A stretch of DNA of 64,000 bases from Amoebophrya sp. A120 (taxonomy: Eukaryota > Protista > Dinoflagellata). This document shows, piece after piece, positions 1 through 64,000 of the stretch. Position numbers and translations under genes: made by a program. The notes below the pieces were generated by a model. That model worked only from the letters and a program-made list of their open reading frames with translations, had not been told where the DNA came from and did no database searches. Within the stretch, counting starts at the first letter, position 1; the number at the start of each line of letters is the position of its first letter. The DNA lies in assembly GCA_905178155.1 (NCBI GenBank), contig CAJINV010000007.1, positions 606,358-670,357 of the forward strand, read 5' to 3'.

Positions 1-631
1 CGCGCGGGTGGGTTGCTGGGCCAGGGTCTTGGGCCGTGGAGGAGGTTTTTCCTGCCTGATGCTGCCGCAGCTATTCGGGGGCAATCTCTGCATGCGCGAC
101 ATGTCTTTTTTCGTGTCAGCTGAGCGCCGCGGGTTCATGGACAAAACGCCCAAGCCGCCGCTATCCAATAAAAATCTTGATGTTGGGGCAGAAGTGATGG
201 AGTTTCATCTCTTGTGAAGACGAGTACAGAGACAGAGTAGCTCTGCATACACAAGAATAAAAAGGCCAAACACGCTGCTTTAAGCTGCAGCGTGGGCTGC
301 TTAGTACTAAATTTATGCAATGTAGTTCCGCATCGTTTTGCTTCGGTTCTTCTCCTTTCGGTACACTAAACTACAACCGAATCCGACGGTGTCACTGATT
401 TCCATCTCACGCACACTGCAAATGGTAAAACTGTTGCTGTTCTTCTGCAGACTCCAACTGAACTGTTTTTACACCTTTCACGAGGACAGCTAACTTCATT
501 CGCTCCACCACGACAAAGTAGATTTTTCCTTTCCATACCCTCCAGGCAAGGAGTATGACCGCGGCGGTGGGATTGCACTACAGCGGGCTATCATTGAGTG
601 GGACAACTACATCTTCGACACGGGAGTAAGC

Positions 632-3600
632 ATGCTGCAGAATGTGTACTACTCCGCCAAAGACGTTGCCGTTGGGGCTTTGATGCCTGGATCTTCTGCA
701 AATCAAGACGACGAAGCGGCGGGTGCTGCAACTTCAAAGTTGGCGCGCAAGCACCCGGAGAAGCGGAAGAAGTGGGCTGCGGTGACCCGGGTTGGGAACA
801 CCGATGGTGATGACAGCAAGAGCAACCCGGCGGACATGATCCCGCAAGACGCCGAGTTTTTGAATGAAGAGGGGACGACGAATGAAGCGGGTCGTGATTC
901 GAAACCGCGGAACTCTGACGACTCTACGTCAAGCCTTCAGAGGCATCTTCACTCAGCGTCCAGCTCCGCGCTGGAGAAGAAAAGCAAGGAGTTCTTGGCG
1001 GAGGAACAACAAGGTGCGAACGATGCTCGCGTCCGTGACAACGCTGATTCTGCTGGGCAAAATAATGCTGGGAAAAATGACGAACCTGAGTCCAAAGACC
1101 ATGATTACGATTCTTCGTGGGCTGGCAAAGTGTCGAGTTTCTTCCAAGCGGCCAGCGACGCGGTAATTGGAAGCTTTTTCCAGGTGGGAACCGCGAAAAC
1201 TACTGCGGAAAGTAGCGGCGACAAAAATCTTCACCAGAGCAAGGAGCGAGATCAGCAGCTGCTCCCGCAGCAGTCCTTTCTCGAAGAAACACTGCCACCC
1301 ACGAACAACATTGGCGTAATATCGACGCCGGCTCCGCAGTTTTCTCCGATTGGTTCGCCTTTGTTGGTGCCCGCAGGAGAAGGCACAACACCGTGGGAAC
1401 CTGCCTCTCCGGAGACTGCTTCGGGGGGGTTTCTCGAGCAGGTTTCGAGCGTGTTGCAGGCGGGGACTGATGCGGTTGGAAGTTTGTTTCAGAGAACCAG
1501 TGCGGTAGTGGGGCTTTCACCGGGTGATCATCAGCATGCACAGGTGGAGCAGGAGGCCGAGCTCTCTGTGAAGACGACCAGCACGACAGAAACGTCGCCT
1601 CATCCGCCGGCGCCGCGTGCGGAGGGTTGTCCGTCAGACGATCAAACTGTGGCATCAAGTGTATCGCACAGAAAAAAGCTAGCACTTCTCAACAGTGGTA
1701 AAAACGCATGATGCGTAATATCGAAATGCAGTTGCAATTGCACGCGAAAGACAATAAATACAATAGTTCAAAAAGATTGTGTTTGTGACGCGCACGGCCG
1801 TCGCATGACACTCTGCAAGACTGGTTTTTGTTCAGCACGGCTTGTCTCTTTTCTACTGAAGTTGAGATGCTAGTAGTTATATTCTGTACGATAAAACCAA
1901 AACGAAGCCGTGTTGACGACAGCCACAACGGAAACGTCGCCGCACCCGCCGGCACCACCTGCGGGAAGTTTCACAGAGCTGCGAAAGGACCGCGCGAAAC
2001 CAAGTTTGGATCCCAGTAAGAACGAGAATGCCAACGCGGACCAGGAGCTACGGACGTACAAACGCCACATGGGTGCTGCTATCGAGAAGGTGAAGGGGAT
2101 GGATCGAGCGCGGCGCAAACTGCAACGAAAATTGGAGTACCCAGAACTACGTGAGTTTGTCCAGTTGCGGGAAAGCAGGGCGAATAAAGAACAAGAAGCA
2201 GAGCGTGCAAATAAAGCAGGCTCTGAGACGAGCGGAGAGCGAGGACCAAGTGATCATGCAGAACCAGCAGCAGCGGGAAACGCAAATCTGACTCGTCTTC
2301 AGGTGGAGATGTGCAAACTCGGGCCCAGCGTTGCCGGGCTGGTTCCCATCGAGCATTTTTTTGTCACGTTTTACAAAGAAAATTCACCGGTTGATGTTGG
2401 TGCCCAAGCCGCCAAGGGCCATACCCGTATCGTGGTTGCGGAGTATGAGGGAAGCGGTTTGGATATCGCCACCCTGGACCAGCTTGACCACGAGCAGGCG
2501 GATTCGAGTATTTCCATCTACCAGGGCAAAAGGCGGAAGTACAGCAGCATCAACAATCCGGGGTTCTTTGGCATTGAAACGTGGACGGACGACTTGGACG
2601 CCTATAAGGAAAAACCTGAAGAGAAGAAGAAAAAGGCAAAGTCCCTTATTTGTTTGGGCATGGTCCCTGACAGCACCCCCCAAGCCGCATTGATACAACG
2701 ACAAGGTCTGGGTGATGAAATTCCTTATGATGTGGGCACCTCGGGTCCGAAACAAAACGAGTTCAGGTTATACTCATTCGATGATCCTGTTGAGATTAAG
2801 GACCTGGTTGGGCTTGTGGGTCAGACGATGGGGTATGGGTGGAATGAAGATTACTCACTCAAGGGATCGCAACTGTCAACACTTTGTAAATGCGATTGTG
2901 AATCTTTTTTCTCCGCGACGGTACAACATATCTGTGCAGACACGAGCCCTGTCAAACACGGTACTAAATATCGTAGTGCCAGATCATGTGGTACCTGCGG
3001 AAAGGGTAGACACTGACGGATTGAGAAACCAGCTGAAAAAGAATTTGCTCCATCTGCTGGAGACTCTCCGTGATACAGTTACAGTTCAGGAAAAACATTC
3101 GCAAGGTGGGAGTACCAGTGGAATGCCTGCAAAAAGCAAAGTTCCACTGCACAAGCTTTGGAAGGACGAAGAAATGCGCAAGTTTGATCAGCTGCTTGAA
3201 GAAAATAAGCTCTCATATGAAAAAGGGGAGAAGATGGAACACGAACGAGAAGCGATCTCCGTAGTGGCTGATCCGCAGTTGATGACTCTGTTCGGTAAAA
3301 TAGTCACAGAATCAGAAAAGTCACTCCTTGCGCAGGAACACACAGAAGCATCAGACCACGCTCCAGTCGACGAGGACAAGAAGAAGCTGGGTGTTTATGC
3401 TCACGCGATGGACACAATCTGTCGGGCTTCAAGTGACATGGTGCGGGATCGTTTGAAATTCGCACCAGATCCGAGCGCAATAAAAGTGCAGCGCCGCTAT
3501 GCGTGCGAACTTTCCCGGGCTATGCGGACGGCAATTGAATCGGACACGGCCGAAAGCAGATTGGAAAGATTTGCCGCTGATGACAAAGCAAGGGAGAAAA

Positions 3601-3884
3601 CTGCGACACTTGACAGAACATGGACTCCGTGGCTCCTCGATCCTTTCCCTTCGTCTCCTCGATCCTATGACAGCTGGACCCCTTCCCCTTCGTCGGACGG
3701 GAGCGCATCAAAAAAATGCAGCCGCAGATGGATGTCAGAAGTAGATTACTATTATTTTTTTGATTTTTTGTCCTATTTAATAGGAGAAAAAGGAGACGGG
3801 CGTGAGCGCTATTTCCTGTGGGAGCGCTGCGAAGTGCGGAAGTGGTACATCGTCAGCGGATATGGATACAAGTGGCTGGCCTAA
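632..3884 (+). CDS. Putative PPPDE/LRAT-like permuted papain-fold (NlpC/P60) peptidase-domain protein with low-complexity N-terminus; one introner and one apparent +1 frameshift
   Basis: ORF 632 joins ORF 1910 in frame after removing 1662-1898. A His motif (IEHFFVTF) lies in ORF 1910. Removing one G from aaggg at ~2861-2865 gives YSLKDRNCQHFVNAI and continues into ORF 2712-3884. Family assignment is from motif recognition only. Confidence 0.5.
1662..1893. mobile_element. Degenerate introner (family J)
   Basis: Imperfect TIR tatcgcacagaa..ctagca..tctcaac / gttgagatgctag..ttctgtacgata, internal gcatgaca. The TSD has diverged (aagtg/aaacc), but removing the element plus 5 nt restores frame. Confidence 0.7.
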
Positions 3885-4471
3885 GTGAAAATGACGGATG
3901 TATTTTGATCAATACAATTCTATTGTTCGGGCACTTGTTCAGCTACTGACTCAGTTTTCACTTACCGCGTGATTTCACTAGTAGTGCTGGGAGGAGCCGA
4001 ATCATCCTGCGTGATTCTAGTATTGTTTGTTCTGGTATTCGTTTCCGTGCTTCACATTGATTGTGCTGATGTGGTGTTGATTGTTTTTTGTCGAGAGGAC
4101 TACATTTTATTTGAAGCTGTTATTTAAGGAAGACAGGCGATCTTCATCTTCTACGGAAAGGTCGCCGTCTTGTCCTAAATTAGATTTGGAAATGTAACGT
4201 CGGATTCGCGCACACGCACCTTCTGTTGCTTTGATTGTTCGTGTGCCTTCGTTTTGCAAGAGCAAGTAGCAGATAAATTCATTGGTGTTGAAGAACATGC
4301 AAGATATTCTTCAGCTTTTGCGAAGATGGCTTTTTCTGTAGTTCTGTTTCTTCCATCAAGGCGAACGTTCAAATTGCAGTTTCAGTGAATCTTCGGTCTG
4401 GTCAATGCGCGTCTAGTACATCGCGAGGCGATGGTGGTCGTTCTCGTCCATTATCGTACATCTTGATCTTG

Positions 4472-4525
4472 GTTCATGTCTTCGTTCATGTCTTCGTTCA
4501 TGTCGTCGTTTATGTCTTCGTTCAT
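4472..4525. repeat. 12-bp tandem repeat (gttcatgtcttc, about 4 copies)
   Basis: Read directly from the sequence. Confidence 0.8.
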
Positions 4526-4888
4526 CGTCGCAAATGCAGGAACAGTCGATACATCTTTAATTCAAAACTTGTACTGGATTTCTTCCTGGACACAAGTATC
4601 TATTCTTGGATCCAATTTGTTTTAATATGATCTGATGTCGGACGAGTCGCTCACGCTCGACCTCCGACCGTGTGTTGCTTTGCACCCCTAGTGTCTTACC
4701 GACAAAAGAGCCAACAGGCATGTAGCCGCTAAGACCCCGTCAATTAGTACCCGTTGTGGGAAATCTAATTAGATCTTCTACCGCTACTAGAAGGGTGACT
4801 GTGTTTATTGAACTTGAGTCTCGTGTAGTTGTGGAGCGCGAATGCCCCTAGCCGCAATTTACGTCAGAAAACGTCTCCGAGGTGCAAA

Positions 4889-7800
4889 ATGGCAGCAAAG
4901 TTATCTCCGGGGATAATTGCAATTCTGTCTTCGCTGGAGCTGGGGTCCTACCACACCAACAACAATTCGTATAGCCCAGCCCCAGCACGCCCCTGTACGA
5001 CAACGATTCTTGTGCAGGCCCTAAAAGCGGTCCGCCGGCAAACCAGGAGGACGCACAGCAAGAACCTCTCGCAAACTGGACGGAGCAGGCAACATGACAC
5101 TACTTCTCAGGCGGTACAAAATAAATCCAAGACCATTCTGGACACACGACCAGCACATTTTTCCCTGCTGGCTCGTAGCTCGCGCGAGGACAGCACTAGG
5201 AGTACACGAGGTGTTGAAGGGAACCACGACGAGCAACCGCTGTTACGGCGAGCGCGTAACCCGCCAGCACATGAAGATGCAACCGAAACCGTCTTGGGCA
5301 GAAACGAAATAGCAAACGACCTCAAGCCCACCTCCTTCTGTGCGGGCGGATCGTGCGAGGGCGGGATAATTGCGCCAGAAAAGCCCAAACAGCTCCATAC
5401 CTACGACGAGGCGCGGGGTTTGCTGTTAGACGGAGCAACAGGAAGGATCATCGGAAAGAAGAGAGAGGGGAGCAATCAGATCGTCGATGTGGTGAACAAG
5501 AACTCCATGGTCGTCATAGGCACGATTGACCCAGCATCCGGGAATATAATCAGCGCTGCTACTGGCGAGGTAATCGGGTCTAGAACCGGAACAATAGAAA
5601 CACTAGACAGCGCAGCGGTTTCTGTAGCTTCACGGAACGCTGGTGATGGGTTTCCGACCACAGGAAACGGAGCTGTACAGCCTCAGACACGTGCAGCCGG
5701 TGATAACAAGCGAAACGACCAAAATCTGCAACAGAGCGCAGAGAAGACGACGAAACTTTCCCAACCACTTACTACCACGACCACCAAACTGCCGTTAGTT
5801 TTGCCAGAAAGCGAGATGGGGTACGGCGCTACAGCGTATTCTTGGCTTCTAGGCCCGAACCCGACGGGACGCTCTGTTGTGCACCCAAGTGTGGATAGGA
5901 GATATCCAATCATGCGGGAAGACACGCTCTCCCTGCACGCTTGCCCCCTGGACGTGTGCGTCTTTTTCCGAGTAGTAGGGACTTCAATTACGCCTAGTAC
6001 CCCAGAGGCGAGCTTGAACAAGATGTCTACTGCTCAGGAAATAAAGAATTTAGCTGCAGCAGGACCATTCGGCTGGCTCGGGGCGGATCGCGAGCGGCAG
6101 CAAATGGAAGTGCTAGATGCGGCCAGCGATTTGGGCGATAAGACTGTGCAGGCAAAGGGATGTTGGTATTTGTCGAAGCGAGTAGAGGTGGGGAAGAGTA
6201 ATAAAGATTCTCAACCTGCTGGAAAACAAGACGATCCTGATGTTGCTATTGATCCAGCAAGAGCTGCTGCTGCGATCGATCCAGCAAGACAGAATCGTGA
6301 TCCAGCAACACAACGTGTTCTACAAGCCGACGAGTACTTTATCAAGCACTGGGACAGTGGGGCGTTTTTGGATTTTGCCGGTATAGAAGAAACACCACCA
6401 GCAACTGTAAATAGCGGCGGCGGAGAACAAGAAGTTTCATTAGCTGCTGCGGCTGTACAACGAGTTCCTGACTTCACCTTCCCAGACAGTCTCTCCGCGG
6501 GCTCCTTCACCTTTGTTCGACCGGACGGGAGGAGCGATTCAGGCAATACAGCCGGTACAGCACCAGCTATTACAAGTACAACATTGAAAGTCCGGCCAAT
6601 CAACTTGCGTAAGGATGGGGCCGCTGGCAGCAATTACAGTATCCGCGACCGATTCGGAAATGCCGCTTGCTACCCGAGAGTGGAAACTTGGTCGATGACG
6701 AGTTCTTTATTGAGCACGACAAATAACTATGACATAACGGACGACCAGGTCCAGGAGCAACAGGAAGCAATAGCAAACGGGAATAATAGAAACGAAAACC
6801 CAAGCGCAAACCCCGCCGCAGCTTTAGCCCAGCAAATAGTCAACATGTACGCGCAGTTCAAGGGCGTTAGCTGCTTAGCCGGCGTCCCGTTTTACCTGAT
6901 GTCCCACCGGTCGCACGCGTTGATAGTCGACAAAGATGCCATGGGAGGGGAGGTCAATGAAGTCGCCCTTGACCCGAAGAAGCATCGGAAACCGGCGAAG
7001 GGGAAGTTTGTTTTCCTAAACGCCGGGCCGGACCTGGCTGGAGGGGACGACTCCGTTCAAAAAATGAAGAATCAAAATGCGAATCGGTACAGCCTGAAAG
7101 CCGTTGTCGCCGACGCGTACCTTCAGATCAAGAAAAACGACCTGAAACAAGTTCACTGGTCCGGCAGTGAAGAGGAAAATGAGAAAATTTACGGCTCTCC
7201 CGGTCTCTTCCATCCCCCCGACACTTTTTACCCGGACGGCCTCACCTGGGAGATTGTTGGCCGCGGCGCGCGGGGAATGGCTAGTAAGGTCTGTATCAAA
7301 GCGACGTTTGCGAATGATTTTCACGGCGAAGGCGGGGGGAAAAAGGCCGTGTATCTACAAGATTTCGTGCACGGGGGGGACAACGAAGGGCCGCGGAATA
7401 ATTGGCACACATCGGACGCTTTCGTCAACTACTGTGGCAGTTGGGAGGAATGGAGCTTAGTGCCGGTTGAAGACGATGATGGCAACATCAAGGACGGCAC
7501 AGAGGGTACCAGTACAGGGAACAACAGGAAGATCTGTCAGGAACTGGAGTTAACCACGACGACTACAACAACCACGACCACGACGGTTTTCTCTGGGACT
7601 GCCGTGCCGCAGGAAACTGGGAGTGTAGCAGTTGTAGTTGCAGCTGGTCGTGCCAATAGTAGCAATTCTAGCATTATGTCATGGTCCACATCTGACCGCG
7701 TCGACCTCGAAACAACTGGTAGGAACCCTGGAAGAACATCTAATTCATCATCTTCAGCTCAGTCTATCGCCTCCAGCTCTGATAGAGTAATTGGCGACCT

Positions 7801-9265
7801 GCAACGAGGCAGGAGTGATCGTACCGTGGGGGTGGAATCGTCTTCGCAACAAGGAGAAGTTTCAGACACAGGAAACGCCAACACGACAGTAAAAGCACGA
7901 CTCGTGCCCCCTTGCAAGGAACTCGTCAACGGTACGGTACGAAACGGAAAGAACTTGAATACCACTACAAACGCGTGCCACTACAACTCGACGAACAAAA
8001 CAGATCCACCACAGCAAGAAACCCGAGGCGACCGGCAAAAAGCCACCCTGTTCGGCCTCCCTCTCCCTTTCCCCATTGTCGTGCTGGTGATTATCTTTAT
8101 CGGACTCTGCTGCGCTTTTTTCACGATCACCTGCTGGCTTTGCGGGAGCTCCAGTTGTTGCTCTTGGGGAAAGAAAAAAGCCGAAGAAGAAGCACTGGAT
8201 GCGATCCTAGCTCCTTTGGAAAAGAAGTACAATAACCGGAGGAGCCAGAGTGGCCGGGATTTGTCAGCAAAGAGCAAGAAGCCAAAAAGAAAAAAAACCC
8301 TACCGCCTGGCGGCGCAGGTCTAGCAGGAGGGGATCAACATCCTCGTACTATCGGCGGTACTGGCACTGCATCTGATACTTCTAACACAGCTGGCGGCGG
8401 TGCGAGTGACAGATCGTCCAAAAGTAGTACGTTGGCCGCGTCCGATAGACCGCCGTCGACTTTCATTGGGGCGAGGACACCATCACCGGCTCTTGACTCC
8501 GAACAAATTTTTGGACAAACTGCAACACTTCCAGGAACAACGACAACAGCGAAGACGAAAAAGAAAAAAAGCACTAGCAAAGAATCTACTTCTACGCCGT
8601 CCGTGGCCATTGTAAGTTTCGGAGACCAAAGTAATAAAACTTCATCAACAGCTGGAAATGGAGATGTTGGAAGCAAGTCGATAATAATCGGCGGGACCGT
8701 GTCTTCTAATAACTCCAACGATCAGATGAAGTTTTACCCGTCGCAAGTAGCAGTCAATAATTCTGCCGAGACCAGTGGAAGTAGTGCGACGATAGTTACG
8801 AAGGCGTGCAACGAGAGCCATAGCGGAACTACAAGTGGGGGCAGTATTAAAAACGCCAACGATAAGGGAAGCAAAGAGCTGCAAGAACACCATCTCCAAA
8901 GCAGTTCGCTTTCTTCTGCAAGTTTCGATTACACGGAACAGCAGAAGCTTGCGATGCTCCAGGCCAACCAAATGCCAGGCTTAGCGGGAATCAGTAATGA
9001 GCTCGTGGAGTCCGCAAAATTTGGAGCAGAAGATGCAGATCATGTTGATCATATAATTAGCGGTTCCCAGGTAGAAGAACAAGTGCGGACATCTACTTCC
9101 AGAGGGAGTTTGTTGTCTGGAGAACGTCGTGTAGGTGCAAATGTGCCGGACTTCGCTAGACAAGAAAAAGAAGAAGTTGTAGTAGTAGACCAGAAAAAGG
9201 AGGAGAAACTCAACATTGCAAGCTTCGGGGGCTCGGGGGACGCGAGTCGGGAGGAACATTTCTAG
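4889..9265 (+). CDS. Large hypothetical single-pass membrane protein, apparently intronless
   Basis: 1478-codon ORF, first ATG at 4889. Hydrophobic segment PFPIVVLVIIFIGLCCAFFTITCWLC is followed by a Cys cluster, basic residues and a Ser/Thr-rich tail. Confidence 0.75.
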   Translation: MAAKLSPGIIAILSSLELGSYHTNNNSYSPAPARPCTTTILVQALKAVRRQTRRTHSKNLSQTGRSRQHDTTSQAVQNKSKTILDTRPAHFSLLARSSREDSTRSTRGVEGNHDEQPLLRRARNPPAHEDATETVLGRNEIANDLKPTSFCAGGSCEGGIIAPEKPKQLHTYDEARGLLLDGATGRIIGKKREGSNQIVDVVNKNSMVVIGTIDPASGNIISAATGEVIGSRTGTIETLDSAAVSVASRNAGDGFPTTGNGAVQPQTRAAGDNKRNDQNLQQSAEKTTKLSQPLTTTTTKLPLVLPESEMGYGATAYSWLLGPNPTGRSVVHPSVDRRYPIMREDTLSLHACPLDVCVFFRVVGTSITPSTPEASLNKMSTAQEIKNLAAAGPFGWLGADRERQQMEVLDAASDLGDKTVQAKGCWYLSKRVEVGKSNKDSQPAGKQDDPDVAIDPARAAAAIDPARQNRDPATQRVLQADEYFIKHWDSGAFLDFAGIEETPPATVNSGGGEQEVSLAAAAVQRVPDFTFPDSLSAGSFTFVRPDGRSDSGNTAGTAPAITSTTLKVRPINLRKDGAAGSNYSIRDRFGNAACYPRVETWSMTSSLLSTTNNYDITDDQVQEQQEAIANGNNRNENPSANPAAALAQQIVNMYAQFKGVSCLAGVPFYLMSHRSHALIVDKDAMGGEVNEVALDPKKHRKPAKGKFVFLNAGPDLAGGDDSVQKMKNQNANRYSLKAVVADAYLQIKKNDLKQVHWSGSEEENEKIYGSPGLFHPPDTFYPDGLTWEIVGRGARGMASKVCIKATFANDFHGEGGGKKAVYLQDFVHGGDNEGPRNNWHTSDAFVNYCGSWEEWSLVPVEDDDGNIKDGTEGTSTGNNRKICQELELTTTTTTTTTTTVFSGTAVPQETGSVAVVVAAGRANSSNSSIMSWSTSDRVDLETTGRNPGRTSNSSSSAQSIASSSDRVIGDLQRGRSDRTVGVESSSQQGEVSDTGNANTTVKARLVPPCKELVNGTVRNGKNLNTTTNACHYNSTNKTDPPQQETRGDRQKATLFGLPLPFPIVVLVIIFIGLCCAFFTITCWLCGSSSCCSWGKKKAEEEALDAILAPLEKKYNNRRSQSGRDLSAKSKKPKRKKTLPPGGAGLAGGDQHPRTIGGTGTASDTSNTAGGGASDRSSKSSTLAASDRPPSTFIGARTPSPALDSEQIFGQTATLPGTTTTAKTKKKKSTSKESTSTPSVAIVSFGDQSNKTSSTAGNGDVGSKSIIIGGTVSSNNSNDQMKFYPSQVAVNNSAETSGSSATIVTKACNESHSGTTSGGSIKNANDKGSKELQEHHLQSSSLSSASFDYTEQQKLAMLQANQMPGLAGISNELVESAKFGAEDADHVDHIISGSQVEEQVRTSTSRGSLLSGERRVGANVPDFARQEKEEVVVVDQKKEEKLNIASFGGSGDASREEHF

Positions 9266-10662
9266 CTGGTGTTAAAACGTCCCCGCATTCGGGATTTCCA
9301 CTCCATTTTCAGATCGTAATATCAGTCCCATAATAAATTCCAAAACATGAAGATGAAGCGAATTCGATCCAATCCCGTACTACTGTACACGTACAGGAAG
9401 TGTGCTAAATAAAAAGGCCAGGCTCATCGATCCGAATATAGCTGGATGAATTGCGGAAAGAGTGCCAGCGTATTCGCCTTCGATTTTAGGATTGCACTTT
9501 CTGGCGACGTCGGCGAGTTGATGCTTAGCACGTGTTCGGCCGCATAAGTTCATCTTTCCAGTGATCTGAAGAAGTAGTAATAGATCCTTCTTGATGTCGT
9601 GTGTCTCTTTCAAATACCGAAACAACAAGCAAAAAGATTTTCCGGGTCCTGATCCTTTTCTTTTCATGTGGGTCTTTGAAGCTTTGGAACCAGCATTCGG
9701 TAGTGAGATGATCCGATCAAGAGGGAAGCACTTTACGTTTATTTGTATGTTAATCAATGATCCAGCTTCACCTCCTGCGCTTTGACGATCCAGATCATTT
9801 ATTCATCTTCAGAAAGATTGAGAATGACATCTGTTGGTCGTGTGCTGGTAACGTCGAAAAAACAAAGTGCCACTCCCGTATTCGCAACATCCCGACCGCT
9901 AAAGAGTGTACAGCCCGTGTTGTTGGGCCTCTTTCCACCGAGGTGCAAGAAGAATTTTGATTCGCTTGAATTCTTTCTATGCACGAACTTCGAGTATTTT
10001 CTCGATACTCCTTGTCGATTCGACACTCCATGCCGATGAATTTTCGAACCCAAAATTGTAGGAACGAAGTGTGAAGATGCTGAGCGCTGACTTTTCGACA
10101 AGAGTTTGAATAGAGCAGCAATATCACCTCGAAAATTTCGAATGTGTGACTTGTATGAACCTTTGATATGTCATCCGTTCGTTGTAATCGTTATCGTGTT
10201 GATTCGTAATTTGATACTCGGAATTTTCTAATATACCAATCTTTGTAAGTATAACTTGTAAAGGTATTGAAGCGGTACTCACATGGATTCACGATATACG
10301 AAAACTCTATAAAGACGACTTTTCCGCTGAAAACAAGATCGCAAAATGATACTTAACAATGTCCGCTCTTGTATGATTTTGAACTATATGATTGTTTCGC
10401 GACAGTATTTCGTTCCGGTTTGACTTTGACTTTTATGGAGCGAGAACCGCACGAAGTGACAGGAACTTCATCTTCCGCTCTGTGCTGGTTGCTTTTATTC
10501 CAACTGTGAACGAGAAGAAACCAACCGTGTATTCTTGTTCGACGCGCAGGAGTAGAACTACTTGGTTCACGCCACAACCACCTAACCGCCTTCCTGTACA
10601 ACTGCCAGCCTGTCGCAGCAGGAGCCAAGTTCGTCTTCACACGACCAACGACCTCAAAGATA

Positions 10663-13600
10663 ATGTCCACGACTTCTTGTCCCGCCGCTGGTTTAGAAGT
10701 GCAACCAAGCGGTTCTTCTAGTTCTGCGGCGCGGAAAACCAAAACAACATCATCATCTCCACAACCACTCTCCGTCCTCATGTTGTCATTCTTCCTTTCT
10801 TCCAACATCTTCTGCTCTCTCATAAACCCAGCGGACGCCGGGCTGTCCATCACGAAGAGGGCCGCTTCGGCCGGGAAAACGTCGCTCTTCCCCGAGCAGG
10901 CGATGCAGCAAAACCGGGACAGTGGGAATGATTATCATCACAATTACATCGAACGGCACCTGCTGAGCCCTTTGCGGCAGGAAATCTACGTGGATAGGAA
11001 GAATTTAGTGCGGGTCTTAAGGGAGGAGAAAGAGAATGATAGTGCCAACCCAGCGGAATCTGCACTTCTGCCAAGTAAAAGCGGGAATAATTATACGAAT
11101 ACCAGTCGAGGAGAACTTTCTCTACATCATGATCTCTCGCCAGAACAACTACTACAACAATCAGGTTTCAAATACAACAAGCTGACTGCAGAAAACATCC
11201 GGGACAGCTACAGTGTCATCCCCCGGTCATTCTTTCCCAACCACCACTTCTTCCGAGATTTGGATTATCGGAGGAGAGGGCTGGATGATGATGATGATGA
11301 TAGTGATGATGAACCACACCGCAAAAAGAAGAACTCCATTTTACAAACGCGATTAAAAAAACTTCGTCGTTTCCGTCGGCAGTTCCGTGACCCCAGGATG
11401 AACAAACCACCGACAGAAAAGACTGTCTTCGACGATTTCTGGAGTGTTTTGTTTCCGGAGGATAGTGGGACAGATCAAGAAACTCAAGAAACCATTACAA
11501 CTTTCTCGTCCGATCAATCAGCAGCATCAGCATCTTCATCTGGTACAACCAAGAAAACCCAGTCGAAAACACGAACAAAGCGCTCTCCAACCTCCCGTGA
11601 GAAGTGGGAGTTAGAAGAGGAGCAGCACGAGGAGTATTTTTTCACCATTGACGCCACCAACGCTTTAACCACCGCGGCGTTTTCCTACGATTTCCAAACC
11701 CTGGACCGGATGAGCAGACGGGGCAACTCCGAGATTTTGCACTCCGAGGCAAGGAGACAGGGAAATCCGGCGAAGCTGCTGGCACCGCTGGGGGGACACC
11801 GGGAGTACTATGGGTTGCGAGACGTGAGTACTATGGGCCCGATTGTGACGACGAATGTGATTCCGCCGTTGGACTTGGAGCTGCAGGGGAATACAATTAC
11901 AAACGGAAAGTCAAGAACTTCTTCTACATCAACTATTAAGGCATCAACATCATCTTCATCCCGCAGAACGTCTTCTCGTCCCCCGACTCCAAAATACGTC
12001 CGGCGGTCGGTTGGTTCTTTCGTTTTCGGAAAAAGCTTTCCGGAGGGCGTTTTCACAGGGGAGTCGCTGCTAGAGCAACTGCGCGTATTTCAAGAGAGTG
12101 CAAGGAATTCCGGACAGTCTCGTGGTTCTACTTCTTCTTCCACAAGCAGCACAGCAGAACATTATCAAGCCTCTCCGTTCACGCCCAAGATGATGCCCCT
12201 GCACATCGAGCCTTTGTTCGACCGGAAGACGCTGTACCGGGGCGGATTGCTTCTCGACTCGGCACAGTGGAAGATCGTTCCGGGGGAGAAATTTGCGGAT
12301 AAGAGGTTCAAGGAACTCGTGAAAATTGCAACGAAGTACGGATTGCAGTCGACGAAGGTGTTTGAACAAGGGAACAACAATGAGATGAGCTCCGAGCAGC
12401 AGCATGGGTGCAACAGTATCTCCTCTTGCAGTTCCAGAAATACAAGTTCATCGTCTATGACTGCCGGTGCAGCAGCGGTAGGAAACAAATCGACAAGAAT
12501 GTTCGCCCCGGACGCGGTCGACCGGGTCACTGCGCTGCTTAAGGGGAAGGAGGAAGGGGACGGAACGGGTCTTATCTTGGATAGCAATGCTGGCTGGACC
12601 AAGCAAATGAAAAAAGCTCTGGACACCCCGGAAGACTACGTGGAGGAAGGACTGCTTCGTAACTTCCTCGCACCTGCTCCGCCTACGAAAGCAAATGGAA
12701 GAGCCGAAAGTTCTGATGCGAACAAGTCTACTACTTTTTCGAAGCAAGGATCCATCGGTACAACTGCGCGAGATGTTGAACAGGACAACGCTCCTGCAGG
12801 AAGCACTAACAAATACCAGCCGCAATCCGCCGGCGCTGTCGTACTAGAAAAAATTTCCGACCTCGCGTTAGAGTTGCGAAACGCCTTGCTCTCGAAGGTG
12901 AAAACGAATGCGACGGCGGATGCAGTTGCGGACGACGTCGAGGGGAAAGACACTGCTAGTGGTCTTACGCAAAAGGAAATAAAGCAGAACAAGAACGCCA
13001 CGACAACCAGCGAAACTGACGCTACGTCCAACCTGCCGACAGCCGCAAACTTTTTCGAACCAAGGAGAATGCGGACCCGGAAGTGGAATGAGAAAAGGGC
13101 GAAGCGGGAACTGTCGAAGACCACGGGTGTAGCGGTATCGTCCCAAATGTCATGCAGCACCAGCAATACAAATTCCAATCCGGCAAGCAAACACAAGCAG
13201 CCGTCTTGGGAGACTCGCGACTTCCCGTCTTTCTTGTTGCAAAAGGAGATCCAGGAGCTGTTGCCGAGATTGAGCACTCTGCAGATGCGAAAGGAGGTTT
13301 TTAGCAGTGGAAGTGCTACTTCTGCCGCTCAGCACGAGAACAACTTCTACAAAACGGAAACCGGGACGAGCAGCACACCACCGCACTTCTTCCAACAAGT
13401 TTCCTACTCGCTCGAGTTCCGCACCCCGGTCTTGCTCCAGTCTCTGATCGTCTCGGGAAACAGCAAACATTTTCAATCCGCCATCGCCTACCTCGATGGC
13501 GAGGCGCAGTTTGTGATCCCGTTCCGGCTGATTCTGGATGGAGCAGATGGAAAAACTGAAAAGAATCTCTACGACCTTTCCGAATCCACGACCAGTTGGC

Positions 13601-16600
13601 ACGCGATCGACGAGCTCAGGTTTGTGAATGCATATCGCGAGAAAAAAGTGTTACAGTTACACACTCTGATGGGAGACAAGCAAGACAGACAACTTCTGTC
13701 ATGCAGGAAATGCATGCCAGCCTCATTTCATTCGTGTTTTCCCTTATGGTCTGCGCATCACAGGTTTTCTTAGCCATGTCGAGCAACTTTGTGATGCAGA
13801 AACTCCAACAAATGTGTAATTGTAACACTTTTTTCCTGTGATAATGCAGATGGAATCATGAATACGGCAAGTGGTGAAAATGATGCTAGCAAAAATTCCT
13901 CGCCGTTGAAAATCCACTACATCGAGGTGGAGCCCGCCGTGGGGTATGAAAGTGCACAACTCCCTTTCCCCCTCATTTGTGATGCAAAGTGCCAACGCCA
14001 CCCTTTGCCTTTTGCCACGACTATGCATGACAGATTTTGAGAGCCGAAACAGCAACAGAATCGGTCGCCAATTTTTTGTCATGTAGAGCCTGCATCCTTG
14101 CCAGAGCTTGTGTTGCTGGGACTGCCATTCAAATGAGGCGGGGGGGGAGTTGTGCAGCACTCTCATATGGGGTTCGGCGAGCTCAAAACCGGTTCGCAAT
14201 CGTTTTTGCTGTTCCGGGATTTGCTGCAAAGGAAGTGGGTGGAGGACTGTCAGGCGATAGTGACTTCTACGCCGGAGAATGAAGTCTCCAGTACCAAGAA
14301 AACTGATCCAAAATCTTCCAACCTCATTTCGAGCAAGAAACACGAGAACAAAACCAACACTCCACTTCTGAAGAAACGCAACAGAAACGACGACTCCACC
14401 TCTGAAGACTCGGAAGATCTGGACCGCTTGGATTCGGACGACAGCACGGATAGCATTTCCTCTACTTCCGCAGAGAGCGACGAGGATGCCGAAGCTGTTT
14501 TGAAAAGCCGCATGAAAAAAATGAAACCAAAGAACAGGAAAAAGAAGCACAAAAACCACACTGGTGCGTCATCAAAAGGAGATCGCTCTACTAGCACAAC
14601 TGCGGACCCAAATACTGAATCAGCTGGTTCACCGCAAACTAACAAGCCGAAACTCGAAGTCCCACCCCTTCGCTCCATTTTCCACCTGTTCCACCGCATG
14701 TCGGCGCTGGCGAAAATCGCGACTTCCGAGCACAAAACGACTTTCGACAACCTCCAATTTCGCTTTCAGATAAAAGATTCAACGACAAAAGAAAACAACC
14801 AGCACGAAGTAGACAGCACACAGCAACAGCACACGGAACTCATCCCCTTCTACAACGAGTACGACATTGCGAACTCTTTAAACAACAAAAACCAGTTTGT
14901 CGAGCTGATGATCCTGACCCCGAACGGCGCGATTGACGCGCAACGGGTGGACAAGCAGGCGAAAAAGTACTTGATTTCCCTCGATTTCGCGCTGAAAAAT
15001 GGGTACAAGATGCTGCCAGAGAATCTGATGAACAACTACCTGTCCCGGGATTTGATACAAAGACAAGCGTTTCTGGTCACGCGGTTCTTCTTTCTGGCGC
15101 CTGGTACTTCTTCGGAGCAACACGAGACGAAGCGGAGGAGGGACAACGAATGGGTAGATTCGGCGCTGGACGCGTTGGAGTTATCCTGTGCAAAGGCATC
15201 GTACTCGTACTAATCGCAGTCATGCAAGACAAATTTCTTGTTTAACCTAAGTCAGCATGACAGATTCCATTTGTCATGCTGAGCGAATTTGTATTGCAGT
15301 ACTACGAGTACGATACTTTTGCAGTTCATAGGAGTTGGTGGATGACGATTTTGTCCGTTTCGCGACCGAGATGCAATTTTTGCTCGCACTCTGGGGACGG
15401 ATGCTGCTGGGCGGTGGTGGGTTTGGGAAGCATGACGAAGGGACGAATAATCCTCCGGTTATGCAGAATTTCGTCGCTATGTTGGATGACAGTAGCGACG
15501 GATTCGCTTTGCCAAGTTTAAGAACTGCTGCTACGCAAGCTGTTTCTAGCGAGGAGGCTGTAGAGGTGCCACTGCGCGAAGCAGAAACGTCGCATGCTGG
15601 TGCGGGAACATCGATACAGCAAGAAGATCAACACCACACGGAGGTAGAGGTAGTGGAGAAACCACTTCTATCGAATAAAGCGGACGACGAGGTTCTTCTT
15701 CTTCCCGTGACTCCGGATGCAGTGTCGGACGAGTCTGCAGCTTCACATGATGATCCTGTCGCGGAGCAGCAGTGGGTGCAGACCCATCTCACGTTCGACG
15801 AAATCCAAACCGAGGACGAGTTCAACAAGTACGTGCAACGAGAATTTTTCGACAAACTTGAAAACGGAAATACAAATAACACGATCAGTACAACTTCTAG
15901 CATCAAACCAGAACTGCAATTTCTCCCATCCGTCATGAAAGCATCCGACCGACTTCCGGCCTTCCTTCCCGTGGCAGACGTAGTTTTTGAACCTGAAGAA
16001 AGCCATAGCGAAGCAGACCTGCATAATCCGCCCTCTTTGCTGCAACGAGCTACAAGTTTCCTTTCTGCTACCGTATTTGGACGAACAAGCGCTCCAACCC
16101 AAATTATCCACCCGCTGGAGATCTCCCTGGCTAACGGCGCGAAATTGGACATGTTTGATGTCGCAATGCGTTCCCCACAGTACTTCTTCGACGAGACTCT
16201 GTGGGCAGTGGAAGCAAATTTGGGCCTCGATGACGCGGTCAAATTGGAACTGATACAGCCCTTGAAGATGGAACAAAATAAGACAGCAGCTGCAGAAGGC
16301 CGCGAGAAAGAACATCAGAAAGAACTCTACAAGATTGCGTGTTTGAAGCCGGTGTTCGAAATTGAGGCGGACAAAACGCAGCGGTACACGCTCGAGGTGA
16401 TCATCTTGGACTTTTTTCAGTTCGACCATGAAACCGGGCCGGGCAATGCAAATCCTTGTTTTCGTCATGGTCATGCAGAAGCAGCGACTGTGACCGCGAC
16501 ACCCACGGCAGCAGCTCCGGTTGTAGCGGTGCCGCCGCTTCTAGACGGTGGTCATTTGATGAACGACTTGTTTATTTCCGATGGTGGAAGTGATGTTTCT

Positions 16601-19600
16601 TCGGTCGAAGACGATCCGGTGAGGAGGACGCAGACTTCGTCCAACGACGTGCCTATCGCTATTGATGTCGTGGCGCAAGATGCAGTGGAGCGACATTCAC
16701 GATCTCCAACGGCGCCGACCATGGCTGGGAGATTTCTTTCTGAACAGGCTGCGATGAAACTTGGCGAGCAAGAATCTGGTGGCGCGATCCCTTCAGTGCC
16801 TCTAGCGAAGAAGAGGGCCATGCACGAATTGCATGAGCAGCATGACTTTCAAGAAGAAGACCACTCTACGGCTCCACTCGAGGCCGCACCGCTTCTGGCG
16901 AAGCGTCATGCAGCTACAAAAGAAGCCGCGGCGTCCCCGGATGCACGAAGCAAAGCGGCGAATCAAAACTACGGCAAGCAGGGTGACAGTACGACTTCAT
17001 CTCCCAGCTTGGCAGCCACGCCGGGTTCATCTCCACAGGTCGTGGGGCGGTCGGGTCGCCGGAGTACCAAGGGGAAGACAGCTACTAGTGAATCGACGGA
17101 AAAACAAGAAGCTCCGTCGCGACAGCAGGAGCAAACATCTGGAGTTCTTGAACAAGTAGAAGGATTTTTGTCAGGCCAAAAGCTGCCGACATCAACCTCG
17201 TCCCCACCTTCCATTTCCACCGGAAAGAAGAACACACCACCAAAGATATCAAGTGCAAAAATGTCTGGGTCTGGAAGATCGCAACTTGGCATGCTGTTTT
17301 TGCACGCTAAAAAAAGTATTGCATGACCAGCATTGTGCTACACGGACAGGGCATTTCTCATGCGGAAGGTGCATCAGGAAGCCCGCTAAAGGTCTGCGAT
17401 GCTAGGTCATGCATTACAGGCATGATAGGCCATGAGAAATATGCATGAAAAATCTTGCACTCTTCCAGACCCAGACATTTTTGCATTTGATAAAAGAAAA
17501 GGGTGCACTACTTCGACCTGCTGACAGACACTCCCGCCCATCTCCTGATCTTTCTCGCACAAGAATTCCCCGCGACTTTTATCACCGACGAGGTTCTCCA
17601 GAATCTGAAAGCGGCGAAGGAGAAAAACCTTTCTCTCAGTCCGATTTTGGAGAACGTGGAGCTGCAAGACCAGTTAGAACAATTCGGGCCGGACGGTTCG
17701 GAATTCGGGATTTGGACGGTAATCGAAAAGTGGGTAACCAACCGGTTTCAGAAATTGGATTCGCTCGCGAGAAAACTGGTCGTGAAGCGGGTGAGCGCGC
17801 CGGTAGCTAGTTCGGAAAAGGTTTCGGCTGTAGAACACTGGATGATCAAGGTGAATGAGGTTTTTGATAAGACGCTGAAAGTGGACCCGAAGTTGGTCGA
17901 GATGTTTCGGAGGGCAGCAGGAGGGGATCTGCAGCAGCAGCAGCAAAAACTGCCCATGAACAAGACTTCTGCAGTACAAGTAGGTGCTGCACCCACGAAA
18001 CCCGCGGCATCCACCTCTACCTCGTCTTCGCCAGTAGAACTCCAGCAGCTGCAAGCAGAGCCAGCATCAGCTGCAGTGGAGCCTCCAGTGCAAGACGCAG
18101 CTACAGCTGTTTTCCCGAGAAGTAGTGAAGTAGAGACGCCAATTGCAGGGACAAAAGAACAGCTTGAAGACCACTTGGTGCCTGCAATCAACAAGAAGAA
18201 CCCAGCGGTTCTTCAACTAGAGCCGCAACATTCCGTGTCCGCCCATCTTCCGCAAGAAAAACGACCATCAACATCGCAGGAGCTCTTAATCCTCCCGCGA
18301 ACGGAAAACTTCAAAATTGTTCCCGCAGTGGAGATTATGCAGCGGTGGCTGTATGCGATTGTTGCAGATGAAGCGGATTTATCAAATGCAAAAATGTCTG
18401 GGTCTGGGAGATTGCGAGATTTGTCATGCTAGTCTGGCATGACTCTGAACTCTGTGCTGTATGGCCGTTAAGAGCTCCTCTGCCCTGTCATGCAAAAACG
18501 CAGTTTCTCATGCGGAGTACGCAACTCAGAACCATGGAAAAAACTTGTCATGCTTGGCAGCGCATTACACTGAGTTCACTACTCCCTCTCTTGCGTCACA
18601 AGTTTGTTCCAGACCCAGACATTTTTGCAATTGATAGGATTTGGATGCGATCGACGAGGAGTTTGGCGAAGAAGGGGAAGAACAGCAACCTGTTGTCACG
18701 AAGTTTCAGCAGGATGCAGGAAGCATCAACGAAGGCGGAAATGAACCTGGGGAGGTCGGGCAGAACACAATGGCTGCACAAAGTTCTGTCATTCAGAAAA
18801 CAGCTCTACGTCTACAAGAAGAAGCTCACGACCTCGACGATGATGAGGATGGCAAAACCAGCCGTGCCAAAATGGCCCAAAACATCCAGGAGATCCTCGC
18901 GGAAGAGGATGAAAGCAATACCGAGCCACTACTGTACACTGCAAATCTGCCGGAACAAGCAACTGCGACAGTGGTTCCAGAGGATTTTCCTCTACCTGAG
19001 GTGACTACAGATCCTGAGGTTTTTGATACTGCTTCTACTGTTCCCGAAAGTGCAGCTTCTCTTTCGTCCTTGTTCTATGATGAGCTTGGCGCAATAGTAG
19101 ATGTCGGACCGGATCCTGTTGCTGCGTCGAACAACAGCATCAACCAACAGCACACAGAAATTCCCCCAGCAACAACATCTACTCCTACACCGCAAAGATT
19201 TCGAAACGGGAGGCGGGTAAAAACCCTGGACGAAATCATGCGGATGGACAACGATGGGGTGCATATCAAATGTAAAAATGTCTGGGTCTGGAAGATTGAA
19301 ACTTGTCATGCTAAATCCGAATAATGCAAAAATCTGTGTTGCATGAGTGCCAAAAGCTGTCCACTTTCGACCAAGTTGGGCGGGAGTTTCTCATGCGGGC
19401 TAGGCATGGTAGAGACCTCACAGACTCTGTCATGCTAGGTCCTGCATTCCAGACCTCATGGGTCATGGAAAATCTGCATGACAAACCTCGCAATCTTCCA
19501 GACCCAGACATTTTTGCAGTTGATACTGCAGGACTACATGCAACACCCCGACGACCCGTCTGGCTTCGACTTCCAGCGAGGGGCCGATTTAACAAAGGTC

Positions 19601-21546
19601 GGAGAGGACGCATTGGAAGTAGCGCAGGTGGGAGCAACAGGAACAAGGAAAATAAATTTCGCTGCAGTGGAGATGAACGGAACTACGATACTGGGTGGAG
19701 CAGGACACCAAGGGGCCGCGGGTTTGAAAATACCAGCAGGAGCAGCATCAACAAGAGCTACGGGCGGCATTCTTTCTTCGGCAGCACCGGCGGTACCAGC
19801 AGGGTCGTCCACCTGGATCATACCGCAAGCACCACCGGAAGAATTTCCAAACCTGCAGGCGGGTGACGATCAACTACAGTTGGACCAGGAAATCGAGGAC
19901 GAACTGCAGTACCAGCAAGACTTGTTGATGCGACTGGTTGAGGAAGACAAAGCCAGAGATGCGGAACTAGCTAGACATCAAAACGGGGAAGAAGAAGTCC
20001 TTGTGCAGCAAGCGGTACAACATGAACAGGAGGTTCATCTTCCGACGGCAGGAGTGGATCATCCCCCGCAGACTGCAGCAGAACCCGCGGCTGGTGCACC
20101 TTCAGATTCACTCCCTCTAGATGTTCTGAAACGACCTCAGCCTCCTGCAGAAGTCGAAATTTCATTCGAGGCGCCTCCAACAAATACCAGGTTCGAGCAC
20201 GAAGATTTACGGCATCCAGATCTGGACGATCTAGTGGGGCGAGATGAGGATGAAGAACATGATGGTGCAGTAACGACCCCAGATGTATCAAATGCGGGTC
20301 GAAATCCTTCTCCTTCACCCCTCTTCACGGCTGCGGAGTTGCACTGGCTCCTGCGACCGATGGCGTACGGAAAAAATGATCCGCCACCACGACCTGGTCG
20401 TTATGCAGCTGCGGGGGAATCCGAATCAGAAGCTAGTAGAAATGCAACACTCAGTACAACTTCTTCGGCTTCCGAAATAACGGAGAAGCGAAAAGAAGGA
20501 TCCGAGAGGGAGGTCGCTCTGGAAGTAACAGCAAACGGCACCACCTCAAATTATTCATCTGCGCAAAAGAAAGAACTCGAGCAACAACTGCGGAAGTTGC
20601 TGCCAGACGTACAACTTGAAGATGGCGCAACCACGACTCCAGAGCCGGAGCAGCTCGTGGACCAGAACCCAGGAGATGACATTGCGGCCAGTAGTTCACC
20701 ACCTACAGTGCCGGAAGCAGGCAGCAGAAATCACCCACTGCCTGTAGTTGTGAACAAAACTACTGCGTCAACATCATCCCGAGAACAGCAAGTAGAACCT
20801 GCAGACACCCTCCTCCCCTGGCCGTCCCACCCGAACGACCAGGAGGCCGCGAAGTGGGGGAGAGCCGGGCGGAGACGCGGAAACAAGAATCCTGGAGGGC
20901 CGGAGGTGAAGAAGAAAATTTTAGTTTTTCCAGCAGTGGACTTCTCCAGAGTGCAGAACAACAAGAATACGAAGATATCGAGTTTGTTTTTCCGGTTTGT
21001 CTCATACAAAAAGCTCCTACAATATGACAGTGCACAACTCCCCCTCCCCCTCATTTGTGATGCAAAATACCTAATTTACTCCTTGGCTCGTGGCCTTGTT
21101 TGCATGACAAGTTCTGGCAGCCCAAATAGCACAGACCTCCAGTCCATGTGAATTTGTCATGCGAAACCTGTATTCTTGCTAACGCTTGTATTGCTGTTCA
21201 TGCAATACAAATGAGGGGGAGGGGAGTTGTGCACTGTCATATACAAGTGGTTGTTTCCTGCTTTGCGGCGGTGTACCGGCGAGACGGGTTGTCGATAAAC
21301 AATCGGGTGGAGAATGAGGTTGATAGCAGCAAAAATGGGAACAATATCAGAAAGAAAAGCAACGACATCAAACCCGAAGCTCAAGACATGCAGCTCCACA
21401 TTTACACAACCGACGGTGAGCTGCAATTCGTGTACTCTTCGCAGCAGATGCTCAAGATGCGCGAGAACTATTTTCCCGAATTACTTCTAACTTTGTGGCA
21501 ACAAACTTACGACTTTCTGCGGTATGTGAAGTTGAATGAACAATGA
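10663..21546 (+). CDS. Very large (~3000 aa) hypothetical protein, 8 exons separated by 7 introners
   Basis: ORFs 10663, 13858, 14152, 15335, 17503, 18641, 19478 and 21148 join in frame when each element plus one TSD is removed (FVNA|DGIM, PAVG|FGEL, ALEL|VDDD, PPKK|RVHY, EADL|DAID, DGVQ|DYMQ, KLLQ|VVVS). An N-terminal hydrophobic segment suggests secretion. Confidence 0.85.
13633..13843. mobile_element. Introner family D
   Basis: TIR tatc..aaaaaagtgttacagttacaca / tgtgtaattgtaacacttttttcctgtgata; TSD atgca; frame restored. Confidence 0.92.
13945..14167. mobile_element. Introner family C
   Basis: TIR tatgaaagtgcacaactccc..cctcatttg / caaatgagg..gggagttgtgca..tcata; TSD tgggg. Confidence 0.92.
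15182..15330. mobile_element. Introner family B
   Basis: TIR tatcctgtgcaaaggcatcgtactcgta / tacgagtacgatacttttgcagttcata; TSD ggagt. Confidence 0.92.
17247..17492. mobile_element. Introner family A
   Basis: TIR tatcaagtgcaaaaatgtctgggtctggaag / cttccagacccagacatttttgcatttgata; TSD aaaga. Confidence 0.95.
18380..18636. mobile_element. Introner family A
   Basis: Family A TIRs; TSD ggatt; frame restored. Confidence 0.95.
19264..19525. mobile_element. Introner family A
   Basis: Family A TIRs; TSD gtgca/ctgca (1 mismatch). Confidence 0.93.
21023..21241. mobile_element. Introner family C
   Basis: Family C TIRs; TSD tacaa. Confidence 0.93.
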
Positions 21547-23327
21547 AAAAACAAAGAAATTGATGAGGAACAAGGTAAAGGTCCAAGTACTAGGTTTCAT
21601 ACAAAAAAATCTTCGCAACGTTTTACTTTTAGCAGTTGATACCTTTTTAGTTTTTATTGTACCAAACCCCAAACGAATCAATCAGCAGAATCATAGCTCG
21701 GGCGTACCACGGGGGAAAATTAACGGCTCGACAATTGTACTCGACAACATGTTGTAAAATGAACTTCTTTGCGTTTGCCAGTGAAAAACAGTTCGCAAGA
21801 AATCAAAACTAAAGCGTATCCGCAACCAACCTGTATAATTTAGACAGTTAATCAATCTTCTATCGTGTGAGTATCTTATCTCACGCGGCACGAAAACGGA
21901 CGGAGGTTCGTAGTCGTAGTCGTGTGCGACCTATGCCAGACAGCATTTCGGCGTGAAGTTTCACAAGTTTCGCTTTCAGAAGTATCGCTTTTCTACGCGG
22001 TTTGAGCAAGAACTGATACTAAACCTTTCCTCCAAGCTGACAAATGAGCTCACATTTTACAGTTTCTCACTTTATTCCCCCACAAAAACCAACTCAATTT
22101 TATACAAGATGCTCGTCAATTTTACAAACTAGAATCCGAATAAAAATACACTCTGAAAGTAAACTCTGCTCAGAAGGTTTTAGACATGCCTTGCTAGGGG
22201 TCTACTTTTACCGGGGCCGCTTGATAAAATTGAAGATCCTCTACTGCGCAGTCCCTTCATTGCTCGTTCACGGTGGAGCACAACAAGACTTGTGCCTGCA
22301 GTTTGAGCTTTTATTTTGGACTAGTCTAAAAAGAAAAACCGTTGTACTAATACTGGAAGTTTAATAGCGAGATAAATGACAAAGACGAAGGAGTGACGTA
22401 CTCACACTGTAGCAGTATCTTCATGAAAATCTTCGTCTAGACAGAATGACAAACTGTACTGACAAGCTAAGTGGTACTGACTTACCCCCTTCTTCTTCTA
22501 CCCCTTAAACAAGCTGTAAATCTGTATATCCTGTTCTTTCATCACTTGTTGAGCTACGGACTTGAAAAAAATGCCGAAGAACCCAGCTGAGAACTTGTTG
22601 TGAGCAATTGTACCGAAATAATTTTCAGCGATGAAAATTTCCACTATGCTGCATTGTAGACCGTGCTTCTAGCTACAAAAGCATCATTCCTGATTTGATC
22701 TTACGAACGAACGATGATGTTGAGACCCTTCGAGAAGAAGGGAAGACTTCGAATGAAAACTGGAGCTAGTACCATGTTGCAAAAAGTTGTCCGAAGGATT
22801 TCGTCGAAACCAGCTGTAAAGCACCGAAGTTTCTGCAGCTACTTTTTCCCTCGCAGAGAACTCGCTAGTCAGCCACCGTGACAACTTTGGGGCGGATTGT
22901 TCTATGAAAATTTAGTGGCGCATATAATTGCCGCAGGTACTGAATCTGAATTCTGAAGATCAAGATTCTCATGAGCAGCTTTGTTGCAGCTGCAGGTTCG
23001 AAAGAGCGCGATGAAACGAGCGGAGATATTGAAGGTTGTCTTCTCCTGCTGGAGCGGAGGACTCATTTGCATAGGAAATAGAGCAAGACGGGGACGAGGT
23101 AGGAGCGAAAAATCTCACGAGGTACTAATTATTAAGGCCACGACGGGCGGGCTTGTAGTTCATTCGTGGATAGAGATGACCACGAGCAGAGTGAACTACA
23201 AAAGCAGACGCAATAACTACACCTTGTTGCGGAACAAAATGACGTAACATCAGGAAAAAATGACGTAAAAGAGAGTTGCCTTCTCTTCCGACGAAAACCG
23301 CAGCAGCACCCCGCGGACGCTGCCGCA

Positions 23328-26300
23328 ATGAACCAGCGGAAGAACCCCTTCGCGGGGGGCGGGCTCGGCGGCCGCGGACAGCACGGAGGTGCCAAACACG
23401 GGAGTCAGCATGACGAAAACCAAAATGACGATGAGAATCAAAACAACCCAGGAGACGGCAGTGGCTCAAACAATTCCGGCAATTTGCTGGCCGAAACGTT
23501 CTATCAACTGCAAAAATGTCTGGGTCTGGAAGGTTGCAACGTGTCATGCTAAATCTGAATCAGGCAAAATAAAAAACTGTGTTGCATAATTGCCAAAAGT
23601 TGTGCACTTTTGACCTAACCGAGAGGCAGTTTCTCATGCAGAATAGGCATTAGAACGGTCTCGCGGAATCTGTCATGCTATGTCCTACATACCAGACGAG
23701 ACCTCATGGGTTATGCGAAATATGCATGACAAACCTGGTGGCAATCTTCCAGACCCAGACATATTTGCAGTTCATACCTTCTCCATCGAAACTCGGTTCA
23801 ATGAGTTCTTCGACTCCCGCCCCGTCATGCTGTCGATGGCCTGTTTGACCGTATTTGTCTTATGGGGTGACGACCTTCGGTTGTACGCGTTTCCGAAAGA
23901 TTACGACCCGGTCTTCTACACCTTTTTCCTCATGGCCTTTCTCATTTTCTTTTTCGAGTTTATGGGGAACACGATCTGCAAGCCGGGTTACAAGGGCGGG
24001 TTCTTCTTCTGGCTGGATTTGATCGCGACATTTAGTTTGCTGATCGACATTCCCTGGGTCCTGGCACTGATCGAGAAGTTAATCGCGAGTAGTTCCGGGC
24101 AGTCGGACGACGAAGAATCGGGTGCAGCGTCGATCTATGCATTGCAAATGTGTCTGGGTCTGGAATGGTGTGAACTTGTGATGCGCATTTCACAACACAC
24201 ACAAATCTCTGATGCGTAGGCAGCAAAAGATGCCCACTTACTGTCACCAAAATGGAGGATTTGTCATGCGGATTCGGCATTGCGGAATCTTCTCGAAACC
24301 TGTGATGCTAGGGCTTCCATGCCAGAGCTTCTGTGTCATGCAAACACAGCACGACAAAACTCTGCAGTCTTCCAGACCCAGACATCCTTGCATTTCATAC
24401 GATCAACTCCACGGTCGCGACGGTGCGAACTGCCCGGGCGGTGCGGCTCGTGCGGTTGATCCGGTTGGTGCGAGTGGTGAAGCTGTGGTCCATGGTACGG
24501 AAGGCGAACGAGTTTTGGGAGTGTCAGGATTGAAATCGTCGAATTTGAAATACTAGTTTGTCATGCATAGAATACAGCCCACAAAGTGCCTGTCTTGCAG
24601 AGTAGGCAAGTGAGGTAGATCGTAAGCTTGTTGAGGGGTAGAAACTGAGCTGCTAAAGTAGGATGACAAAAGGCGTCTTCCTTACCCAAACAGCATGAGA
24701 GAAACTGGATTTCGGCTCTACCCAAATTTGTCATGCGCCACTTGGAAAGTGGGTTACAACTTTCATCCATTTTATGCATATACTTACAAACTTTGTCGGT
24801 TTCAATCCTGACACATCCATACGAATCCCAAACGGACGAGATGCTGCAGCAGCAACAACGGAATGCGCAGAACGCGAAGCAAGCGGCTCTGAAGCGGGTG
24901 GAGGCAAGTCGGTTGGGGAAGTTGTTGTCGGAGATGACGACAAGACGGGTCGTCGTCATGGTACTGATGATGCTCTTCGTCTTACCGTTTCTCGACCCGG
25001 CGGATTTGGACAACTCCAAAGTGTTCGGTCTCTCGCTCCTGTTCTGGTTCGGCCGCAGCTGGTGCGACACGAATCCAAGTGGTGCGACATCTTCAGGTAG
25101 TTCCTCTTCCTCCTCCTCCGCGGCTTCTTCCAGTGACCACTACGGGTGTTCCGAGTTTCAAACGGAAAACTGGCTTTTTCTTGACGGGTGGCGGCTATGA
25201 CCTACTCAAACGTTACAATCTCAAACGTTGCAATAGAGTCTGGAATTTGTTGTCTCGCATAATGAGCATGACAGACTCGCAGACCATTCCACTTTCTGCA
25301 ACACAAATTTCGGCAGATTGTAGTCTGGTTTGGGACTCCGGAACTTGTCATGCGCAGTCCTATGAGACTTGGCTAGATCATGCACTTCTTGCATGACAGA
25401 TTTGCAAGTTCTATTGTAACGTTTGAGATTGTAACGGTTGAGCAGGTCATAGCGGCACCTGGTGTTTTCCTATTCGCAGCTCAGCCGGGACCGCTATGAA
25501 GTGCAAATATGTCTGGGTCTGGATGAAAAGTGGAACTTGTAATGCGTGTCTTGCATTTCTGGAAAATCTTCTGTGTTGCATGTGTAGCAAAAGAGGAGCT
25601 TCCACCTTTGTCATGCAAAAACGAGATTTGTAATGCGTGCTAGGCATCAACCGGCGTCTGAAAAACTTGTCATGCTTGGCTGCCATTGCATTTGCAAGCG
25701 CCTCCGTGAACATGCGCGACTCAGCATCACAGGTTTCCAGACCGAGACAAATTTGCATTTCATAACCGGTACGCAAGCACGACTGCGGACCACCTGAAAC
25801 TGACCGAACCGCTGCTGTGGTATGCATTGCAAATATGTCTGGGACTGGAAGGTTGCAACTTGTGATGCTGTCCTCACATTCCAAAAGGATTGGTAGTGCA
25901 GGAGCAGCAAGAGAAGTCCAGTTTGTGCTACGTGGGGAAGGCATTTCTCATGCGGAATTTTAGAAATCTGTGATGCTAGATCATGCATTACAAGCATCGC
26001 CGGTCATGCGAAGTATGCATGACAAACGTGGCAATCTTCCAGACCCAGACATATTTGCATTTGATATGTGGCTGCGGGTCCCCAATTGGGCGGACGGGGG
26101 GAAGATGAGCGACATCGCGTCGGTATCAATTGCAAAAATGTGGTCTGGGTCTGGAAGAGTCATGCTGCTTTTGCATGACACAGAAGGCCTGCCATGGAAG
26201 TTCTAGGATCACAGGTTTCGAGAAGCTTCCGCAAAAATGCCGAATCCGCATGACAAATCCCCCATTCTGGTGACAGAAAGTGGCCAGCTTTTGCTGCCTG

Positions 26301-29300
26301 TGCATGAAAGATTTTTATGGGTTGTAAAATGCGCATCACAAGTTTGCATTCTTCCGGACCCAGACACTTTTGCATTTGATAGTCGGTGGTAACGGACAAG
26401 GGCTCGTGGTACGAAAACGCGTTCTGCGGCCGGCTGTTTCTGGTCACGAACGGGGACCACTGTCCGCATCGGGAGGACGAACTCGAGGATGTGATTTACA
26501 TTCCCCCAAACACGGAGCAGATGATCATCGCAGTGGCCCGGTTTGACCGGTCGGAGTTTTCGCGGGAACAAGCAGCGGTCTCCATGCTGCAAACGTGTTT
26601 CGTGTGCATTCTCCTCGGTACGATGTCGATTCAGTTTCAGAACGACACGCAGTCACTCGTGATTCGGCCGATCGAAAAGATGGTAAATATCATCAAGCAA
26701 CTAGCGGAGGACCCGCTAGAGCCACCGAATCTTGACGAAGACGGAGAGGAGAATGGGAACGGCAGTGCAAGTTCTATGGGCGGCGGTGGTGGCGGCTCTG
26801 GTGGGGGAGCAGGGGGGAATAGCGGTGATGGGAAAAATATCGTGTGCAAAAGTATCGCATTCGTATTGCAGTCGTGCATTATAAATCTTTTTCTTAAAGG
26901 TAAATCCGCATATCAAATTCCATTACTCATGCTGAGGAAATTTGTAATGCATTCATACGAGTACGATACTTTTGCAGTTCATAAAAGAGAAGAAGAAGAA
27001 AAATAAGGGGCCACAGCTGGAAACCACGATGCTTGAGAACACCATTTTGAAAATCGGCGGATTGTTGCAGGTACAGAAGTTCTTACGTTTTTGAAGATGT
27101 CTGCACGCATGATTGGCGCAAGGAGGTGATCACGATCAGTACCTAGACCCGTAAAGAGAGCATGCGCATGAAAATGATCCCTCCCCAAGTAGTTCCTGCT
27201 TCTTTCTTTCGAGAGCCGCTATAGAAATCACCTCGAAATTTTACTTTACTTAGGTTGGTTTCGGCGAGGCCGGTGCACAGATCATCGGGAAGAACATGTC
27301 ATCCGGCGACGGCGAGCTGAATATCATGATGCCGGGGTCGAAAGTGGAGTCCATTTTTGGTTTCGTGGATATCCGGCAGTTCACCGACACGACAGAGTGT
27401 TTGGAGGAAGACGTCATGGTGTTTGTCAACTCCATATCAAATGTAAAAATGTCTGGGTCTGGAGGAATGCCACTTGTTATGCTGCATTTGGATTCCAGAA
27501 AAATCTGTATTGCATGAGTACCAAAAGGAATGTAATTTTTGCTACACGGAGAGGGCATATGTCATGCGCAATAGGCATCAAGAAGCTCTGAAAAAATCTG
27601 TGATGCTAGGGCATGCATCACAGACATCAGGGCTCATGCAAAACGTGCATGACAAGTGTCAGAATGTTCCAGATCCAGACATTTTTACAGTTGATACTCC
27701 ATCGGCTACATTGTGCACAAGTGCGTCCACCGCTGGTCTGGGGTGGCGAACAAAAACATCGTACTCAGACGAAAAGATCTCCCCTCCCCATACTGAAAGC
27801 GCATCCGTGTGAAAATCTGTGATGCAGATCTGTGGCCACAAATCCTGTCTGTCTTGCAAGAAGGCAAACCCAGAGAGTCCGCCGCATTATGCAGGCGGTT
27901 TGTGATGCTGGTCGGCTTACAGCGTCGACATCTGTCATGCCAGTCTCCTACATCAAAACCTTGCGACTCCGGCTTGGCATATGCCTGCAGTCCTCTCCTG
28001 CAAGACAAATTTGTGTACGGAAATGCAGCATGAGAAACTTCGTTTTGATATCGGGAGGGGGGATTTTTCCTTTTGGTACATCGGGGACGCCTTCCTCGTG
28101 CTGTGGAAGATTCCGGACCGGAACAGTTTCGGGTCAAATGGAGGGAGTAGTGGTGGGCTGTTCGGGTCCCACGGCTCGGCGGGGAGCAGCCAGCTGCAGG
28201 TAGCCGACATTGCGGACCGGAGTTTGGTAACCACTGCAAAAGTATCGTACTCGTAGAACCTAATCCCAACACTGTGTGCTGCTGACAATATTATGTCCTC
28301 CCTACTGAATCCAGATCAGCATCACAAATTCTTCTATTAGTATTTACATTGCTTGACTTCCGGGTTCTGGTACGGCATACCCCCGGCGAGAGGTGACCTT
28401 GACAGGTGACCTCGACAGGTGACCGTGACAGGTGACCTCGACAGGTGACCTTGACAGGTGACCTTGACAGGTGACCTCGACAGGTGACCCGGACAGGTGG
28501 CCACGACAGGCGACGACGACAGGCGAAGCGAGAGGTGAAACGAGAGGCGACGCGACAGGCGAGGAAAGAGGATAAATCACAGCTGAGGCCAACACCTACG
28601 CGCGTTTCGTTCTTGACGTGAAAAGCAAATATTTGCGACGCAGAAAATGAAAAAGATAAAAGGGCAAAGACACAAAGAACTGGCCCCACACACAAAGACG
28701 TTTCTGCGTCGCCATGAAAAAATAAAAAAGCGCTTACTTCTGCAACCAATGCACGCCCGGGAGACCGTCTCCCGGAGACGGCTGCTTACTTCGCCTCCGG
28801 AATCGGGAATGAGTTGCGCATCAATATTAGAGAACTTCTCTTCAGCAGCCGGGCAGAGATATCGCCTTTGCTTCTATTTCATTTTTGTCTTGCAAAATGC
28901 AGGCACCTAATTCATCCTTTTGTTTTGCCAATAGCGCACTAAGCCACCATGCGCGCGCCTGGTGTGAGGCGAGGGGCGGACGCTGTCCGCCCCGAAGGCG
29001 AACACCCTTTCCCCACTAGCGCCACTAGGGACGGGCACAAGGCCCCAGCGTGGGGACCCTGTCCCCACGCGTGGGTCTTGTTTTTCATGCTGCGCAAATT
29101 TGTCATTCGGTGCTGGCTACTAGAACTATCCAGTGCGACACTTTTGCAAAAATGCATATTTGTTCGCGTTTCTCAAAATCATCGCTGAGGCAAAGCGGTC
29201 CGAGCGCATCAAGTCCTTCGCGAGTCACCCCCGGATCATCCAGAAATTTGGCAAAAACTGTATAACCTGCTCAGGTGTTACAATCTCAAGCGTTACAATA

Positions 29301-32300
29301 GAATATGGAAATCTGTCATGCAAGAAATGCATTATCTACTTAGCCAACTCTCGCAGGATTGCGCATGACAAGTTCTGGAGTCCCAAACCGCGCTGCAATT
29401 ATCTGGCGTAGTTTGTATTGCGGAAAGTGGAACGCTGTCCGAGTCTGTCATGCTCATTGTGCAATACAAAACCCGGACTGTATTGCAACGTTTGAGATTG
29501 CAACGTTTGAGCAGGTCATAAACTGCGAGGTCTGCCGGTTTGGGCTTGGGCTGCACGTCGGGTGGGCGATCGAAGGTCCAATATCCTGTGTAAAAACGCC
29601 CTTACCCCAAAGTTAAGTTGGGAATTTGGCAAGACAAGTCGACCATCTTTGGGACTCACGCATAGCAAGTTCTTTGGCTTCTACGCAGTGCAGTCGTGCC
29701 TAGCTAGGTCAAACGCATCACAGATCCAGTCTGGCACCCTGATTAGCGCATGACAGGTTTTTCCCAGATGCCACTAGGTAATGCCTCTCATAGAGTGAGC
29801 GGCATGACACACATTCTGAGCATGCAGATCTGCATGACAGCTATTGGGTGGGGAAGTTTCTCCTCAGGGTATCCAATCGGCAGTGACTACAAAATCGACG
29901 CGAGTTACCTGAGTCCGCACGTGAATATCACGATGTCGCTGGAGGCCTGGACGAAGATTTACCTGGTGAATCTGCTCCTGTCCGAGCCACTGTACCTCTT
30001 CCTGTCGCTGAAGGCCAAACAACGGTGTCGGAAGATCGACATGGTGAGCATTTCGACGGACATATGCAATGCAAAAGCATCGTACTAGTACAAATTGCAT
30101 TACAAAGTAGCCCACCATTACAAATTGAATTTGTAATGCTGATTTACCCTGAGAAAGAGATTTGTAATGCATAAATGCAATTAGAATTACTACGAGTGCG
30201 ATACTTTTGCACAGGATAGGACAATGCTAGTAGCAACGCGACAGTGGTCTTGTCCACTTCTACTTCCGGAGCAGGAACGAGCTCGTCAGGTACCGGTGGC
30301 GGCGCCCAGGACGCGGGTGGCGAGGGCGGAAGTGGTCTTGCTGGATCTGTTACGAGTCTCGGCGCAGGAGGAGCAAGTGCGGCTCCGACTAGAACCGCAT
30401 ATCACAGGAAAAAAGTGTTACAGTTACACATCTCTTGGAACTTCTGCATCACAAATTTGCTCTGCATGCCGAAGAAAACTTGTAATGCGCAGACCATAAG
30501 GGAAAACACGAATGGAATGAGGCTGGCAATTGTTTCCTGCATGACAGAGGTTGTCTGTCTTGCTTGTCTCGCATGAGAGTGTGTAACTGTAACACTTTTT
30601 TCTCACGATACCGCGGGCGCGCTGTTAAGTAGTTCCGGTTCGGTGTTACTGGCATCTGGTGGCGCTGTATCAAGTGCAAATATGTCTGGGTCTGGAAGGT
30701 TGGAACTTGTGATGCTAACTTTGGACTCTAAAAAAAACTGTATTGCATGACCAGCAAGAGGAGTCTAGTTATTTGCGCTACGCGGGGAGGGCGTTTGTCG
30801 TGCGGCGTAGGCATCAGGAAGCCCTCTAGAAATCTGTGATGCTAGGTCGTGCATTACAGACGTCCTGGGTCATGCAAAACATGCATGACAAGTCTCAGAA
30901 TCTTCCAGACCCAGACATATTTGCATTTGATACGCTGGCGCGTCGCACGGGGCCGGGTCGTCAAGCACCAATGGGAAGCCGTTTGGGCTGTACACCTTTC
31001 CCATGGATGTCACCAACTGCGTCGCCACCACGCCGTATCAATTTCTCGAGCAGCACCGGTCGCCGGGCGACGTGTGGAAACCGGAATCATTGTCCGAGAA
31101 TGTCTATCAAATGCAGCTCAATATGTCGGAGTCTGGAAGAATGCAACCTGTGATGCTAAGTTTGGAATCTAAAAAAATCTGTAAATGCATGAGCAGCAAT
31201 AAAAGGAGTCGACTTGTTTTTGCTACGCGGCGAGGGCGTTTCTCATCATGCGGGATAGGCATCAAGAAGATGCCCGCAAAAAATCTGTGATGCTGCTGCA
31301 TACACCACAGACATCATGGGTGGTCATGCAAGGTGTGCATTTGACAAACCTTGCATCCCTCTAGTGACCACATTCATATTTGCAAAACTGCATAATGTCA
31401 ACACGGATGTTATAGAGATGCGCGACGGGGTGGAGTTTTTGTTCCTGATCGACAAAGTATGACAGTGCACATAGCTGCCCCTCCCCCTCATTCGTATAGC
31501 ATGAACGGCAATACAAGCATCAGCAAGAGTGCCGGTTTTGCATGACAGATTTGCACCGGAGTATAGTGCTATTTGGGCTAGTGCCAGAACTTGTCATGCA
31601 TAATAGTGACAGGAGGGAAAGCGTGGATTTGGTAGTTTGCATGAGAAATGAGAACGAGTGGGAGTTGTGCACTTTCATACAAAGACGTGCATCTGCTGCA
31701 GAAAAACGTTCCGGGTTTTGATCCAGACCTGCTGCAAGTCAACTGCTCTACGCAGCTGGAGGTGAAAGCGAAACAGAGAATATGCAAACAAAAAAAGTGT
31801 TACAGTTACACATTGTGTTGCGGCAAGCCCTGTCATGCCGGATATGCACAAGAACACAATTTCATGAGTGTTTTCCCTTGTGATCTCTGTCATGCAAGGC
31901 AAGTTCGTCTTAGTGAGCCGAAGGCACTACAAATGTGTAAACTGTAACACTTTTTTTGTGCGACAGCGCAAAGCGCTCAGCTACTACCTCGCGGGCGATT
32001 GGCGCTTGGCCAGGGAGTATTACGAGGATTTGCTCGGGAATAGTAATTCCCAGTCAGGAACAACAGCAAATAAGGGAAAAAATAATCCTGATGGAGGTAC
32101 TAGTGGTAAAAACACTTCTTCAGCATCCCAAGCCGGTGGTGGAATGATGTCAGATGGCGACCAAAATAAACAAGCACCGGGAGTTGTAGATTCTGAGAAT
32201 GAGGATGCCAGTGACGCAATCTCCAAGTCTACGCTTTCCAATGTGACCGTGAGCACCGCCGGTACGCTTGGAACAACAACGACGACGACAACGGCGGCTT

Positions 32301-35300
32301 TGAATCTAAATCAAAACAACAAAAAAGACCACGACGGCGTAGGACCACGAACAAATAGTAGTAGAAACAAGGGGGAGCAGCCGAACAATAATGCGAAAAC
32401 CACGACTGGCACTGGGGTGGATACCTGCGCTCAAGTGGTTTACGAGTACATGAAATCGTTCGAGTTCGTATCTAGATGGAGACCAGTTCATCTCGCATCC
32501 ACTTGGTGTCATTGTGTCAGTGCAATAACCGTTGCGTTTGGCATGATGCGCTAATGTCGGCTTCTCAGATTCAGGATCAGTATCCAGTTACATGCGGCAC
32601 AGCTACACTGTTTGCTATGACATATAGACCATTATGCGAGACGTCGCTTGATTCGTGTTGAACTTGAAAGCTGGCAGGACTCCACGCAAGACGGCTATGC
32701 GATCGTGAGAAAACGGCGCCAGGCCTGACCCCAACAAAAGAAGGGCACTGGCAGCGGCTTCTCCCACAGGCTGGGCGCACTGTTCATGGCCCCCCGCTTG
32801 CTTGGCTCGCCTCGCCTGACACTCACAAACGACACGTAGGACGACCCGGCTATCGCGCACTTGCATACACCTGCCAAAGCCCCCGCTAAAGATTGCAGGC
32901 CACTGCCTCCGGGGGTGCTTGGGTTGGCTAATTTGCCTCCTTGGCAGGTCGCGTCCTGAGGGGGCGGGCACACTGATGCCGGTGTGCTGCCCCAAAGAGC
33001 CGAACCAGCGGCGCCACTTTTCTAAAAGTCGCGGCCCCGGGCCTCCGCGGATTCTTGGGATTCTTGGAAGAAACACGCACCCGCGGGACCCCTAAAAGGG
33101 GTTTTTTCCGGAACCCTTGTAGCAGTGGGGGAAGCTTCCAAAAGTAGTGCTTTTGGGTACCCCTCCCGGAGGGTCCTCGGAAAGGCTCGCGCATCACGGA
33201 AAACCTTCCGTCTTAGAAGCCCCGGGCACATATTTCCATAGGGGCGCAGGCCTTCCCCGACTGCTTCTGGGCGATGCTGGCATAGGCCCAAAGACCTGCC
33301 CGCGCTAGAGGTAGGCAGCAAAAGGCGCAGGCCGCCGGTGCCTACCCCTGGTTCGCCTTTTTCCAGTGCGCCCGCCTCCTGCAGTTTGTGTCGGCTAAAT
33401 CATGGCGCAAAACACTACGGCCTTGAAAACTCCCCACACCAAAGACACTAGCGGCTATTGTTATGGATGCACTGCCGCCTGCAGGCTTCGCGCGGTGAAG
33501 TTGTGCCGCATGTGGCTGCGCTACTGAAGCGCGGCCCGCCTGGTTCGGCGCCCACTGCTTTATGCAAAAGCAGGTATGCGTTCGCGCACAGGGAGGGCGC
33601 ATCCGCAAAGCCTTCGCCACGAACGCGGGCGCGCCGAGTCGATGGGAAACCAAAAACGCGGCCCAATGTTGCGCGGCATCGTCGAGGTTTGCCCAACCTG
33701 TGCAAGGCCTCTACTTGCTCGAAGTGTGCCCGCGCGGCGGGGCATGCGCATCACCAACACATAGGGGCGCGCCCCTTGGTGCACTTCGGGACGCCGTGGC
33801 GCCTCGCCAACAGCGAATGCCACGCGGCGGGCCCTCCACGAAGTGGGTCCCGGAGGAGCTTGACGTGGCCAGCCTCCAAGCTGATAGACACAGGCCCTGT
33901 GGGAACGGGGCGCGATGTCTTCGAGTGTCGCCCAAGTGCTCGGAACCCAAATCGTCATGCGAAAAAAAATGCATATCAAAATTTTCAGCATACTTGAAAA
34001 AAGCGTCGTTGACGCCACCATAATTATGCGAGACGTCGCTTGCTTCGTGTTGAACTTGAAAGCAAATTCATTGCCAATTATCATGCTGGCGATTTGTATA
34101 CGCAGAAACGAACAAGGACAAAGGAAAGCGCTCCCTTTGTCCTTCGAAGGTTCCAGCTGCCGCTCGTGGGAGAACAAAAAAGCTGTAACCTGAGTAAAGA
34201 TTTTACTCAGGTCCGGTGGCCTGAGTAAACTAAAACTTTTACTCGGGTCCGATGGCCTGAGTAAAATCTTCATCGGGAGGGGTCATGAGGGGCAGGGCCA
34301 TGCCTAAAAAATCTTTCGCGGGCGATCGGGTGGAGAAAGCCCGCTGAAAAAAAAAAAAACTTTTGGGGCTTCCAAGCTGCATTGTCTCCAGAGACCTTTT
34401 CTCTTCTCGACCCTCCCAGTCCATGGAGAAAAACCCGGCTGGAAATTCAAAAAGTTTTCAACTTCCCAGCGGCATTTTCTCGAAAGACTTGCGCGGGAAA
34501 GATTCTTGTCGACCGCGTCCATGGAGAAAAGCCCGGGTGGAAATTTAAAAAGTTTTGAACTTCCAAGCGGGATTTTCTCGAAAGACTTCTCGGGAAAGAT
34601 TCTTCTCGACCCAGTCCATGGAAAAAAGCCCGGTTGGAAATTTCCAAGGCGGTTTTTCTTCGCCCGCAGACTTTACATACTCAGGTCCGGTGGCCTGAGC
34701 AAAACTTTTACTCAGGTCGCGTATCCTTCGTCCTTCGTTTCTGCATTTGTAATGCAGGAATGCAGGAGAAAACATACCATAGCACGGCTTTCCAACTTTG
34801 GAAAGTTGTAGCGCAGAGGTGAAGGACCACTAGGACAACAGAGAGTCAAATTAGTTGAAGTGGCCATCTCAACGTTCCTCCGATGGAGGAAAATTGAAAG
34901 AGCCACGTCAACAGTTTGTCCTTCGTTTCTGCAGTAGCATTACACATTGCCAATCATGGCTTCCCCCCGGCCACATGGCCGCAGGCCTGCGCTCGCTGGC
35001 GAACGAGCGATTGATGGAGGGACGCGGGGACGGGGTGGCGGATCAGCGACCGGTGATGGAGGAGAGCGAAGACGATGGGACGGCTCGGCGCAAGTTGTCG
35101 CCGGTTTGAGTAATGCTCAAAAAGCATGGATGCATCCCCCCCCTCCCCCCCCATTACTTGAATAATGGTCCGACTTTTGTTGGACAAGATCTTGTGAAAA
35201 GTAGAGCATTATGCGAGACGTCGCTTGATTCGTGTTGAACTTGAAAGCTGGCACAAAGAGGGCGGCTTAATTGAGCTACTCCATACCCCATCGCGCCGAG

Positions 35301-35530
35301 TAACTGGAAGGAAACCTACCGGAAGATGTGAAGCAAAATTGAAGTTGGAGTTCGAACCACCACTGAGTTTTTTTGAATATCAGGCTCGTCAGTGGCGTGA
35401 GCCCGAGGCAGAATTTTTTTTACAGCTTGCATTTGAGTATAAGCTAAGTTTAAGTACTTCATCTACTTTTAGTGCATGTAGTGAGGTACCACCGTGTGAT
35501 CCTTGCAAAAATGATCAGACAGAAAGCTAA
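23328..35530 (+). CDS. Alveolate-type ion-channel-fused class III adenylyl cyclase (AC-alpha-like) with TPR-like C-terminal segment; last exon (35350-35530) tentative
   Basis: The spliced reconstruction gives TM helices (FFWLDLIA), an S4-like VRTARAVRLVRLIRLVRVVKL, and cyclase motifs KIGGLLQVGFGEAGAQII, FGFVDIRQFTDTTECL, ANKNIGDAFLVLWK and GLHVGWAIEGPIGSDYKIDASYLSPHVN, then ALSYYLAGDWRLAREY. It is interrupted by 19 clear introners, one GT-AG intron and one tentative large intron. Confidence 0.88.
23502..23776. mobile_element. Introner family A
   Basis: Family A TIRs; TSD cgttc/ccttc. Confidence 0.92.
24136..24399. mobile_element. Introner family A
   Basis: Family A TIRs; TSD cgatc. Confidence 0.93.
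24514..24821. mobile_element. Introner family F
   Basis: TIR tttgggagtgtcaggattgaaatcg / cggtttcaatcctgacacatccata; TSD cgagt/cgaat. Confidence 0.9.
25196..25451. mobile_element. Introner family E
   Basis: TIR tatgacctactcaaacgttacaatctcaaacgttgcaatag / ctattgtaacgtttgagattgtaacggttgagcaggtcata; TSD gcggc. Confidence 0.94.
25495..25764. mobile_element. Introner family A
   Basis: Family A TIRs; TSD accgc/accgg. Confidence 0.91.
25821..26066. mobile_element. Introner family A
   Basis: Family A TIRs; TSD tgtgg. Confidence 0.93.
26124..26381. mobile_element. Introner family A (interior is the reverse complement of the 24136 copy)
   Basis: Family A TIRs; TSD gtcgg. Confidence 0.93.
26838..26983. 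mobile_element. Introner family B
   Basis: Family B TIRs; TSD aaaaa/aaaga. Confidence 0.9.
27071..27253 (+). other. Canonical GT-AG spliceosomal intron
   Basis: cag|gtacag...tttacttag|gtt; removal gives the conserved GGLLQ|VGFGEAG. Confidence 0.9.
27435..27696. mobile_element. Introner family A
   Basis: Family A TIRs; TSD ctcca. Confidence 0.94.
27762..28078. mobile_element. Introner family G (TAC...GTA termini)
   Basis: TIR tac..gaaaagatctcccctcccata / tatcgggagggggatttttcc..gta; TSD catcg; splits the NKNIG|D catalytic motif. Confidence 0.9.
28228..29158. mobile_element. Introner family B expanded by a ~730-bp internal insert
   Basis: Left taaccactgcaaaagtatcgtactcg, right gtgcgacacttttgcaaaaatgcata; TSD tttgg/tttgt; removal gives ADRSL|FAFLKII. 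Confidence 0.8.
28391..28500. repeat. 13-bp minisatellite (gacaggtgaccty, about 8 copies)
   Basis: Read directly; lies inside the expanded introner. Confidence 0.9.
29261..29520. mobile_element. Introner family E
   Basis: Family E TIRs; TSD aactg. Confidence 0.94.
29582..29871. mobile_element. Introner family H
   Basis: Imperfect TIR tatcctgtgtaaaaacgcccttacccca / tgggtggggaagtttctcctcagggta; TSD tccaa; restores AIEGP|IGSDYK. Confidence 0.88.
30063..30218. mobile_element. Introner family B
   Basis: Family B TIRs; TSD ggaca. Confidence 0.92.
30400..30610. mobile_element. Introner family D (opposite orientation to the 13633 copy)
   Basis: Family D TIRs; TSD ccgca/ccgcg. Confidence 0.92.
30668..30932. 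mobile_element. Introner family A
   Basis: Family A TIRs; TSD cgctg. Confidence 0.94.
31105..31394. mobile_element. Introner family A, degenerate TIRs
   Basis: Family A interior, eroded TIRs, TAT..ATA intact; TSD atgtc. Confidence 0.88.
31458..31679. mobile_element. Introner family C
   Basis: Family C TIRs; TSD caaag. Confidence 0.92.
31781..31965. mobile_element. Introner family D, diverged
   Basis: Family D TIRs (ends aca); TSD gagaa/gcgca; restores KQR|KALSYY. Confidence 0.85.
32625..35253. repeat. Dispersed direct repeat (attatgcgagacgtcgcttgattcgtgttgaacttgaaagc), 3 copies at 32625-32676, 34023-34063 and 35202-35253
   Basis: Near-identical copies read directly. Confidence 0.9.
34188..34717. 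mobile_element. MITE/foldback-like element with palindromic ~40-bp TIRs and internal ~98-bp tandem repeat
   Basis: Ends are built from cctgagtaaa/tttactcagg units. The ~98-bp units start ccatggagaa/ccatggaaaa at 34421, 34519 and 34616. No clear TSD. Confidence 0.6.
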
Positions 35531-37332
35531 AAAGCGTACGTGAAGAAAATCCAGAAGAAACGAGAAGCGAAAACCGTTTGAGAAAATTTCAGTTTATTTT
35601 GACGAGGTGGTCGGTGAAACGACAACGAGTTGTATAGTCAAGGAATAACAGAAGAGGGCCCAAAAGAGCCCTTAATTTCTTGCAAAGAGACGAGAGGGGA
35701 GAAAATGATTACGACCTCCTCATGCACAGTTGAGTTACTGCATTTGCTTTTGATCAAGACGTCATGCCCATGTAGACGGGAAAAACAATGCACGTGAAGA
35801 GAGCGTGGCTTTGCTTATTTTCGTGCCCAAAACCGTGTTCCTACGTCCCGTTGGAACGATTCGATTCTTCTGGAAAGAAACTTTCGGTGTCAACAAGTTT
35901 TTTCAAACGTTGTACGTAGCTCCATTCGGCTCGTTCTTAGTCAGCTTGTGACAACTTCGTGACAGATAAACAACACAACAAAGCAGGAGCACGAAAAAGC
36001 TCGTCGCGGTCGGCCTGTTATGGAGATTTGGATTTAGTATTTTCATCATTTTGTGATTGTGATTTCGGTTCATGGGCAGCCCATGCAGCCACGAAGATGC
36101 TGGTGGTGGTCCCAAAAATCACAATCGGTGCTCGTCGTACTATACCTGGTCTATGAAGACCCCTTCGGATTTTTCAGTCTCGTACCCACACAATAAAGAC
36201 TGTGCAACATCTTCACAAGTTCTCGGTGCAGAGATCGATGTTCTGATTCATCTTCGGTGTGGCCGTCGTGGTACTTTACTGCGTGGTGCTTTTCAAAAAG
36301 AAATCTCTCGGTATGGATGGTGCAGTTTTCAAGCAGTTTCTTGGCTTGATCTTCTCGGTATTCGTGTCGTGCAGCAATTGAGGATAGAAATAGATACACT
36401 TACATGGCAGTGGCACGGTGGTTTTTTTCGTTGCAACTGCTAGTGCCGGATGAGGATCTCACTTGTGTTACAAAGCACTTTGTCCTCAAGAGCTATCAAT
36501 CTACTTATAGTTTTCGTGATTTGCAAGTGCAACAGGTAACGTTGTGCTCTTGTAACCTCAACTAGCACAATAAACAAGACGTCGCGTATTTTTCTTTGAA
36601 GATGACCCCACATCACCGATGTACTTCAGTATCTTGTTTCTGCAGCAAGGACCTGAGGATTTTTTTGCCCCAGTTGTACCCACTTTTGCAATATGAGAAT
36701 GAAGTCGAAAATTTGTTTCCAGCACAAGTAAAAAAGACTTTTTCTGCTTAACCACAATTTTGATCTGAAGATGAGAAAATCGTTGGCCTCCCAAAAGATG
36801 CAGTCTTTCCACCCCCGGATGCTGCTCTCTTCTGCCGTTTTCCTGTTGGCGCATGATCCACCTCTCGCAGAGCTTATCCAAGTGTAAAGTTTTTGTCTGT
36901 GACGGCAGATTCATTCGCGTTTGCATGGTGTGACTACACTACTAGGGACCACTGGTGGTGCTTTTGGTTGATAGAACTTGTACAGACGCGCGTAGTATTT
37001 ACCGATGATGCGGAATCTACTTCATCCCTGGAGGTTGCAGTATACTAGTAGACGACCAGCGACAAGCATCGAAAAATCTGCAGTATAGTTTTTCCTTGCA
37101 TAGACTTTGGGTTGTTTCCGGGAACAAGTTGTGTACGGTTCGTGGCGGGAGTGGAGCAGGGGGAGCGAAAATTTTGGAACCCCTTTGCAGGCTTGTTCGG
37201 GGGTGGCGAGAAGAAAGTACTCGCTACATAATCTAACTAGACTTGTTCACTTTAGTTTCACTTTCCATCTTTGCAACTGATCTGCTTCACAAGTTGTATC
37301 TTGTTTTTCATCATTTGTCATTCACATAAACA

Positions 37333-40300
37333 GGACCCGGCCGAGCACGACGATGACGGCGACGATAACGAACGTATCAAAAAAAAAAAAGAATGAGGGC
37401 ACATCAACGTGCGATGGTGTCAGAAATCCAGCTGAGCGAATACGTGATGCGCCAGCTGTGTTGTGCTTGAGGTTGGACAAAGTGTAATTTTGTATTATAG
37501 TCTTGCGCTTTTCCACCTTTTGGATTTGGAGCTAACGCAGAGGGTGAGCGTCTACATCTACGGTGAAAAAATGGTATGAGTTAGAGATTTCCATCCACGT
37601 CGTTGAGATTTTTCCGTTTCATATGAGTGGAGCAGGAAGACACGGAGAAGGCGGCGCCGAGCGTCTGGGAGAGTTTTAAAGGCTTGCTTGGCTTGAGCGG
37701 CGGAACAGATGATGTATTAAAGCGAGCACTTGTGTTACCGCATGTAGAGTTTTCTTGCTTCTGGGCCACTTGTCGTGCTTACACCGCATCCATATTGAGA
37801 AAATATTGCCGGTGTCGTTTCATGACTCGATCGCGAGTCCCCTCTACAGTTTTCAGTTTTACCATGGTATAAATATACACGAATGCAGGGGACGAAGAGT
37901 AGTTTGTTAGCCGGTAGTGATTTGTTCGTTCTGCGCATTTGCAGCTTCCGCGTTTACTTCCTCAGTAGGTGTAGAGCTTTTCCCATTAGGTTTTTTCATA
38001 CGGAAGCACGATCTTTCCGCGGCCTGTGCTACAGCACACTGTCCCTGAAAAAGGCGACGCTGCAGCCTTGGAAGAATGGATGGCGAAACGACATGAATAA
38101 ACAACAAGTTGATCATGTTGATTATAGATGGAGTCGTCGAACAGCTACTTATTCTATTCTTGTTTCTGTCCATGTCAAAACAGGCGGCAAAAAAGGAGGA
38201 GGAACGACAACAAGCAAGGCTAGCTGCCCAGGAGGCAGTTAAGCAAAAAGCCGCTCAAGCAAAAGCTGCCGCCGCCGCAAAAGCTGAAGAACAAGCTCAG
38301 GTAGAAACTGCTGACATCGGCATGCATGTTGACTAGAGAACGAAGTGTAGTTTTCCTTGATAGGTACTTTTTCTTCACTCCTTCCACATTCCTGCGTTTC
38401 GCTCTGAGCGTTGCTCTTTTCGATATTGGCACATTGGCGATGGCAGCCCTGCAAAATGATGGCTCTCGTCGAACAAGTTGACATGGAGGGTGATGAAATA
38501 AAACAAAAAGCTGCACCAGCTGTAGTCTTGCATCTGCTACTTCTCCTGCTATTGGGCCTGTTGTATTCTTGTTTCTGGCAATATTAAAACAGGAGGCGCA
38601 AATAAAGGCCAAGGAAGACGAGGAACAACAAGCGGCCGAGAAACGAAGGCTACTTGCTGAAGCTGCCGCAGCAGAGGCCCGAAGAAAGGCCGAACAGCAG
38701 AGGAAAGACCCAGAAACCGCTGCGAAAAATGCCGCGAAAGCAAAAGCAAAAGCGGGAGCGGCGCATTACAACGTGCAAAAGTGGTGTGGTCGTGAGGATT
38801 CGCATTATTCTACGGCGCATATGTCCTCTGTTGCTATTCAGTCGAGTTTTGGGTTGACTATAGTACAATGGAAAAGTTCTTGTTGTACTGCACACTAGGC
38901 GAGATACTTTGTCCATGAAGCTAAAATAGATTCGTCTTCGAATTATAATGCACCCTGTTCTTGTTCGCCGTTGTGGACTACAAGGCTCGGCGCGTGAGCA
39001 ATCCCTTCGATCGTGCGTTGCGGTGCTGTGAAAGCAATTAGATTTTATAGAAGTAGCACTGTTCTTGTGCTCCACCTCGTCCTTCTTCCTGGAGGAACTT
39101 TCTATATTTTCTTCAACAACTCTAGCAAATTTTGATTTCGTGTTGATTGTCCTGAAGCGCTTCGACGGACAGGAGAAGTCTTGCACAGTATTGCCGCGCT
39201 ACGTACCTCGGCTACCTCGCACTTGCTAAACTGTTGCTATGCCCTACACGACCACGACACTTTTGCACTGGATCATGACGGCGCGGTGGAGTCAGCACAA
39301 AAAGTGGAAGGCGCGCAAGGAAGCCCGCCAATGTCACCATCCAAGCTCCTACCGAAGGAAAAAACTACCCCATCTCGAAAATCGTCATCGTCGTACAGGG
39401 CTTGCAAGAATATACTACGAGCTTGAAGCTCATGTCGGCCGGGAAGGACAGTCCTCTAGAAATACCTACTGACTTCTTGACGATGCCGAACACAACCTGT
39501 GCATAACTGAGCCAGTTGTAGTCTGTCGCTAAGTGGGTCTGCTTTGATCCACGAGAAAAATTAAAGCATAAAATGTCTGGGCGCAACGATCTTCACGAAA
39601 GCGAAGCAGTGGAGCTGTGTTGACAGAAATAACTGGAGAATCAAAATAAGTAAGTCCACGCACGGTGTCTGTATGAATTCGAAGATGAGGTAGAAGTTTT
39701 CTTTTCATACCGTTCGAGAGCCCGCAGCAGTATGCTCTCTCCAGACCTGCACCTGAACGCGCTGATGGAGAACGCTGCCGGAAAACCGAGTGCCATCACC
39801 CCCGTGCCGCCTGCAGGAGGAGGAGGAGGAGGGGCTTTATCTTCTGCCTCGTCGCCGCAGAAGCCAGTTATTTCTTCTTCATCGTCGCCGTCTCCTTCAT
39901 TGCAGTCGAAACCAGTTGCAGCCACTTCAGCAGCTTCATCCCCTCCATATCCCCAGTGAAAAAGCAAACGTACTCACCAGCCTCGAGTAGTGGTCATGCA
40001 GGTCTACTGCGTCATCTAGTCTACATCTGCCGGCGCCTTTGTAGCAACGTCCTTATAATTTCCCCTGAGAAGAGGAGCATAATTGAATTTGTACCTACTC
40101 GTACTAGTCGTCGTATTTTCGTTTTGTCAACAGGATGCTGAGCTACTCGCGGAGGGCTTTGTGATGTATCAATCTGGTGTCCTCCTCGTCCTCCTCGCTG
40201 ATCAGCAGCACTCATACTACAGACCAAAAGAACTTGTTATGCGTAGTGAAGAATACCAATAGAAACTCGCTTCTTTTGATGTAGCAGAAGTCCCACTGGT

Positions 40301-41250
40301 TTCACTGAGGGGCGGGTACGTTTTTACTGAGGATACTCAGGAGTTGTCGAGAGTCAACAGCGCTCCAGGACCAAAGCCGAGGAGCACGCCACCCGCATCT
40401 CCGAAGAAGGAATCAACACCCGCAGCTTCTGCACCTGGTATCCAGAAAGAGAAATGTGGTTTCGTGTAACAGCTTCGATCGTGGACTGACACTATGACAT
40501 GACTAATTCATTTCTCTGCATCCAGTATAGAGATAAAATTTGTCGTTGTCATGCATAGCTACCACCGGAGATTGATATCTCAGAGGAAGACAGCCGCCGT
40601 TCAAGGCTGGCTGGCATGAGAGACATGACTGGTGTTTATTTGCATTTTCTCTGCATCTTCTTCTCAGATTTATTGCACAACTAAGACAGTTTTTTTTTTC
40701 CTGGATACCGGGCGCATCGCCAACTGGAGGAGTGGCAGCGCAGGCTGAATTGCGGAGGGTTCAATCTGCTATCACTCCGACTCCGTCAAAAAGACCTCCA
40801 CCACCTGCGTCTCCGGCTGCAGCTTCAGTGAAGATGAACTTGGGTGCCGCTTTTGAAGAAGCCGCCGCTGCAGAGAAGAAGGGTTCTCCCTCTGAAGCTA
40901 GCACTCGTACGCCCTCTGAAGCTAGCACCTTTCATGATATCCGAATCGAAAATCGCCCCTCGTCCGCTGAAGTACTTATCAAAAGTAAAAATGTCTGGGT
41001 CTGGAAGAATGCAACTTGTGATGCTGTATTTGGATTCCAAAAAAATCTGTATTGCATGAGTAGCAAACAGAATGCAACTTTTGCTACGCTGAGAAGGCAT
41101 TTGTCATGCGGAATAGGCATCAAGAAGCCCTCAAAAATCTGTATTGCTAGGGTATGCATCACAGACATCATGGCTCATGCAAAACGTGCATGACAAGTGT
41201 CAGAATCTTCCAGACCCAGACATTTTTACAGTTGATATGAAGCTGGCTAA
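37333..41250 (+). CDS. Multi-exon hypothetical Ala/Glu/Lys-rich and Ser/Pro-rich protein; exon structure only partly resolved
   Basis: In-frame joins across GT-AG intron 38301-38592 (QAQ|EAQ), 38767-39276 (AAH|DGA), 40439-40712 (APG|ASP) and 40973-41242 (SAE|AG*). The 5' exons are uncertain. Confidence 0.5.
38301..38592 (+). other. Canonical GT-AG intron
   Basis: cag|gtagaa...taaaacag|gag; frame preserved. Confidence 0.75.
38767..39274. mobile_element. Old, enlarged family B-like introner
   Basis: TIR gtgcaaaagtggtgtggtcgtg / cacgaccacgacacttttgcac; only a 3-bp cat repeat remains; frame restored. Confidence 0.7.
40439..40707. mobile_element. Degenerate introner (family I-like)
   Basis: tatccagaaagagaaa / ttttttttcctggata; TSD cctgg/ccggg; internal tgtcatgc; frame restored. 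Confidence 0.78.
40977..41237. mobile_element. Introner family A
   Basis: Family A TIRs; TSD tgaag is separated from the left TIR by 4 extra nt (tact). Confidence 0.88.
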
Positions 41251-41641
41251 AACAACTCTAAAATAGTTGCAATTGGGAAAAAGCAACAGGCATGCTTGTA
41301 GATGTCAGTAGACCCTCAATTATAAATATCCTGTGCTCGTAAAAAAGGATTGGGTTGTAAAGTTCCTCTTGCATCTGCACGCTACTGTTTTTATTTCACT
41401 CCGCCGTACGAAATTGAAGATGCACGGACCTTGAGTGTGATGAAACTGCGCTCTTGAACTTTGCCTCCTTAGACTGACGCACAGCATCCTAGCTCTTAAG
41501 TACGTCGGACAGACCTGCTGCTCTATACATGCAAGACAAGTAATTCTTATCCTAAGAAGTAAGGCCCTTTCGGGCGGGCAGGTCCGCTTGCAAAAAACGT
41601 GCGGCCGCTCTTTCCACTTCCCACTCGTGTCGTGCTAAAAA

Positions 41642-43500
41642 AACCCATCCCACGGCTGTTGGAAGATCATCCACAACTACGTGGGCCGCCGCGGGGCGCT
41701 TTTCATTCTCATATCTTCGTCCGCGCCCTCGTCCACAGGGCAAAAGGCAGGAACAGTGAGGAGGAAGTTCTCGTTTGCAGACGAGTTACCCCAGAAAGCC
41801 GTCGAGTTACCCCAGAACGGAAACGTATGGATGTGTCAGAGTTGAAATCGACAAAGTTGAAATAATTTGTCATGCATAAAATGGATGCCAGTTGGAACCC
41901 AGTTCCCAAGTGGCGCATGACAAATTTCGGTGGTCCCTAAATCCAGTTTGTCATGCTGTTTAGGCAAAGAAGAGCGATTTTCTCATGCTACTTTAGCAGC
42001 TCGAGCTGTGACCCCAAACAGGCTTACAATCGGCCTCAATTGCCTGCTCTGCAACACACGTACCTCGGGTCATGCATTTCATGCATTACAAATCATTTCA
42101 ACTTTGACGATTTCACACCTGACGCTCCCATAAAACGTAGCTCCGTTGACCGAAAAAAATCTGGCAGCTGCCAAGTTGACCAAGGACGGGCTATTGTGAG
42201 GAAAAATCCCCCCTCCCCATATCGAAAGCGAGATTTGTGTTGCTGTATTTGAGTACACAAATCACGTCTGTCTTGCTGGAGAGGACTGCAGACCCATATC
42301 AAGCCTGAGTAGAGAGGCTTTGACTTAGGCGCTTAGCATGAAAAGCGTCCGTGATGTTGGCTCAACAGCATGACAAACCGCCTGCACAATGCTGCGTAGC
42401 TTGTCGAGTTGCCTTCTTGCAAGACAGACGTGATTTGAGGTCGCAAATCAGCAACACAAATTTCCGGAAGCATAGTACCTTTTCGATATGGGGAGGGGGG
42501 ATTTTTCCTCTTAATACGGGCTGCGCGTTATCCTGTGCAAAAGTATCGCACTCGTATCAATGCCAGACTAGCATCATGACATCAAGTCTGGTTTTTTATG
42601 TAATTTAGCATGACAAATTGAATTATTTCATGCTGAGCTAATTTGTAATGCATCTACACGAGTACGATACTTTTGCAGTTCATACGCGTCGTGCCTATTC
42701 AACCAAATCGTTTTCTTCCTCGCACCAAGACACCAGGAACAGCCCTTGCTCGGCCGGGATCCACCAAGCCACACGGTGGGTCTCCTCCTTCTGGACGTGG
42801 AACAAGCGCAAGCGGTTTGGCTCTCACAAGTCGTGTATGCATTGCAAATATGTCCGGGTGGTCTGGAAGGTTGGAACTTGTGATGCCTTCTTTGGATTCT
42901 AAAAAAATCTGTATTGCGTGACCAGCAAGAGGCGCGTAGTTTGTGCTACGCGGAGAGGGTAGTTCTCATGCGGAATAGGTAACAGGAAGCCCTCTAAAAA
43001 TCTGTGATGCTAGGTCATGCATTACAGGCGTCATGGGTCAGGCGAAGTATGCATGACAAGCCTAGCAATCTTCCAGACCCAGACATATTTGCACTGCATA
43101 TCGACGGCAGCCGCCGACCGGAAGAATTTCATTCGGGATGTTGAGCAAGAGTATGAATAACGGCGGAAAAGGGAACAATAAAGGCGGCAAAGGGATGAAA
43201 GCTGCGGGAAAAGGGAAAGGCGTGGGGTGGAAGGGCAAGGGAAAAGCTGTCAACAAGGGGAAGAACGGCAAGGGAAAAGGTGCCAAGGGAATTGGCAAAA
43301 TGGGAACCGGCAAAATGGGAAACGGCAAGGGAAAGGGAAGCAGCCGCGACGGAAACGGAAAAGGCAAGGGCGAAGGTGGCAAAGGAAAAAGTGGCAAGGG
43401 AAAAGGTGGCAAGGGAAAAGGTGGCAAGGGAAAAGCGGCGTGGAAATCAGCTTCCTTTGCGGAAGTCGACGCGGAAGGGACGATTAGTGGGCCACTTTGA
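41642..43500 (+). CDS. Hypothetical basic protein with C-terminal Gly/Lys (GKGKGG) repeats; 5' end unresolved; 4 introners
   Basis: Spliced frame QNGN|VAPLTEKNLAAAKLTKDG|LR|VVPIQPN...LTSR|xQPPTGRISFGMLSK...GKGKG...GPL*. Confidence 0.7.
41826..42132. mobile_element. Introner family F
   Basis: Family F TIRs; TSD aaacg. Confidence 0.92.
42192..42516. mobile_element. Introner family G
   Basis: TIR tattgtgaggaaaaatcccccctccccatatcgaaa / tttcgatatggggaggggggatttttcctcttaata; TSD cgggc. Confidence 0.94.
42529..42684. mobile_element. Introner family B
   Basis: Family B TIRs; TSD cgcgt. Confidence 0.93.
42836..43100. mobile_element. Introner family A
   Basis: Family A TIRs; TSD tcgtg/tcgac. Confidence 0.9.
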
Positions 43501-43502
43501 TT

Positions 43503-43764
43503 TATCAAATGCAAAAATGTCTGGGTCTGGAAATTTTCTAGACTTGTCATGCAGGTTTTGCATAAGTCTTGATGTCTGTGATGCGTGCCCTAGCATCACA
43601 GATTTTTTGAGGCCTTCTTGATGCCTATTCCGCATTACAAATGCCATCTCCGCGTAGCAAAAATTGCATTCCCTTTGCTGCTCATGCAATGCAGATTTTT
43701 TTGCCATCCAAATGCAGCATCACAAGTTCCAACCTTCCAGACCCAGACATTTTTACATTTGATA
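43503..43764. mobile_element. Introner family A at the stop codon/3' UTR, reverse orientation relative to the 40977 copy
   Basis: Family A TIRs; TSD tgatt includes the TGA stop. Confidence 0.93.
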
Positions 43765-43916
43765 TGATTGAGCTTTTTTCTGGTTGATTGTAACTTTGTT
43801 TTAATTGTCACATGATTTTTACATTTTCACAAAATTCATTCACTTCCGAAACTACACGCACATACTTTCTTACGTCACCGAGATTTTTTACAGCATATGA
43901 AAGCATTGTAACTTTT

Positions 43917-43981
43917 GTCTTCTTACGTTCTCAATTACCACTTTACAAGCGTCTTCTTACGTTCTCAATTACCACTTTACA
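43917..43981. repeat. Tandem duplication of 31 bp (gtcttcttacgttctcaattaccactttaca)
   Basis: Two copies read directly. Confidence 0.85.
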
Positions 43982-45730
43982 TTGTAACTATTGACTTGTT
44001 GTAAAAATTTTCAAGATCCACGCGAGCAGCATGCTCGTAAATCTTATGCACTCTATTTTTTTCGCATTCTTTTTGCAAGCATTTATCACCATTCGCACAT
44101 TGTTATTGTAAACACGGACAAATTTTTTACTTTTTGGACACACGACACGCACTAGTTTTTCAATTTCATCGGCACAACAAGCATTGACTTCTGGAACATG
44201 AAAGAATAGAATTTCGGCATTAACAGTTTTTAGTACTACGAACACGCACTCTTCGAAGTAATTGAATACACCGAGGACCTCAAGTTTGAAAATTTTCACG
44301 ACGAACTGATAAAAGAGATAAATGCAAAGAATAGGTTGCAGGACGGGGAAACACGGTCACGGCAAGGGACTTCTTGTTCGCCGAAAAGCAGCAAAAAGAC
44401 TGGTCCGAGGGCAAAAGATCTTCAGGGACGAAGCAAAATAAATTCGCCTATTTAATCCTGTCTCGTCGCCGACGTTTACGTTCGAGTGACAGAAGAACTT
44501 CGAAGATTTACTTTATCGGTCGCGTGGAATATAAAGTTTTTCGGTATTTATTTTGATTTTCGTCCGGATTTTTTACAATGTTCGGTCCGAGTGGTCCTTT
44601 CCGACTCCGTGGTACTCTGGCTCCGAGTAGTTTTTATCACCATATAGTGAGCAGCTCGCGTCAGCGTCAGGCTGATTTTCAGCAGTTCAGTTTTGTCTTT
44701 TTAAGAAAATCTTCCATTGTAGTTGCAAATCGCTTCGTCCCAGCGCTGGTGTACGTCATCGTTGAAGCAGGTGCAATCGTTTTACTACCGACCTATCGTG
44801 GTTGATATTTCGGTTTTCTTTCCTCGTCCTGTTCCGCACGCGGGTGATCTACTTCCGTAAGGCTCTGTTGTCCTCGTCGTCCGTCGTTCTTCACATCTTC
44901 GTCGAAAACAAAAATCGTTCACATCCTCGTCGTCTTTCGTCGTGCGGCCGTGTTGTCCTGCTTTCTTCAGATTCCACTTTGCCCTAAAATGATGACCAAC
45001 AAGAAGAACAACGAACAGCGACAACAAGTAGAACACGACCCCAAGTTACTCTCGAAAAGAAATTTGTTTCAACATTTACTGCTAAGTAGAGTAAGTACTA
45101 CTAAAAATTATACCACCCCCTGCAAGGCATATTCAGTACAAAATTTTTTCTCACCTTGCATTGCTGCAACAAGTTGTAGACGTCAAAGCAATTTCAGCAC
45201 TTCACAAGTAAGCCGGAAGTAGAGCAGGATAGAAATTTGTACCTCGTCGACTAGATCAACTACTCCTTTTTTTTGTGGTGTTCGGCAATACAACATCAAT
45301 CTACTTCTACTTTATCATCAAAAGCCGTCGTCTGGGTGGTCCTCATCGCCTGCGACCCCTACACACCAGAAGGAGCTCTTCCACAGTTGGACGAACAGTT
45401 CGTGGACAGCAGTCCTCCGCAGCAGCGACTAGTTACACTCCTGCTCCGCCCTTCATCATCAACCGGCGACACGACATCAGGTACAAGTACACTACGGATA
45501 TTTTTTGTAGTCGAGTTTATTTTGACTTTACGTTTTATTTTACATGTGCGCATTCATTCTATCCTAGTCCTACTGCCATTGAAGATTGGCGGGTACAACT
45601 TCCTCTTCTGCAAATGAATATGGTGCACCTGCTCTTGTGATCCGGCCGAGCACGGACTTCTTGATCCTGGCCTCGACAAGTAAAAGGCTTAAATTTTTGT
45701 CATGCATTTTTACAATCTGTTATCTATCAG

Positions 45731-47121
45731 GTGAAGAAGATGAATAAGGCGAAACAGGCGAAGGTGCTGCGGGACAGCTGTGCCAGGGCGGCCCCCGCCC
45801 GGGGCAGGTCCTCGTTCCCGAAGAAGTTAGCTGGCGCTGCGTTGTTCGCGCACAGCCAGACGGGGTGTGCACCAGGCGCGCACGGGTTTGAGGTGTTGCT
45901 CACCAACCGGAAGAAGGAAAATAAGGTGCACCTCGGCAACATGAAGAAGGAGAATGTTGTATCGCGAGGGAAAATCTTCACCCCTCCCCATACTCACAAT
46001 GCAAATTTGTGATGTTAATTTGTGAGACCACAAATCTAGTCAGCTTTGTCTTGCATATGAGGCATCAAATAGGAGGCGTGTGGCGTATTGCACAGCCAAG
46101 CTGTCATGCGCTTTTGCCTACTGCATCTGCAAAGCTGTCTGTCATGCCTGAGTGCTAAGTAGACTTTTGCATACCTAATCAGGCTCAGCAAATTATGCCT
46201 GCAAGCGCTTACTGCAATACAGCGCTAATTTGTGTACGCAAATCCAGCTACAGAAATTCCCGTTTCGATGTGGGGAGGGGGCTTTTTTCACTTTGATATG
46301 TTGCGGCAGACGAAAAGAAAGTAGAGTCAATTACTTCATCGCTCTCCACCGCCAAGTGCACCACGCTCGCCACCAGCAGCTATTATCATCGGTGCAAACT
46401 ATGCATTGCAAATATGTCTGGGTCTGGAAGGGTGCAAGTTTGTGTTGCTCTGCTAGAATGTCCCGCATCTGTCATGTACGATACCCAAAAGCCCCAATTT
46501 TCTGTCATTCAAAAACGCAGTTTGTCATGCTGAATAGACAACACCTTGCAACTCAGAAACTTGTCACGCTGAGCCGTCATTTGTGGCGTCTTCATGATTC
46601 GGCGGCCAGCGACGTCACAAGTTTCCAGACCCAGACGTATAATTTGCATTTGATACAAACTAGGCACTGACTACGATCCCCTGAAGATCACTTTTTGGAA
46701 GGGAGCGAAGAAAGGCGATGCCGAAAAGTATGCTGAGTTGACAAAAACAGAACCGGAAAACGAGGTGAAGGCTGACTTCTGGAAGACCGATCTTGGATTC
46801 GCTGCGCTGGACACAACGGTGTCAGCGGACTCTGCCTCGAAGCTGTTTGGGCTCCAGTGCGCAAATCATGATAAAGAAAACGAATGGATGTCGTGGGCCT
46901 ACCAGAACGACATGACGGGCTTCAACAATTTCTGGAAGGGCGACAAATATGACGTCCTCGAACTGCAGTGGTGGAGGGCCCCGTGCATCACCAATTGTTT
47001 TTTTGGACATAACCAAAGGGATCGCAAAGGGGGTGAAGTGAAAATTGTCGGCAAGAACTGCGTACCGGCGGAATCCTCCGGAACGGGTGCAGCAGATTCA
47101 TCAGCTTGCATGGGCTGCTGA
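45731..47121 (+). CDS. Hypothetical protein, 2 introners, 5' end unresolved
   Basis: ORF 45731 joins exon 46299-46399 (ENV|AADEKK) and then ORF 46738 (RCK|LGTDYDP) in frame. Confidence 0.75.
45960..46298. mobile_element. Introner family G
   Basis: Family G-like TIRs; TSD tgttg. Confidence 0.88.
46400..46655. mobile_element. Introner family A
   Basis: Family A TIRs; TSD caaac. Confidence 0.92.
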
Positions 47122-48219
47122 ACCTCCAAGACCGGGGGCGACGGAATCAAAAATACAATATTTATCGTCCAAGGTAGTATGTACTAGTACTTTTAATTAG
47201 TACTAGCTAGTACTGTAGAAGAGCAAACCGGGCAGGAAGATAACAAGTAGGTACCAGGCGCCGACGAGGTGGAAACAAGATATGGAATGTGGAAAAAGAA
47301 GCCAAACGAAAAATTGAGTATTTCGATCATACACTCGCGACACTTAGAGGATGAAGAAGGAGACGGTGTTGAAAAGTTATTTCTTGGGAAAAACATGAAT
47401 CGTCGCGGAGAAAATCAGTTTTTGCCTTGTTGTTTTTGCCGTTTTCTACTTTTTTTGACATATTGCATGGTCGACGGCGTAATTGGTTTGGAAACCAATA
47501 CCAAACCAGTACAGCTTTTTCGCCTGAAGAGGCAATTAAGTTTAAAGATGTGGTCCGGTATTCTTTTAACTAAATGTATACAAAGTCATTTTATTTTTCC
47601 CTCTTTTTCGTTTCGTATTCGTTTCTCTTTTTCATGCATATTTTCACGTCGTGGTCGTAGTCCTTCTCAAGTACACCATGAGCACACCACGACGTGAAAA
47701 CGAAAAGAAAGTTTCAGATGAGTACCAAGGTATCCCCTTGTGCTTTTTTGAACCTCCCGACGTGCGGTAACTTAATTTGAATAGTTTAGAAAATATACGT
47801 ATTAAAGTCCCCTGAGATGACTAGCCTGAGTTGCGAGTTGTAATACTATCATCTCTGCGGAAAAACAAATCTGAGGTGAAAGAGCATTCGTTCCTCTTGT
47901 CAAATTTATCGCGAAGCGTTTAGAACAAGGAACACTTGTTTAACATCGTGTTCGTGTGTTCCGATATTGTGGAATGTTTTGAGTCAGCCGAAAAAAACAG
48001 ACTCAAGAAATATCATCATCGCGTTTTTCTTGCCTTCGTACGTTGATGTTTTTTTTCCCACGAGGATCGATTTATATGTTTTACTAGTGCTACAGTCGAG
48101 ACAAACCGAAAGAGAGACTCTTAGGTTCGTTATTTTCCGCATCCGATCGCTCTCTGTCTGTCTGTCGGTCAACCTGTAGTTCTTGTCGTCCTTCGTTCAC
48201 CCCTGTCGTCCTCCGTAGT

Positions 48220-48457
48220 TTGTTCGCCAGCATCACAACTGCAGCATATCATCCTGATTGGAGCATGACAAATTCCGAAATACGAATAGAAAATGCTTCT
48301 TATGGGGCTTTGCATGAGAAACATCATCTTCAGCATGCAAAATTTCATTACAAGCATGGGGTGGGGACGTTTTTACAAAGGATAGACACGCCGCAGTGTT
48401 CTTCTTGAGGCAATTTGTTATGCGAATCATACGGATGCGACCCTTTTGCATTGCATA
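48220..48457. mobile_element. Orphan right halves of a family H element (ends 48384) and a family B-like element (ends 48457)
   Basis: tggggtggggacgtttttacaaaggata and gcgacccttttgcattgcata, with no matching left TIRs. Confidence 0.6.
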
Positions 48458-48524
48458 CCAACTGCGTCGGACTTGTTCCCCTTTGCCCTCCTGAGCTGCT
48501 CCGCTTTTATAACAGCAGCGCGAG

Positions 48525-48811
48525 TATGCATTGCAAACATGCCTGGGCCTGGGAGAATGATCTTGCTTCTAATGCGTCTGCTGGATGACGCGCATGGTCT
48601 CGAATGCACGCAAAAGCATGCAACACAGGCTTTGCCGAGGCCTCTTGAAGATGCCTATTCCGCGTGATCAGTTCCTTAATCTTGTGTGTGCAGCACAAAT
48701 TGGGTGACTTTGGTTTTCATGCAATACAAATTTAAACGCCTCTTCGTCCAGAGGCAGAGTCCGCGCGACAAGTTGGAAATCTTCCAGACCCAAAAATATT
48801 TTCAAGTGATA
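48525..48811. mobile_element. Introner family A, diverged
   Basis: Family A-like TIRs; TSD gcgag/gcgcg. Confidence 0.85.
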
Positions 48812-48992
48812 GCGCGTTTTCCATAGTTTGGTTTTTTTGACGATGGTTGCAGCTTCGTCCACGTACTTCTGCGGAATCCAGGCGCACATCAGCTTGTGGA
48901 CATGTTCTACATCCGGGAGGGAACCATCATACGACTCGGGACCGTAGGCGCGTGCTTCGGCGGGGGCGATCTGTTCATTAGGAGAATGGAAA

Positions 48993-49243
48993 GATTAAGG
49001 ATTTCCATTGCAGTTGCGCCATTTTGTTTGTAGATGCCACGGACCAAGCATCTCGTTTGTAGATGCGACCTCGCCCTGGCACGCAACCTTGTGCTGGCAA
49101 TGCGTGCATGACAAATTCCGGAAATCCAAACAGTACTACATGAAGAACTTGTCATGCACCGGGTCAATCTGTACTGGTGTTTGTAATGCTGTTGATGCCA
49201 TACAAATCCAAATGAGGGGCAGGGGGAGTTGTGCACGTTCATA
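48993..49243. mobile_element. Introner family C with eroded left TIR
   Basis: Intact right family C TIR; left boundary inferred from reading frame (ggaaa/tcaaa). Confidence 0.7.
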
Positions 49244-49435
49244 TCAAATTTTCGTCGTGGATCTTCGCCGCTTCCAGCACCTCATGGTCGATTTTCAGGC
49301 TTTTTTCATTCTCATGAAGGTCGTCGTTGTGGCAGGAGCTTAGCTGCATCGTGTTGAGATGTTGTTGGTCCCCTGCAGCCTCTCCTCGCGCGGCTGCCAC
49401 TGCCAGTTGTGCTACTGCTAAACGACGGACCTGGG

Positions 49436-49506
49436 TATCAAGTGCAAATATGTCTGGGCCTCGAAGAATGCAGACTTGTGATGCTCTTTTTCAGTTACGC
49501 AAAAAA
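49436..49506. mobile_element. Truncated family A element (left end only)
   Basis: tatcaagtgcaaatatgtctgggcctcgaag, no right TIR. Confidence 0.7.
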
Positions 49507-49589
49507 CCTTCGTTCACCCCTGTCGTCCTCCGTAGCTTGTTCATCTCGTGCAAGCACCCCTATAAAAAGATATCTGACTTCAGTTCAAC

Positions 49590-49882
49590 TACATCGGTTG
49601 TAAAAACGTCCCCACCCCAGAGTCGAGATGGTAAATCTGCAATACAAATCTCCAGGAAATGGGAGTTGTGCATGACAAGTTTTCACCTGCAGCAGGGTAG
49701 TGCTGCTTAGCAAGGGAACAAGCCGCATGAGAGAGCCACTTTCTTATCCTGTTTACAGCATTACAAATTTCTTGAAAACACGACTGGAAATGCCCCTCAT
49801 GGAGCTGCGCATTACAACAAATGATTCCGTCATTGCACATTTGCATGACAGCTCTGGGGTGGGTACGTTTTTGCTGATGATA
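49590..49882. mobile_element. Introner family H, left boundary approximate
   Basis: aaaaacgtccccaccccagag / ctctggggtgggtacgttttt..gata; TSD not resolved. Confidence 0.75.
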
Positions 49883-49967
49883 CTGACGGATACCACGGGG
49901 TACTTGATGCCCGCCTACGAGGGCGACCCTCCGAAGGGCTGCACTGTGAAATACCAGACCAGTCACG

Positions 49968-50010
49968 TATCAATTGCAAAAATGTCTGGGTCTGGAAGAT
50001 TGCAACTTGT
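49968..50010. mobile_element. Truncated family A element (left TIR only)
   Basis: Near-consensus left TIR followed by unrelated sequence. Confidence 0.75.
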
Positions 50011-52479
50011 CTGGAAAGGCTGTTGCTGAATATTAAAAACGGGGGATGAAATATTAAACTGTAGTTGCGGAAATCGAAATAATAACCCTGACAGGCCAGA
50101 GCCGACCGACGCAGATAGGGTTGTTCCTTCAGGGTTACTTAATAAGGGGCTTAGGTTAGGGTTTGTATTTTAGCTCTACACTATGAAAAAATCCGGCTGC
50201 AGAACATGTTTTTGCTTTTATCATTTCAAATTCTACGTATGAGTTTCTTCCTTTTTAGTTTTGTAACGACCAGATCGAGATCCATTTTCAAATTCTACGG
50301 TGTGGTCACGACCAGATCGAGATCCAGAACGATTATTCTACCGGTTTTCCTTATTTCTGTCGTTTCGCACCCATTTGAAAGTATTAATGTTTCTTTGCCA
50401 AAAATGTAACAGTTTAGGTTTTTCTTTTTGATTTTGCACCTTCGAAATTTTCGTTTTTTCATTAAGTTCTTTTTGCCTCGTTTCAGTCGTCTCTAGGAGC
50501 AAACTATCGAAGGAGAAGCAGAAAGAAGCTACAACTCGGCTTATTTTTTGAAGCCTCCAATACAACAGTTACAGTAGCCGTACTCGCACGAGAATAATTA
50601 CCTGACCCCCCCTATCATCACGCTGTAGCCCAGTGGGACTGGAGCGCCGCTCTCTTTTTTTCCGGCTTCGCAAATTCATACATTGATTGAGCAACTACTG
50701 GAAGACGAGCGCTAATAGAAATGAATTTGCTTGCCGGGTTATATCTAAGATTGCAATGGCGCGATAGTTTCTTTCGCTTGCCCACCCCATACCCGGACTC
50801 ACTTTTATAGCCTCGGTGGAATGAAAAAAGCCTCCCGAACGAGGAAAGATGTAAAAGAAAGCACTTAGTGCACGTGGGCAGTCGTTCTTCAATTTTTACC
50901 CCCGTAGTTGTTGCAGAGTCGAGGAAGACGGGAAGGAAAGAGCGGAATAGCAACGTTTCGCTTCCCTTCCAGTCTTGCTCGAGCTATCCCGGCTCGGCTC
51001 TGCAACTCTGCAGCGATTATTCTCACAGTAGTAAGTTTTCATTCGATATCGATTCCCAGAAGAGGGAAGCCAAAAGCTATCACTTTCGCACGATGACACC
51101 CTTCGAGGTAGCAGGAGCAGCTCGATTTGCGGCTCGCGAGATTATGGGACAAAGTGAATGCTTATGCTTTCCTCGCAACAGTTTTACCCGACCCGCTGCC
51201 AAAAAAATATCCGCAAAAGATGGAAGCCTCTTCCCAGTGCGGTCCATGAAGATAGGGTAGGCATTGATTGCCACCCGCCCGTGTTCGTTCCGTGCAGAAA
51301 GTTTTTCCCTGCGTATAATGTGGTGTCCTTTATAATTTTGCGACTGTCCTAGTAGTTCTACTGGTTCTTGCTCCCCTCTCCCCTCCCAAATTTCTCTGCA
51401 AGATCGATGAGGAGAGCATGAGCAGGTGTTCAACAGCACTCCAGACAGCGGATGTTGTACTTAGCTGTTTGTTGAAGCTCAAATTAATAAAGCCCAACCG
51501 GCAGACTCAGAAGTCTCAGAAAAGCGGTACAACTACAAGATACGTCGAGCGCGTTTTTAGCTGACACTACGCAGCACTTAATGAGGCTAGGGTCCTGTTT
51601 TATGTTTTTGTTTTATTTAATTATGATGCAGCGGAAATGCTTTGAACAGCGGCACTGAGCAAGATCATCCTGAGTACTAAAAAGTAATTCCTCTGTTTTG
51701 AGATTAAGTTGTGCAGCAGTGCAGCGTGCGGCGTGAATCATATTAGAAAGATAGTTCTTAGCAGCAGCAGCGTGCGACCAAGAAGATGGACGAAGATCAC
51801 GGTCAGGTACGGCCCGAAGATCACCTGGCAAAGGATCTCGTGTAGATCACGATCTAGACAATATATCTCACGCAAGATTTTTCCCTTTGGTTCCTTGGTT
51901 TATCTTTATGTGCATGTTGACCTGCTTAAGTATTTGATTTGTAGTGTTATGCTTTGCTGTTGCTGGGCCTGGGCATATGAGTCCGGTTCGCTAGGTGTGC
52001 GACTTTATTGAGCCAGAATTCATCGAACAATAGGATTCGCAATCACAGCTGCAGTTTCGTTTTGTTACTTGTAGTTTGTCAACCATCAAAATGTCGAAGG
52101 TTCTACTTCCTTTTGTTTCTGCAGGCTATTATGGTTGTTCTCATGCTCGTGCATTATAAAGCAAAGCGAGAGCTGAAACAGCTGCAATTGTAAGCGACAC
52201 AAAAGCTTAACTTTTGATCTACCTATGAATACATTGTTCGTCTTTTTTTGCACGACTTTACCTTTAAATTTGTCTGTGTTTGCTGATATAAGCCCGCTAC
52301 TGCCGTGTAATCTATTATTGCAAAAGTACGTCGTTTAATATTTCTGCGGAAAAAATGCCGGAGGGTTCTTTCGTAAGGCTGTAAAAAGCAGAAGTGAAAG
52401 ACTCAACGACCAGAAGAATATTTTTACAGAGAACCACTCTACTGTTTCTGAAGATGACCACAACATTTACTAGATTAGT

Positions 52480-55400
52480 ATGTCAGAACACCTCCTATTA
52501 AGCTTTGTCGAGGACTACAAAAGCTACGTGAACCACGACGCATTGGACCACCTCAGGGCGCCCTGGACGGCCTCCACCATGGAAGTTTCTCTTTCCTCAT
52601 TCTTCAGCAGCAGCTCAGTTACAGCGGGACAGGACAGCAAGAGCAGGGGAACTTCTACGAGGATTTTTACACGAGACAGCGCAAGAACTACACCTCGAAG
52701 AAGTTGCTGTACCACGACGATAACAAGAGCGTTGAAGAGGAAGAGCACACGGACAAGATCAAGAACCCTGGAAGGAGCGGCAATGAAAACAAAATCCAGG
52801 GCCAGGGGCAACACGAAGGAGATGAAGCTGCATAAGATGCAGCTTCGGACATCACCATTGCTCCACTTGAAACAACTCAAGATGTTGACCATAAGCCTGG
52901 TTAGTTCCCCACTTTTTTGGTCCTCAGCGAGGCCTGCTGATGCAGCGGTATTAACCAAAAATGCCAACACAGAAGTGGACCTACAAGAATATCAAGAAGG
53001 GCAACTAGCAACATCATCATCCTCAAGCGGTAGAGACGAGCAGAGGTCATTTTTGCGAGGAACAAGGTCCTCCAGCTCTAAAAATACCGTTACCGGGGGA
53101 GATTCTACTGAAGGGGACGAAGTGCAACATCAGCAAGACCAGGACTTTCTCGTCCAGCGTTTCCGACGAGAGTGGAAACTGTACCAGGGTTTGTGTCTCT
53201 GGAAATCCGATATAAAAAAATCCCCTTCGACCGCGACGTCTTCATCTAAAATAGATCAACCTGAAACTGAAATAAGTCATCGCGAAGTTGTAGATGTTCT
53301 TGACGAGGCGAATAAAGTAGACGCTGAGGGAACACCAGGAGGCACCACTGCAGGTCATGAAGATGAAGGGCAAGAACTTGCTGTGCGAAATGTTGAAAAA
53401 ATGACACGAGAAGTACACGAAGATCACGATCATGACCGCGAGCTCCTGCACGAGGAGCTGGAATTGGAAAAGAAGCCCGATTTCAGTGTCTTCGGGAGAA
53501 CCCGGCCAAAAGGAACTACAAATGCCGCGATCCGGGCAGCTGAAATTCAAGCGGACAAGCGAGAAAAGGAATCCGCGGCTTTGGCCGGCAGAACCATTCA
53601 CGATTTGCAACGCAGTGCGGTAGCAGAGCTGAAAAAACAGTGGGAAAAGTTGTCGTGGGAATCGAAGATGAAATTGCTTTTCAAGAATAGAGAAATTTTC
53701 GGTGTTTTCTTGCCAGAGTTCATGCGCAAGGACCTCCTTCTCGGGAAAGCGAAAGTTACAACTACCGAGGAGCAAGAACTGGAAAAAAACGCCTTCATCA
53801 TGCCTGACGGGAAAACAACTTCGCCCCCCGAGGATCACTACTATCCCATTGCTCACACACCCACCAGCAGTGTGGGCGACGTCCCCGTCGCCGACGACTG
53901 GTTCTACAACTACCCTGTGGCGCGCACACCCAGCAGTGTGGGCGATTTGGACCACTTCGAACCTGTAGGACGACCGGGTGAAGCTAGTACACATGGAGGG
54001 CCCGACGTCCCCTGGCCAGCGTCCTCCGAAAGACCTTTTGTGGTTCATAATGCTCCAGCAGGTGGTGTTGTTTCCGAGAACTATCTCCTGCCCACTTTAA
54101 TTCACCCGACGACCTGCTGTGTGAATTTTCTGCAGATCATGGGCCCTTGCAGCAATTCTGTTCATGATCCTAGTGCAGCTGCGGTGGACCATTCTTGTAC
54201 CCACGCCGCTGGAATGGGAGCAATGGTTCTGCAGGGTCAACAACCGGATTTTTCCGAAGGCAACTTGCCTAGCTCGCCGGAAAGCAGTTCATCCTGTTGT
54301 TACAAAAGCGGTTCCTGCAGGTCCTCGCTGGAACTGAGTAAGAACGGAGAGGACCACGGAGCGCAGCAACAGCCGGGAAATGCCACCACGACGTCTTCTG
54401 CATCGACGTACTGCCCCAGTCCGGAGATGAAAGACGGCGGAATCACAGTGTTTACACCTCCATTCGTGTCGTGCAACGGGAGCAATTCGACGTCCGCGAC
54501 ACCGAATTCAAGTCCCGTGGCGGAGTCCGCGTTATCCATCCCAGAGGTGGATCACCCGGAACCGGAGCCGGAACGCAACGCCGAAGAGGACCCTGTTGTA
54601 ACGTCGTGCCCGCACTGTGCAGCAGCAAGTGGGACCGCGGCTCTTGTTGCGAATCGTCCTCGCGAAGTAGATCTAGAACAACATATCGCAGCTGTATCAA
54701 ATAAAAGTGACAGCGAGGGCCGGGATAATTCACAGCCGTGGACCGAAATGAAGGTCGTTGAAAGTACGTCCAAAAGAACTAAAGACAAGCGAGTAGTACC
54801 TCCAAAAGTGCCCGAAGTAGAACCACGTCGAAGCCGAAGGGTACAAGGTGCGGCAGAAGCAGGTGGCACAGCGGAGCAGGATGTGGGAGGTTCTCGAAAG
54901 AAGACTTCGATGTTGAAAGCGGCACACCATGTTGCAGACGACCACAGCGGAGGTTCTCGAAATGAAGTCGTGCGACCAGGCGATTATACCAAAAAGCAGG
55001 CACATGCCCCGCCTCTTATTTCACAGGACGTGCCTTGTATTGGTAGCACGACTTCTGCAGCAGCTGCGCCATCTTGTCTGATAGTACCCGACCCGGCAAC
55101 ATTAAAAGGCCGGCAGCAGGAGCGACAGCACCCTGACTCTACAACTAAAGCTGCTGGGACAGACGTGGAGAAAAAATGGAAAGCTGCTCCGCGTGGAAGT
55201 TGTACGAAGACGGATAAAACAAAAACGTCGCCCAGCAAAAGTTCTACTAGCAGCAGCAAGAGTAAGAATCCGTGGAGCGCGTTGATGCTATCGGATGACG
55301 AGGAGGACAGTGGTGAGCCGGCTGCTCTCCCCCTGTCGGGAGACGAGGATGAAACTGAGCCAGGCTTCAGCCGGCAAACGACAACGACGACCAGCGAGCA

Positions 55401-58400
55401 TCCCTCTCCCGACGACAGGGAAGGACCAGAGGAAACGACGGAGAAAGTGCCATGCTGCGTCGACGGCGGTATTCAGGCAAAAACAGAAAAACTACACACA
55501 TCCTGTGCACCACTAGCACTTCCAGAAGATGCTGTGAAAAAGGATGACACGAAAAAGTCCCGGACCTTCGAGGAACCCACTGCATCGCCGATGCCAAAAT
55601 CTACTCCGGCTGCTGCGTCGAATGTTAAAGCGAAGAAGAAGAACGGGAACAAGAGCGGGACGAACAAGCAGGCAGAAGAACAAAGCAAAAGTTCTCGTAC
55701 GCAGATCGCGGCTGACATTTCTTCTCCTACGCGCCACCACACGACCAGCGAAGACGTGTTAATACAGGAAGAAGCCAGCACACTAGCAGGAGAAGAAGTC
55801 ATTGCCGTGAACGATCACGGGATTCCGGAAGTTTTGCCAGGATTGCTGTTTTATCAACTGCAAAAATGTCTGGGTCTGGATGAATGCATGTTCGTCATGC
55901 TTGTCTGGCATGACTCTTAAATCTGTCATGCACATTACCCAAGAGCCGGAGCCCCATTTTTCTGTCATGCAGAGACGCAGCCTGTCATGCAGAATAGGCA
56001 ACACCTGGAAGCTCATAAACTTGTCATGCTGAGCCAGCACTTGTGGCCTCCTCGTGATACGCCACTCAGCATCACAAGTTTCCAGACCCAGACACTTTTG
56101 CATTTGATATGTTTTCCTACAACAAAAGACTCCCACTGACCACCTGGGACGACCCGGTCATTGAGAGATTTTTCAAGGAAATCGAAGCCGAGGCCGAGAA
56201 GATCTTGAATCTGAAAACTTCCAAAAGCACACAGAAGGATATAACCCGCTCAGGTGTTACAATCTCAAACGTTACAATAGAGTTTGCAACTTGTGTTGCA
56301 TGATGCGCATGACTGACTCGCAGAGGGCTCCACTCTCTGCAATACAAATTTCGCCAGATTGTAGTGGGGTTTGGGACTCCGGAGCTTGTCATGCGCAATC
56401 CTATGAGAGTGGGCTAGAACATGCACTCTTGCATCACAGATTTCCATATTCTATTGTAACGTTTGAGATTGTAGCAGCTGAGCGGGTTATAAAGGACCTT
56501 ATCCGCAAGCAGCTGGCGGATAAGAACTACGCGAAGAAAACTTTGCAGGAGCTTTTACCGAAGGCGCGGTGGGAAATTCTAGAGGGAAAGGCACGGCTGG
56601 AAGAGTTTTATTCCAACAAAAAGAGGGAAATAACGGAAAGGCTGACCATTTCTGCACAACAGGGTGATGGACAAGAACACCAGATGACGGTAGACCAACT
56701 CTACGACGCGGCTGTGGCGGAGGCGCGGGATCTCAGCAGCGAGGAAATTGCGGAAAAGATACTAAGACCGGATGTCAAGCGGGCTTTCAGCAAAATTGGG
56801 AATGTCATATCTCGTCAGCGGAACAAAATCCTGCCGCGGGAGTCCGAGGTTATCAAGTATCGCAAGAACAAACTGTTTCACTGTGAACTTGTGATGCATA
56901 GAATGGAGCACAGAACGATTTGTCTTGCTACAGCTGCAAGACATCGGATTTTTAGGCGTGTTTTCCCTGCTTTGGAAGCACGCATGGCAAATTTTCTGTG
57001 TCATGTGTAACAAATTTGTGATGCAGATCTTGCAAAGCCATCACAGTGAAACAGTTTTTTCGTGGGATATCAAGACGGGCGTTTTTAAAGAAGCCAGCAC
57101 CGGGTTGTTGATGTGGGTGGACGTGTATCAAATGCAAAAATGTCTGGGTCTCGAAGAATGCAAGTTTCTCATGCTTGTCGGGCATGACTCGAGAATCTGT
57201 GTTGCATAAAGCACGAAGAAGCCCTCTTACCTGTCATGCAAAAACGCAGTTTGCCATGCGGAATACGTAAGACATGGCAGCCAAAAAATTTGTCATGCAT
57301 AGCTGCGTATTGCAGTGCGTCTATCATTCACTTTTAGCATTACAAGTTTCCAGACCCAGACATATTTGCAATCCATAACGTGGCGGGCAGCAGCGCAGAG
57401 AAAAGACAGACGAAAGCGGGTCTGCAAAGCATGATGCGGGGGAGGATTGTCGTTGAGGTAGACGAAGCGGACGCGGTTTGGTCGAAAGAAAGGATGGAGG
57501 AACGGAAGCAAAGACGGACGGAAGTGGCGTTGGAAGATTCAAAGGTCCAAGAGCAATTGCAGCTGAAAGAAGCGCCAACTACAAAAGACCGTACAACGGC
57601 CCGCGTGGAGCAGCTACAGGCTCCAGCCGACACTACTTCTGCGCACCACGCAGTAGAAGAACCACGGGCAGATGAAGGCTCTGTTGCGGCAGCACCTAGA
57701 AGGGAAGCAGAGATGATGGTGGAGGCAGAGCCGAGTGCGATAAACCGTGGTGATGAAAAAATTGCTTCACAGGTGGACGTTGCTCCACAGGTGGACGAGC
57801 CGGGTAGAAATGTTCAACCACAACCATTACCACCTTCCGCAAGCACTCCTGTCGTCGCACAACTTGGGAAGAAGGCGCAGAGGAAGGCCAAAGCGAAGGC
57901 CCGAGCGAACAACGGCGAGAATAATAACCACACAAATAAATCCGACACAGCTCCTACAACCGCTGCAGACGGAGCTACAGCTGAAGGATCGGAGAGTATG
58001 ACGGGACCACCAACAAAAAAGAGCACAGGTGAAAAAAATCAAATCCGCGAAGTAGTACCTACAAATATGAACAAGCACGGTTTTCCGGAAACCCTTCCCG
58101 CGTTGCTCTATTCTTACGAGCGGTTTCTCCCCTTAACCAGTTGGGACGATCCGAAACTGACGCAAATTTTAGCCGACATCGAGGAACACGCCAACCGGAA
58201 TCTGGGGCGCAAGACCAGCGCTTTGGGGCGCAGTTTGGCGGCGCAACACCAACAACTTCTAACGGGGGCGCAGCAGCAACCAGGTGGAGGTCAACACCAG
58301 CTCGCCCAGCAATGCCGGGGCGGACTCCGGGGGAGCTTCGGGAGCAGCGTGGCGACGAGACAGGCGTTGTCGGAGAAACACTATGCTCAGAAGACGATTG

Positions 58401-61400
58401 ACAAATTACTCCCCGAGGCGTACGCCGAAATTGAAGAGCAGAAAAAGCGGCTTCTCGCGTTTAACAAAGAGCACAGCAAAAAGGGAAAGCGAAACGAACT
58501 CTTCACGGAGGAAGAATTTGTGCAGATGATTCTCGCGCAGGAGAATGGCGGTCCCCCGCGGGCCTACGAGAAATTTGGCAACAAACTGGTGCGCGTGAAC
58601 AACGATTCGCTTACTGGCTGCGACACGGAACTAATCCCAACCGGGGTGCTGAAGGAGAGACAAACCGGGCTTTTGATGTGGATGGATATCAAAACGGCCA
58701 ACGCAACAAGGATTCTGACCAACTCGACCGTGACCACCCTGGGCGGCACGTTGCGGGTTGAGAGGGACGAGTCGGATCCGGTGGAGCTCGCAACGAAGAT
58801 TGAGTCGGTGAAAGACGTATCCTGCGCAAAAGTATCGTACTCGTATTGCAGTCATGCATTACACATCCTGTTCTTAAGGTAAATCAGCATTACAAATTTT
58901 ATTTCTCATCATGCTGAGTAAAGTTGTATATGCATTTATACGAGTGCGATACTTTCGCAATGCATAAGACGGGCGGAGTAAGGAGCACGTGTTGGTGGAG
59001 CAAGAAGATGTTGTCGGAAAAAATCAATCTCCCGTTGTGCCAGAAATTCTTGCATCAGGAGCTGCATCCTCTTCAAATGCAAACCCGTGCTCTGGCTCTA
59101 GCTTCTCTGCGACACAAAGACAAGCGTCCCCCGAGCGAACGGGTGTTGTGGCCTGTTCCGGACAAGATGAAGTAGAAGCATCACAGCCTCTGCTGGCGCT
59201 GAAACAGGACGCCCCTTCCTCTGTGGAATCACCACCGGGTGTAACAACTGTGCCAACATCGTATGTCGCTAATCAGGAGCCAGTACAATGCGGCGGTACA
59301 ACAGCTGTGGCAGGAAAACTATCTTCTTCACCAGCAGTTGCGCATGCTGCAAGTCAGCAGGGTAGTAATACTCCCGTAAGATTACACGACGACCCCTCGT
59401 GTGGCAATACGCAAGTCATCAAACAACCCCCTCTCGAGGACGACCAGGAGCAGGCACAAGCAGAACTGCCGGCCGCGCCTTCTGCTGCAGAAGAATTGCA
59501 GTCGGTTCTAGCAAATGGAGCTGCGACAGAAGTGGGAAGGCACGACCTCGAGCACCATGAGCACCAGCATCACGGCACGCAGACAGTTTCACCCACTGAA
59601 GCCGAGGCGGAGGAGGATGCTTTGTCCGTGCAACTGGCTGCAAAGCTGTCGCTCAATGACACAACAGCTACTTGTCCTTCGCCGATTCTAGTTAATTCCC
59701 ATCATCATGAAAAAGATGAAACAACTTCTACCTCCGCACCACAAGCAGATGGCGAAAGATCGGTCCAAAGCAGGTCGTACAAGAAGCTCGGGTCTGTCGC
59801 GCGGTTATTTCACCACATTGGGATTTTCACCACGGTGCTCCCTCATGAGAAAGAACAAGAAATCCGCCGCTTCGAGAACTTCAGGCGGTCACTTGACGGT
59901 TATGACAGTGCACAGCTCCCCCCCCCCCTCATTTGTAAGTATGGCATGAACAGCAATACAAACACCAGCACACGTGGAGCCTGTACATGACAAATTTATG
60001 TGCCTGATGTAGTACTGTTTTGGCTTCCAGAATCTGTCTTGCAAACAGTGCCACAACGCACCGACTGGATTTGAGGTTTTGCATGACAAACGAGGGGGAG
60101 GGGGAGTTGTGCACTCTCATACCGGTTCTTCGAACAAACAACATCAAACTCTACTTCAGCAGTTTGATTTCTTCCGCGGACGGCAGGCCAACTACTGGAC
60201 ACTGACCGCTATCGAAACCTACTTGCGGTTTTTGGAGTACGAGCTAGAGAGGGAAGAAGATCAACATGCCGGAGCCAACTACTCGAGTCCTAACGCAACT
60301 GGTGCTGGTAGTCACGGAGCAGGCGCAGGTGTCGTGTCTCCTTCTGGTGGGAAGCAAAGCAGTTCGGGCAAGGAAGATGTGGGGAAGAAGAAGAGCCTTT
60401 TTGCTCGCCTAATCGGTAGAAGCAGCTCGTCTTTGGTGCGAACGACAAGGGGAGGCCCCTCAGGAGAGGATGCTGCAGTGTTGCGAAACACGGCGAAAAT
60501 AAACGAGGATATTCCCGCGACAAGTGCTAGGGCCGCTCCTGCGGCGATTGCAAGTAGCACGATGAAAACAGCGAGCAGGCTCTTGACCGAGAAGCACATC
60601 CGAGAAGCGCGCGAAGAGTTGATGCTGATAAAAAACCACAACGCCAAAAATTGTGCGGTTCAGGAGCATGACAAAGACCAGAAATTCCAGATTGTCGGCT
60701 GGACTAACTACCTGACCGAACATCTCCGCTTACCGTGGGGGGAGTTTGTGACCCTGTCCCAGGTGGAGGCATATCAAATGCATAAATGTCTGGGTCTGGA
60801 AACATGTGATGCTGGGTGTCGTATCATGATGAGGGCACAAGTGCTGGCTCAGCATGACAAGTCTCTGAGCTTCTAGGTGTTGCCTATTCTGCATGACAAA
60901 CTGCATTTCTGCATGACAGAAAAGCTGGGTATCCGGGTAGACCAGGGCCCCTGCTCAGACCAGGGCCCCTGGGACCAGGGCCCCCAGGACCAGGGCCCCT
61001 AGGACCAGGGCCCCTAGGACCAGGGCCCCTAGGACCAGGGCCCCTACGGATTGGGGCCCCTGCGGACTGAACGGCATCCCGGAATCTGGTACACGGCGCG
61101 GCGCGGCCGGAAGCGGAGATGTCTACCAGCGGATCTTCCAGTCGAAATAATCTGGGCCACCAAGTAAGTATGCATGTCATGGGACTCCTAGTATCTGGCC
61201 AGGAGGTAGAAGAAGGTAGGCCACAAGTAATATGGGACGCAGTCGGCTGACTACCCAGAGCATTTCTCTCACTTTCTAGATTCCTCGACGCGCGTCGGCG
61301 TCACAAGTTCTCAGTTGTGCAGACCCAGATCTATTTACAATGCAACGGGCATCGTTTTTTTTTGTAGTCAGCCACGTACTTGAGCTTCTCCGTCTGTCTT

Positions 61401-64000
61401 TTTTGGGTGGTGTCGTTGAGGAATCTTGTGCATTTTTTTCCCTTGATGATGCTTGTCTGAACGATTATTCTGTAAATCTCCGCCGCAGCTTCGATGTAGT
61501 ATGGCAGTTTCATTCTCGGTATTTTTTCATAGCGGCGCCATCGGTGCGTATGTGGGGTACGGAAATGCGCATTTTTTCGCGGCACCGACGACGGGCGGCG
61601 GGTTGGTGCGCAGTTGTACTGTCGCGCGATAGATATCAAGGGGAACTGCTTCGCATATTTTTCCGCCTGGAAATCCAGCTGGAAACATTCGGGAAGGAGA
61701 TGCAGCCGAAGAGGAAGATGCCCTTTCAATGCATTTCCCGCTGGAATTCCAGCTCGAAACATTTGGAAAAGGCATCTGCGCTGCATTTCCGCCTGGAAAT
61801 GCAGCTGAAGGCGCCTTTTCAATGCATTTCTTGCTGGAAATCCAGCTGGAATTATTTGGAAAAGACATCCGCAGCGGATTTCCACCTGGGAATGCAGCTG
61901 CAGACGCCTTGTCAGTGCATTTCTAGACGGAAATCCAGCTGGTGGAAACATTTGGAAAAGGCATCTGCAGCGCGTTCCCACCTGGAATCGCAGCTGCAGA
62001 CGTCTTCTCAGTGCGTTTCTAGCAGGAAATCCAGCTGGTGAAAACATTTGGAAAAGGCAGTTGCAGCGCGTTTCCACCTGGAAACGCAACTGCAGATGCC
62101 TTTTCAACGCATTTCTAGCTGGAAATCCAGCTAGAAATGCACTCGGTAACCAAATCAAAGCAAGCTTGCTCGTGACATCACACCAGGGAGATCTTGATCT
62201 CTTCCCCCGTCCGCACCTGCGCATCCTGGGCAAAAACATGCGGGGATGTTTTTGCCCAGGTTCTGCTGCTACACGTCATGTATCTAATTATTAGGTTCTG
62301 GCTTTTATAGGAATATCAATATGCGAAGCCTTTCCATGTCATACCACGCAGATCAACACTTATGCTTTGCCTGTGCCTGTACACGTGCCCTGCCCCTGCG
62401 CGCCAAGTAACGACAAGCAGCATGAAGAGCCCAACAACTTTCCGCCGAGTCATGAAGCCAAAAATAAAGAAGCACAGTGAGACGCCACGACCGACGGGCG
62501 CCGTTTGTATTCGAAGTGTGTGTTTCCCTGCAAAAGCATTGCTCGAGCGGACCGGGATGCAGCTCAAACTGCTAACGAGAGAGATCACAAATTGCCACCA
62601 TGACCGCCAAGCTTTCCTTCGTTTGTACGTAGAGCGACGCCCCAACTTCTCCAGATCCAGACACCAGATTCCGGGATGCCAGATTCCGAGACACCGTAGG
62701 GACCCCAGTCCGTAGGGGCCCCACTCCGTAGGGGCCCCAGTCCGTAGGGGCCCCAATCTGTAGGGGCCCTGGTCCCAGGGGCCCCTATTCCAGGGGCCCT
62801 GGTCCTAGGGGCCCTGGTCCCAGGGGCCCTGGTCTACACCTTTACCGAAAAGCTGAGCTCTCGGGTAACGCGCATGACAGATTTAAGAGGCATGCCAGAC
62901 AAGCATGACAAACATGCATTCTTTCATACCCAGACATATTTGCACTTGATAAGGCACTAAACACACGACTAGCAACTACATCTGCTTCCTCTTCTTCAAC
63001 ATCCTCTTCGCCGGGGAACAAGGGCCAGAGGAAGATTTTATCCTGTGCAAAAGTATCGTACTCGTATTGCAGTGATGTAATTACAAATCTTTTTCTTAAG
63101 GTAAATCAGCATTACAAATTTTGTTTCTCATGCTGAGGAAATTTGTAATGCATTTATAAGTACGAGTGCGATACTTTTGCAATCCATAGATTTTCGGGCG
63201 CGAACATTTCCTCTTTCTCGACACCGTGAAAGACGCAGATGAGAGAATCAAAGCCGGAAATAACCCCGCTGGAAAGCATCCTGGCAACGTCGCGGTGTTC
63301 TCTTCAATAAATACAAGAGGACAGCAAAGTGCGGCTGGTGCAGATGGCCACGTTGGCTGTACTAGAGAACAAGAAGACAATTCTCAGCACACATCATTAT
63401 CGGGTGGTCTGCTGAACCATGTGAAGCAGGGAAAGTTTGCGAGTTACGAGGAAATTACGGTAACAAATGCCTTTATGAGAGTGTCAGGATTGAAATCGTC
63501 AAAGTTGAAATGATTTGCCATGCATAAAATGGATGCCAGTCGGAAGCCCACTTATCAAGCGGCGCATGACAAATTTTCCGAGCACCGGAATCCAATTTGT
63601 CATGCTGCTTAGGCCCAGAAGACTGCTTTTGTCATGCTATCTTAGCAGCTCTATTTAAAACCCTAAACAGGCTCACAATCGGCCATACTTGCCATCCCGG
63701 CAAGACAGGCGCCGCATGCTTTGCATTTTATGCATGACAAACTACTATTTCAACTTTGGCGATTTCAATCCTGACAGATCCATAGCCTTTCTGGAGAAGA
63801 TGTTGCCCAGTGTGGAGCGTGTAATATCAAATGCAAAAATGTCTGGGTCTGGAAGGATGCAACTTGTGATGCTACCTCTGGACTCTACATAAAATCTGTA
63901 TTGCATGAACAGCAAAAGAGGTGTATTTTGTGCTACGCGGAGAGGGCATTTCTCATGCGGTATGAGCATCAGAAAGCCCTCGCAAAATCTCTGATGCTAG
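52480..64000 (+). CDS. Very large hypothetical protein with a duplicated unknown domain; at least 10 introners; continues beyond the window
   Basis: In-frame joins GLLF|SYNK, TQKD|LIRK, EVIK|TGVF, WVDV|AGSS, SVKD|GRSK, SLDG|SSNK, QVEA|LNTR, QRKI|FGRE, TNAF|LEKM. The true start may be a downstream ATG. Confidence 0.85.
55852..56109. mobile_element. Introner family A
   Basis: Family A TIRs; TSD tgttt. Confidence 0.94.
56240..56491. mobile_element. Introner family E
   Basis: Family E TIRs; TSD aagga. Confidence 0.94.
56858..57069. mobile_element. Introner family I
   Basis: TIR tatcgcaagaacaaactgtttcactgtga / tcacagtgaaacagttttttcgtgggata; TSD tcaag. Confidence 0.92.
57126..57377. mobile_element. 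Introner family A
   Basis: Family A TIRs; TSD acgtg. Confidence 0.93.
58818..58966. mobile_element. Introner family B
   Basis: Family B TIRs; TSD agacg. Confidence 0.93.
59901..60121. mobile_element. Introner family C
   Basis: Family C TIRs; TSD acggt/ccggt. Confidence 0.92.
60928..62846. mobile_element. Non-autonomous foldback/Mutator-like DNA transposon
   Basis: Perfect 9-bp TSD gaaaagctg (60919-60927, 62847-62855). TIR ggta..gtagaccagggcccct is extended by inverted arrays of 15-bp ggaccagggccccta units. No recognisable transposase. Confidence 0.85.
61657..62140. repeat. Internal satellite of semi-palindromic tttcc(a/g)(g/c)ctggaaa / gcagctgc units
   Basis: Recurring gctggaaatccagctgg..aaacatttggaaaaggcatctgc blocks. 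Confidence 0.85.
63039..63188. mobile_element. Introner family B
   Basis: Family B TIRs; TSD gattt. Confidence 0.94.
63474..63784. mobile_element. Introner family F
   Basis: Family F TIRs; TSD gcctt. Confidence 0.93.
63825..64000. mobile_element. Introner family A, cut by the window edge
   Basis: Consensus left TIR and family A interior. Confidence 0.9.

Follow-up and report, generated by a model that had tools for sequence, protein, structure and literature searches.

A Single Cut Register Fits the Informative Junctions of Transposon-Like Introns in Amoebophrya sp. A120

Introduction

Amoebophrya is a marine parasite with thousands of odd, transposon-derived introns. More than 60% of the introns in A25 and A120 are spliced without GT-AG ends, by a mode that has been open since 2021, partly because the direct repeat hides where they are really cut. 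The stretch of 64,000 nt analysed here (the window) raises this question in a concentrated form: where exactly are such introns cut, and by what? The answer bears on how far the spliceosomal GU-AG rule can relax and on the route by which transposons turn into introns across whole genomes.

Results

TIR-Bounded Elements of the Window

The window contains 53 TIR elements of the TAT...ATA type, covering 26% of its length, beside about six broken or cut pieces; 46 came from the sequence catalogue and seven older ones were recovered through the junctions of database proteins. This is in line with the original prediction of about 50 elements in some ten families, eight multi-copy groups plus singles being found. 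TAT...ATA ends are present in 45 of 52 elements, the nested copy at 40977 being omitted from the counts of ends and TSDs. Pairs of TAT..ATA with a perfect 5-bp repeat and a TIR score of at least 9 were observed 26 times, versus 0 in each of five local base shuffles. The logo of 45 elements reads T (45), A (44) and T (43) at the start, with A in 33–40 of 45 at +12 to +14. A perfect 5-bp repeat flanks 32 of the 45 younger copies, and none of the 45 has a repeat of 4 or 6 bp in the same register. The prediction that each element is flanked by a 5-bp repeat is too strong, because the seven old copies match at only 1–4 of the five positions; the element at 1662, the first one named, matches at two. 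TIRs, a fixed-length TSD, short non-coding bodies and insertion in both orientations are the anatomy of a MITE, or non-autonomous TIR DNA transposon.

Junctions are given below as a register k; at k = 1 the intron takes in one base upstream of TAT and four bases downstream of ATA. All coordinates are on the plus strand unless noted. The first part of the window holds an old TAT..ATA element at 162–537 (repeat 3/5; P0023 junction, uninformative on the register), the element at 1662–1893 (junction at k = 1 or 2, a hybrid of both repeats), copies with a perfect TSD of families D (13633–13843), E (13945–14167; 21023–21241), C (15182–15330), A1 (17247–17492) and A2 (18380–18636), and an A1 copy with a TSD of 4/5 (19264–19525). 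Beyond the adenylate-cyclase-like gene described in the next section, the canonical GT-AG introns at 37217–37333, 37714–38183 and 38301–38592 lie among old elements at 36875–37102 (repeat 3/5; k ≤ 1, P0024 junction), 37375–37623 (1/5), 38767–39274 (TAC..ATC, 1/5; k = 0–2), 39350–39709 (TAC..ATA, 1/5; k = 1–2), 40439–40707 (4/5; register uninformative) and 40938–41713 (1/5), within which an A1 copy is nested (40977–41237). In the k = 1 register, the old element with an intron starting at 37374 is a plain GT...AG intron. The element at 39948–40335 has a TSD of 3/5 (k ≤ 1), as has the A1 copy at 42836–43100 (k ≤ 1). Perfect TSDs flank the copies of F at 41826–42132, of G at 42192–42516, followed by a micro-exon of about 7–12 nt, and of C at 42529–42684, as well as G at 45960–46298 and A2 at 46400–46655; a reverse A1 copy (43503–43764) lies at or past the stop of its gene model. 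A region of decayed copies, with no strand assigned, extends over 48230–50011 and includes an element at 48525–48811 (TSD 4/5) and partial copies near 48230–48457, 49095–49243, 49436, 49599–49882 and 49968. The last part of the window holds copies with a perfect TSD of A2 (55852–56109; 57126–57377), B (56240–56491), a D-related type (56858–57069), C (58818–58966; 63039–63188) and F (63474–63784), an E copy with a TSD of 4/5 (59901–60121), a reverse A2 copy of 2180 bp (60772–62951) enlarged by a nested element with a 9-bp TSD (60928–62846), and an A1 copy cut by the window end (63825–64000).

Near-full-length relatives, with 69–96% identity, were found for 39 catalogued elements in the related loci L001–L133, where insertion orientation is about even; the orientation bias that families A1 and C seemed to have in the window is gone there (28:20 and 10:22). 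Targets of 450 related elements show no GT/AG preference, and GT-AG is obtainable in 10 of 190 cases. An excess of TSD mismatches at positions 4–5 in the window (13/18) was not replicated in the related loci (15/9/7/6/9, p = 0.26; 12/16/11/7/15, p = 0.38), and a candidate element at 43989–44311 was dropped (TSD 1/5, no family). No internal-motif periodicity of 10–11 bp was found in the elements, the TIR pattern had no match in viral contigs and an Rfam search of the window gave no match.

As regards the mobilising enzyme, a Pfam search for a transposase in six ORFs of long copies yielded nothing credible in about 0.64 Mb, a coding copy of about 810 bp was absent from the window and the 133 related loci, and the Atlas matches for 61331–62272 were at the 0.77 level only. 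The T conserved at intron position +2 (k = 1) in young copies is equally explicable by the needs of a transposase, and the first scans demanded TA at the ends.

An Adenylate-Cyclase-Like Gene with 19 Elements

The gene at 23328–32554 is interrupted by 19 elements and one GT-AG intron (27071–27253) and codes for a membrane adenylate-cyclase-like protein of 1178 aa. The spliced model matches database protein P0001, labelled Amoebophrya sp. A120, at 1177 of 1178 aa, and the source of one homologue calls it class 3 adenylate cyclase; a Pfam search of 16 window proteins, this one included, gave no match. Perfect TSDs are found at three A1 copies (24136–24399, 30668–30932 and, with a decayed TIR, 31105–31394), at B (25196–25451) and at E (31458–31679). 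Imperfect ones, matching at 4/5, flank A1 at 23502–23776 (contig junction at k ≤ 3, X3 record 9), an F element with TTT..ATA ends at 24514–24821 (k ≤ 1, the piece of X3 record 10 beginning at 24826), A2 at 25495–25764 (k ≥ 1 in 4/4 runs), C at 26838–26983 (k ≤ 1 in 1/4 runs), a TAA..ATA copy of C at 28228–29158 with an insert of about 800 bp nested in it (k ≥ 1 in 2/4 runs) and D at 30400–30610 (k ≥ 1 in 2/4 runs), while a TAT..ACA copy of D at 31781–31965 matches at 3/5 (k ≤ 1, the piece of X3 record 11 beginning at 31970). Skipping by the element length plus 5 nt (L+5) was recorded for A1 at 25821–26066 and 27435–27696 and for the reverse copies of A1 (26124–26381), B (29261–29520) and C (30063–30218). 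Finally, a G element with compensatory TAC..GTA ends (27762–28078) interrupts the motif NKNIG|D, and a TAT..GTA element (29582–29871) the motif AIEGP|IGS.

Six gene models served to test 43 elements, and removal of L+5 left no internal stop at any of them; 41 of the elements inform on the frame, the other two lying past the stop and close to the end of the window, respectively. Retention of the element stops translation in every coding case. Both the NKNIG|D and the AIEGP|IGS joints align without gaps to eight homologues. The predicted restoration of the frame by removal of the element plus one repeat, through catalytic motifs as well, was thus confirmed.

Elements Are Skipped in Transcript-Like Contigs and Present in DNA-Like Contigs

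In transcript-like contigs, which come from one sample of one study and whose RNA status was guessed by the tool, all 11 elements within 25380–30660 were skipped by exactly L+5, so retention of the elements, which would have spoken against the original prediction, was not observed. The runs that skip elements also skip the GT-AG intron at 27071–27253. Both orientations are spliced, as seen at the reverse copies of A1 (26124), B (29261) and C (30063), and the TAC..GTA element at 27762 was spliced in 4/4 runs. The raw RNA runs X9 and X10 contributed five partial reads and one, respectively, at the cyclase-like gene, which speak neither for nor against skipping.

On the DNA side, eight contigs of X1, a single DNA-like run that may represent only one life stage, pass unbroken through the exon/element borders at a depth of 37–51. 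Because of these unbroken borders, the suggestion that the elements might be excised from DNA like IESs found no support; absence from somatic DNA, the mark of a ciliate-type IES, is not supported in this run.

One Register Fits All Informative Junctions

The register can be read only where the repeats are mismatched or decayed, that is, at 15 junctions, seven of them contig-based and eight protein-based. Only k = 1 fits all 15, the number of sites excluding each register being 7 for k = 0, 8 for k = 2, 11 for k = 3, 12 each for k = 4 and k = 5, and none for k = 1. Two junctions with decayed repeats are unique at k = 1, namely those of the introns 37374–37627 and 40937–41717; since the former reads GT...AG and the latter AT...TT, at least one of them does not reflect a choice made by preference for canonical ends. 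At the seven younger sites that discriminate k = 1 from k = 4, the cut shows the 1+4 asymmetry in the direction of the gene in all seven. With random registers, the seven contig sites would agree on some register with a chance of about 0.10, and on k = 1 specifically with one of 0.014. For k = 1 the site probabilities multiply to 8e-7, the protein-based sites contributing 6e-5; these sites depend on database gene models that are fallible, one having lost a micro-exon. These junctions support the TIR ends, not the target sequence, as what defines the cut, and in old copies the repeat is dispensable.

In this register all 45 elements have T at +2 and 44 have A at +3, while G at +1 (16/45) and AG at the end (3/45) occur at chance level. 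The conserved T is therefore intron position +2, as in GU, whereas +1, -2 and -1 are free. All four canonical introns of the window start with GTA; their presence beside the elements, predicted from those at 27071 and 38301, was confirmed. Sliding the boundary within the TSD gives GT-AG at none of the 45 younger copies, as had been claimed for the junctions tested, but one of the seven old copies, the intron 37374–37627, is itself GT...AG. A register test based on codon frequency and stop codons at 52 imperfect sites in related loci was null (26/59). Among 171 oriented copies in related loci, the 5' T was changed in none and the mirror 3' A in four (p = 0.125).

Discussion

The elements are those described as A120 introners by Farhat et al. 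2021 (PMC7789003), so that the observation is real and largely published: the system is already in print, its TAT start and its 5-bp TSD with TA/TA termini included. The predicted assignment to this type holds for the TAT-start TIR, the repeat, the families and the non-GT-AG removal, and window proteins match database proteins labelled A120. In both sets the inverted repeat is TAT followed by seven variable bases and at least three A, and the elements described there are likewise about 240 nt long, RNA-supported and devoid of an internal transposase, with direct repeats of 3–5 nt (5 bp in Fig. S19) as against 32/45 perfect 5-bp repeats here. There is no difference in kind. That account, however, has the introns spliced at a variable or unknown position with respect to the hairpin, whereas a single register accommodates the 15 informative junctions of the present work; likewise, Gozashti et al. 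2025 (PMC12130899), who describe A120 introner family 38 along with related TIR families, give mixed splice mechanisms per family in the 41 (of 58) A120 entries of Dataset S2 covered here. The fixed register, drawn from junctions with mismatched or decayed repeats, is the new part of this work. It was found stated nowhere in the literature covered, which took in Farhat Fig. 3 and S19–S25 by their legends and the A120 entries of Gozashti et al. just named, so that it may be less new than this coverage suggests.

As to the mechanism, we lean towards MITE-derived introns, of the A120 introner type, that are skipped by the element plus 5 nt at a fixed register and are probably removed by a relaxed U2-type spliceosome, probably guided by the TIR. 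The elements may have spread with the help, in trans, of an integrase-like DDE transposase that makes a 5-bp stagger. The left TIR would then provide N-U-A-U as the 5' splice site, its U+2 being read like the U of GU, and the right TIR, or its stem with the left one, would set the 3' cut by distance and not by AG, so that a U2-type spliceosome with a relaxed check of G+1 and of the AG end could remove the elements from pre-mRNA. As 1+4 adds up to the 5 bp of the TSD, the exon would be restored exactly after every insertion, whichever way the element points, which would in turn explain the genome-wide invasion. In the yeast P complex U+2 pairs with U6 A51, and the 3' site is selected by a G+1/G-1 pair and A-2 (10.1101/212811); against a spliceosomal reading, the pair and A-2 are absent from the elements. 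According to PMC7789003, A120 retains all but six of 89 spliceosomal proteins together with U2, U4, U5 and U6, U1 being undetected, which also counts against it. T at +2 is found in 9/9 of the top non-canonical motifs listed for A120 and 9/9 for A25 in Table S4 of that article, although these motifs and those of Dataset S2 are possibly biased, since aligners favour GT, AT and CT starts. MFE folds pair the element ends in 38 of 44 cases, and the predicted stem would bury +2 to +4, again against a spliceosome. By U2-type standards, U at +2 is present in 45/45 elements, and GT...AG ends in 0/45 younger and 1/7 old copies. The second pathway beside the U2 spliceosome that was originally predicted is not shown by these data; T+2 and A+3, shared with the GTA-starting canonical introns of the window, suit a relaxed spliceosome no less well.

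A bolder form can be put forward only tentatively, and we would not yet bet on it: in A120 (and in A25, judging from TT-NN motifs) U+2 may be the sole base that the spliceosome needs at the intron ends, with the 3' site placed four bases from the TIR, in the absence of the G+1/G-1 pair, AG and U1, so that any insertion with a 5-bp TSD would be a perfect intron in either orientation. If true, the near-universal GU-AG check of the second step would be replaced, in a natural system, by a ruler that the transposon supplies.

Removal by a spliceosome-independent, structure-guided endonuclease and ligase, as proposed for euglenids, would produce the same register on RNA by reading a stem with a 1-nt 5' and a 4-nt 3' overhang, and is a serious but rather unlikely alternative. 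It agrees with a terminal sequence need limited to the TIR, with the strong terminal stems in 38/44 folds, with the splicing of the compensatory TAC..GTA ends at 27762 in 4/4 runs and with the undetected U1. Against it, the register is kept in old copies with eroded stems and at single mismatched ends (TAA, TTT, ACA, ATC), and it reproduces U+2/A+3 and grades into a GT-AG intron at 37374. We know of no candidate enzyme. The euglenid nonconventional introns described in PMC11282704 share a MITE-like TIR stem with an end offset, TSD-like repeats and non-GT-AG borders; their offset pairing joins +4..+6 with -8..-6, whereas here +2 pairs with -5, and circular products were reported there.

It is improbable that RNA-level removal has no fixed register, the cut sliding within the repeat and the agreement at k = 1 being small-sample luck plus annotation bias. 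The legends of Farhat Fig. 3 and S23 do give variable positions (PMC7789003) and the chance of a common register is not small for the contigs alone, but the compatibility of 15/15 sites with k = 1, and the product of their probabilities, argue for a fixed cut. Programmed DNA excision before transcription is very improbable. TA-starting transposon ends and exact restoration recall the TA-bounded IESs of ciliates, and the DNA-like run may cover just one life stage; it lists 15 joints out of 15 + 1117, so that rare excised DNA is possible. The X1 contigs are nevertheless unbroken, the runs skipping elements also skip a GT-AG intron, no TA remains at the joint, and the cut is asymmetric in gene direction (7/7 younger sites) though insertion orientation is about even. 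Least probable of all are reverse-transcriptase template switches, for which a stem with a direct repeat is a classic substrate and which all-cDNA evidence would allow, the cell using other junctions or none, as an element left in the transcript halts translation in every coding case, the product of the 19-element gene is conserved and has no gaps at its catalytic motifs, and the junctions are still there in copies whose repeat matches at no more than 1/5.

Returning to the relaxed U2-type spliceosome, the fixed register would reduce about 30,000 "variable" junctions to one rule, N-TAT ... ATA-NNNN, which would correct annotation and explain insertion free of target and orientation constraint. 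It also predicts the branched base, the invariant bases and whether U6 and Prp8 show compensating changes. A precedent for this reading is Fritillaria borealis, whose introns are likewise MITE-derived and non-GT-AG, stand beside canonical ones and are ascribed to a modified U2 spliceosome (PMC13326754, PMC11282704), with the difference that AG-AC and AG-AT ends are preferred and U1 is kept there, whereas only +2/+3 are fixed here. Among transposons, IS3EU/GingerRoot (PMC10045372), an integrase-like DDE family, shares TA..TA termini and TIRs with the elements of the window; its TSD is usually 6 bp, in contrast to the 5 bp found here (6-bp repeats 0/45). The Roy et al. 2020 preprint makes no mention of Amoebophrya. 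The introners of Polarella and Symbiodinium (10.1101/2020.10.14.339549) are, as here, dinoflagellate TIR elements with TSDs turned introns; these have to take over G-H/AG signals that the TSD supplies, whereas the targets of the A120 elements are unconstrained.

Elements and host reading frames

A first scan for inverted ends beside a perfect 5-bp repeat retrieved 26 TAT..ATA pairs against none in each of five shuffles, bearing out the original prediction of elements with terminal inverted repeats (TIRs) and 5-bp target duplications (TSDs). Looser scans, BLAST searches and inspection of the sequence brought the total to 46 elements, mostly 146-388 bp in size and forming eight multi-copy groups plus singles; seven older copies were added later via database-protein junctions. 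TSD and sliding counts use 45 younger copies, leaving out the nested 40977. The repeat was perfect in 32/45, and a 4- or 6-bp repeat in the same register was found in 0/45. The seven old copies match at only 1-4 of the five positions, so that the claim of a 5-bp repeat around each element is too strong. As had been predicted, sliding the boundary from -2 to +7 gave GT-AG in none of the 45.

Six gene models holding 43 elements showed no internal stop once each element plus 5 nt was removed, and keeping any coding copy led to stops; frame by itself permits L+2, L+5 or L+8 (L, element length). The 1178-aa product of the cyclase-like gene (23328..32554, plus strand) aligned without gaps at conserved junctions with eight homologues, confirming restoration of the frame through NKNIG|D and AIEGP|IGS. 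P0001, a protein retrieved by exon search and labelled by its sources as Amoebophrya sp. A120, is of equal length and identical at 1177/1178 residues. P0024, likewise so labelled, derives from a database model in which both elements at 42192-42685 are fused as one intron and the frame is shifted; there we observed a micro-exon of about 7-12 nt between them, our own model continuing into a G/K-rich tail with its end near 43500.

Every gene model is on the plus strand. Very long low-complexity ORFs occupy 4829-9265 (1478 codons, without any element), 10510-21546 (about 3140) and 52474-64000 (more than 2440), with no Pfam match in their tested exons. Three of the four canonical introns (37217-37333, 37714-38183 and 38301-38592) end in AAACAG, with an A-rich, not pyrimidine-rich, acceptor. 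A short duplicated stretch (48180-48230 and 49505-49535), amid decayed elements, suggests a local rearrangement or pseudogene within 48100-50050.

Transcript joints and cut register

In four transcript-like contig sets (X3, X4, X5 and X7; one sample of one study, RNA status guessed by the tool), 11/11 elements in 25380-30660 were skipped by exactly L+5, each joint being backed by 1-4 runs. The GT-AG intron was skipped by these sets as well. The reverse-oriented copies 26124, 29261 and 30063 were skipped in the same way as forward ones.

We write k for the count of bases of the left repeat that leave together with the element; a joint narrows k wherever its two repeats are not identical. In contigs, mismatches at repeat position 5 kept the right copy at 25495, 28228 and 30400 (k at least 1), a position-4 mismatch kept the left copy at 26838 (k at most 1), and site 23502 gave k of at most 3; contig piece starts indicate the left copy for the position-4 mismatches of 24514 and 31781 (k at most 1). 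Database proteins gave k=1-2 at 1662 (hybrid present on neither side), k of at most 1 at 39948, 42836 and the old copy 36875, k=0-2 and k=1-2 at the old copies 38767 and 39350, and a unique k=1 at the old copies 37375 (GT...AG) and 40938 (AT...TT). Of these 15 informative sites, none contradicts k=1, and each of the other registers conflicts with 7-12 of them; k=1 fits 15/15, and the intron is thus N-TAT...ATA-NNNN. The seven contig sites alone have a chance of 0.014 of fitting k=1 and of about 0.10 of fitting some common register; the eight protein sites add 6e-5, subject to the correctness of the gene models, among which one had lost a micro-exon.

Constraints on ends and repeats

A TIR pattern scan of another assembly yielded 133 loci (579 kb) of the same families with 450 distinct elements, 244 of them oriented by codon score (leave-one-out, 76/77; concordant neighbours, 132/134). 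In these related loci perfect TSDs showed no positional preference, GT-AG was obtainable in 10/190 and orientation was even in most families. In the window, G at +1 (16/45) and terminal AG (3/45) were both at chance. Old copies retain TAT/TAC, the A run and mirror images while their repeat has decayed to 1/5, which makes the repeat a scar and not a signal. When TA at the ends was no longer required, the 5' T proved changed in none of 171 oriented copies and the mirror 3' A in four (p=0.125), which is only suggestive of a stricter 5' T. A mismatch skew and an orientation bias, both seen in the window, failed to replicate in the related loci and were rejected. A test of the register by codons in those loci gave a null result.

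Relation to published introners

The A120 introner elements of Farhat et al. 2021 (PMC7789003) have an inverted-repeat motif (TAT start, seven variable bases, A run), direct repeats of 3-5 nt, RNA support and a total of 29,850 copies; the authors found neither U1 in A120 nor a transposase for the elements. Family 38 of A120 is listed as Ginger-like, '5-bp TSD, TA/TA Termini', by Gozashti et al. 2025 (PMC12130899). Because this anatomy is shared, the element system is already known. Table S4 (PMC7789003) has T second in 9/9 top motifs of A120 and 9/9 of A25, in agreement with T at +2, with a possible aligner bias for A120. Our literature searches found no statement of a fixed register. This register and the U+2 rule are what the analysis, based on one window and a single transcript sample, adds to the known system.

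Removal of the elements

The register puts U at +2 and A at +3, as in the window's four GTA-starting canonical introns, and in one old element this register now yields a GT-AG intron. In the post-catalytic structure from yeast (10.1101/212811) U6 A51 is the partner of U+2; A120 is described as retaining the splicing machinery apart from U1 (PMC7789003), and the Fritillaria introns, likewise MITE-derived and non-GT-AG, are a precedent for handling by the spliceosome (PMC13326754). On these grounds we lean towards removal by a relaxed U2-type spliceosome, against which stand the absence here of the G+1/G-1 and A-2 contacts of the yeast structure (10.1101/212811) and a predicted stem, with ends paired in 38/44 folds, that would need to open. 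Less probable, as the main rival, is a structure-guided endonuclease/ligase of the kind that has been put forward for euglenids (PMC11282704). Given a fixed register and U at +2, the choice of machinery can be tested directly. A sliding register, in keeping with the Fig. 3 legend (PMC7789003) where the splice position is 'variable' or 'unknown', is unlikely.

The original prediction, right in its observation and only partly supported in its interpretation, had admitted excision at the DNA level. In X1, a DNA-like run in which all introns are kept, eight contigs (depth 37-51) pass unbroken from element interior through exon to the next element (one run, 15 of its joints listed; contigs drop rare forms). 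Such contigs would probably be broken if element-free DNA were common. Moreover, all younger sites that can distinguish k=1 from the mirror k=4 (7/7) accord with the direction of the gene, with element orientation about even, which points to an RNA-level event. Both observations make DNA excision very improbable. The raw RNA runs X9 and X10, in which the gene is not represented, have no bearing either way. It is hardly credible that the skips are a template-switch artefact.

Mobilisation and nested inserts

An integrase-like DDE transposase acting in trans would mobilise the elements, to judge from their TA..TA ends, their 5-bp TSD and family 38; no candidate enzyme came up in the sequences searched. 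GCATGACA and its variants form an internal motif common to 41/43 short elements from families unrelated to one another; it occurs in both orientations and is often spaced by 16, 32 or 48 bases. With 170 occurrences in elements versus 29 in 50 kb outside, it may be a subterminal transposase binding site. Among the related loci, L052 carries a 2459-bp TAT..ATA copy (476-2934) with a perfect TSD; its 415-codon minus-strand ORF, without Pfam match, is probably a passenger or nested insert.

A distinct element at 60928-62846, nested in a 2180-bp intron, has GG..CC ends, a perfect 9-bp TSD and long TIRs in which GGGGCCCC-type units follow one another in tandem; inside it, a repeat ORF on the minus strand (61331-62272) matched no family. 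Its anatomy recalls Mutator/Foldback elements. An insert of about 800 bp (28256-29078) with a tandem GACAGGTGACC-type repeat lies inside element 28228 and is spliced out together with it. Finally, an intergenic element-like stretch (34190-34720) has TACTCAGG/CCTGAGTA units, repeated and in part inverted, at its borders and contains tandem repeats of about 75 bp.

Follow-up and report, generated by a model that had tools for sequence, protein, structure and literature searches.

Introners account for 17% of the Amoebophrya sp. A120 assembly and have been sorted into 1,954 families (PMC7789003). According to the introner passages of that report, their inverted repeats consist of TAT, seven variable bases and an A run and are accompanied by short direct repeats; no transposase was found for introners, their splicing mechanism is not known, the position of the border is called unknown in the legend of Fig. 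3, and U1 snRNA was not detected in the genome (PMC7789003). PMC12130899 gives A120 family lengths of 149, 209, 252-260, 278, 305 and 319 bp among the rows listed, annotates one family with ‘5-bp TSD, TA/TA Termini’, and contains a family of ~810 bp with TA ends and a 5-bp duplication, which is labelled Ginger and described as homologous to LTR elements. In the text portions of these two descriptions (PMC7789003, PMC12130899), only the ends are treated, and an internal shared motif, its spacing and a fixed splice register are absent. Neither the octamer analyzed below nor a TIR word is present in the 14 supplementary files of PMC12130899. Literature searches likewise gave no account of such an internal motif for these introners. 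The motif is apparently undescribed, within a known element class.

Short subterminal repeats bound by the transposase are described for hAT elements (Ac, Tol2, Hermes) and for piggyBac/piggyBat in the relevant sections of PMC3355664, PMC10368747 and PMC11707139. As in the introners, short sites in both orientations lie inside the TIRs, and in hAT and piggyBac they are carried by autonomous as well as non-autonomous copies. Unlike these repeats, the introner motif is common to many families with differing inner TIRs, fills the whole short element and is arranged in 31-33-bp pairs, and its binder is putative. The usual target site duplication (TSD) of hAT elements is 8 bp. For hAT5, a TSD of 5 bp is given, the same as in introners, and IS3EU has TAYGG..CCRTA ends with a 6-bp TSD (PMC12730594, sections on these groups); introners share the TAY, whereas 0 of 146 elements had a 6-bp TSD. 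GingerRoot has TA..TA ends as found here, with a TSD of 6 bp instead of 5 bp (PMC6839031), TDD-4/5 have the 5-bp TSD of introners, and Ginger1/Ginger2 (TDD) end in TGTNR instead of TAT (PMC2836005), as stated in the parts of these sources on termini. None of IS3EU, GingerRoot and Ginger is matched fully by introner ends and duplication length. Euglenid nonconventional introns and the MITE-derived introns of Fritillaria are likewise mobile elements with TIRs and TSDs which are removed at non-GT-AG borders; their end signals are different, and no comparable internal motif is described in the passages of PMC11282704 on these introns.

Introners of the window

The window is the whole analyzed stretch of 64 kb. 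Its exon 26383-26835 has 100% identity to an Amoebophrya sp. A120 protein and 66% to the A25 protein. A protein search using a KIN17 exon gave no match, and the TIR pattern had no match in viral contigs. Element borders were set by the TIR plus the flanking duplication and then curated, which gave 44 complete elements of 146-339 bp each, 10,873 bp together (Table 1). They are introners, bounded by TAY..RTA and flanked by 5-bp duplications of the target. As in the published signature, the inverted repeat reads TAT, seven variable bases and an A run (PMC7789003, introner passages), and the family lengths are similar to those given for A120 families (PMC12130899, rows listed).

Family-A elements were also searched by TIR alone, no TSD length being assumed: 124 of the 146 elements in the matches listed had a TSD of 5 bp and none had a TSD of 6-10 bp. 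Over 356 elements (matches listed from a second assembly included), end positions 1-3 are T/A/T at 0.98-1.00 and end positions 11-13 are A at 0.86-0.92. Families C, E and F depart from this A run, and a consensus beginning with TATGG is confined to family F and one new family. TIRs, TSDs, many copies and no coding capacity place the elements among the non-autonomous TIR DNA transposons (MITEs). When the elements are taken out together with one duplication each, open frames of 3144, 604, 503 and 2462 aa are recovered, which span 7, 8, 8 and 9 junctions, respectively.

Table 1. Introners of the window with motif sites (strand given as + or -), same-strand pairs and lengths skipped in transcript contigs.
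Element	Position	Motif sites and pairs	Orientation, TSD, transcripts
B	13633..13843	sites 13680-, 13697+, 13712-, 13755-, 13790+	removal in frame
C	13945..14167	sites 13978+, 14025-; pair 14077+/14109+	
D	15182..15330	pair 15224-/15255-; sites 15272+, 15290+	
A1	17247..17492	six sites; pair 17411-/17443-	
A2	18380..18636	sites 18486/18506/18546 (original prediction), 18422+	
A1	19264..19525	pairs 19304+/19335+, 19444-/19476-	267 nt skipped
C	21023..21241	pair 21155+/21187+	224 nt skipped
A1, adenylate-cyclase-like gene	23502..23776	first pair stretched to 36 bp	
A3	24136..24399	pairs 24177+/24208+, 24301+/24334+	
F	24514..24821	pairs 24559+/24591+, 24661-/24693-	
E	25196..25451	pair 25266-/25298-	
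A2	25495..25764		TSD mismatch at position 5; 275 nt skipped
A1	25821..26066		251 nt skipped
A3	26124..26381		reverse; 263 nt skipped
D	26838..26983	no 31-33-bp pair detected	TSD mismatch at position 4
A1	27435..27696	pairs 27475+/27506+, 27615-/27647-	267 nt skipped
G, TAC ends	27762..28078	pairs 27818+/27850+, 27901+/27933+	322 nt skipped
D, left end TAA, insert of ~790 bp	28228..29158		936 nt skipped exactly
E	29261..29520		reverse; 265 nt skipped
H	29582..29871	six sites, all on minus strand; three pairs	295 nt skipped
D	30063..30218	pair 30132+/30163+	reverse; 161 nt skipped
B	30400..30610		reverse; TSD mismatch at position 5; 216 nt skipped
A1	30668..30932	two pairs	270 nt skipped
A1, degenerate	31105..31394	no 31-33-bp pair	295 nt skipped
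C	31458..31679	pair 31508-/31540-	reverse; 227 nt skipped
B, degenerate	31781..31965		TSD mismatches at positions 2 and 4; 190 nt skipped
K	40439..40707	two sites	
A1	40977..41237	two pairs	
F	41826..42132	two pairs	
G	42192..42516	three pairs	
D	42529..42684	two sites	
A1	42836..43100	two pairs	
A1	43503..43764		reverse
G, diverged	45960..46298		
A2	46400..46655		
Clustered H, C and A elements, broken or with only one end	48085..50030 (approximate)	octamers present	
A, diverged	48525..48811	no exact octamer; five matrix sites	
H	49590..49882	six sites on minus strand; three pairs (31-34 bp)	
A2	55852..56109	sites 55893/55924/55963/55983/56022 (original prediction), 56069-	
E	56240..56491	pair 56307-/56339-	
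J	56858..57069	pair 56890+/56921+	
A2	57126..57377	pair 57167+/57198+	
D	58818..58966	pair 58856-/58887-	
C	59901..60121	pair 59953-/59985-	reverse
A2, split by nested 1,919-bp element	60772..62951		5-bp TSD intact
D	63039..63188		
F	63474..63784	two pairs	
A1, cut off at window end	63826..64000		

The octamer, its extended motif and the kinship of the families

The original prediction held that one octamer is repeated, in four variants, inside unrelated TIR families. The four octamers and their complements have 162 exact matches in the 64 kb. The complete elements contain 137 of them (12.6/kb over 10,873 bp), broken elements (1,291 bp) account for 16, and the remaining 51,836 bp have 9 (0.17/kb), i.e. 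an enrichment of about 70-fold inside elements. At least one exact octamer is present in 43 of the 44 complete elements and at least two in 39. The claimed rarity in exons and in the element-free ORF 4889-9265 was borne out, the latter containing none, and the enrichment persists over a composition-matched background (4.0 ± 1.9 octamers in dinucleotide-shuffled elements, maximum 11 in 200 shuffles). All eight octamer positions quoted were correct (spacings 31/39/20/39 and 20/40); the site at 55893 is CGTCATGC, a fifth octamer variant.

A second public assembly was sampled by TIR pattern (at least 165 overlapping loci, 492 kb). Its DNA ligase is 87% identical to that of A120, so that it represents a related but distinct lineage. 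At least 314 candidate elements were obtained, two of which were discarded as false on inspection; family A is over-represented, since the loci were picked by the family-A TIR. An exact octamer occurs in 303 of 312 elements among the matches listed, including TIR families absent from the window, and the octamer density in these matches is 12.8/kb in element-like DNA vs. 0.36/kb outside, i.e. about 35-fold.

In our main reading, which is given a probability of about 0.55 as a whole, the octamer forms the central part of a ~13-bp motif that selection has maintained in every family of these introners, and the motif would be a repeated double-stranded DNA site for a putative protein mobilizing these elements. 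The consensus from a matrix trained on the window is about AAAYY-TGT[C/A/G][A/T]TGC-W. Without constraints, EM motif discovery ended up with ~10 weak sites in each element; the matrix at 10% false discovery was used instead and gave 236 sites, about five per element in both orientations.

Conservation was determined by leave-one-out comparison, the sites being defined on the held-out copy. Core identity is 0.81-0.94 vs. 0.55-0.83 for the spacer in 8 of 8 families, and position 4 (0.63) behaves like the spacer (0.68). Counted as private differences in 260 copies (matches listed included), the values are 0.040 for the core, 0.046 for the inner TIR, 0.109 for position 4 and 0.107 for the spacer. 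Six core bases change about one third as often as spacer DNA, at the same rate as the inner TIR. A single free base within an otherwise invariant core suggests sequence-specific recognition. When motif and flanking interior were compared over five divergence bins, as had been proposed, the core was found to be retained, with a core/spacer difference ratio of 0.35-0.44; spacer-based binning biased this ratio, so the bins were redone with split halves. A steady ratio would equally follow from host selection after insertion. Concerning decay after insertion, 4 of 29 private changes lie in cores (expected 5.1 if neutral and 2.1 if constrained), a comparison of low power, and TSD mismatch used as an age clock (221 vs. 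39 copies), which has no power, gave no excess in any class.

The families had been taken for unrelated, and this part did not hold. Judged by sequence, they are related and not independent: TAY..RTA ends and the 5-bp duplication are common to all, the TIR types intergrade, and 21 of 118 cross-group consensus pairs align above motif-preserving shuffles (z above 3). Families C, E and one new family are alignable end to end despite differing TIRs, and spacers within pairs have a weak cross-family similarity (0.344 vs. 0.288). This alignability implies that the motif code was inherited and retained while the TIRs turned over; separate origins of the motif in unrelated families are not supported. 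What stands of the predicted family-independent code is a selectively kept motif across differing inner TIRs. The alignable consensus pairs and the similar pair spacers would also suit the remnant of an ancestral module that had been repeated, or biased mutation or repair, now without function. However, this explanation is very improbable and already largely refuted, since position 4 changes at the spacer rate between six core positions changing at about one third of it, and since the same dinucleotide, GC, is conserved where it belongs to a site but not elsewhere (8 of 8 families). The counter-case named beforehand, alignable descendants of one element with the motif decaying at the neutral rate, applies to the kinship and fails for the decay.

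Paired sites and a putative DNA-binding protein

Same-strand pairs with a spacing of 31-33 bp are present in 8 of 8 TIR groups of the window, and counting by family majority likewise gives 8 of 8. With representatives selected after the map was seen, a total of 8 groups was not attained at any distance in 5,000 null sets. The most frequent distances in the held-out set are 31, 32 and 33 bp (218, 147 and 76 in the matches listed), and random representatives have a pair in 9.6 of 12 clusters vs. 1.8 (matches listed). These pairs in all groups are new here, as are two minimal elements of 112-113 bp, which consist of TIRs, one 32-bp pair and little else. Paired sites are better kept than unpaired sites (0.051 vs. 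0.094). In 322 of 356 elements (matches listed from the second assembly included), each end has a site no more than 65 bp away; as in subterminal repeats, a short repeated site is found inside both ends and is conserved above its flanks. The direction of the end-proximal site differs by family, pointing inward in some and outward in others. The pair is absent from one seven-copy family, which has opposed sites 45-49 bp apart instead, and no pair was detectable in 34 of 162 intragenic elements (matches listed included).

In two family A copies, site starts had been noted to lie about 10n bp apart. The site distances make such a spacing firm for three turns (31-33 bp) and suggestive beyond. The main groups agree with a period of 10.5 bp (p = 0.005 after period search); for all site distances in 7 main groups, the fit is 0.41 (p = 0.001, related families being merged and the parameters taken over from the earlier period search), whereas 11 bp fails (-0.18). 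For the main groups, a grid of 16 bp does about as well as 10.5 bp (0.37, p = 0.003), group H is out of the 10.5-bp phase, and 13 held-out small families have a 10.5-bp fit of only 0.12 (p = 0.12). Phase relative to the element ends gave p = 0.003 for the first sites of the main groups, with an ill-defined period, and p = 0.05-0.12 in the held-out set; such end-relative phasing is a lead only. Length changes inside pairs are only slightly rarer than those between other sites (5.2 vs. 6.5 per kb, p = 0.065, TIR-adjacent intervals dropped; p = 0.001 when these were kept). Of the helically phased protein site that had been suggested, the fixed same-strand spacing of 31-33 bp fits a protein on B-DNA, and the general phase is suggestive.

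In the main reading, a transposase (perhaps integrase-like) or a partner would bind two sites on the same helix face, three B-DNA turns apart, and the bound protein may help to bring the two ends together, so that they can be cut at TAY..RTA with a stagger of 5 bp. This role is proposed by analogy with the subterminal repeats of hAT or piggyBac elements. As the motif is retained while inner TIRs turn over, a single binding specificity would be enough for all families, and the presence of the motif in every TIR type examined suggests one mobilizing system rather than many. Because of the ~810-bp family labelled Ginger, the best lead is an integrase-like enzyme. A transposase domain (Pfam) was found neither in 134 ORFs of the second assembly (matches listed) nor in 12 window ORFs, and no autonomous partner with matching ends was among six longer TIR pairs or the 134 ORFs (~0.5 Mb, matches listed). 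A 1,104-bp element of the second assembly (locus L027) has a 238-aa frame without Pfam match and resembles a motif-bearing element carrying an insert. The motif pair (32 bp) or the natural 112-bp minimal element is a concrete bait for the missing protein.

The main rival takes the motif for a site bound by a chromatin or other DNA-binding protein of the host, which would act as a transposition accessory or mark the element for splicing during transcription. IHF or HMG proteins act as such accessories for other elements. A host site predicts every DNA-type signature observed (conservation, no covariation, phase, strand independence), and it would explain one motif across differing inner TIRs and across two lineages, as well as the failure to find a transposase in the 134 ORFs and in the published search (PMC7789003, introner passages). 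We nevertheless consider it unlikely. Motif sites lie near both element ends, a nested 1,919-bp element of different kind (60928-62846) lacks the octamer, and the sole GT-AG intron checked (27071-27253) lacks a matrix site. Moreover, matrix matches in window exons and intergenic DNA are at chance level (82 in 51.8 kb, i.e. 1.6/kb, vs. about 2/kb in shuffles), which argues against a common host site.

Removal from transcripts and the RNA alternative

The element plus 5 nt is skipped exactly at 16 joints in contigs of the runs X3, X4, X5 and X7 (one sample, presumed RNA); these are the joints among those listed, two plus 14 of 15 from a longer listing, and the fifteenth is a 67-nt skip within an element with one side of 22 nt. 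The raw-read RNA runs X9 and X10 have 193 and 3 reads on the window, all partial and at element ends; being few and partial, they say nothing on splicing. Where the two duplications differ, the transcripts carry positions 1-4 of the upstream copy and position 5 of the downstream copy, and a cut after TSD position 4 is the sole register fitting all 16 joints listed. Template switching by reverse transcriptase was considered as a possible origin of the skips. It would be expected to retain the downstream TSD copy, yet positions 1-4 come from the upstream one, and the reading frames require the removal; on these grounds it was rejected. The window elements are removed from transcripts at non-GT-AG borders.

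For the motif itself, an RNA stem or an RNA protein site marking the element for non-canonical splicing had also been predicted. Action in the pre-mRNA would agree with both motif orientations being present in 148 of 162 intragenic elements (matches listed included), with at least four sites in each of the 19 spliced window elements mapped, with cores being paired more often than spacers in predicted folds (0.76 vs. 0.60), with a bias in group A towards more sense UGUSAUGC (45 vs. 20 elements) and with the undetected U1 snRNA (PMC7789003, introner passages). The stem is not supported by the opposed sites, in which the free position does not covary in any of three classes (0.41 vs. 0.45 permuted, 0.27 vs. 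0.50 and 0.41 vs. 0.37); position 4 pairs in 51 of 137 cases, and G-U (9) is not preferred over C-A (6). Permutation p-values for other motif positions mix site classes and were not used. Intragenic elements occur in both orientations, and site conservation is independent of transcript orientation (0.063 vs. 0.073, p = 0.20), which speaks against the stem and against a single-strand protein site alike.

Further, the H elements of the window have sites on one strand only, and the one at 29582 is nonetheless spliced. Sense UGUSAUGC is absent from ten intragenic elements and the reverse from four (matches listed included), and non-A families are unbiased (33 vs. 31). Six of the 19 spliced elements are without a 31-33-bp pair, the element with the ~790-bp insert is spliced exactly, and it is the ends that determine the splice register. 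A motif acting in the pre-mRNA is accordingly improbable, and a splicing role is disfavoured; the motif is likely read on DNA. A single-strand RNA splicing site keeps a small share of likelihood because all 19 mapped elements retain at least four sites.

The ends, rather than the motif, would chiefly direct splicing. It is rather doubtful that a single system unites both processes, in which one trans-acting protein (possibly of the host) would read all A120-type families via phased 31-33-bp pairs, TIR interiors being free if complementary, and would also mark U1-less splicing, one base before the left end and four after the right. The fixed splice register provides a testable rule for non-canonical introner borders. 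The resulting intron has N-U-A-U at its start and A-U-A-N-N-N-N at its end, and a run of U occupies -18 to -15. In this one contig sample, the invariant U at +2 and the nearby adenosine would suit a spliceosome measuring from the ends in either orientation.

Splice register and terminal repeats

Besides 19 introners, the adenylate-cyclase-like gene contains a single GT-AG intron (27071-27253). Among transcript contigs from one sample, a single splice register was compatible with all 16 joints (window 19259-31970), in which the target duplication (TSD) is cut after its position 4 and before position 5. The intron therefore consists of TSD position 5, the element TAY..RTA and TSD positions 1-4. 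In this register, U is invariant at intron position +2, and no 3' dinucleotide is conserved.

The terminal inverted repeats (TIRs) were compared for all elements. The outer part following TAY (positions 4-10) changes at a rate of 0.12, which equals the spacer rate, whereas positions 11-29 are conserved. Complementarity between the two ends is low at positions 4-7 (0.39-0.73). On the sense strand, TIR mispairs comprise 206 G-U versus 182 C-A.

Interrupted and unusual elements

The D element was skipped exactly despite its insert in contigs of both X3 and X4, two runs of one sample presumed to be RNA. The nested element has subterminal repeats arranged in tandem and is presumably Mutator-like; the octamer, i.e., the core of the introner motif, is absent from its 1,919 bp. 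Since the reading frame is continuous, splicing is predicted to remove the entire 2.2-kb composite of A2 introner and nested element. Other repeated DNA, without a motif array, was observed at window 32600-35300.

Coordinates of features in the window and in loci of the second assembly (L022, L027, L057)
Feature	Location	Remarks
Adenylate-cyclase-like gene	window 23217-32551	includes ion-channel-like segment
D element	window 28228-29158	left end TAA; insert of ~790 bp
Inverted pair	window 34188-34227 and 34678-34717	within repeated DNA
Nested element, 1,919 bp	window 60928-62846	within A2 introner; GG ends, 9-bp duplication
Minimal element, 113 bp	L022 1032-1144	TIRs and single 32-bp motif pair
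Minimal element, 112 bp	L057 1008-1119	TIRs and single 32-bp motif pair
Element of new TIR type, 1,104 bp	L027 367-1470	32-bp motif pair close to left end; repeat-rich insert

Orientation and relation between lineages

In the window and the 165 loci of the second assembly (L001-L165), group A elements favour one orientation with respect to the host gene by about 2:1; no such bias was found there for the other families. Element copies of the two lineages are up to 96% identical (window 57126-57377 compared), while their ligase proteins are 87% identical, and this difference in sequence identity suggests shared recent activity or an exchange of elements between both lineages. The A1 element at window 40973-41242 carries four extra bases (TACT) between the apparent duplication and its left end.

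Follow-up and report, generated by a model that had tools for sequence, protein, structure and literature searches.

What decides where a new intron inserts, and why are dinoflagellate exons so short? Both questions are raised by a 64,000-nt stretch of Amoebophrya sp. A120 DNA (the window), where about 50 short repeats lie within coding sequence. An earlier note on this DNA proposed that the distances between neighbouring repeats follow a ~45-bp period, with insertion sites phased either by a sub-nucleosomal particle or by a protein bound to the neighbouring element.

Each repeat runs from TAT to ATA, its ends are inverted over ~28 nt, and a 5-bp direct repeat (TSD) borders it on both sides. 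Terminal inverted repeats (TIRs) are present both in the window and in the sister-strain loci described below. The TSD copies of 514 start-end pairs matched at 5/5 positions in 391 and at 4/5 in 82, giving 473 with at least 4/5. A library combining window and loci contains 475 full elements in multi-copy families, eight of them with at least 18 copies each; the family letters A-N are labels of this analysis. Family lengths here are 150, 211, 224, 262, 308 and 322 nt. The A120 TIR families tabulated in PMC12130899 measure 149, 209, 214-227, 256-261, 305 and 319-322 nt, and the A120 non-canonical introns in the text of Farhat et al. 2021 (PMC7789003) are ~240 nt long with TIRs and direct repeats of 3-5 nt. 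The window elements share anatomy and family lengths with the Amoebophrya A120/A25 introner elements of these two sources, and are A120-type introners, a known element class. Contigs from runs X3 and X5, presumed to be RNA, skip the element plus one TSD copy exactly, at 19260-19526 and 21018-21241, and the DNA-like run X1 retains element ends where those contigs skip elements. Since the loss is exact, exon length equals the distance between sites before insertion, that is, the gap minus 5 nt.

The spacing of the introners, listed here without strand, varies widely along the window. Elements B 13633-13843 and C 13945-14167, with TIRs and 5/5 TSDs, are 101 nt apart. At 13808, runs X3 and X5 join a family-B segment to TTTAGGG telomere-like repeat sequence from elsewhere in the genome. 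A plus-strand gene carries isolated introners (D 15182-15330, A 17247-17492, A 18380-18636, A 19264-19525 and C 21023-21241) with gaps of 627-1916 nt. The introner-rich gene at 23256-32070 (+) presumably encodes transmembrane-like and cyclase-like stretches, as judged by eye; Pfam scans of this gene exon by exon gave a single sub-threshold match. It holds A 23502-23776, A 24136-24399 and E 24514-24821 (gaps 359 and 114). A chain follows, F 25196-25451, A 25495-25764, A 25821-26066 and A 26124-26381, with gaps of 43, 56 and 57 and exons of 38, 51 and 52 nt. D 26838-26983 lies between gaps of 456 and 451, and a canonical GT-AG intron is predicted on the plus strand by the gene model at 27071-27253, followed by a 181-nt exon. 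Next are A 27435-27696, G 27762-28078, a long D at 28228-29158, F 29261-29520 and H 29582-29871 (gaps 65, 149, 102 and 61); the long D contains a 13-nt tandem array at 28388-28543. After a gap of 191 come D 30063-30218, B 30400-30610, A 30668-30932, A 31105-31394, C 31458-31679 and B 31781-31965, separated by 181, 57, 172, 63 and 101 nt; the 172-nt gap after 30932 is set by the TAT at 31105.

The rest of the window is more mixed. Three copies of a ~40-nt sequence (32636, 34028 and 35213) lie around GC-rich and tandem-repeat DNA, and the region 32630-35260 is possibly a larger mobile element. A decayed long D-like element spans 38767-39274, and an unpaired H end at 40335 is followed by an I-type element at 40439-40707 (gap 103) and A 40977-41237. 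Then come E 41826-42132, G 42192-42516, D 42529-42684, A 42836-43100 and A 43503-43764 (gaps 59, 12, 151 and 402), and G 45960-46298 and A 46400-46655, 101 nt apart. The stretch 48384-49995 is rearranged, with unpaired ends at 48384, 48457 and 49243, A 48525-48811, truncated A starts at 49436 and 49968 and H at about 49590-49882, and its gaps of 67, 192 and 85 are less reliable. A ~30-nt segment in this rearranged stretch (window 48150-50050) occurs at both 48190 and 49507. Further on are A 55852-56109, F 56240-56491, B 56858-57069, A 57126-57377, D 58818-58966 and C 59901-60121 (short gaps 130 and 56), and then a long A at 60772-62951, D 63039-63188, E 63474-63784 and an A from 63825 that runs past the window edge (gaps 87, 285 and 40). 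The long A is 2180 nt, with an intact TSD, ~96-nt tandem units and 15-nt inverted repeats near both ends; its two long open frames have no Pfam match. A Pfam scan of 21 window segments returned one sub-threshold match only.

Scripted end-to-start calls, with nine termini added by hand, yielded 48 window gaps, and 27 of these are shorter than 200 nt. The earlier hand count is reproduced in 26 of the 27 values. One 181 was of the wrong class, being the exon between the GT-AG intron at 27071-27253 and the introner at 27435 and not an introner-introner gap, and a 103 had been missed (40336-40438, after an unpaired end). At least one end is unpaired at each of the gaps of 67, 85, 103 and 192. Its four gaps of 101-102 nt between different family pairs are present where described, starting at 13844 (B-C), 29159 (D-F), 31680 (C-B) and 46299 (G-A); they are predicted to be coding and have no common sequence. 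A scan of periods from 30 to 60 nt puts the best one in the window at 43.5-44 nt (scan-corrected p=0.02-0.05, uniform and exponential nulls), with Rayleigh R=0.44-0.48 at 45 nt. Against the same nulls, nine gaps within 12 nt have a nominal p of 0.002-0.011 and four within 2 nt a nominal p of 0.025-0.048. The 12-nt cluster is unremarkable when the plateau described below serves as the null (p about 0.3). The ~44-nt period of the window is marginal, and an outside test was required because n is only 27 and the series were picked after the fact.

The outside sample came from metagenome contigs scanned with the family-A end motif, which yielded 162 loci (L001-L162; 578 kb after overlap merging). 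Six motif matches in viral contigs without TIR context were left out, and genome contigs gave no match; also left out were 16 rows of positions in Dataset S3 of PMC12130899, which gives starts only. The end caller was built from 676 strict termini and recovered most window elements; it was checked by threshold sweeps and TSD matches in place of calibration on shuffled DNA. Introner families are common to the loci and the window (up to 96% identity), but the loci contain none of the window's unique DNA. Run X1, the window's best DNA match, is ~93-96% identical to locus L003 in unique sequence, and at least two L003 introners (1183-1464 and 6156-6422) are missing in it. From this identity and these absences, the loci represent a sister strain with partly independent insertions. 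Such presence and absence differences between strains are a means of dating insertions. In the sister strain 404 gaps were called, and 232 of these are shorter than 200 nt.

The ~45-bp period did not recur in these 232 gaps: a test of power at P=45 gave p=0.57, 28 gaps fell in the series 12/57/101/150/191 where 34.3 were expected, 38 fell in 42/86/130 where 40.1 were expected, and only four gaps lie at 99-104, where the peak at 101 had been placed. All-pairs distances to 500 nt in the sister strain show neither a protected trough nor a second peak. A chromatin particle of ~45 bp that phases sites, with peaks at 57, 101 and 150, is favoured by the window's 45-nt signal and its five gaps at 101-103, and by the larger sample being from a different strain. 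With neither comb nor 45-nt power in the sister strain, where it is largely refuted, and with micrococcal nuclease cutting of dinoflagellate DNA random according to the review PMC6313786, such a particle is very improbable. Fine periods of 8.2 and 12.1 nt, at first globally significant (p=0.03), did not hold up among the plateau gaps (global p=0.40) or when the data were split in two. A helical phase of 10-10.5 nt was not found in the gaps (p=0.27-0.95).

What the sister strain shows instead is a window of distances. Its 404 gaps include 9 shorter than 35 nt, 165 of 35-85 nt and 35 of 86-135 nt, which makes a plateau at 35-85 nt, equal to exons of 30-80 nt. Past the plateau the density per nucleotide drops 4.6-fold (contig bootstrap 95% CI 3.2-7.6). 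The plateau is flat, with 25, 23, 18, 22, 26, 26 and 23 gaps per 7 nt (chi2 p=0.92), and its upper edge is abrupt: consecutive 20-nt bins hold 65, 70 and 13 gaps, which excludes mixed exponentials. A box with a tail fits better than two exponentials by 15 logL units and better than Gaussian or lognormal humps by ~6; its fitted edges, 36 and 85, define a bounded distance from the neighbouring element. The distribution is therefore not the smooth, exponential-like one that the earlier note had named as its refutation, and it has no 45-nt period either. A phasing sub-nucleosomal particle is not supported, and the data favour the other form of the idea, a protein bound to the neighbouring element.

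That hot genes, fragmented assembly or terminus calling created the plateau is improbable. What speaks for an artefact is that a family-A motif served to pick the loci, that their assembly is fragmented and that the plateau is weaker in the window, which is another assembly. Against this, the density ratio is stable in both halves of the sample (not a pre-registered fresh one), after removal of the three richest loci and at five calling thresholds (20-26). Pairs without family A show the same excess (44 vs 8), as do loci of at least 6 kb (93 vs 20) and gaps with both TSDs intact at 5/5 (63 in the plateau vs 16, of 148). When sites were shuffled inside each predicted coding block with a 30-nt hard core, 44.5 plateau exons were expected; 94 of 171 were observed, a number reached in 0 of 2000 shuffles, so hot genes do not explain the excess. 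Fragmentation would be expected to lose short gaps, not to add them. An independent run confirms the exon lengths: the 601 letters of an X3 contig that cover L003 6612-9636 match the summed gap minus 5 of eight consecutive gaps. The short exons are real, and the 30-80 nt rule is robust in the sister strain.

The plateau is also independent of family. It is present in all eight main families (Kruskal p=0.28) and equal at both element ends (89/230 vs 101/237), and family-pair-specific spacing was not found. An element with a close neighbour on one flank is no likelier to have one on the other (29 vs ~38 expected). No target-site motif was found beyond mild GC richness. Age polarity, age correlation and the ages of near and far elements were all null by a weak age proxy. 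Predicted exons hold 363 of 385 insertion sites. Among these 363 the commonest insertion phase over all loci is phase 1 (177). Family A favours one orientation with respect to the host gene (82 vs 44), and the remaining families show almost no bias.

Local hopping, in which an element copies itself nearby, typically gives short distances; in composite transposition a pair and the short exon between them would move together. Both are barely credible here. Compared with random members of their family, same-family near neighbours rank at percentile 0.51 and are the best match in 0 of 16 cases, and 92 of the 110 near pairs join two different families. The sequences of near gaps show no relationship to one another (top local score 17), every element carries a TSD of its own, and neighbour ages are uncorrelated (rho -0.13). 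The lack of sibling neighbours, the unrelated gaps and the uncorrelated ages rule out both routes.

A different landmark, the canonical intron, gave a partial effect. Canonical introns were taken from a crude self-trained gene model without RNA support. Beside a predicted one, exons below 30 nt are again rare (1/36 strict, 2/98 loose), and the excess is weaker: the density ratio of 5.1 beside an introner compares with 2.2 here in the strict set (n=36) and 1.4 in the loose set (n=98; Fisher p=0.03 and 1e-5, respectively). This bears on the possibility that insertion is random and splicing selects, a hairpin-type intron being spliced well, and surviving more, when a 30-80 nt exon lies beside it (exon definition). 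Such selection would account for the shared exclusion below 30 nt, the 1.4-2.2-fold excess beside canonical neighbours, the absence of upstream-downstream polarity (38 vs 33) and the location of most sites in predicted exons. It would also fit the deficit of same-family near pairs (24 vs 38.7 expected, p=0.0004), as mis-pairing of TIRs in RNA predicts. However, that deficit fades in loci of at least 6 kb (15 vs 19.8, p=0.09), and ascertainment may therefore be its cause. Isolated elements are well tolerated, 230 of 404 gaps being longer than 85 nt; a drop completed within ~3 nt is sharper than a fitness gradient would suggest; and the effect beside canonical introns is much weaker. Splicing selection as the source of the 30-80 nt excess is on balance unlikely, though it is the main rival of the reading that follows.

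The preferred reading is that the distances arise at insertion. A protein sitting on the shared ends of a resident element, either a transposase or a host factor, would capture the next insertion within its reach; alternatively, it would open a short zone of chromatin beside the element end, and both forms fit the data alike. Exons under ~30 nt would probably be removed by splicing selection, the lower edge then marking the smallest exon allowed; the excess, which stops sharply at its upper limit, would mark the reach of the end-bound protein. The chance that the excess stems from such reach, or from an open zone that the protein creates, is put at about even. The TAT...ATA ends, the 5-bp TSDs and the internal motif TGT(A/C/G)ATGC, all common to the families, suggest one binding protein. 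That motif or its reverse complement occurs 2.0-3.6 times per element in every main family vs 0.28 per kb in gaps, and on this basis is a candidate binding site for a shared transposase or splicing factor. A bolder form, in which introners mutually attract, the end protein steering any family to 30-80 bp outside in a reverse of target immunity, is proposed tentatively, below even chance. Several observations speak against capture. The plateau was defined post hoc and in a sister strain, the window fits it weakly, and nesting is nearly absent (one nested insertion was seen), though the reach should extend inward too. A close neighbour on one flank does not make one on the other likelier, a helical phase is missing, and some excess is also seen beside predicted canonical introns. 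No transposase turned up: eight elements are longer than 450 nt, and a Pfam scan of the frames of the window's long A gave no match.

Does the rule hold in the window itself? Twelve of 26 gaps lie at 35-85 (excess over uniform p=0.07), 8 at 86-135, and 1 of 27 is below 35. The distribution differs from that of the sister strain (KS p=0.03; Fisher p=0.03), and the sister-strain tail would seldom produce five gaps at 101-103, as the window has (post hoc p 0.005-0.016). These five, which have no common sequence or family pair, are probably chance. The 30-80 nt rule probably applies in the window's genome as well.

Integration at a distance set by a bound protein occurs in Tn7/CAST, in Ty1/Ty3 at tRNA genes and in Tf1-Sap1, and IS30 and IS911 insert beside their own ends. 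By analogy, the introners resemble these systems in their bounded distance from a landmark. Unlike in those systems, the landmark here would be any resident introner end, and the range of distances is 50 nt wide and symmetric and would be the reverse of target immunity. The introners of Micromonas and Aureococcus have the nucleosome array as their landmark, with distances that recur at its spacing. Those introners insert in nucleosome linkers (PMC9860276) and are alike in being of the TIR/TSD DNA-transposon type, with non-random sites below 200 nt; in contrast, the Amoebophrya elements have one window beside another element, without a trough or second peak. Introner elements and linker phasing in other algae are known. 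On spacing between elements, the text of PMC7789003 contains nothing on nucleosomes or exon length and its supplement text no distances. Term searches of 10.1101/2020.10.14.339549, PMC11282704 and PMC12005148 gave no such window, and no report of one was found in the literature searched, where an exon-length plot in unseen figures could anticipate it.

A sharp, family-independent window of 30-80 nt would be a footprint of transposase targeting, or of the splicing machinery for non-canonical introns. Dinoflagellates have no regular nucleosomes. For three Symbiodiniaceae, Table 1 of PMC7789003 gives median exons of 51-81 nt, and Amphidinium has a median of 74 nt (PMC12584245). These values lie within the 30-80 nt range or border on it; the core dinoflagellate genomes concerned differ in being intron-saturated, with mostly spliceosomal ends. 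If mutual attraction is true, its self-propagation would carve genes into exons of 30-80 nt. Such carving may then also account, without nucleosomes, for exons of ~50-75 nt in core dinoflagellates, whose genomes are intron-saturated.

Follow-up and report, generated by a model that had tools for sequence, protein, structure and literature searches.

Introners of Amoebophrya sp. A120 in either orientation are missing from the gene product and are likely cut at a constant distance from their ends

The window analysed here, a stretch of 64,000 nucleotides from Amoebophrya sp. A120, contains a plus-strand gene (positions 23328-32554) with 21 exons encoding 1178 amino acids, which is of the ion-channel/class III adenylyl cyclase type according to the names of its relatives and precomputed domains. 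Pfam scans of the exon pieces and of the deposited protein P0002 gave nothing above the cut-off, and Rfam gave 0 matches in the window. The introns of this cyclase gene comprise 19 TAT...ATA introners with 5-nt target duplications and a sole canonical GT-AG intron (27071-27253, plus strand). Excision of the 19 introners, each as the element plus 5 nt, together with the GT-AG intron results in an exact match to the deposited 1178-aa P0002, while the eight other offsets (0-4 and 6-8 nt) run into stops by amino acids 64-214. Without splicing, there is no long protein, with stops or a frame shift in every copy. The net loss from the gene product is the element plus 5 nt in both orientations.

The elements are non-autonomous DNA-transposon introners with inverted TAT...ATA ends and 5-nt target duplications, inserted in either orientation. 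They combine terminal inverted repeats, a duplication of fixed length, a lack of coding capacity and insertion either way, as MITEs and other non-autonomous elements of this type do, and they form repeated families removed as introns, as the A120 introners do that were described in the same organism by Farhat et al. 2021 (PMC7789003), the deposited P0002 being identical to our model. Likewise shared with that description are inverted repeats starting from TAT, short direct repeats, a length of about 240 nt and non-canonical borders; a hairpin model was proposed there. Outside the window, TAT/ATA ends were found in 275 of 293 copies with a caller that fixed the outer base; when this base was left free, 578-580 of 586 arms fitted TAT/ATA at each position. 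The introner at 27762 has the ends TAC...GTA. Farhat et al. 2021 (PMC7789003) gave direct repeats of 3-5 nt, whereas the duplication here is 5 nt and perfect in 227/293 copies (0 at 6-8 nt, 2 at 4 nt). Different families have unrelated interiors, and copies of 931 nt (28228-29158, plus strand, with a nested insert and a duplication mismatch at position 5) and 2180 nt still keep the frame. An introner with arms predicted to pair poorly (31105-31394, plus strand) is also absent from P0002.

The initial annotation had described two members of one subfamily as reverse complements of each other within the plus-strand cyclase gene, and this is borne out. The first (24136-24399, plus strand) belongs to family 0 in its majority orientation and carries TAT...ATA ends, terminal inverted repeats of about 30 nt and a perfect 5-nt duplication (24131-24135 and 24400-24404); the second (26124-26381, minus strand) is flanked by an equally perfect one (26119-26123 and 26382-26386). 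In a global alignment the first copy and the reverse complement of the second share 215/270 identities (score 274, compared with -7 on the same strand). Trimming both ends by 35 nt leaves 160/186 identical positions and a local score of 242, as opposed to 19 on the same strand and at most 26 in 1000 shuffles. For the reversed copy, contig 4 of run X1 and P0002 support the putative intron at 26123-26385 (plus strand), and the 141 nt of this contig between 25190 and 26382 correspond to three modelled exons of 38, 51 and 52 nt. For the 24136 copy, the contig piece ends at 24130, the edge of the duplication; since its own duplication is perfect, its putative intron (24135-24403, plus strand) takes the register N-TAT...ATA-NNNN from other copies.

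The cyclase gene harbors two further opposite pairs, one of family 9 (25196-25451, plus; 29261-29520, minus) and one of family 2 (26838-26983, plus, whose duplication is mismatched at position 4, with retention of the upstream base; 30063-30218, minus). Three other pairs had also been put forward as opposite copies within one gene. This applies in full to family 1 in the downstream gene, where the copies at 55852-56109 (plus) and 60772-62951 (minus) share 146/165 plus 85/95 identities, the latter copy containing a nested insert of about 1.9 kb, and where the frame stays open only if the whole latter element is removed. The family 3 copies (family D in the earlier naming) at 13633-13843 (plus) and 30400-30610 (minus) are indeed opposite (192/213 identical), but lie in two different plus-strand genes, namely an upstream 3093-aa reading frame and the cyclase gene. 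The elements at 40977 and 43503 are opposite as well (232/264), but are uninformative on splicing, because neither has coding context (the best frame has 3 stops) and the duplication of the 43503 element overlaps a stop codon; the 40977 element would start at 40973 if its duplication copies are to match.

Among the copies sampled in and outside the window, which are not a genome-wide count, 10 of 11 families occur in both orientations, with a ratio of 117:71. Neither orientation is strongly depleted and both are removed, which agrees with the suggestion that a subfamily works either way. In Farhat et al. 2021 the four uses of 'orientation' all refer to genes, whereas introner orientations were counted here; Figures S19-S25 of PMC7789003 may show part of the register and orientation findings. 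TIR transposons of Polarella glacialis likewise became introns either way with a bias towards one orientation (Roy et al., bioRxiv 10.1101/2020.10.14.339549), and the same is reported there for the introners of Aureococcus anophagefferens. Introners are skipped in assembled contigs that probably represent RNA; the two runs concerned, X1 and X2, derive from a single sample whose labelling as RNA is guesswork. Contigs of run X5 extend into elements at about 45x. The raw RNA run X8 gave 214 partly fitting reads, with 0 usable at the cyclase locus, and a protein search with the 42836 junction gave no match.

At the few sites where decayed duplications are informative, one fixed register is observed: the intron is N-TAT...ATA-NNNN, with 4 duplicated bases staying in the upstream exon (k=4) and 1 in the downstream exon. 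On the transcript the cut is therefore polar, lying 1 nt beyond the 5' arm and 4 nt beyond the 3' arm. Only k=4 among the six registers within the duplication gives 0 differences from P0002, and k=4 alone has U consistently at +2, which canonical donors retain. At contig edges the upstream base is retained at position 1 (19264), position 2 (23502) and position 4 (24514, 26838 and 31781); the introner at 24514-24821 (plus strand) has its mismatch at position 4, with the contig restarting at downstream position 5, and the decayed introner at 31781-31965 (plus strand) has mismatches at positions 2 and 4, position 4 coming from upstream. At position 5 the downstream base is retained in the 28228 copy (F689; the A25 orthologue likewise has F), and for a decayed introner in another gene (1662-1893, plus strand) the deposited protein is matched when 3 or 4 bases of the upstream duplication are retained, but not with 0-2 or 5; P0121 is compatible with k=3 or 4. 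For position 5 the evidence comes from two deposited proteins. Their exon borders derive from aligned transcripts, and GT stands at the k=4 register in both, which an annotator might favour; AG at the opposite end is present in neither. The informative copies represent each family in one orientation at most. Duplication mismatches show no trend in direction and none towards GT or AG. The placement of a single register by decayed duplications is new here: the legend of Fig. 3 in Farhat et al. 2021 gives splice positions relative to the hairpin as variable or unknown, and in 21 of 58 rows of the family tables of Gozashti 2025, the splice sites and duplications called for A120 are mixed and leave the register unfixed.

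A search for GT/GC...AG ends over 12 registers in 207 copies yielded no more than 62 G[TCA] starts in any register, and no more than 55 AG ends, which fell in a different one. GT...AG is enriched at no register and occurs in 6/207 copies at the mapped one, whereas Polarella and Aureococcus introners use GT/GC/GA and AG sites from the element or the duplication. The +1 position is A in 64, G in 62, C in 43 and T in 38 of the 207 copies, and -1 can likewise be any base. In coding copies T at +2 is changed in 1/184 and A at -5 in 5/184 (p=0.22, a hint only), and four of the five changes at A(-5) are to G, preserving a U.G pair. An obligatory yUnAy branch at -7 in the 3' arm was considered and dropped, since two introners missing from P0002, at 27762 and 29582, have G instead of A(-7). 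Variation is seen at A(-5) as well as at A(-7), and in the listed cases one of the two is always kept. The composition of 5' and 3' arms in host orientation does not differ, leaving sequence polarity unsupported. The introners are missing from the product either way, the cut lying at a constant distance from their ends at the informative sites and without standard splice signals.

The reading we favour, with a probability of about 0.5, is recognition of the ends alone by a modified U2-type spliceosome, with N|UAU as donor and the stem between the arms as an aid. The +1 base of the donor would be free and U+2/A+3 kept, the 3' cut would be measured off from where the 3' arm ends, and the arm stem, overbuilt and not finely selected, may join the ends and substitute for the undetected U1. 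Inversion would do no harm, since both ends are supplied anew by the inverted repeats. The unrelated interiors, the 931-nt and 2180-nt copies in frame and the 18/205 copies in which the octamer T[GC]T[ACG]ATGC is missing in sense argue for end recognition. According to section 10 of PMC7789003, U2, U4, U5 and U6 are present in A120 while U1 was undetected. The Fritillaria borealis work (PMC13326754, PMC11282704) provides a precedent, in which transposon ends serve as splice sites and the removal of transposon-derived non-GT/AG introns is credited to the U2 spliceosome (PMC13326754), although AG-AC/AG-AT ends are preferred and U1 is retained there, in contrast to the free terminal bases and undetected U1 of A120. 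However, an obligatory branch adenosine is not apparent, given the variation at A(-7) and A(-5), and the strong arm duplexes predicted in 41/43 in-gene copies would bury the donor in double-stranded RNA. In its general form, that A120 has a splicing mode removing any TAT...ATA-ended insert in either orientation, irrespective of interior and target sequence, by measuring from the ends (1 nt 5', 4 nt 3'), with the exon restored exactly and no GT, AG, U1 or fixed branch point, we put the idea a little short of even.

Less probable, and in our view rather unlikely, is a hairpin-guided, non-spliceosomal excision of the euglenid type, in which the base of the arm stem would be recognised by an endonuclease/ligase or some other factor, with cuts 1 nt upstream and 4 nt downstream of the stem. 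A hairpin for A120 elements is already in print (PMC7789003), and the initial annotation had taken the symmetry of all necessary signals to argue for hairpin-guided excision. The necessary signals must indeed sit in the symmetric ends, but the octamers are asymmetric in the focal pair, and the conclusion does not follow: inverted repeats show the same linear end sequence either way, and two-way introners with conventional GH/AG sites have been published (bioRxiv 10.1101/2020.10.14.339549). Consistent with a hairpin, both focal copies have a predicted fold that joins their two ends (z -3.6 and -4.2), at least 15 arm pairs are predicted in 200/205 copies on the sense strand (199 antisense), and the arm duplex of in-gene copies is predicted to be stronger than all 100 shuffles in 41/43, with two exceptions. 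The unconstrained +1 and -1, the U.G pair kept in 4/5 A(-5) changes and the TAC...GTA ends at 27762 point the same way. Selection on an RNA stem left no signal in four tests, whose power may be limited by the length of the stem: on the transcribed strand the arms hold 151 G.U against 152 A.C; arm positions 4-8 pair at 0.607 compared with 0.625 in within-family shuffles; core pairing is 0.873 in coding (n=173) and 0.856 in non-coding copies (n=26; p=0.82), dropping to 0.819 among those coding copies whose duplications have decayed; and the sense strand is no more stable than the antisense strand (109 vs 95). Moreover, 162-537 and 31105-31394 are missing from deposited proteins although their duplexes lie within the shuffled range. 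At arm positions 9-26 the covariation exceeds that of the shuffles, but subfamilies are lumped within the families, and transposition would lead one to expect the same result.

Euglenid and diplonemid introns (PMC4770533, PMC12621601), from a lineage unrelated to Amoebophrya, resemble the A120 introners in non-canonical borders, an inset end-to-end stem with a longer 3' overhang, direct repeats and a proposed MITE origin. Their pairing from +4/-6 (PMC4770533) has a similar stagger, and a stem of this type between intron ends is predicted here with 2/43 exceptions. By contrast, they pair at +4/-6 through CAG/CTG with a purine/pyrimidine border preference, whereas A120 introners pair at +2/-5 through TAT/ATA with none; CAG/CTG at +4..6/-8..-6 with a purine-started intron and exon was not found, the ends being N-TAT/ATA-NNNN.

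Spliceosomal removal through an internal polar branch signal, namely the octamer, which contains a UnAU core and lies on both strands in 163/205 elements, is improbable. Sense octamers outnumber antisense ones in 102 vs 65 copies (p=0.005), and the three most skewed families have octamer-sense as majority orientation; however, the copies are not independent, and the skew weakens outside the window (79:57, p=0.07) and in interiors alone (93:68, p=0.06). The two-strand octamers claimed for the focal pair were not recovered, the 24136 copy having 5 sense and 0 antisense and the 26124 copy 0 sense and 3 antisense. Both the 26124 and 29582 copies are absent from P0002 without an exact sense octamer, and the inward-facing layout would match subterminal transposase-binding repeats.

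That reverse transcriptase jumped across hairpins at direct repeats, or that elements were excised from DNA, is very improbable: a hairpin with a direct repeat is a known template-switching substrate and the RNA label of X1 and X2 is a guess, but unspliced copies all carry stops or shift the frame so that no long protein results, every informative site points to the same register whereas scatter would be expected from jumps, X5 contigs (about 45x) run into elements, and RNA-seq support for the introns is reported (PMC7789003).

How tens of thousands of non-canonical introns are removed without detected U1 is an open question according to PMC7789003. Together, the fixed register and the indifference to orientation limit the signal to a few bases at the ends and perhaps the stem, and make the question testable by reporters and lariats. 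The register rule would also let annotators set the borders of A120 introners. If the general reading is true, a ruler-type pathway, whether a rebuilt spliceosome or a separate enzyme, silences every insertion of these transposons; requiring no target sequence or orientation, it would explain the scale of the introner invasion. At k=4, the intron phases in the window are distributed 17/5/14 (p=0.04).

The introner copy at 24136-24399 (plus orientation) aligns with the reverse complement of the copy at 26124-26381 (minus orientation) at 215/270 identities (alignment score 274; same-strand score −7) and, without the 35-nt ends, at 160/186 (score 242; best of 1000 shuffles, 26). This is far above the shuffles and bears out the initial annotation, according to which the two are mutually reverse-complementary copies in one plus-strand cyclase gene (23328-32554). 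Three further pairs that it had named are also opposite in sequence, one of them being 55852/60772, in which 60772 carries an insert of about 1.9 kb; however, 13633 and 30400 are located in different genes, and neither 40977 nor 43503 has a coding context. The 5-nt duplication of the introner at 43503-43764 and the stop codon of a short frame rich in Gly and Lys overlap, and this element therefore sits in a likely 3' untranslated region.

Removal of 19 copies from the cyclase gene, each with 5 nt, plus one GT-AG intron (27071-27253) resulted in a 1178-aa frame from 23328, which at one register equals the deposited Amoebophrya sp. A120 protein P0002 (1178 aa) exactly; with eight other removal offsets tried in this gene, a stop was reached by residue 64-214. 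Among relatives, the names class 3 adenylate cyclase and voltage-gated channel protein occur, and Pfam scans of P0002 and the exon pieces gave no match above the cut-off. Applied to three further genes on the plus strand, the same rule led to open frames of 3093, 2423 and 740 aa. Contigs of the sequencing runs X1 and X2, which represent one sample and whose label as RNA is a guess, leave out elements and add no other letters. X1 contig 2 is joined across 19264 and 21023, and X1 contig 4 has 141 nt from 25190 to 26382, the sum of three modelled exons, from which we conclude that the reversed copy at 26124 is skipped. X1 contig 3 ends at 24130, the duplication edge of copy 24136; since its last 47 nt are not among the nucleotides listed, the join across 24136 rests on P0002. 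Contigs of run X5, at about 45x, extend into elements. The raw RNA run X8 gives no coverage of the locus.

Repeat copies that are not identical allow the retained base to be read from the product. Contig edges retain the upstream base at position 1 (19264), 2 (23502) and 4 (24514, 26838, 31781) of the duplication; P0002 requires upstream position 4 (K533, R984) and downstream position 5 (F689; the A25 orthologue also has F), and P0121, another deposited protein, upstream 3 and downstream 5. All informative sites (7/7) agree on a single register with the intron N-TAT...ATA-NNNN, position 5 coming from two transcript-guided annotations only. Register-informative copies in both orientations were present in 0 families. 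At the mapped register 6/207 copies have GT...AG ends, and canonical ends were not enriched in any of 12 registers in these 207 copies.

Metagenome contigs were scanned with a pattern that took a single end family as its seed; this revealed at least 161 loci outside the window, all from one other assembly, with at least 293 distinct elements, which, judged from frame continuity, are probably introns. Host strands were called by a coding model (35/36 correct in leave-gene-out tests; neighbours agree in 76/80); 173/293 outside copies passed the strand filter, 166 of these also with at least three matching repeat bases, which together with 39 window copies form the orientation set of 205. Their interiors fall into 13 families and 13 singletons with 0 inconsistent edges, and the nearest relative is opposite in orientation for 86/192 copies. 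The sense versus antisense count proposed earlier could be made on this sample: both orientations are present in 10/11 families with at least three members (pooled 117:71), and the skew is nominal in the largest family only (49:29, p=0.03). We conclude that the feature is genuine and that the element class to which it belongs is a known one. Introners inserted in either orientation (bioRxiv 10.1101/2020.10.14.339549) and the hairpin idea for A120 elements (PMC7789003) are in print already; a literature search did not find two-way insertion or the N-TAT...ATA-NNNN register stated for A120, and figures or subscription papers may contain such a statement. The fixed, signal-free register and the absence of a signal of stem selection appear to be new, and make the removal mechanism testable.

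Symmetry of all signals had been taken to argue for hairpin-guided excision. Both focal copies are indeed predicted to fold end to end, as are 200/205 copies on the sense and 199/205 on the antisense strand; however, this follows from the inverted repeats, so that use of the stem is not thereby demonstrated, and tests for selection on RNA pairing were negative. Neither G.U versus A.C in the arms (151 vs 152) nor core pairing in coding versus non-coding copies (0.873 vs 0.856, the latter with n=26) gave a signal of pairing selection, arm positions 4-8 showed no excess pairing (0.607 vs 0.625 shuffled), and core pairing drops with repeat age from 0.887 to 0.819. Arm positions 9-26 do covary more than shuffles, although the families compared pool subfamilies. 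In 2/43 in-gene copies the arm duplexes lie inside the shuffled range, yet these are missing from deposited proteins. The stem may simply be overbuilt, and a hairpin role hence compatible with the negative tests. Positions 4-7 pair poorly (0.35-0.74), between the paired terminal 3 bp and a core of about 19 bp, and their alleles follow the element's own left or right end, not the host strand.

The octamers T[GC]T[ACG]ATGC, held to be on two strands, are on one strand only in the focal pair. The sense-strand octamer is missing in 18/205 copies, with a mild sense bias overall (102:65 copies; outside copies 79:57, p=0.07). The motif occurs in 204/205 copies from the window and the outside loci, is common to families with unrelated interiors and points inward from both arms, with 4 matches in 20 kb of exon sequence; it is a candidate for a common transposase-binding site.

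The necessary signals can lie in the element ends only. We favour removal by the U2-type spliceosome, at a probability of about one half, which would take N|UAU as donor. Under this register, intron positions +2 and +3 are a fixed U and a fixed A, which canonical donors share; among 184 coding copies, T+2 is changed in fewer (1, with a weak coding score) than A(-5) (5; p=0.22); A120 retains U2, U4, U5 and U6 (PMC7789003); and fixed branch-to-acceptor distances have precedent in other systems (10.1101/2022.06.08.495308), all of which favours this reading. Against it count the lack of an obligatory branch A and a donor that would lie within the stem. Non-spliceosomal excision at the stem we regard as rather unlikely.

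The window catalogue comprises 46 elements found by search and inspection by eye, and one decayed copy added later; they are mostly 146-339 nt long, start with TAT, end with ATA, and have inverted ends of about 30 nt and a 5-nt direct repeat on the flanks. Among the matches listed, this repeat is perfect in 227/293 outside elements, and 6-8-nt repeats occur in 0/293. A strongly decayed TAT...ATA copy (162-537) is missing from P0121, which points to old introners as the origin of 'singleton' non-canonical introns. The introner at 28228-29158 (931 nt), whose insert holds a 13-nt tandem array, is still missing from the deposited protein, and the host frame at 60772-62951 is continuous only when the entire 2.2 kb are taken out. 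The insert nested therein (60935-62838, about 1.9 kb) is bounded by inverted ends; it holds 15-nt tandem arrays close to each end, one 96-nt tandem array and a longest stretch without stop of 314 codons. At 48230-50020, nested and truncated introner pieces are tangled together without a clear coding frame. A GC-shifted block with repeats (32470-35240), possibly a larger mobile element, starts near the cyclase gene end.
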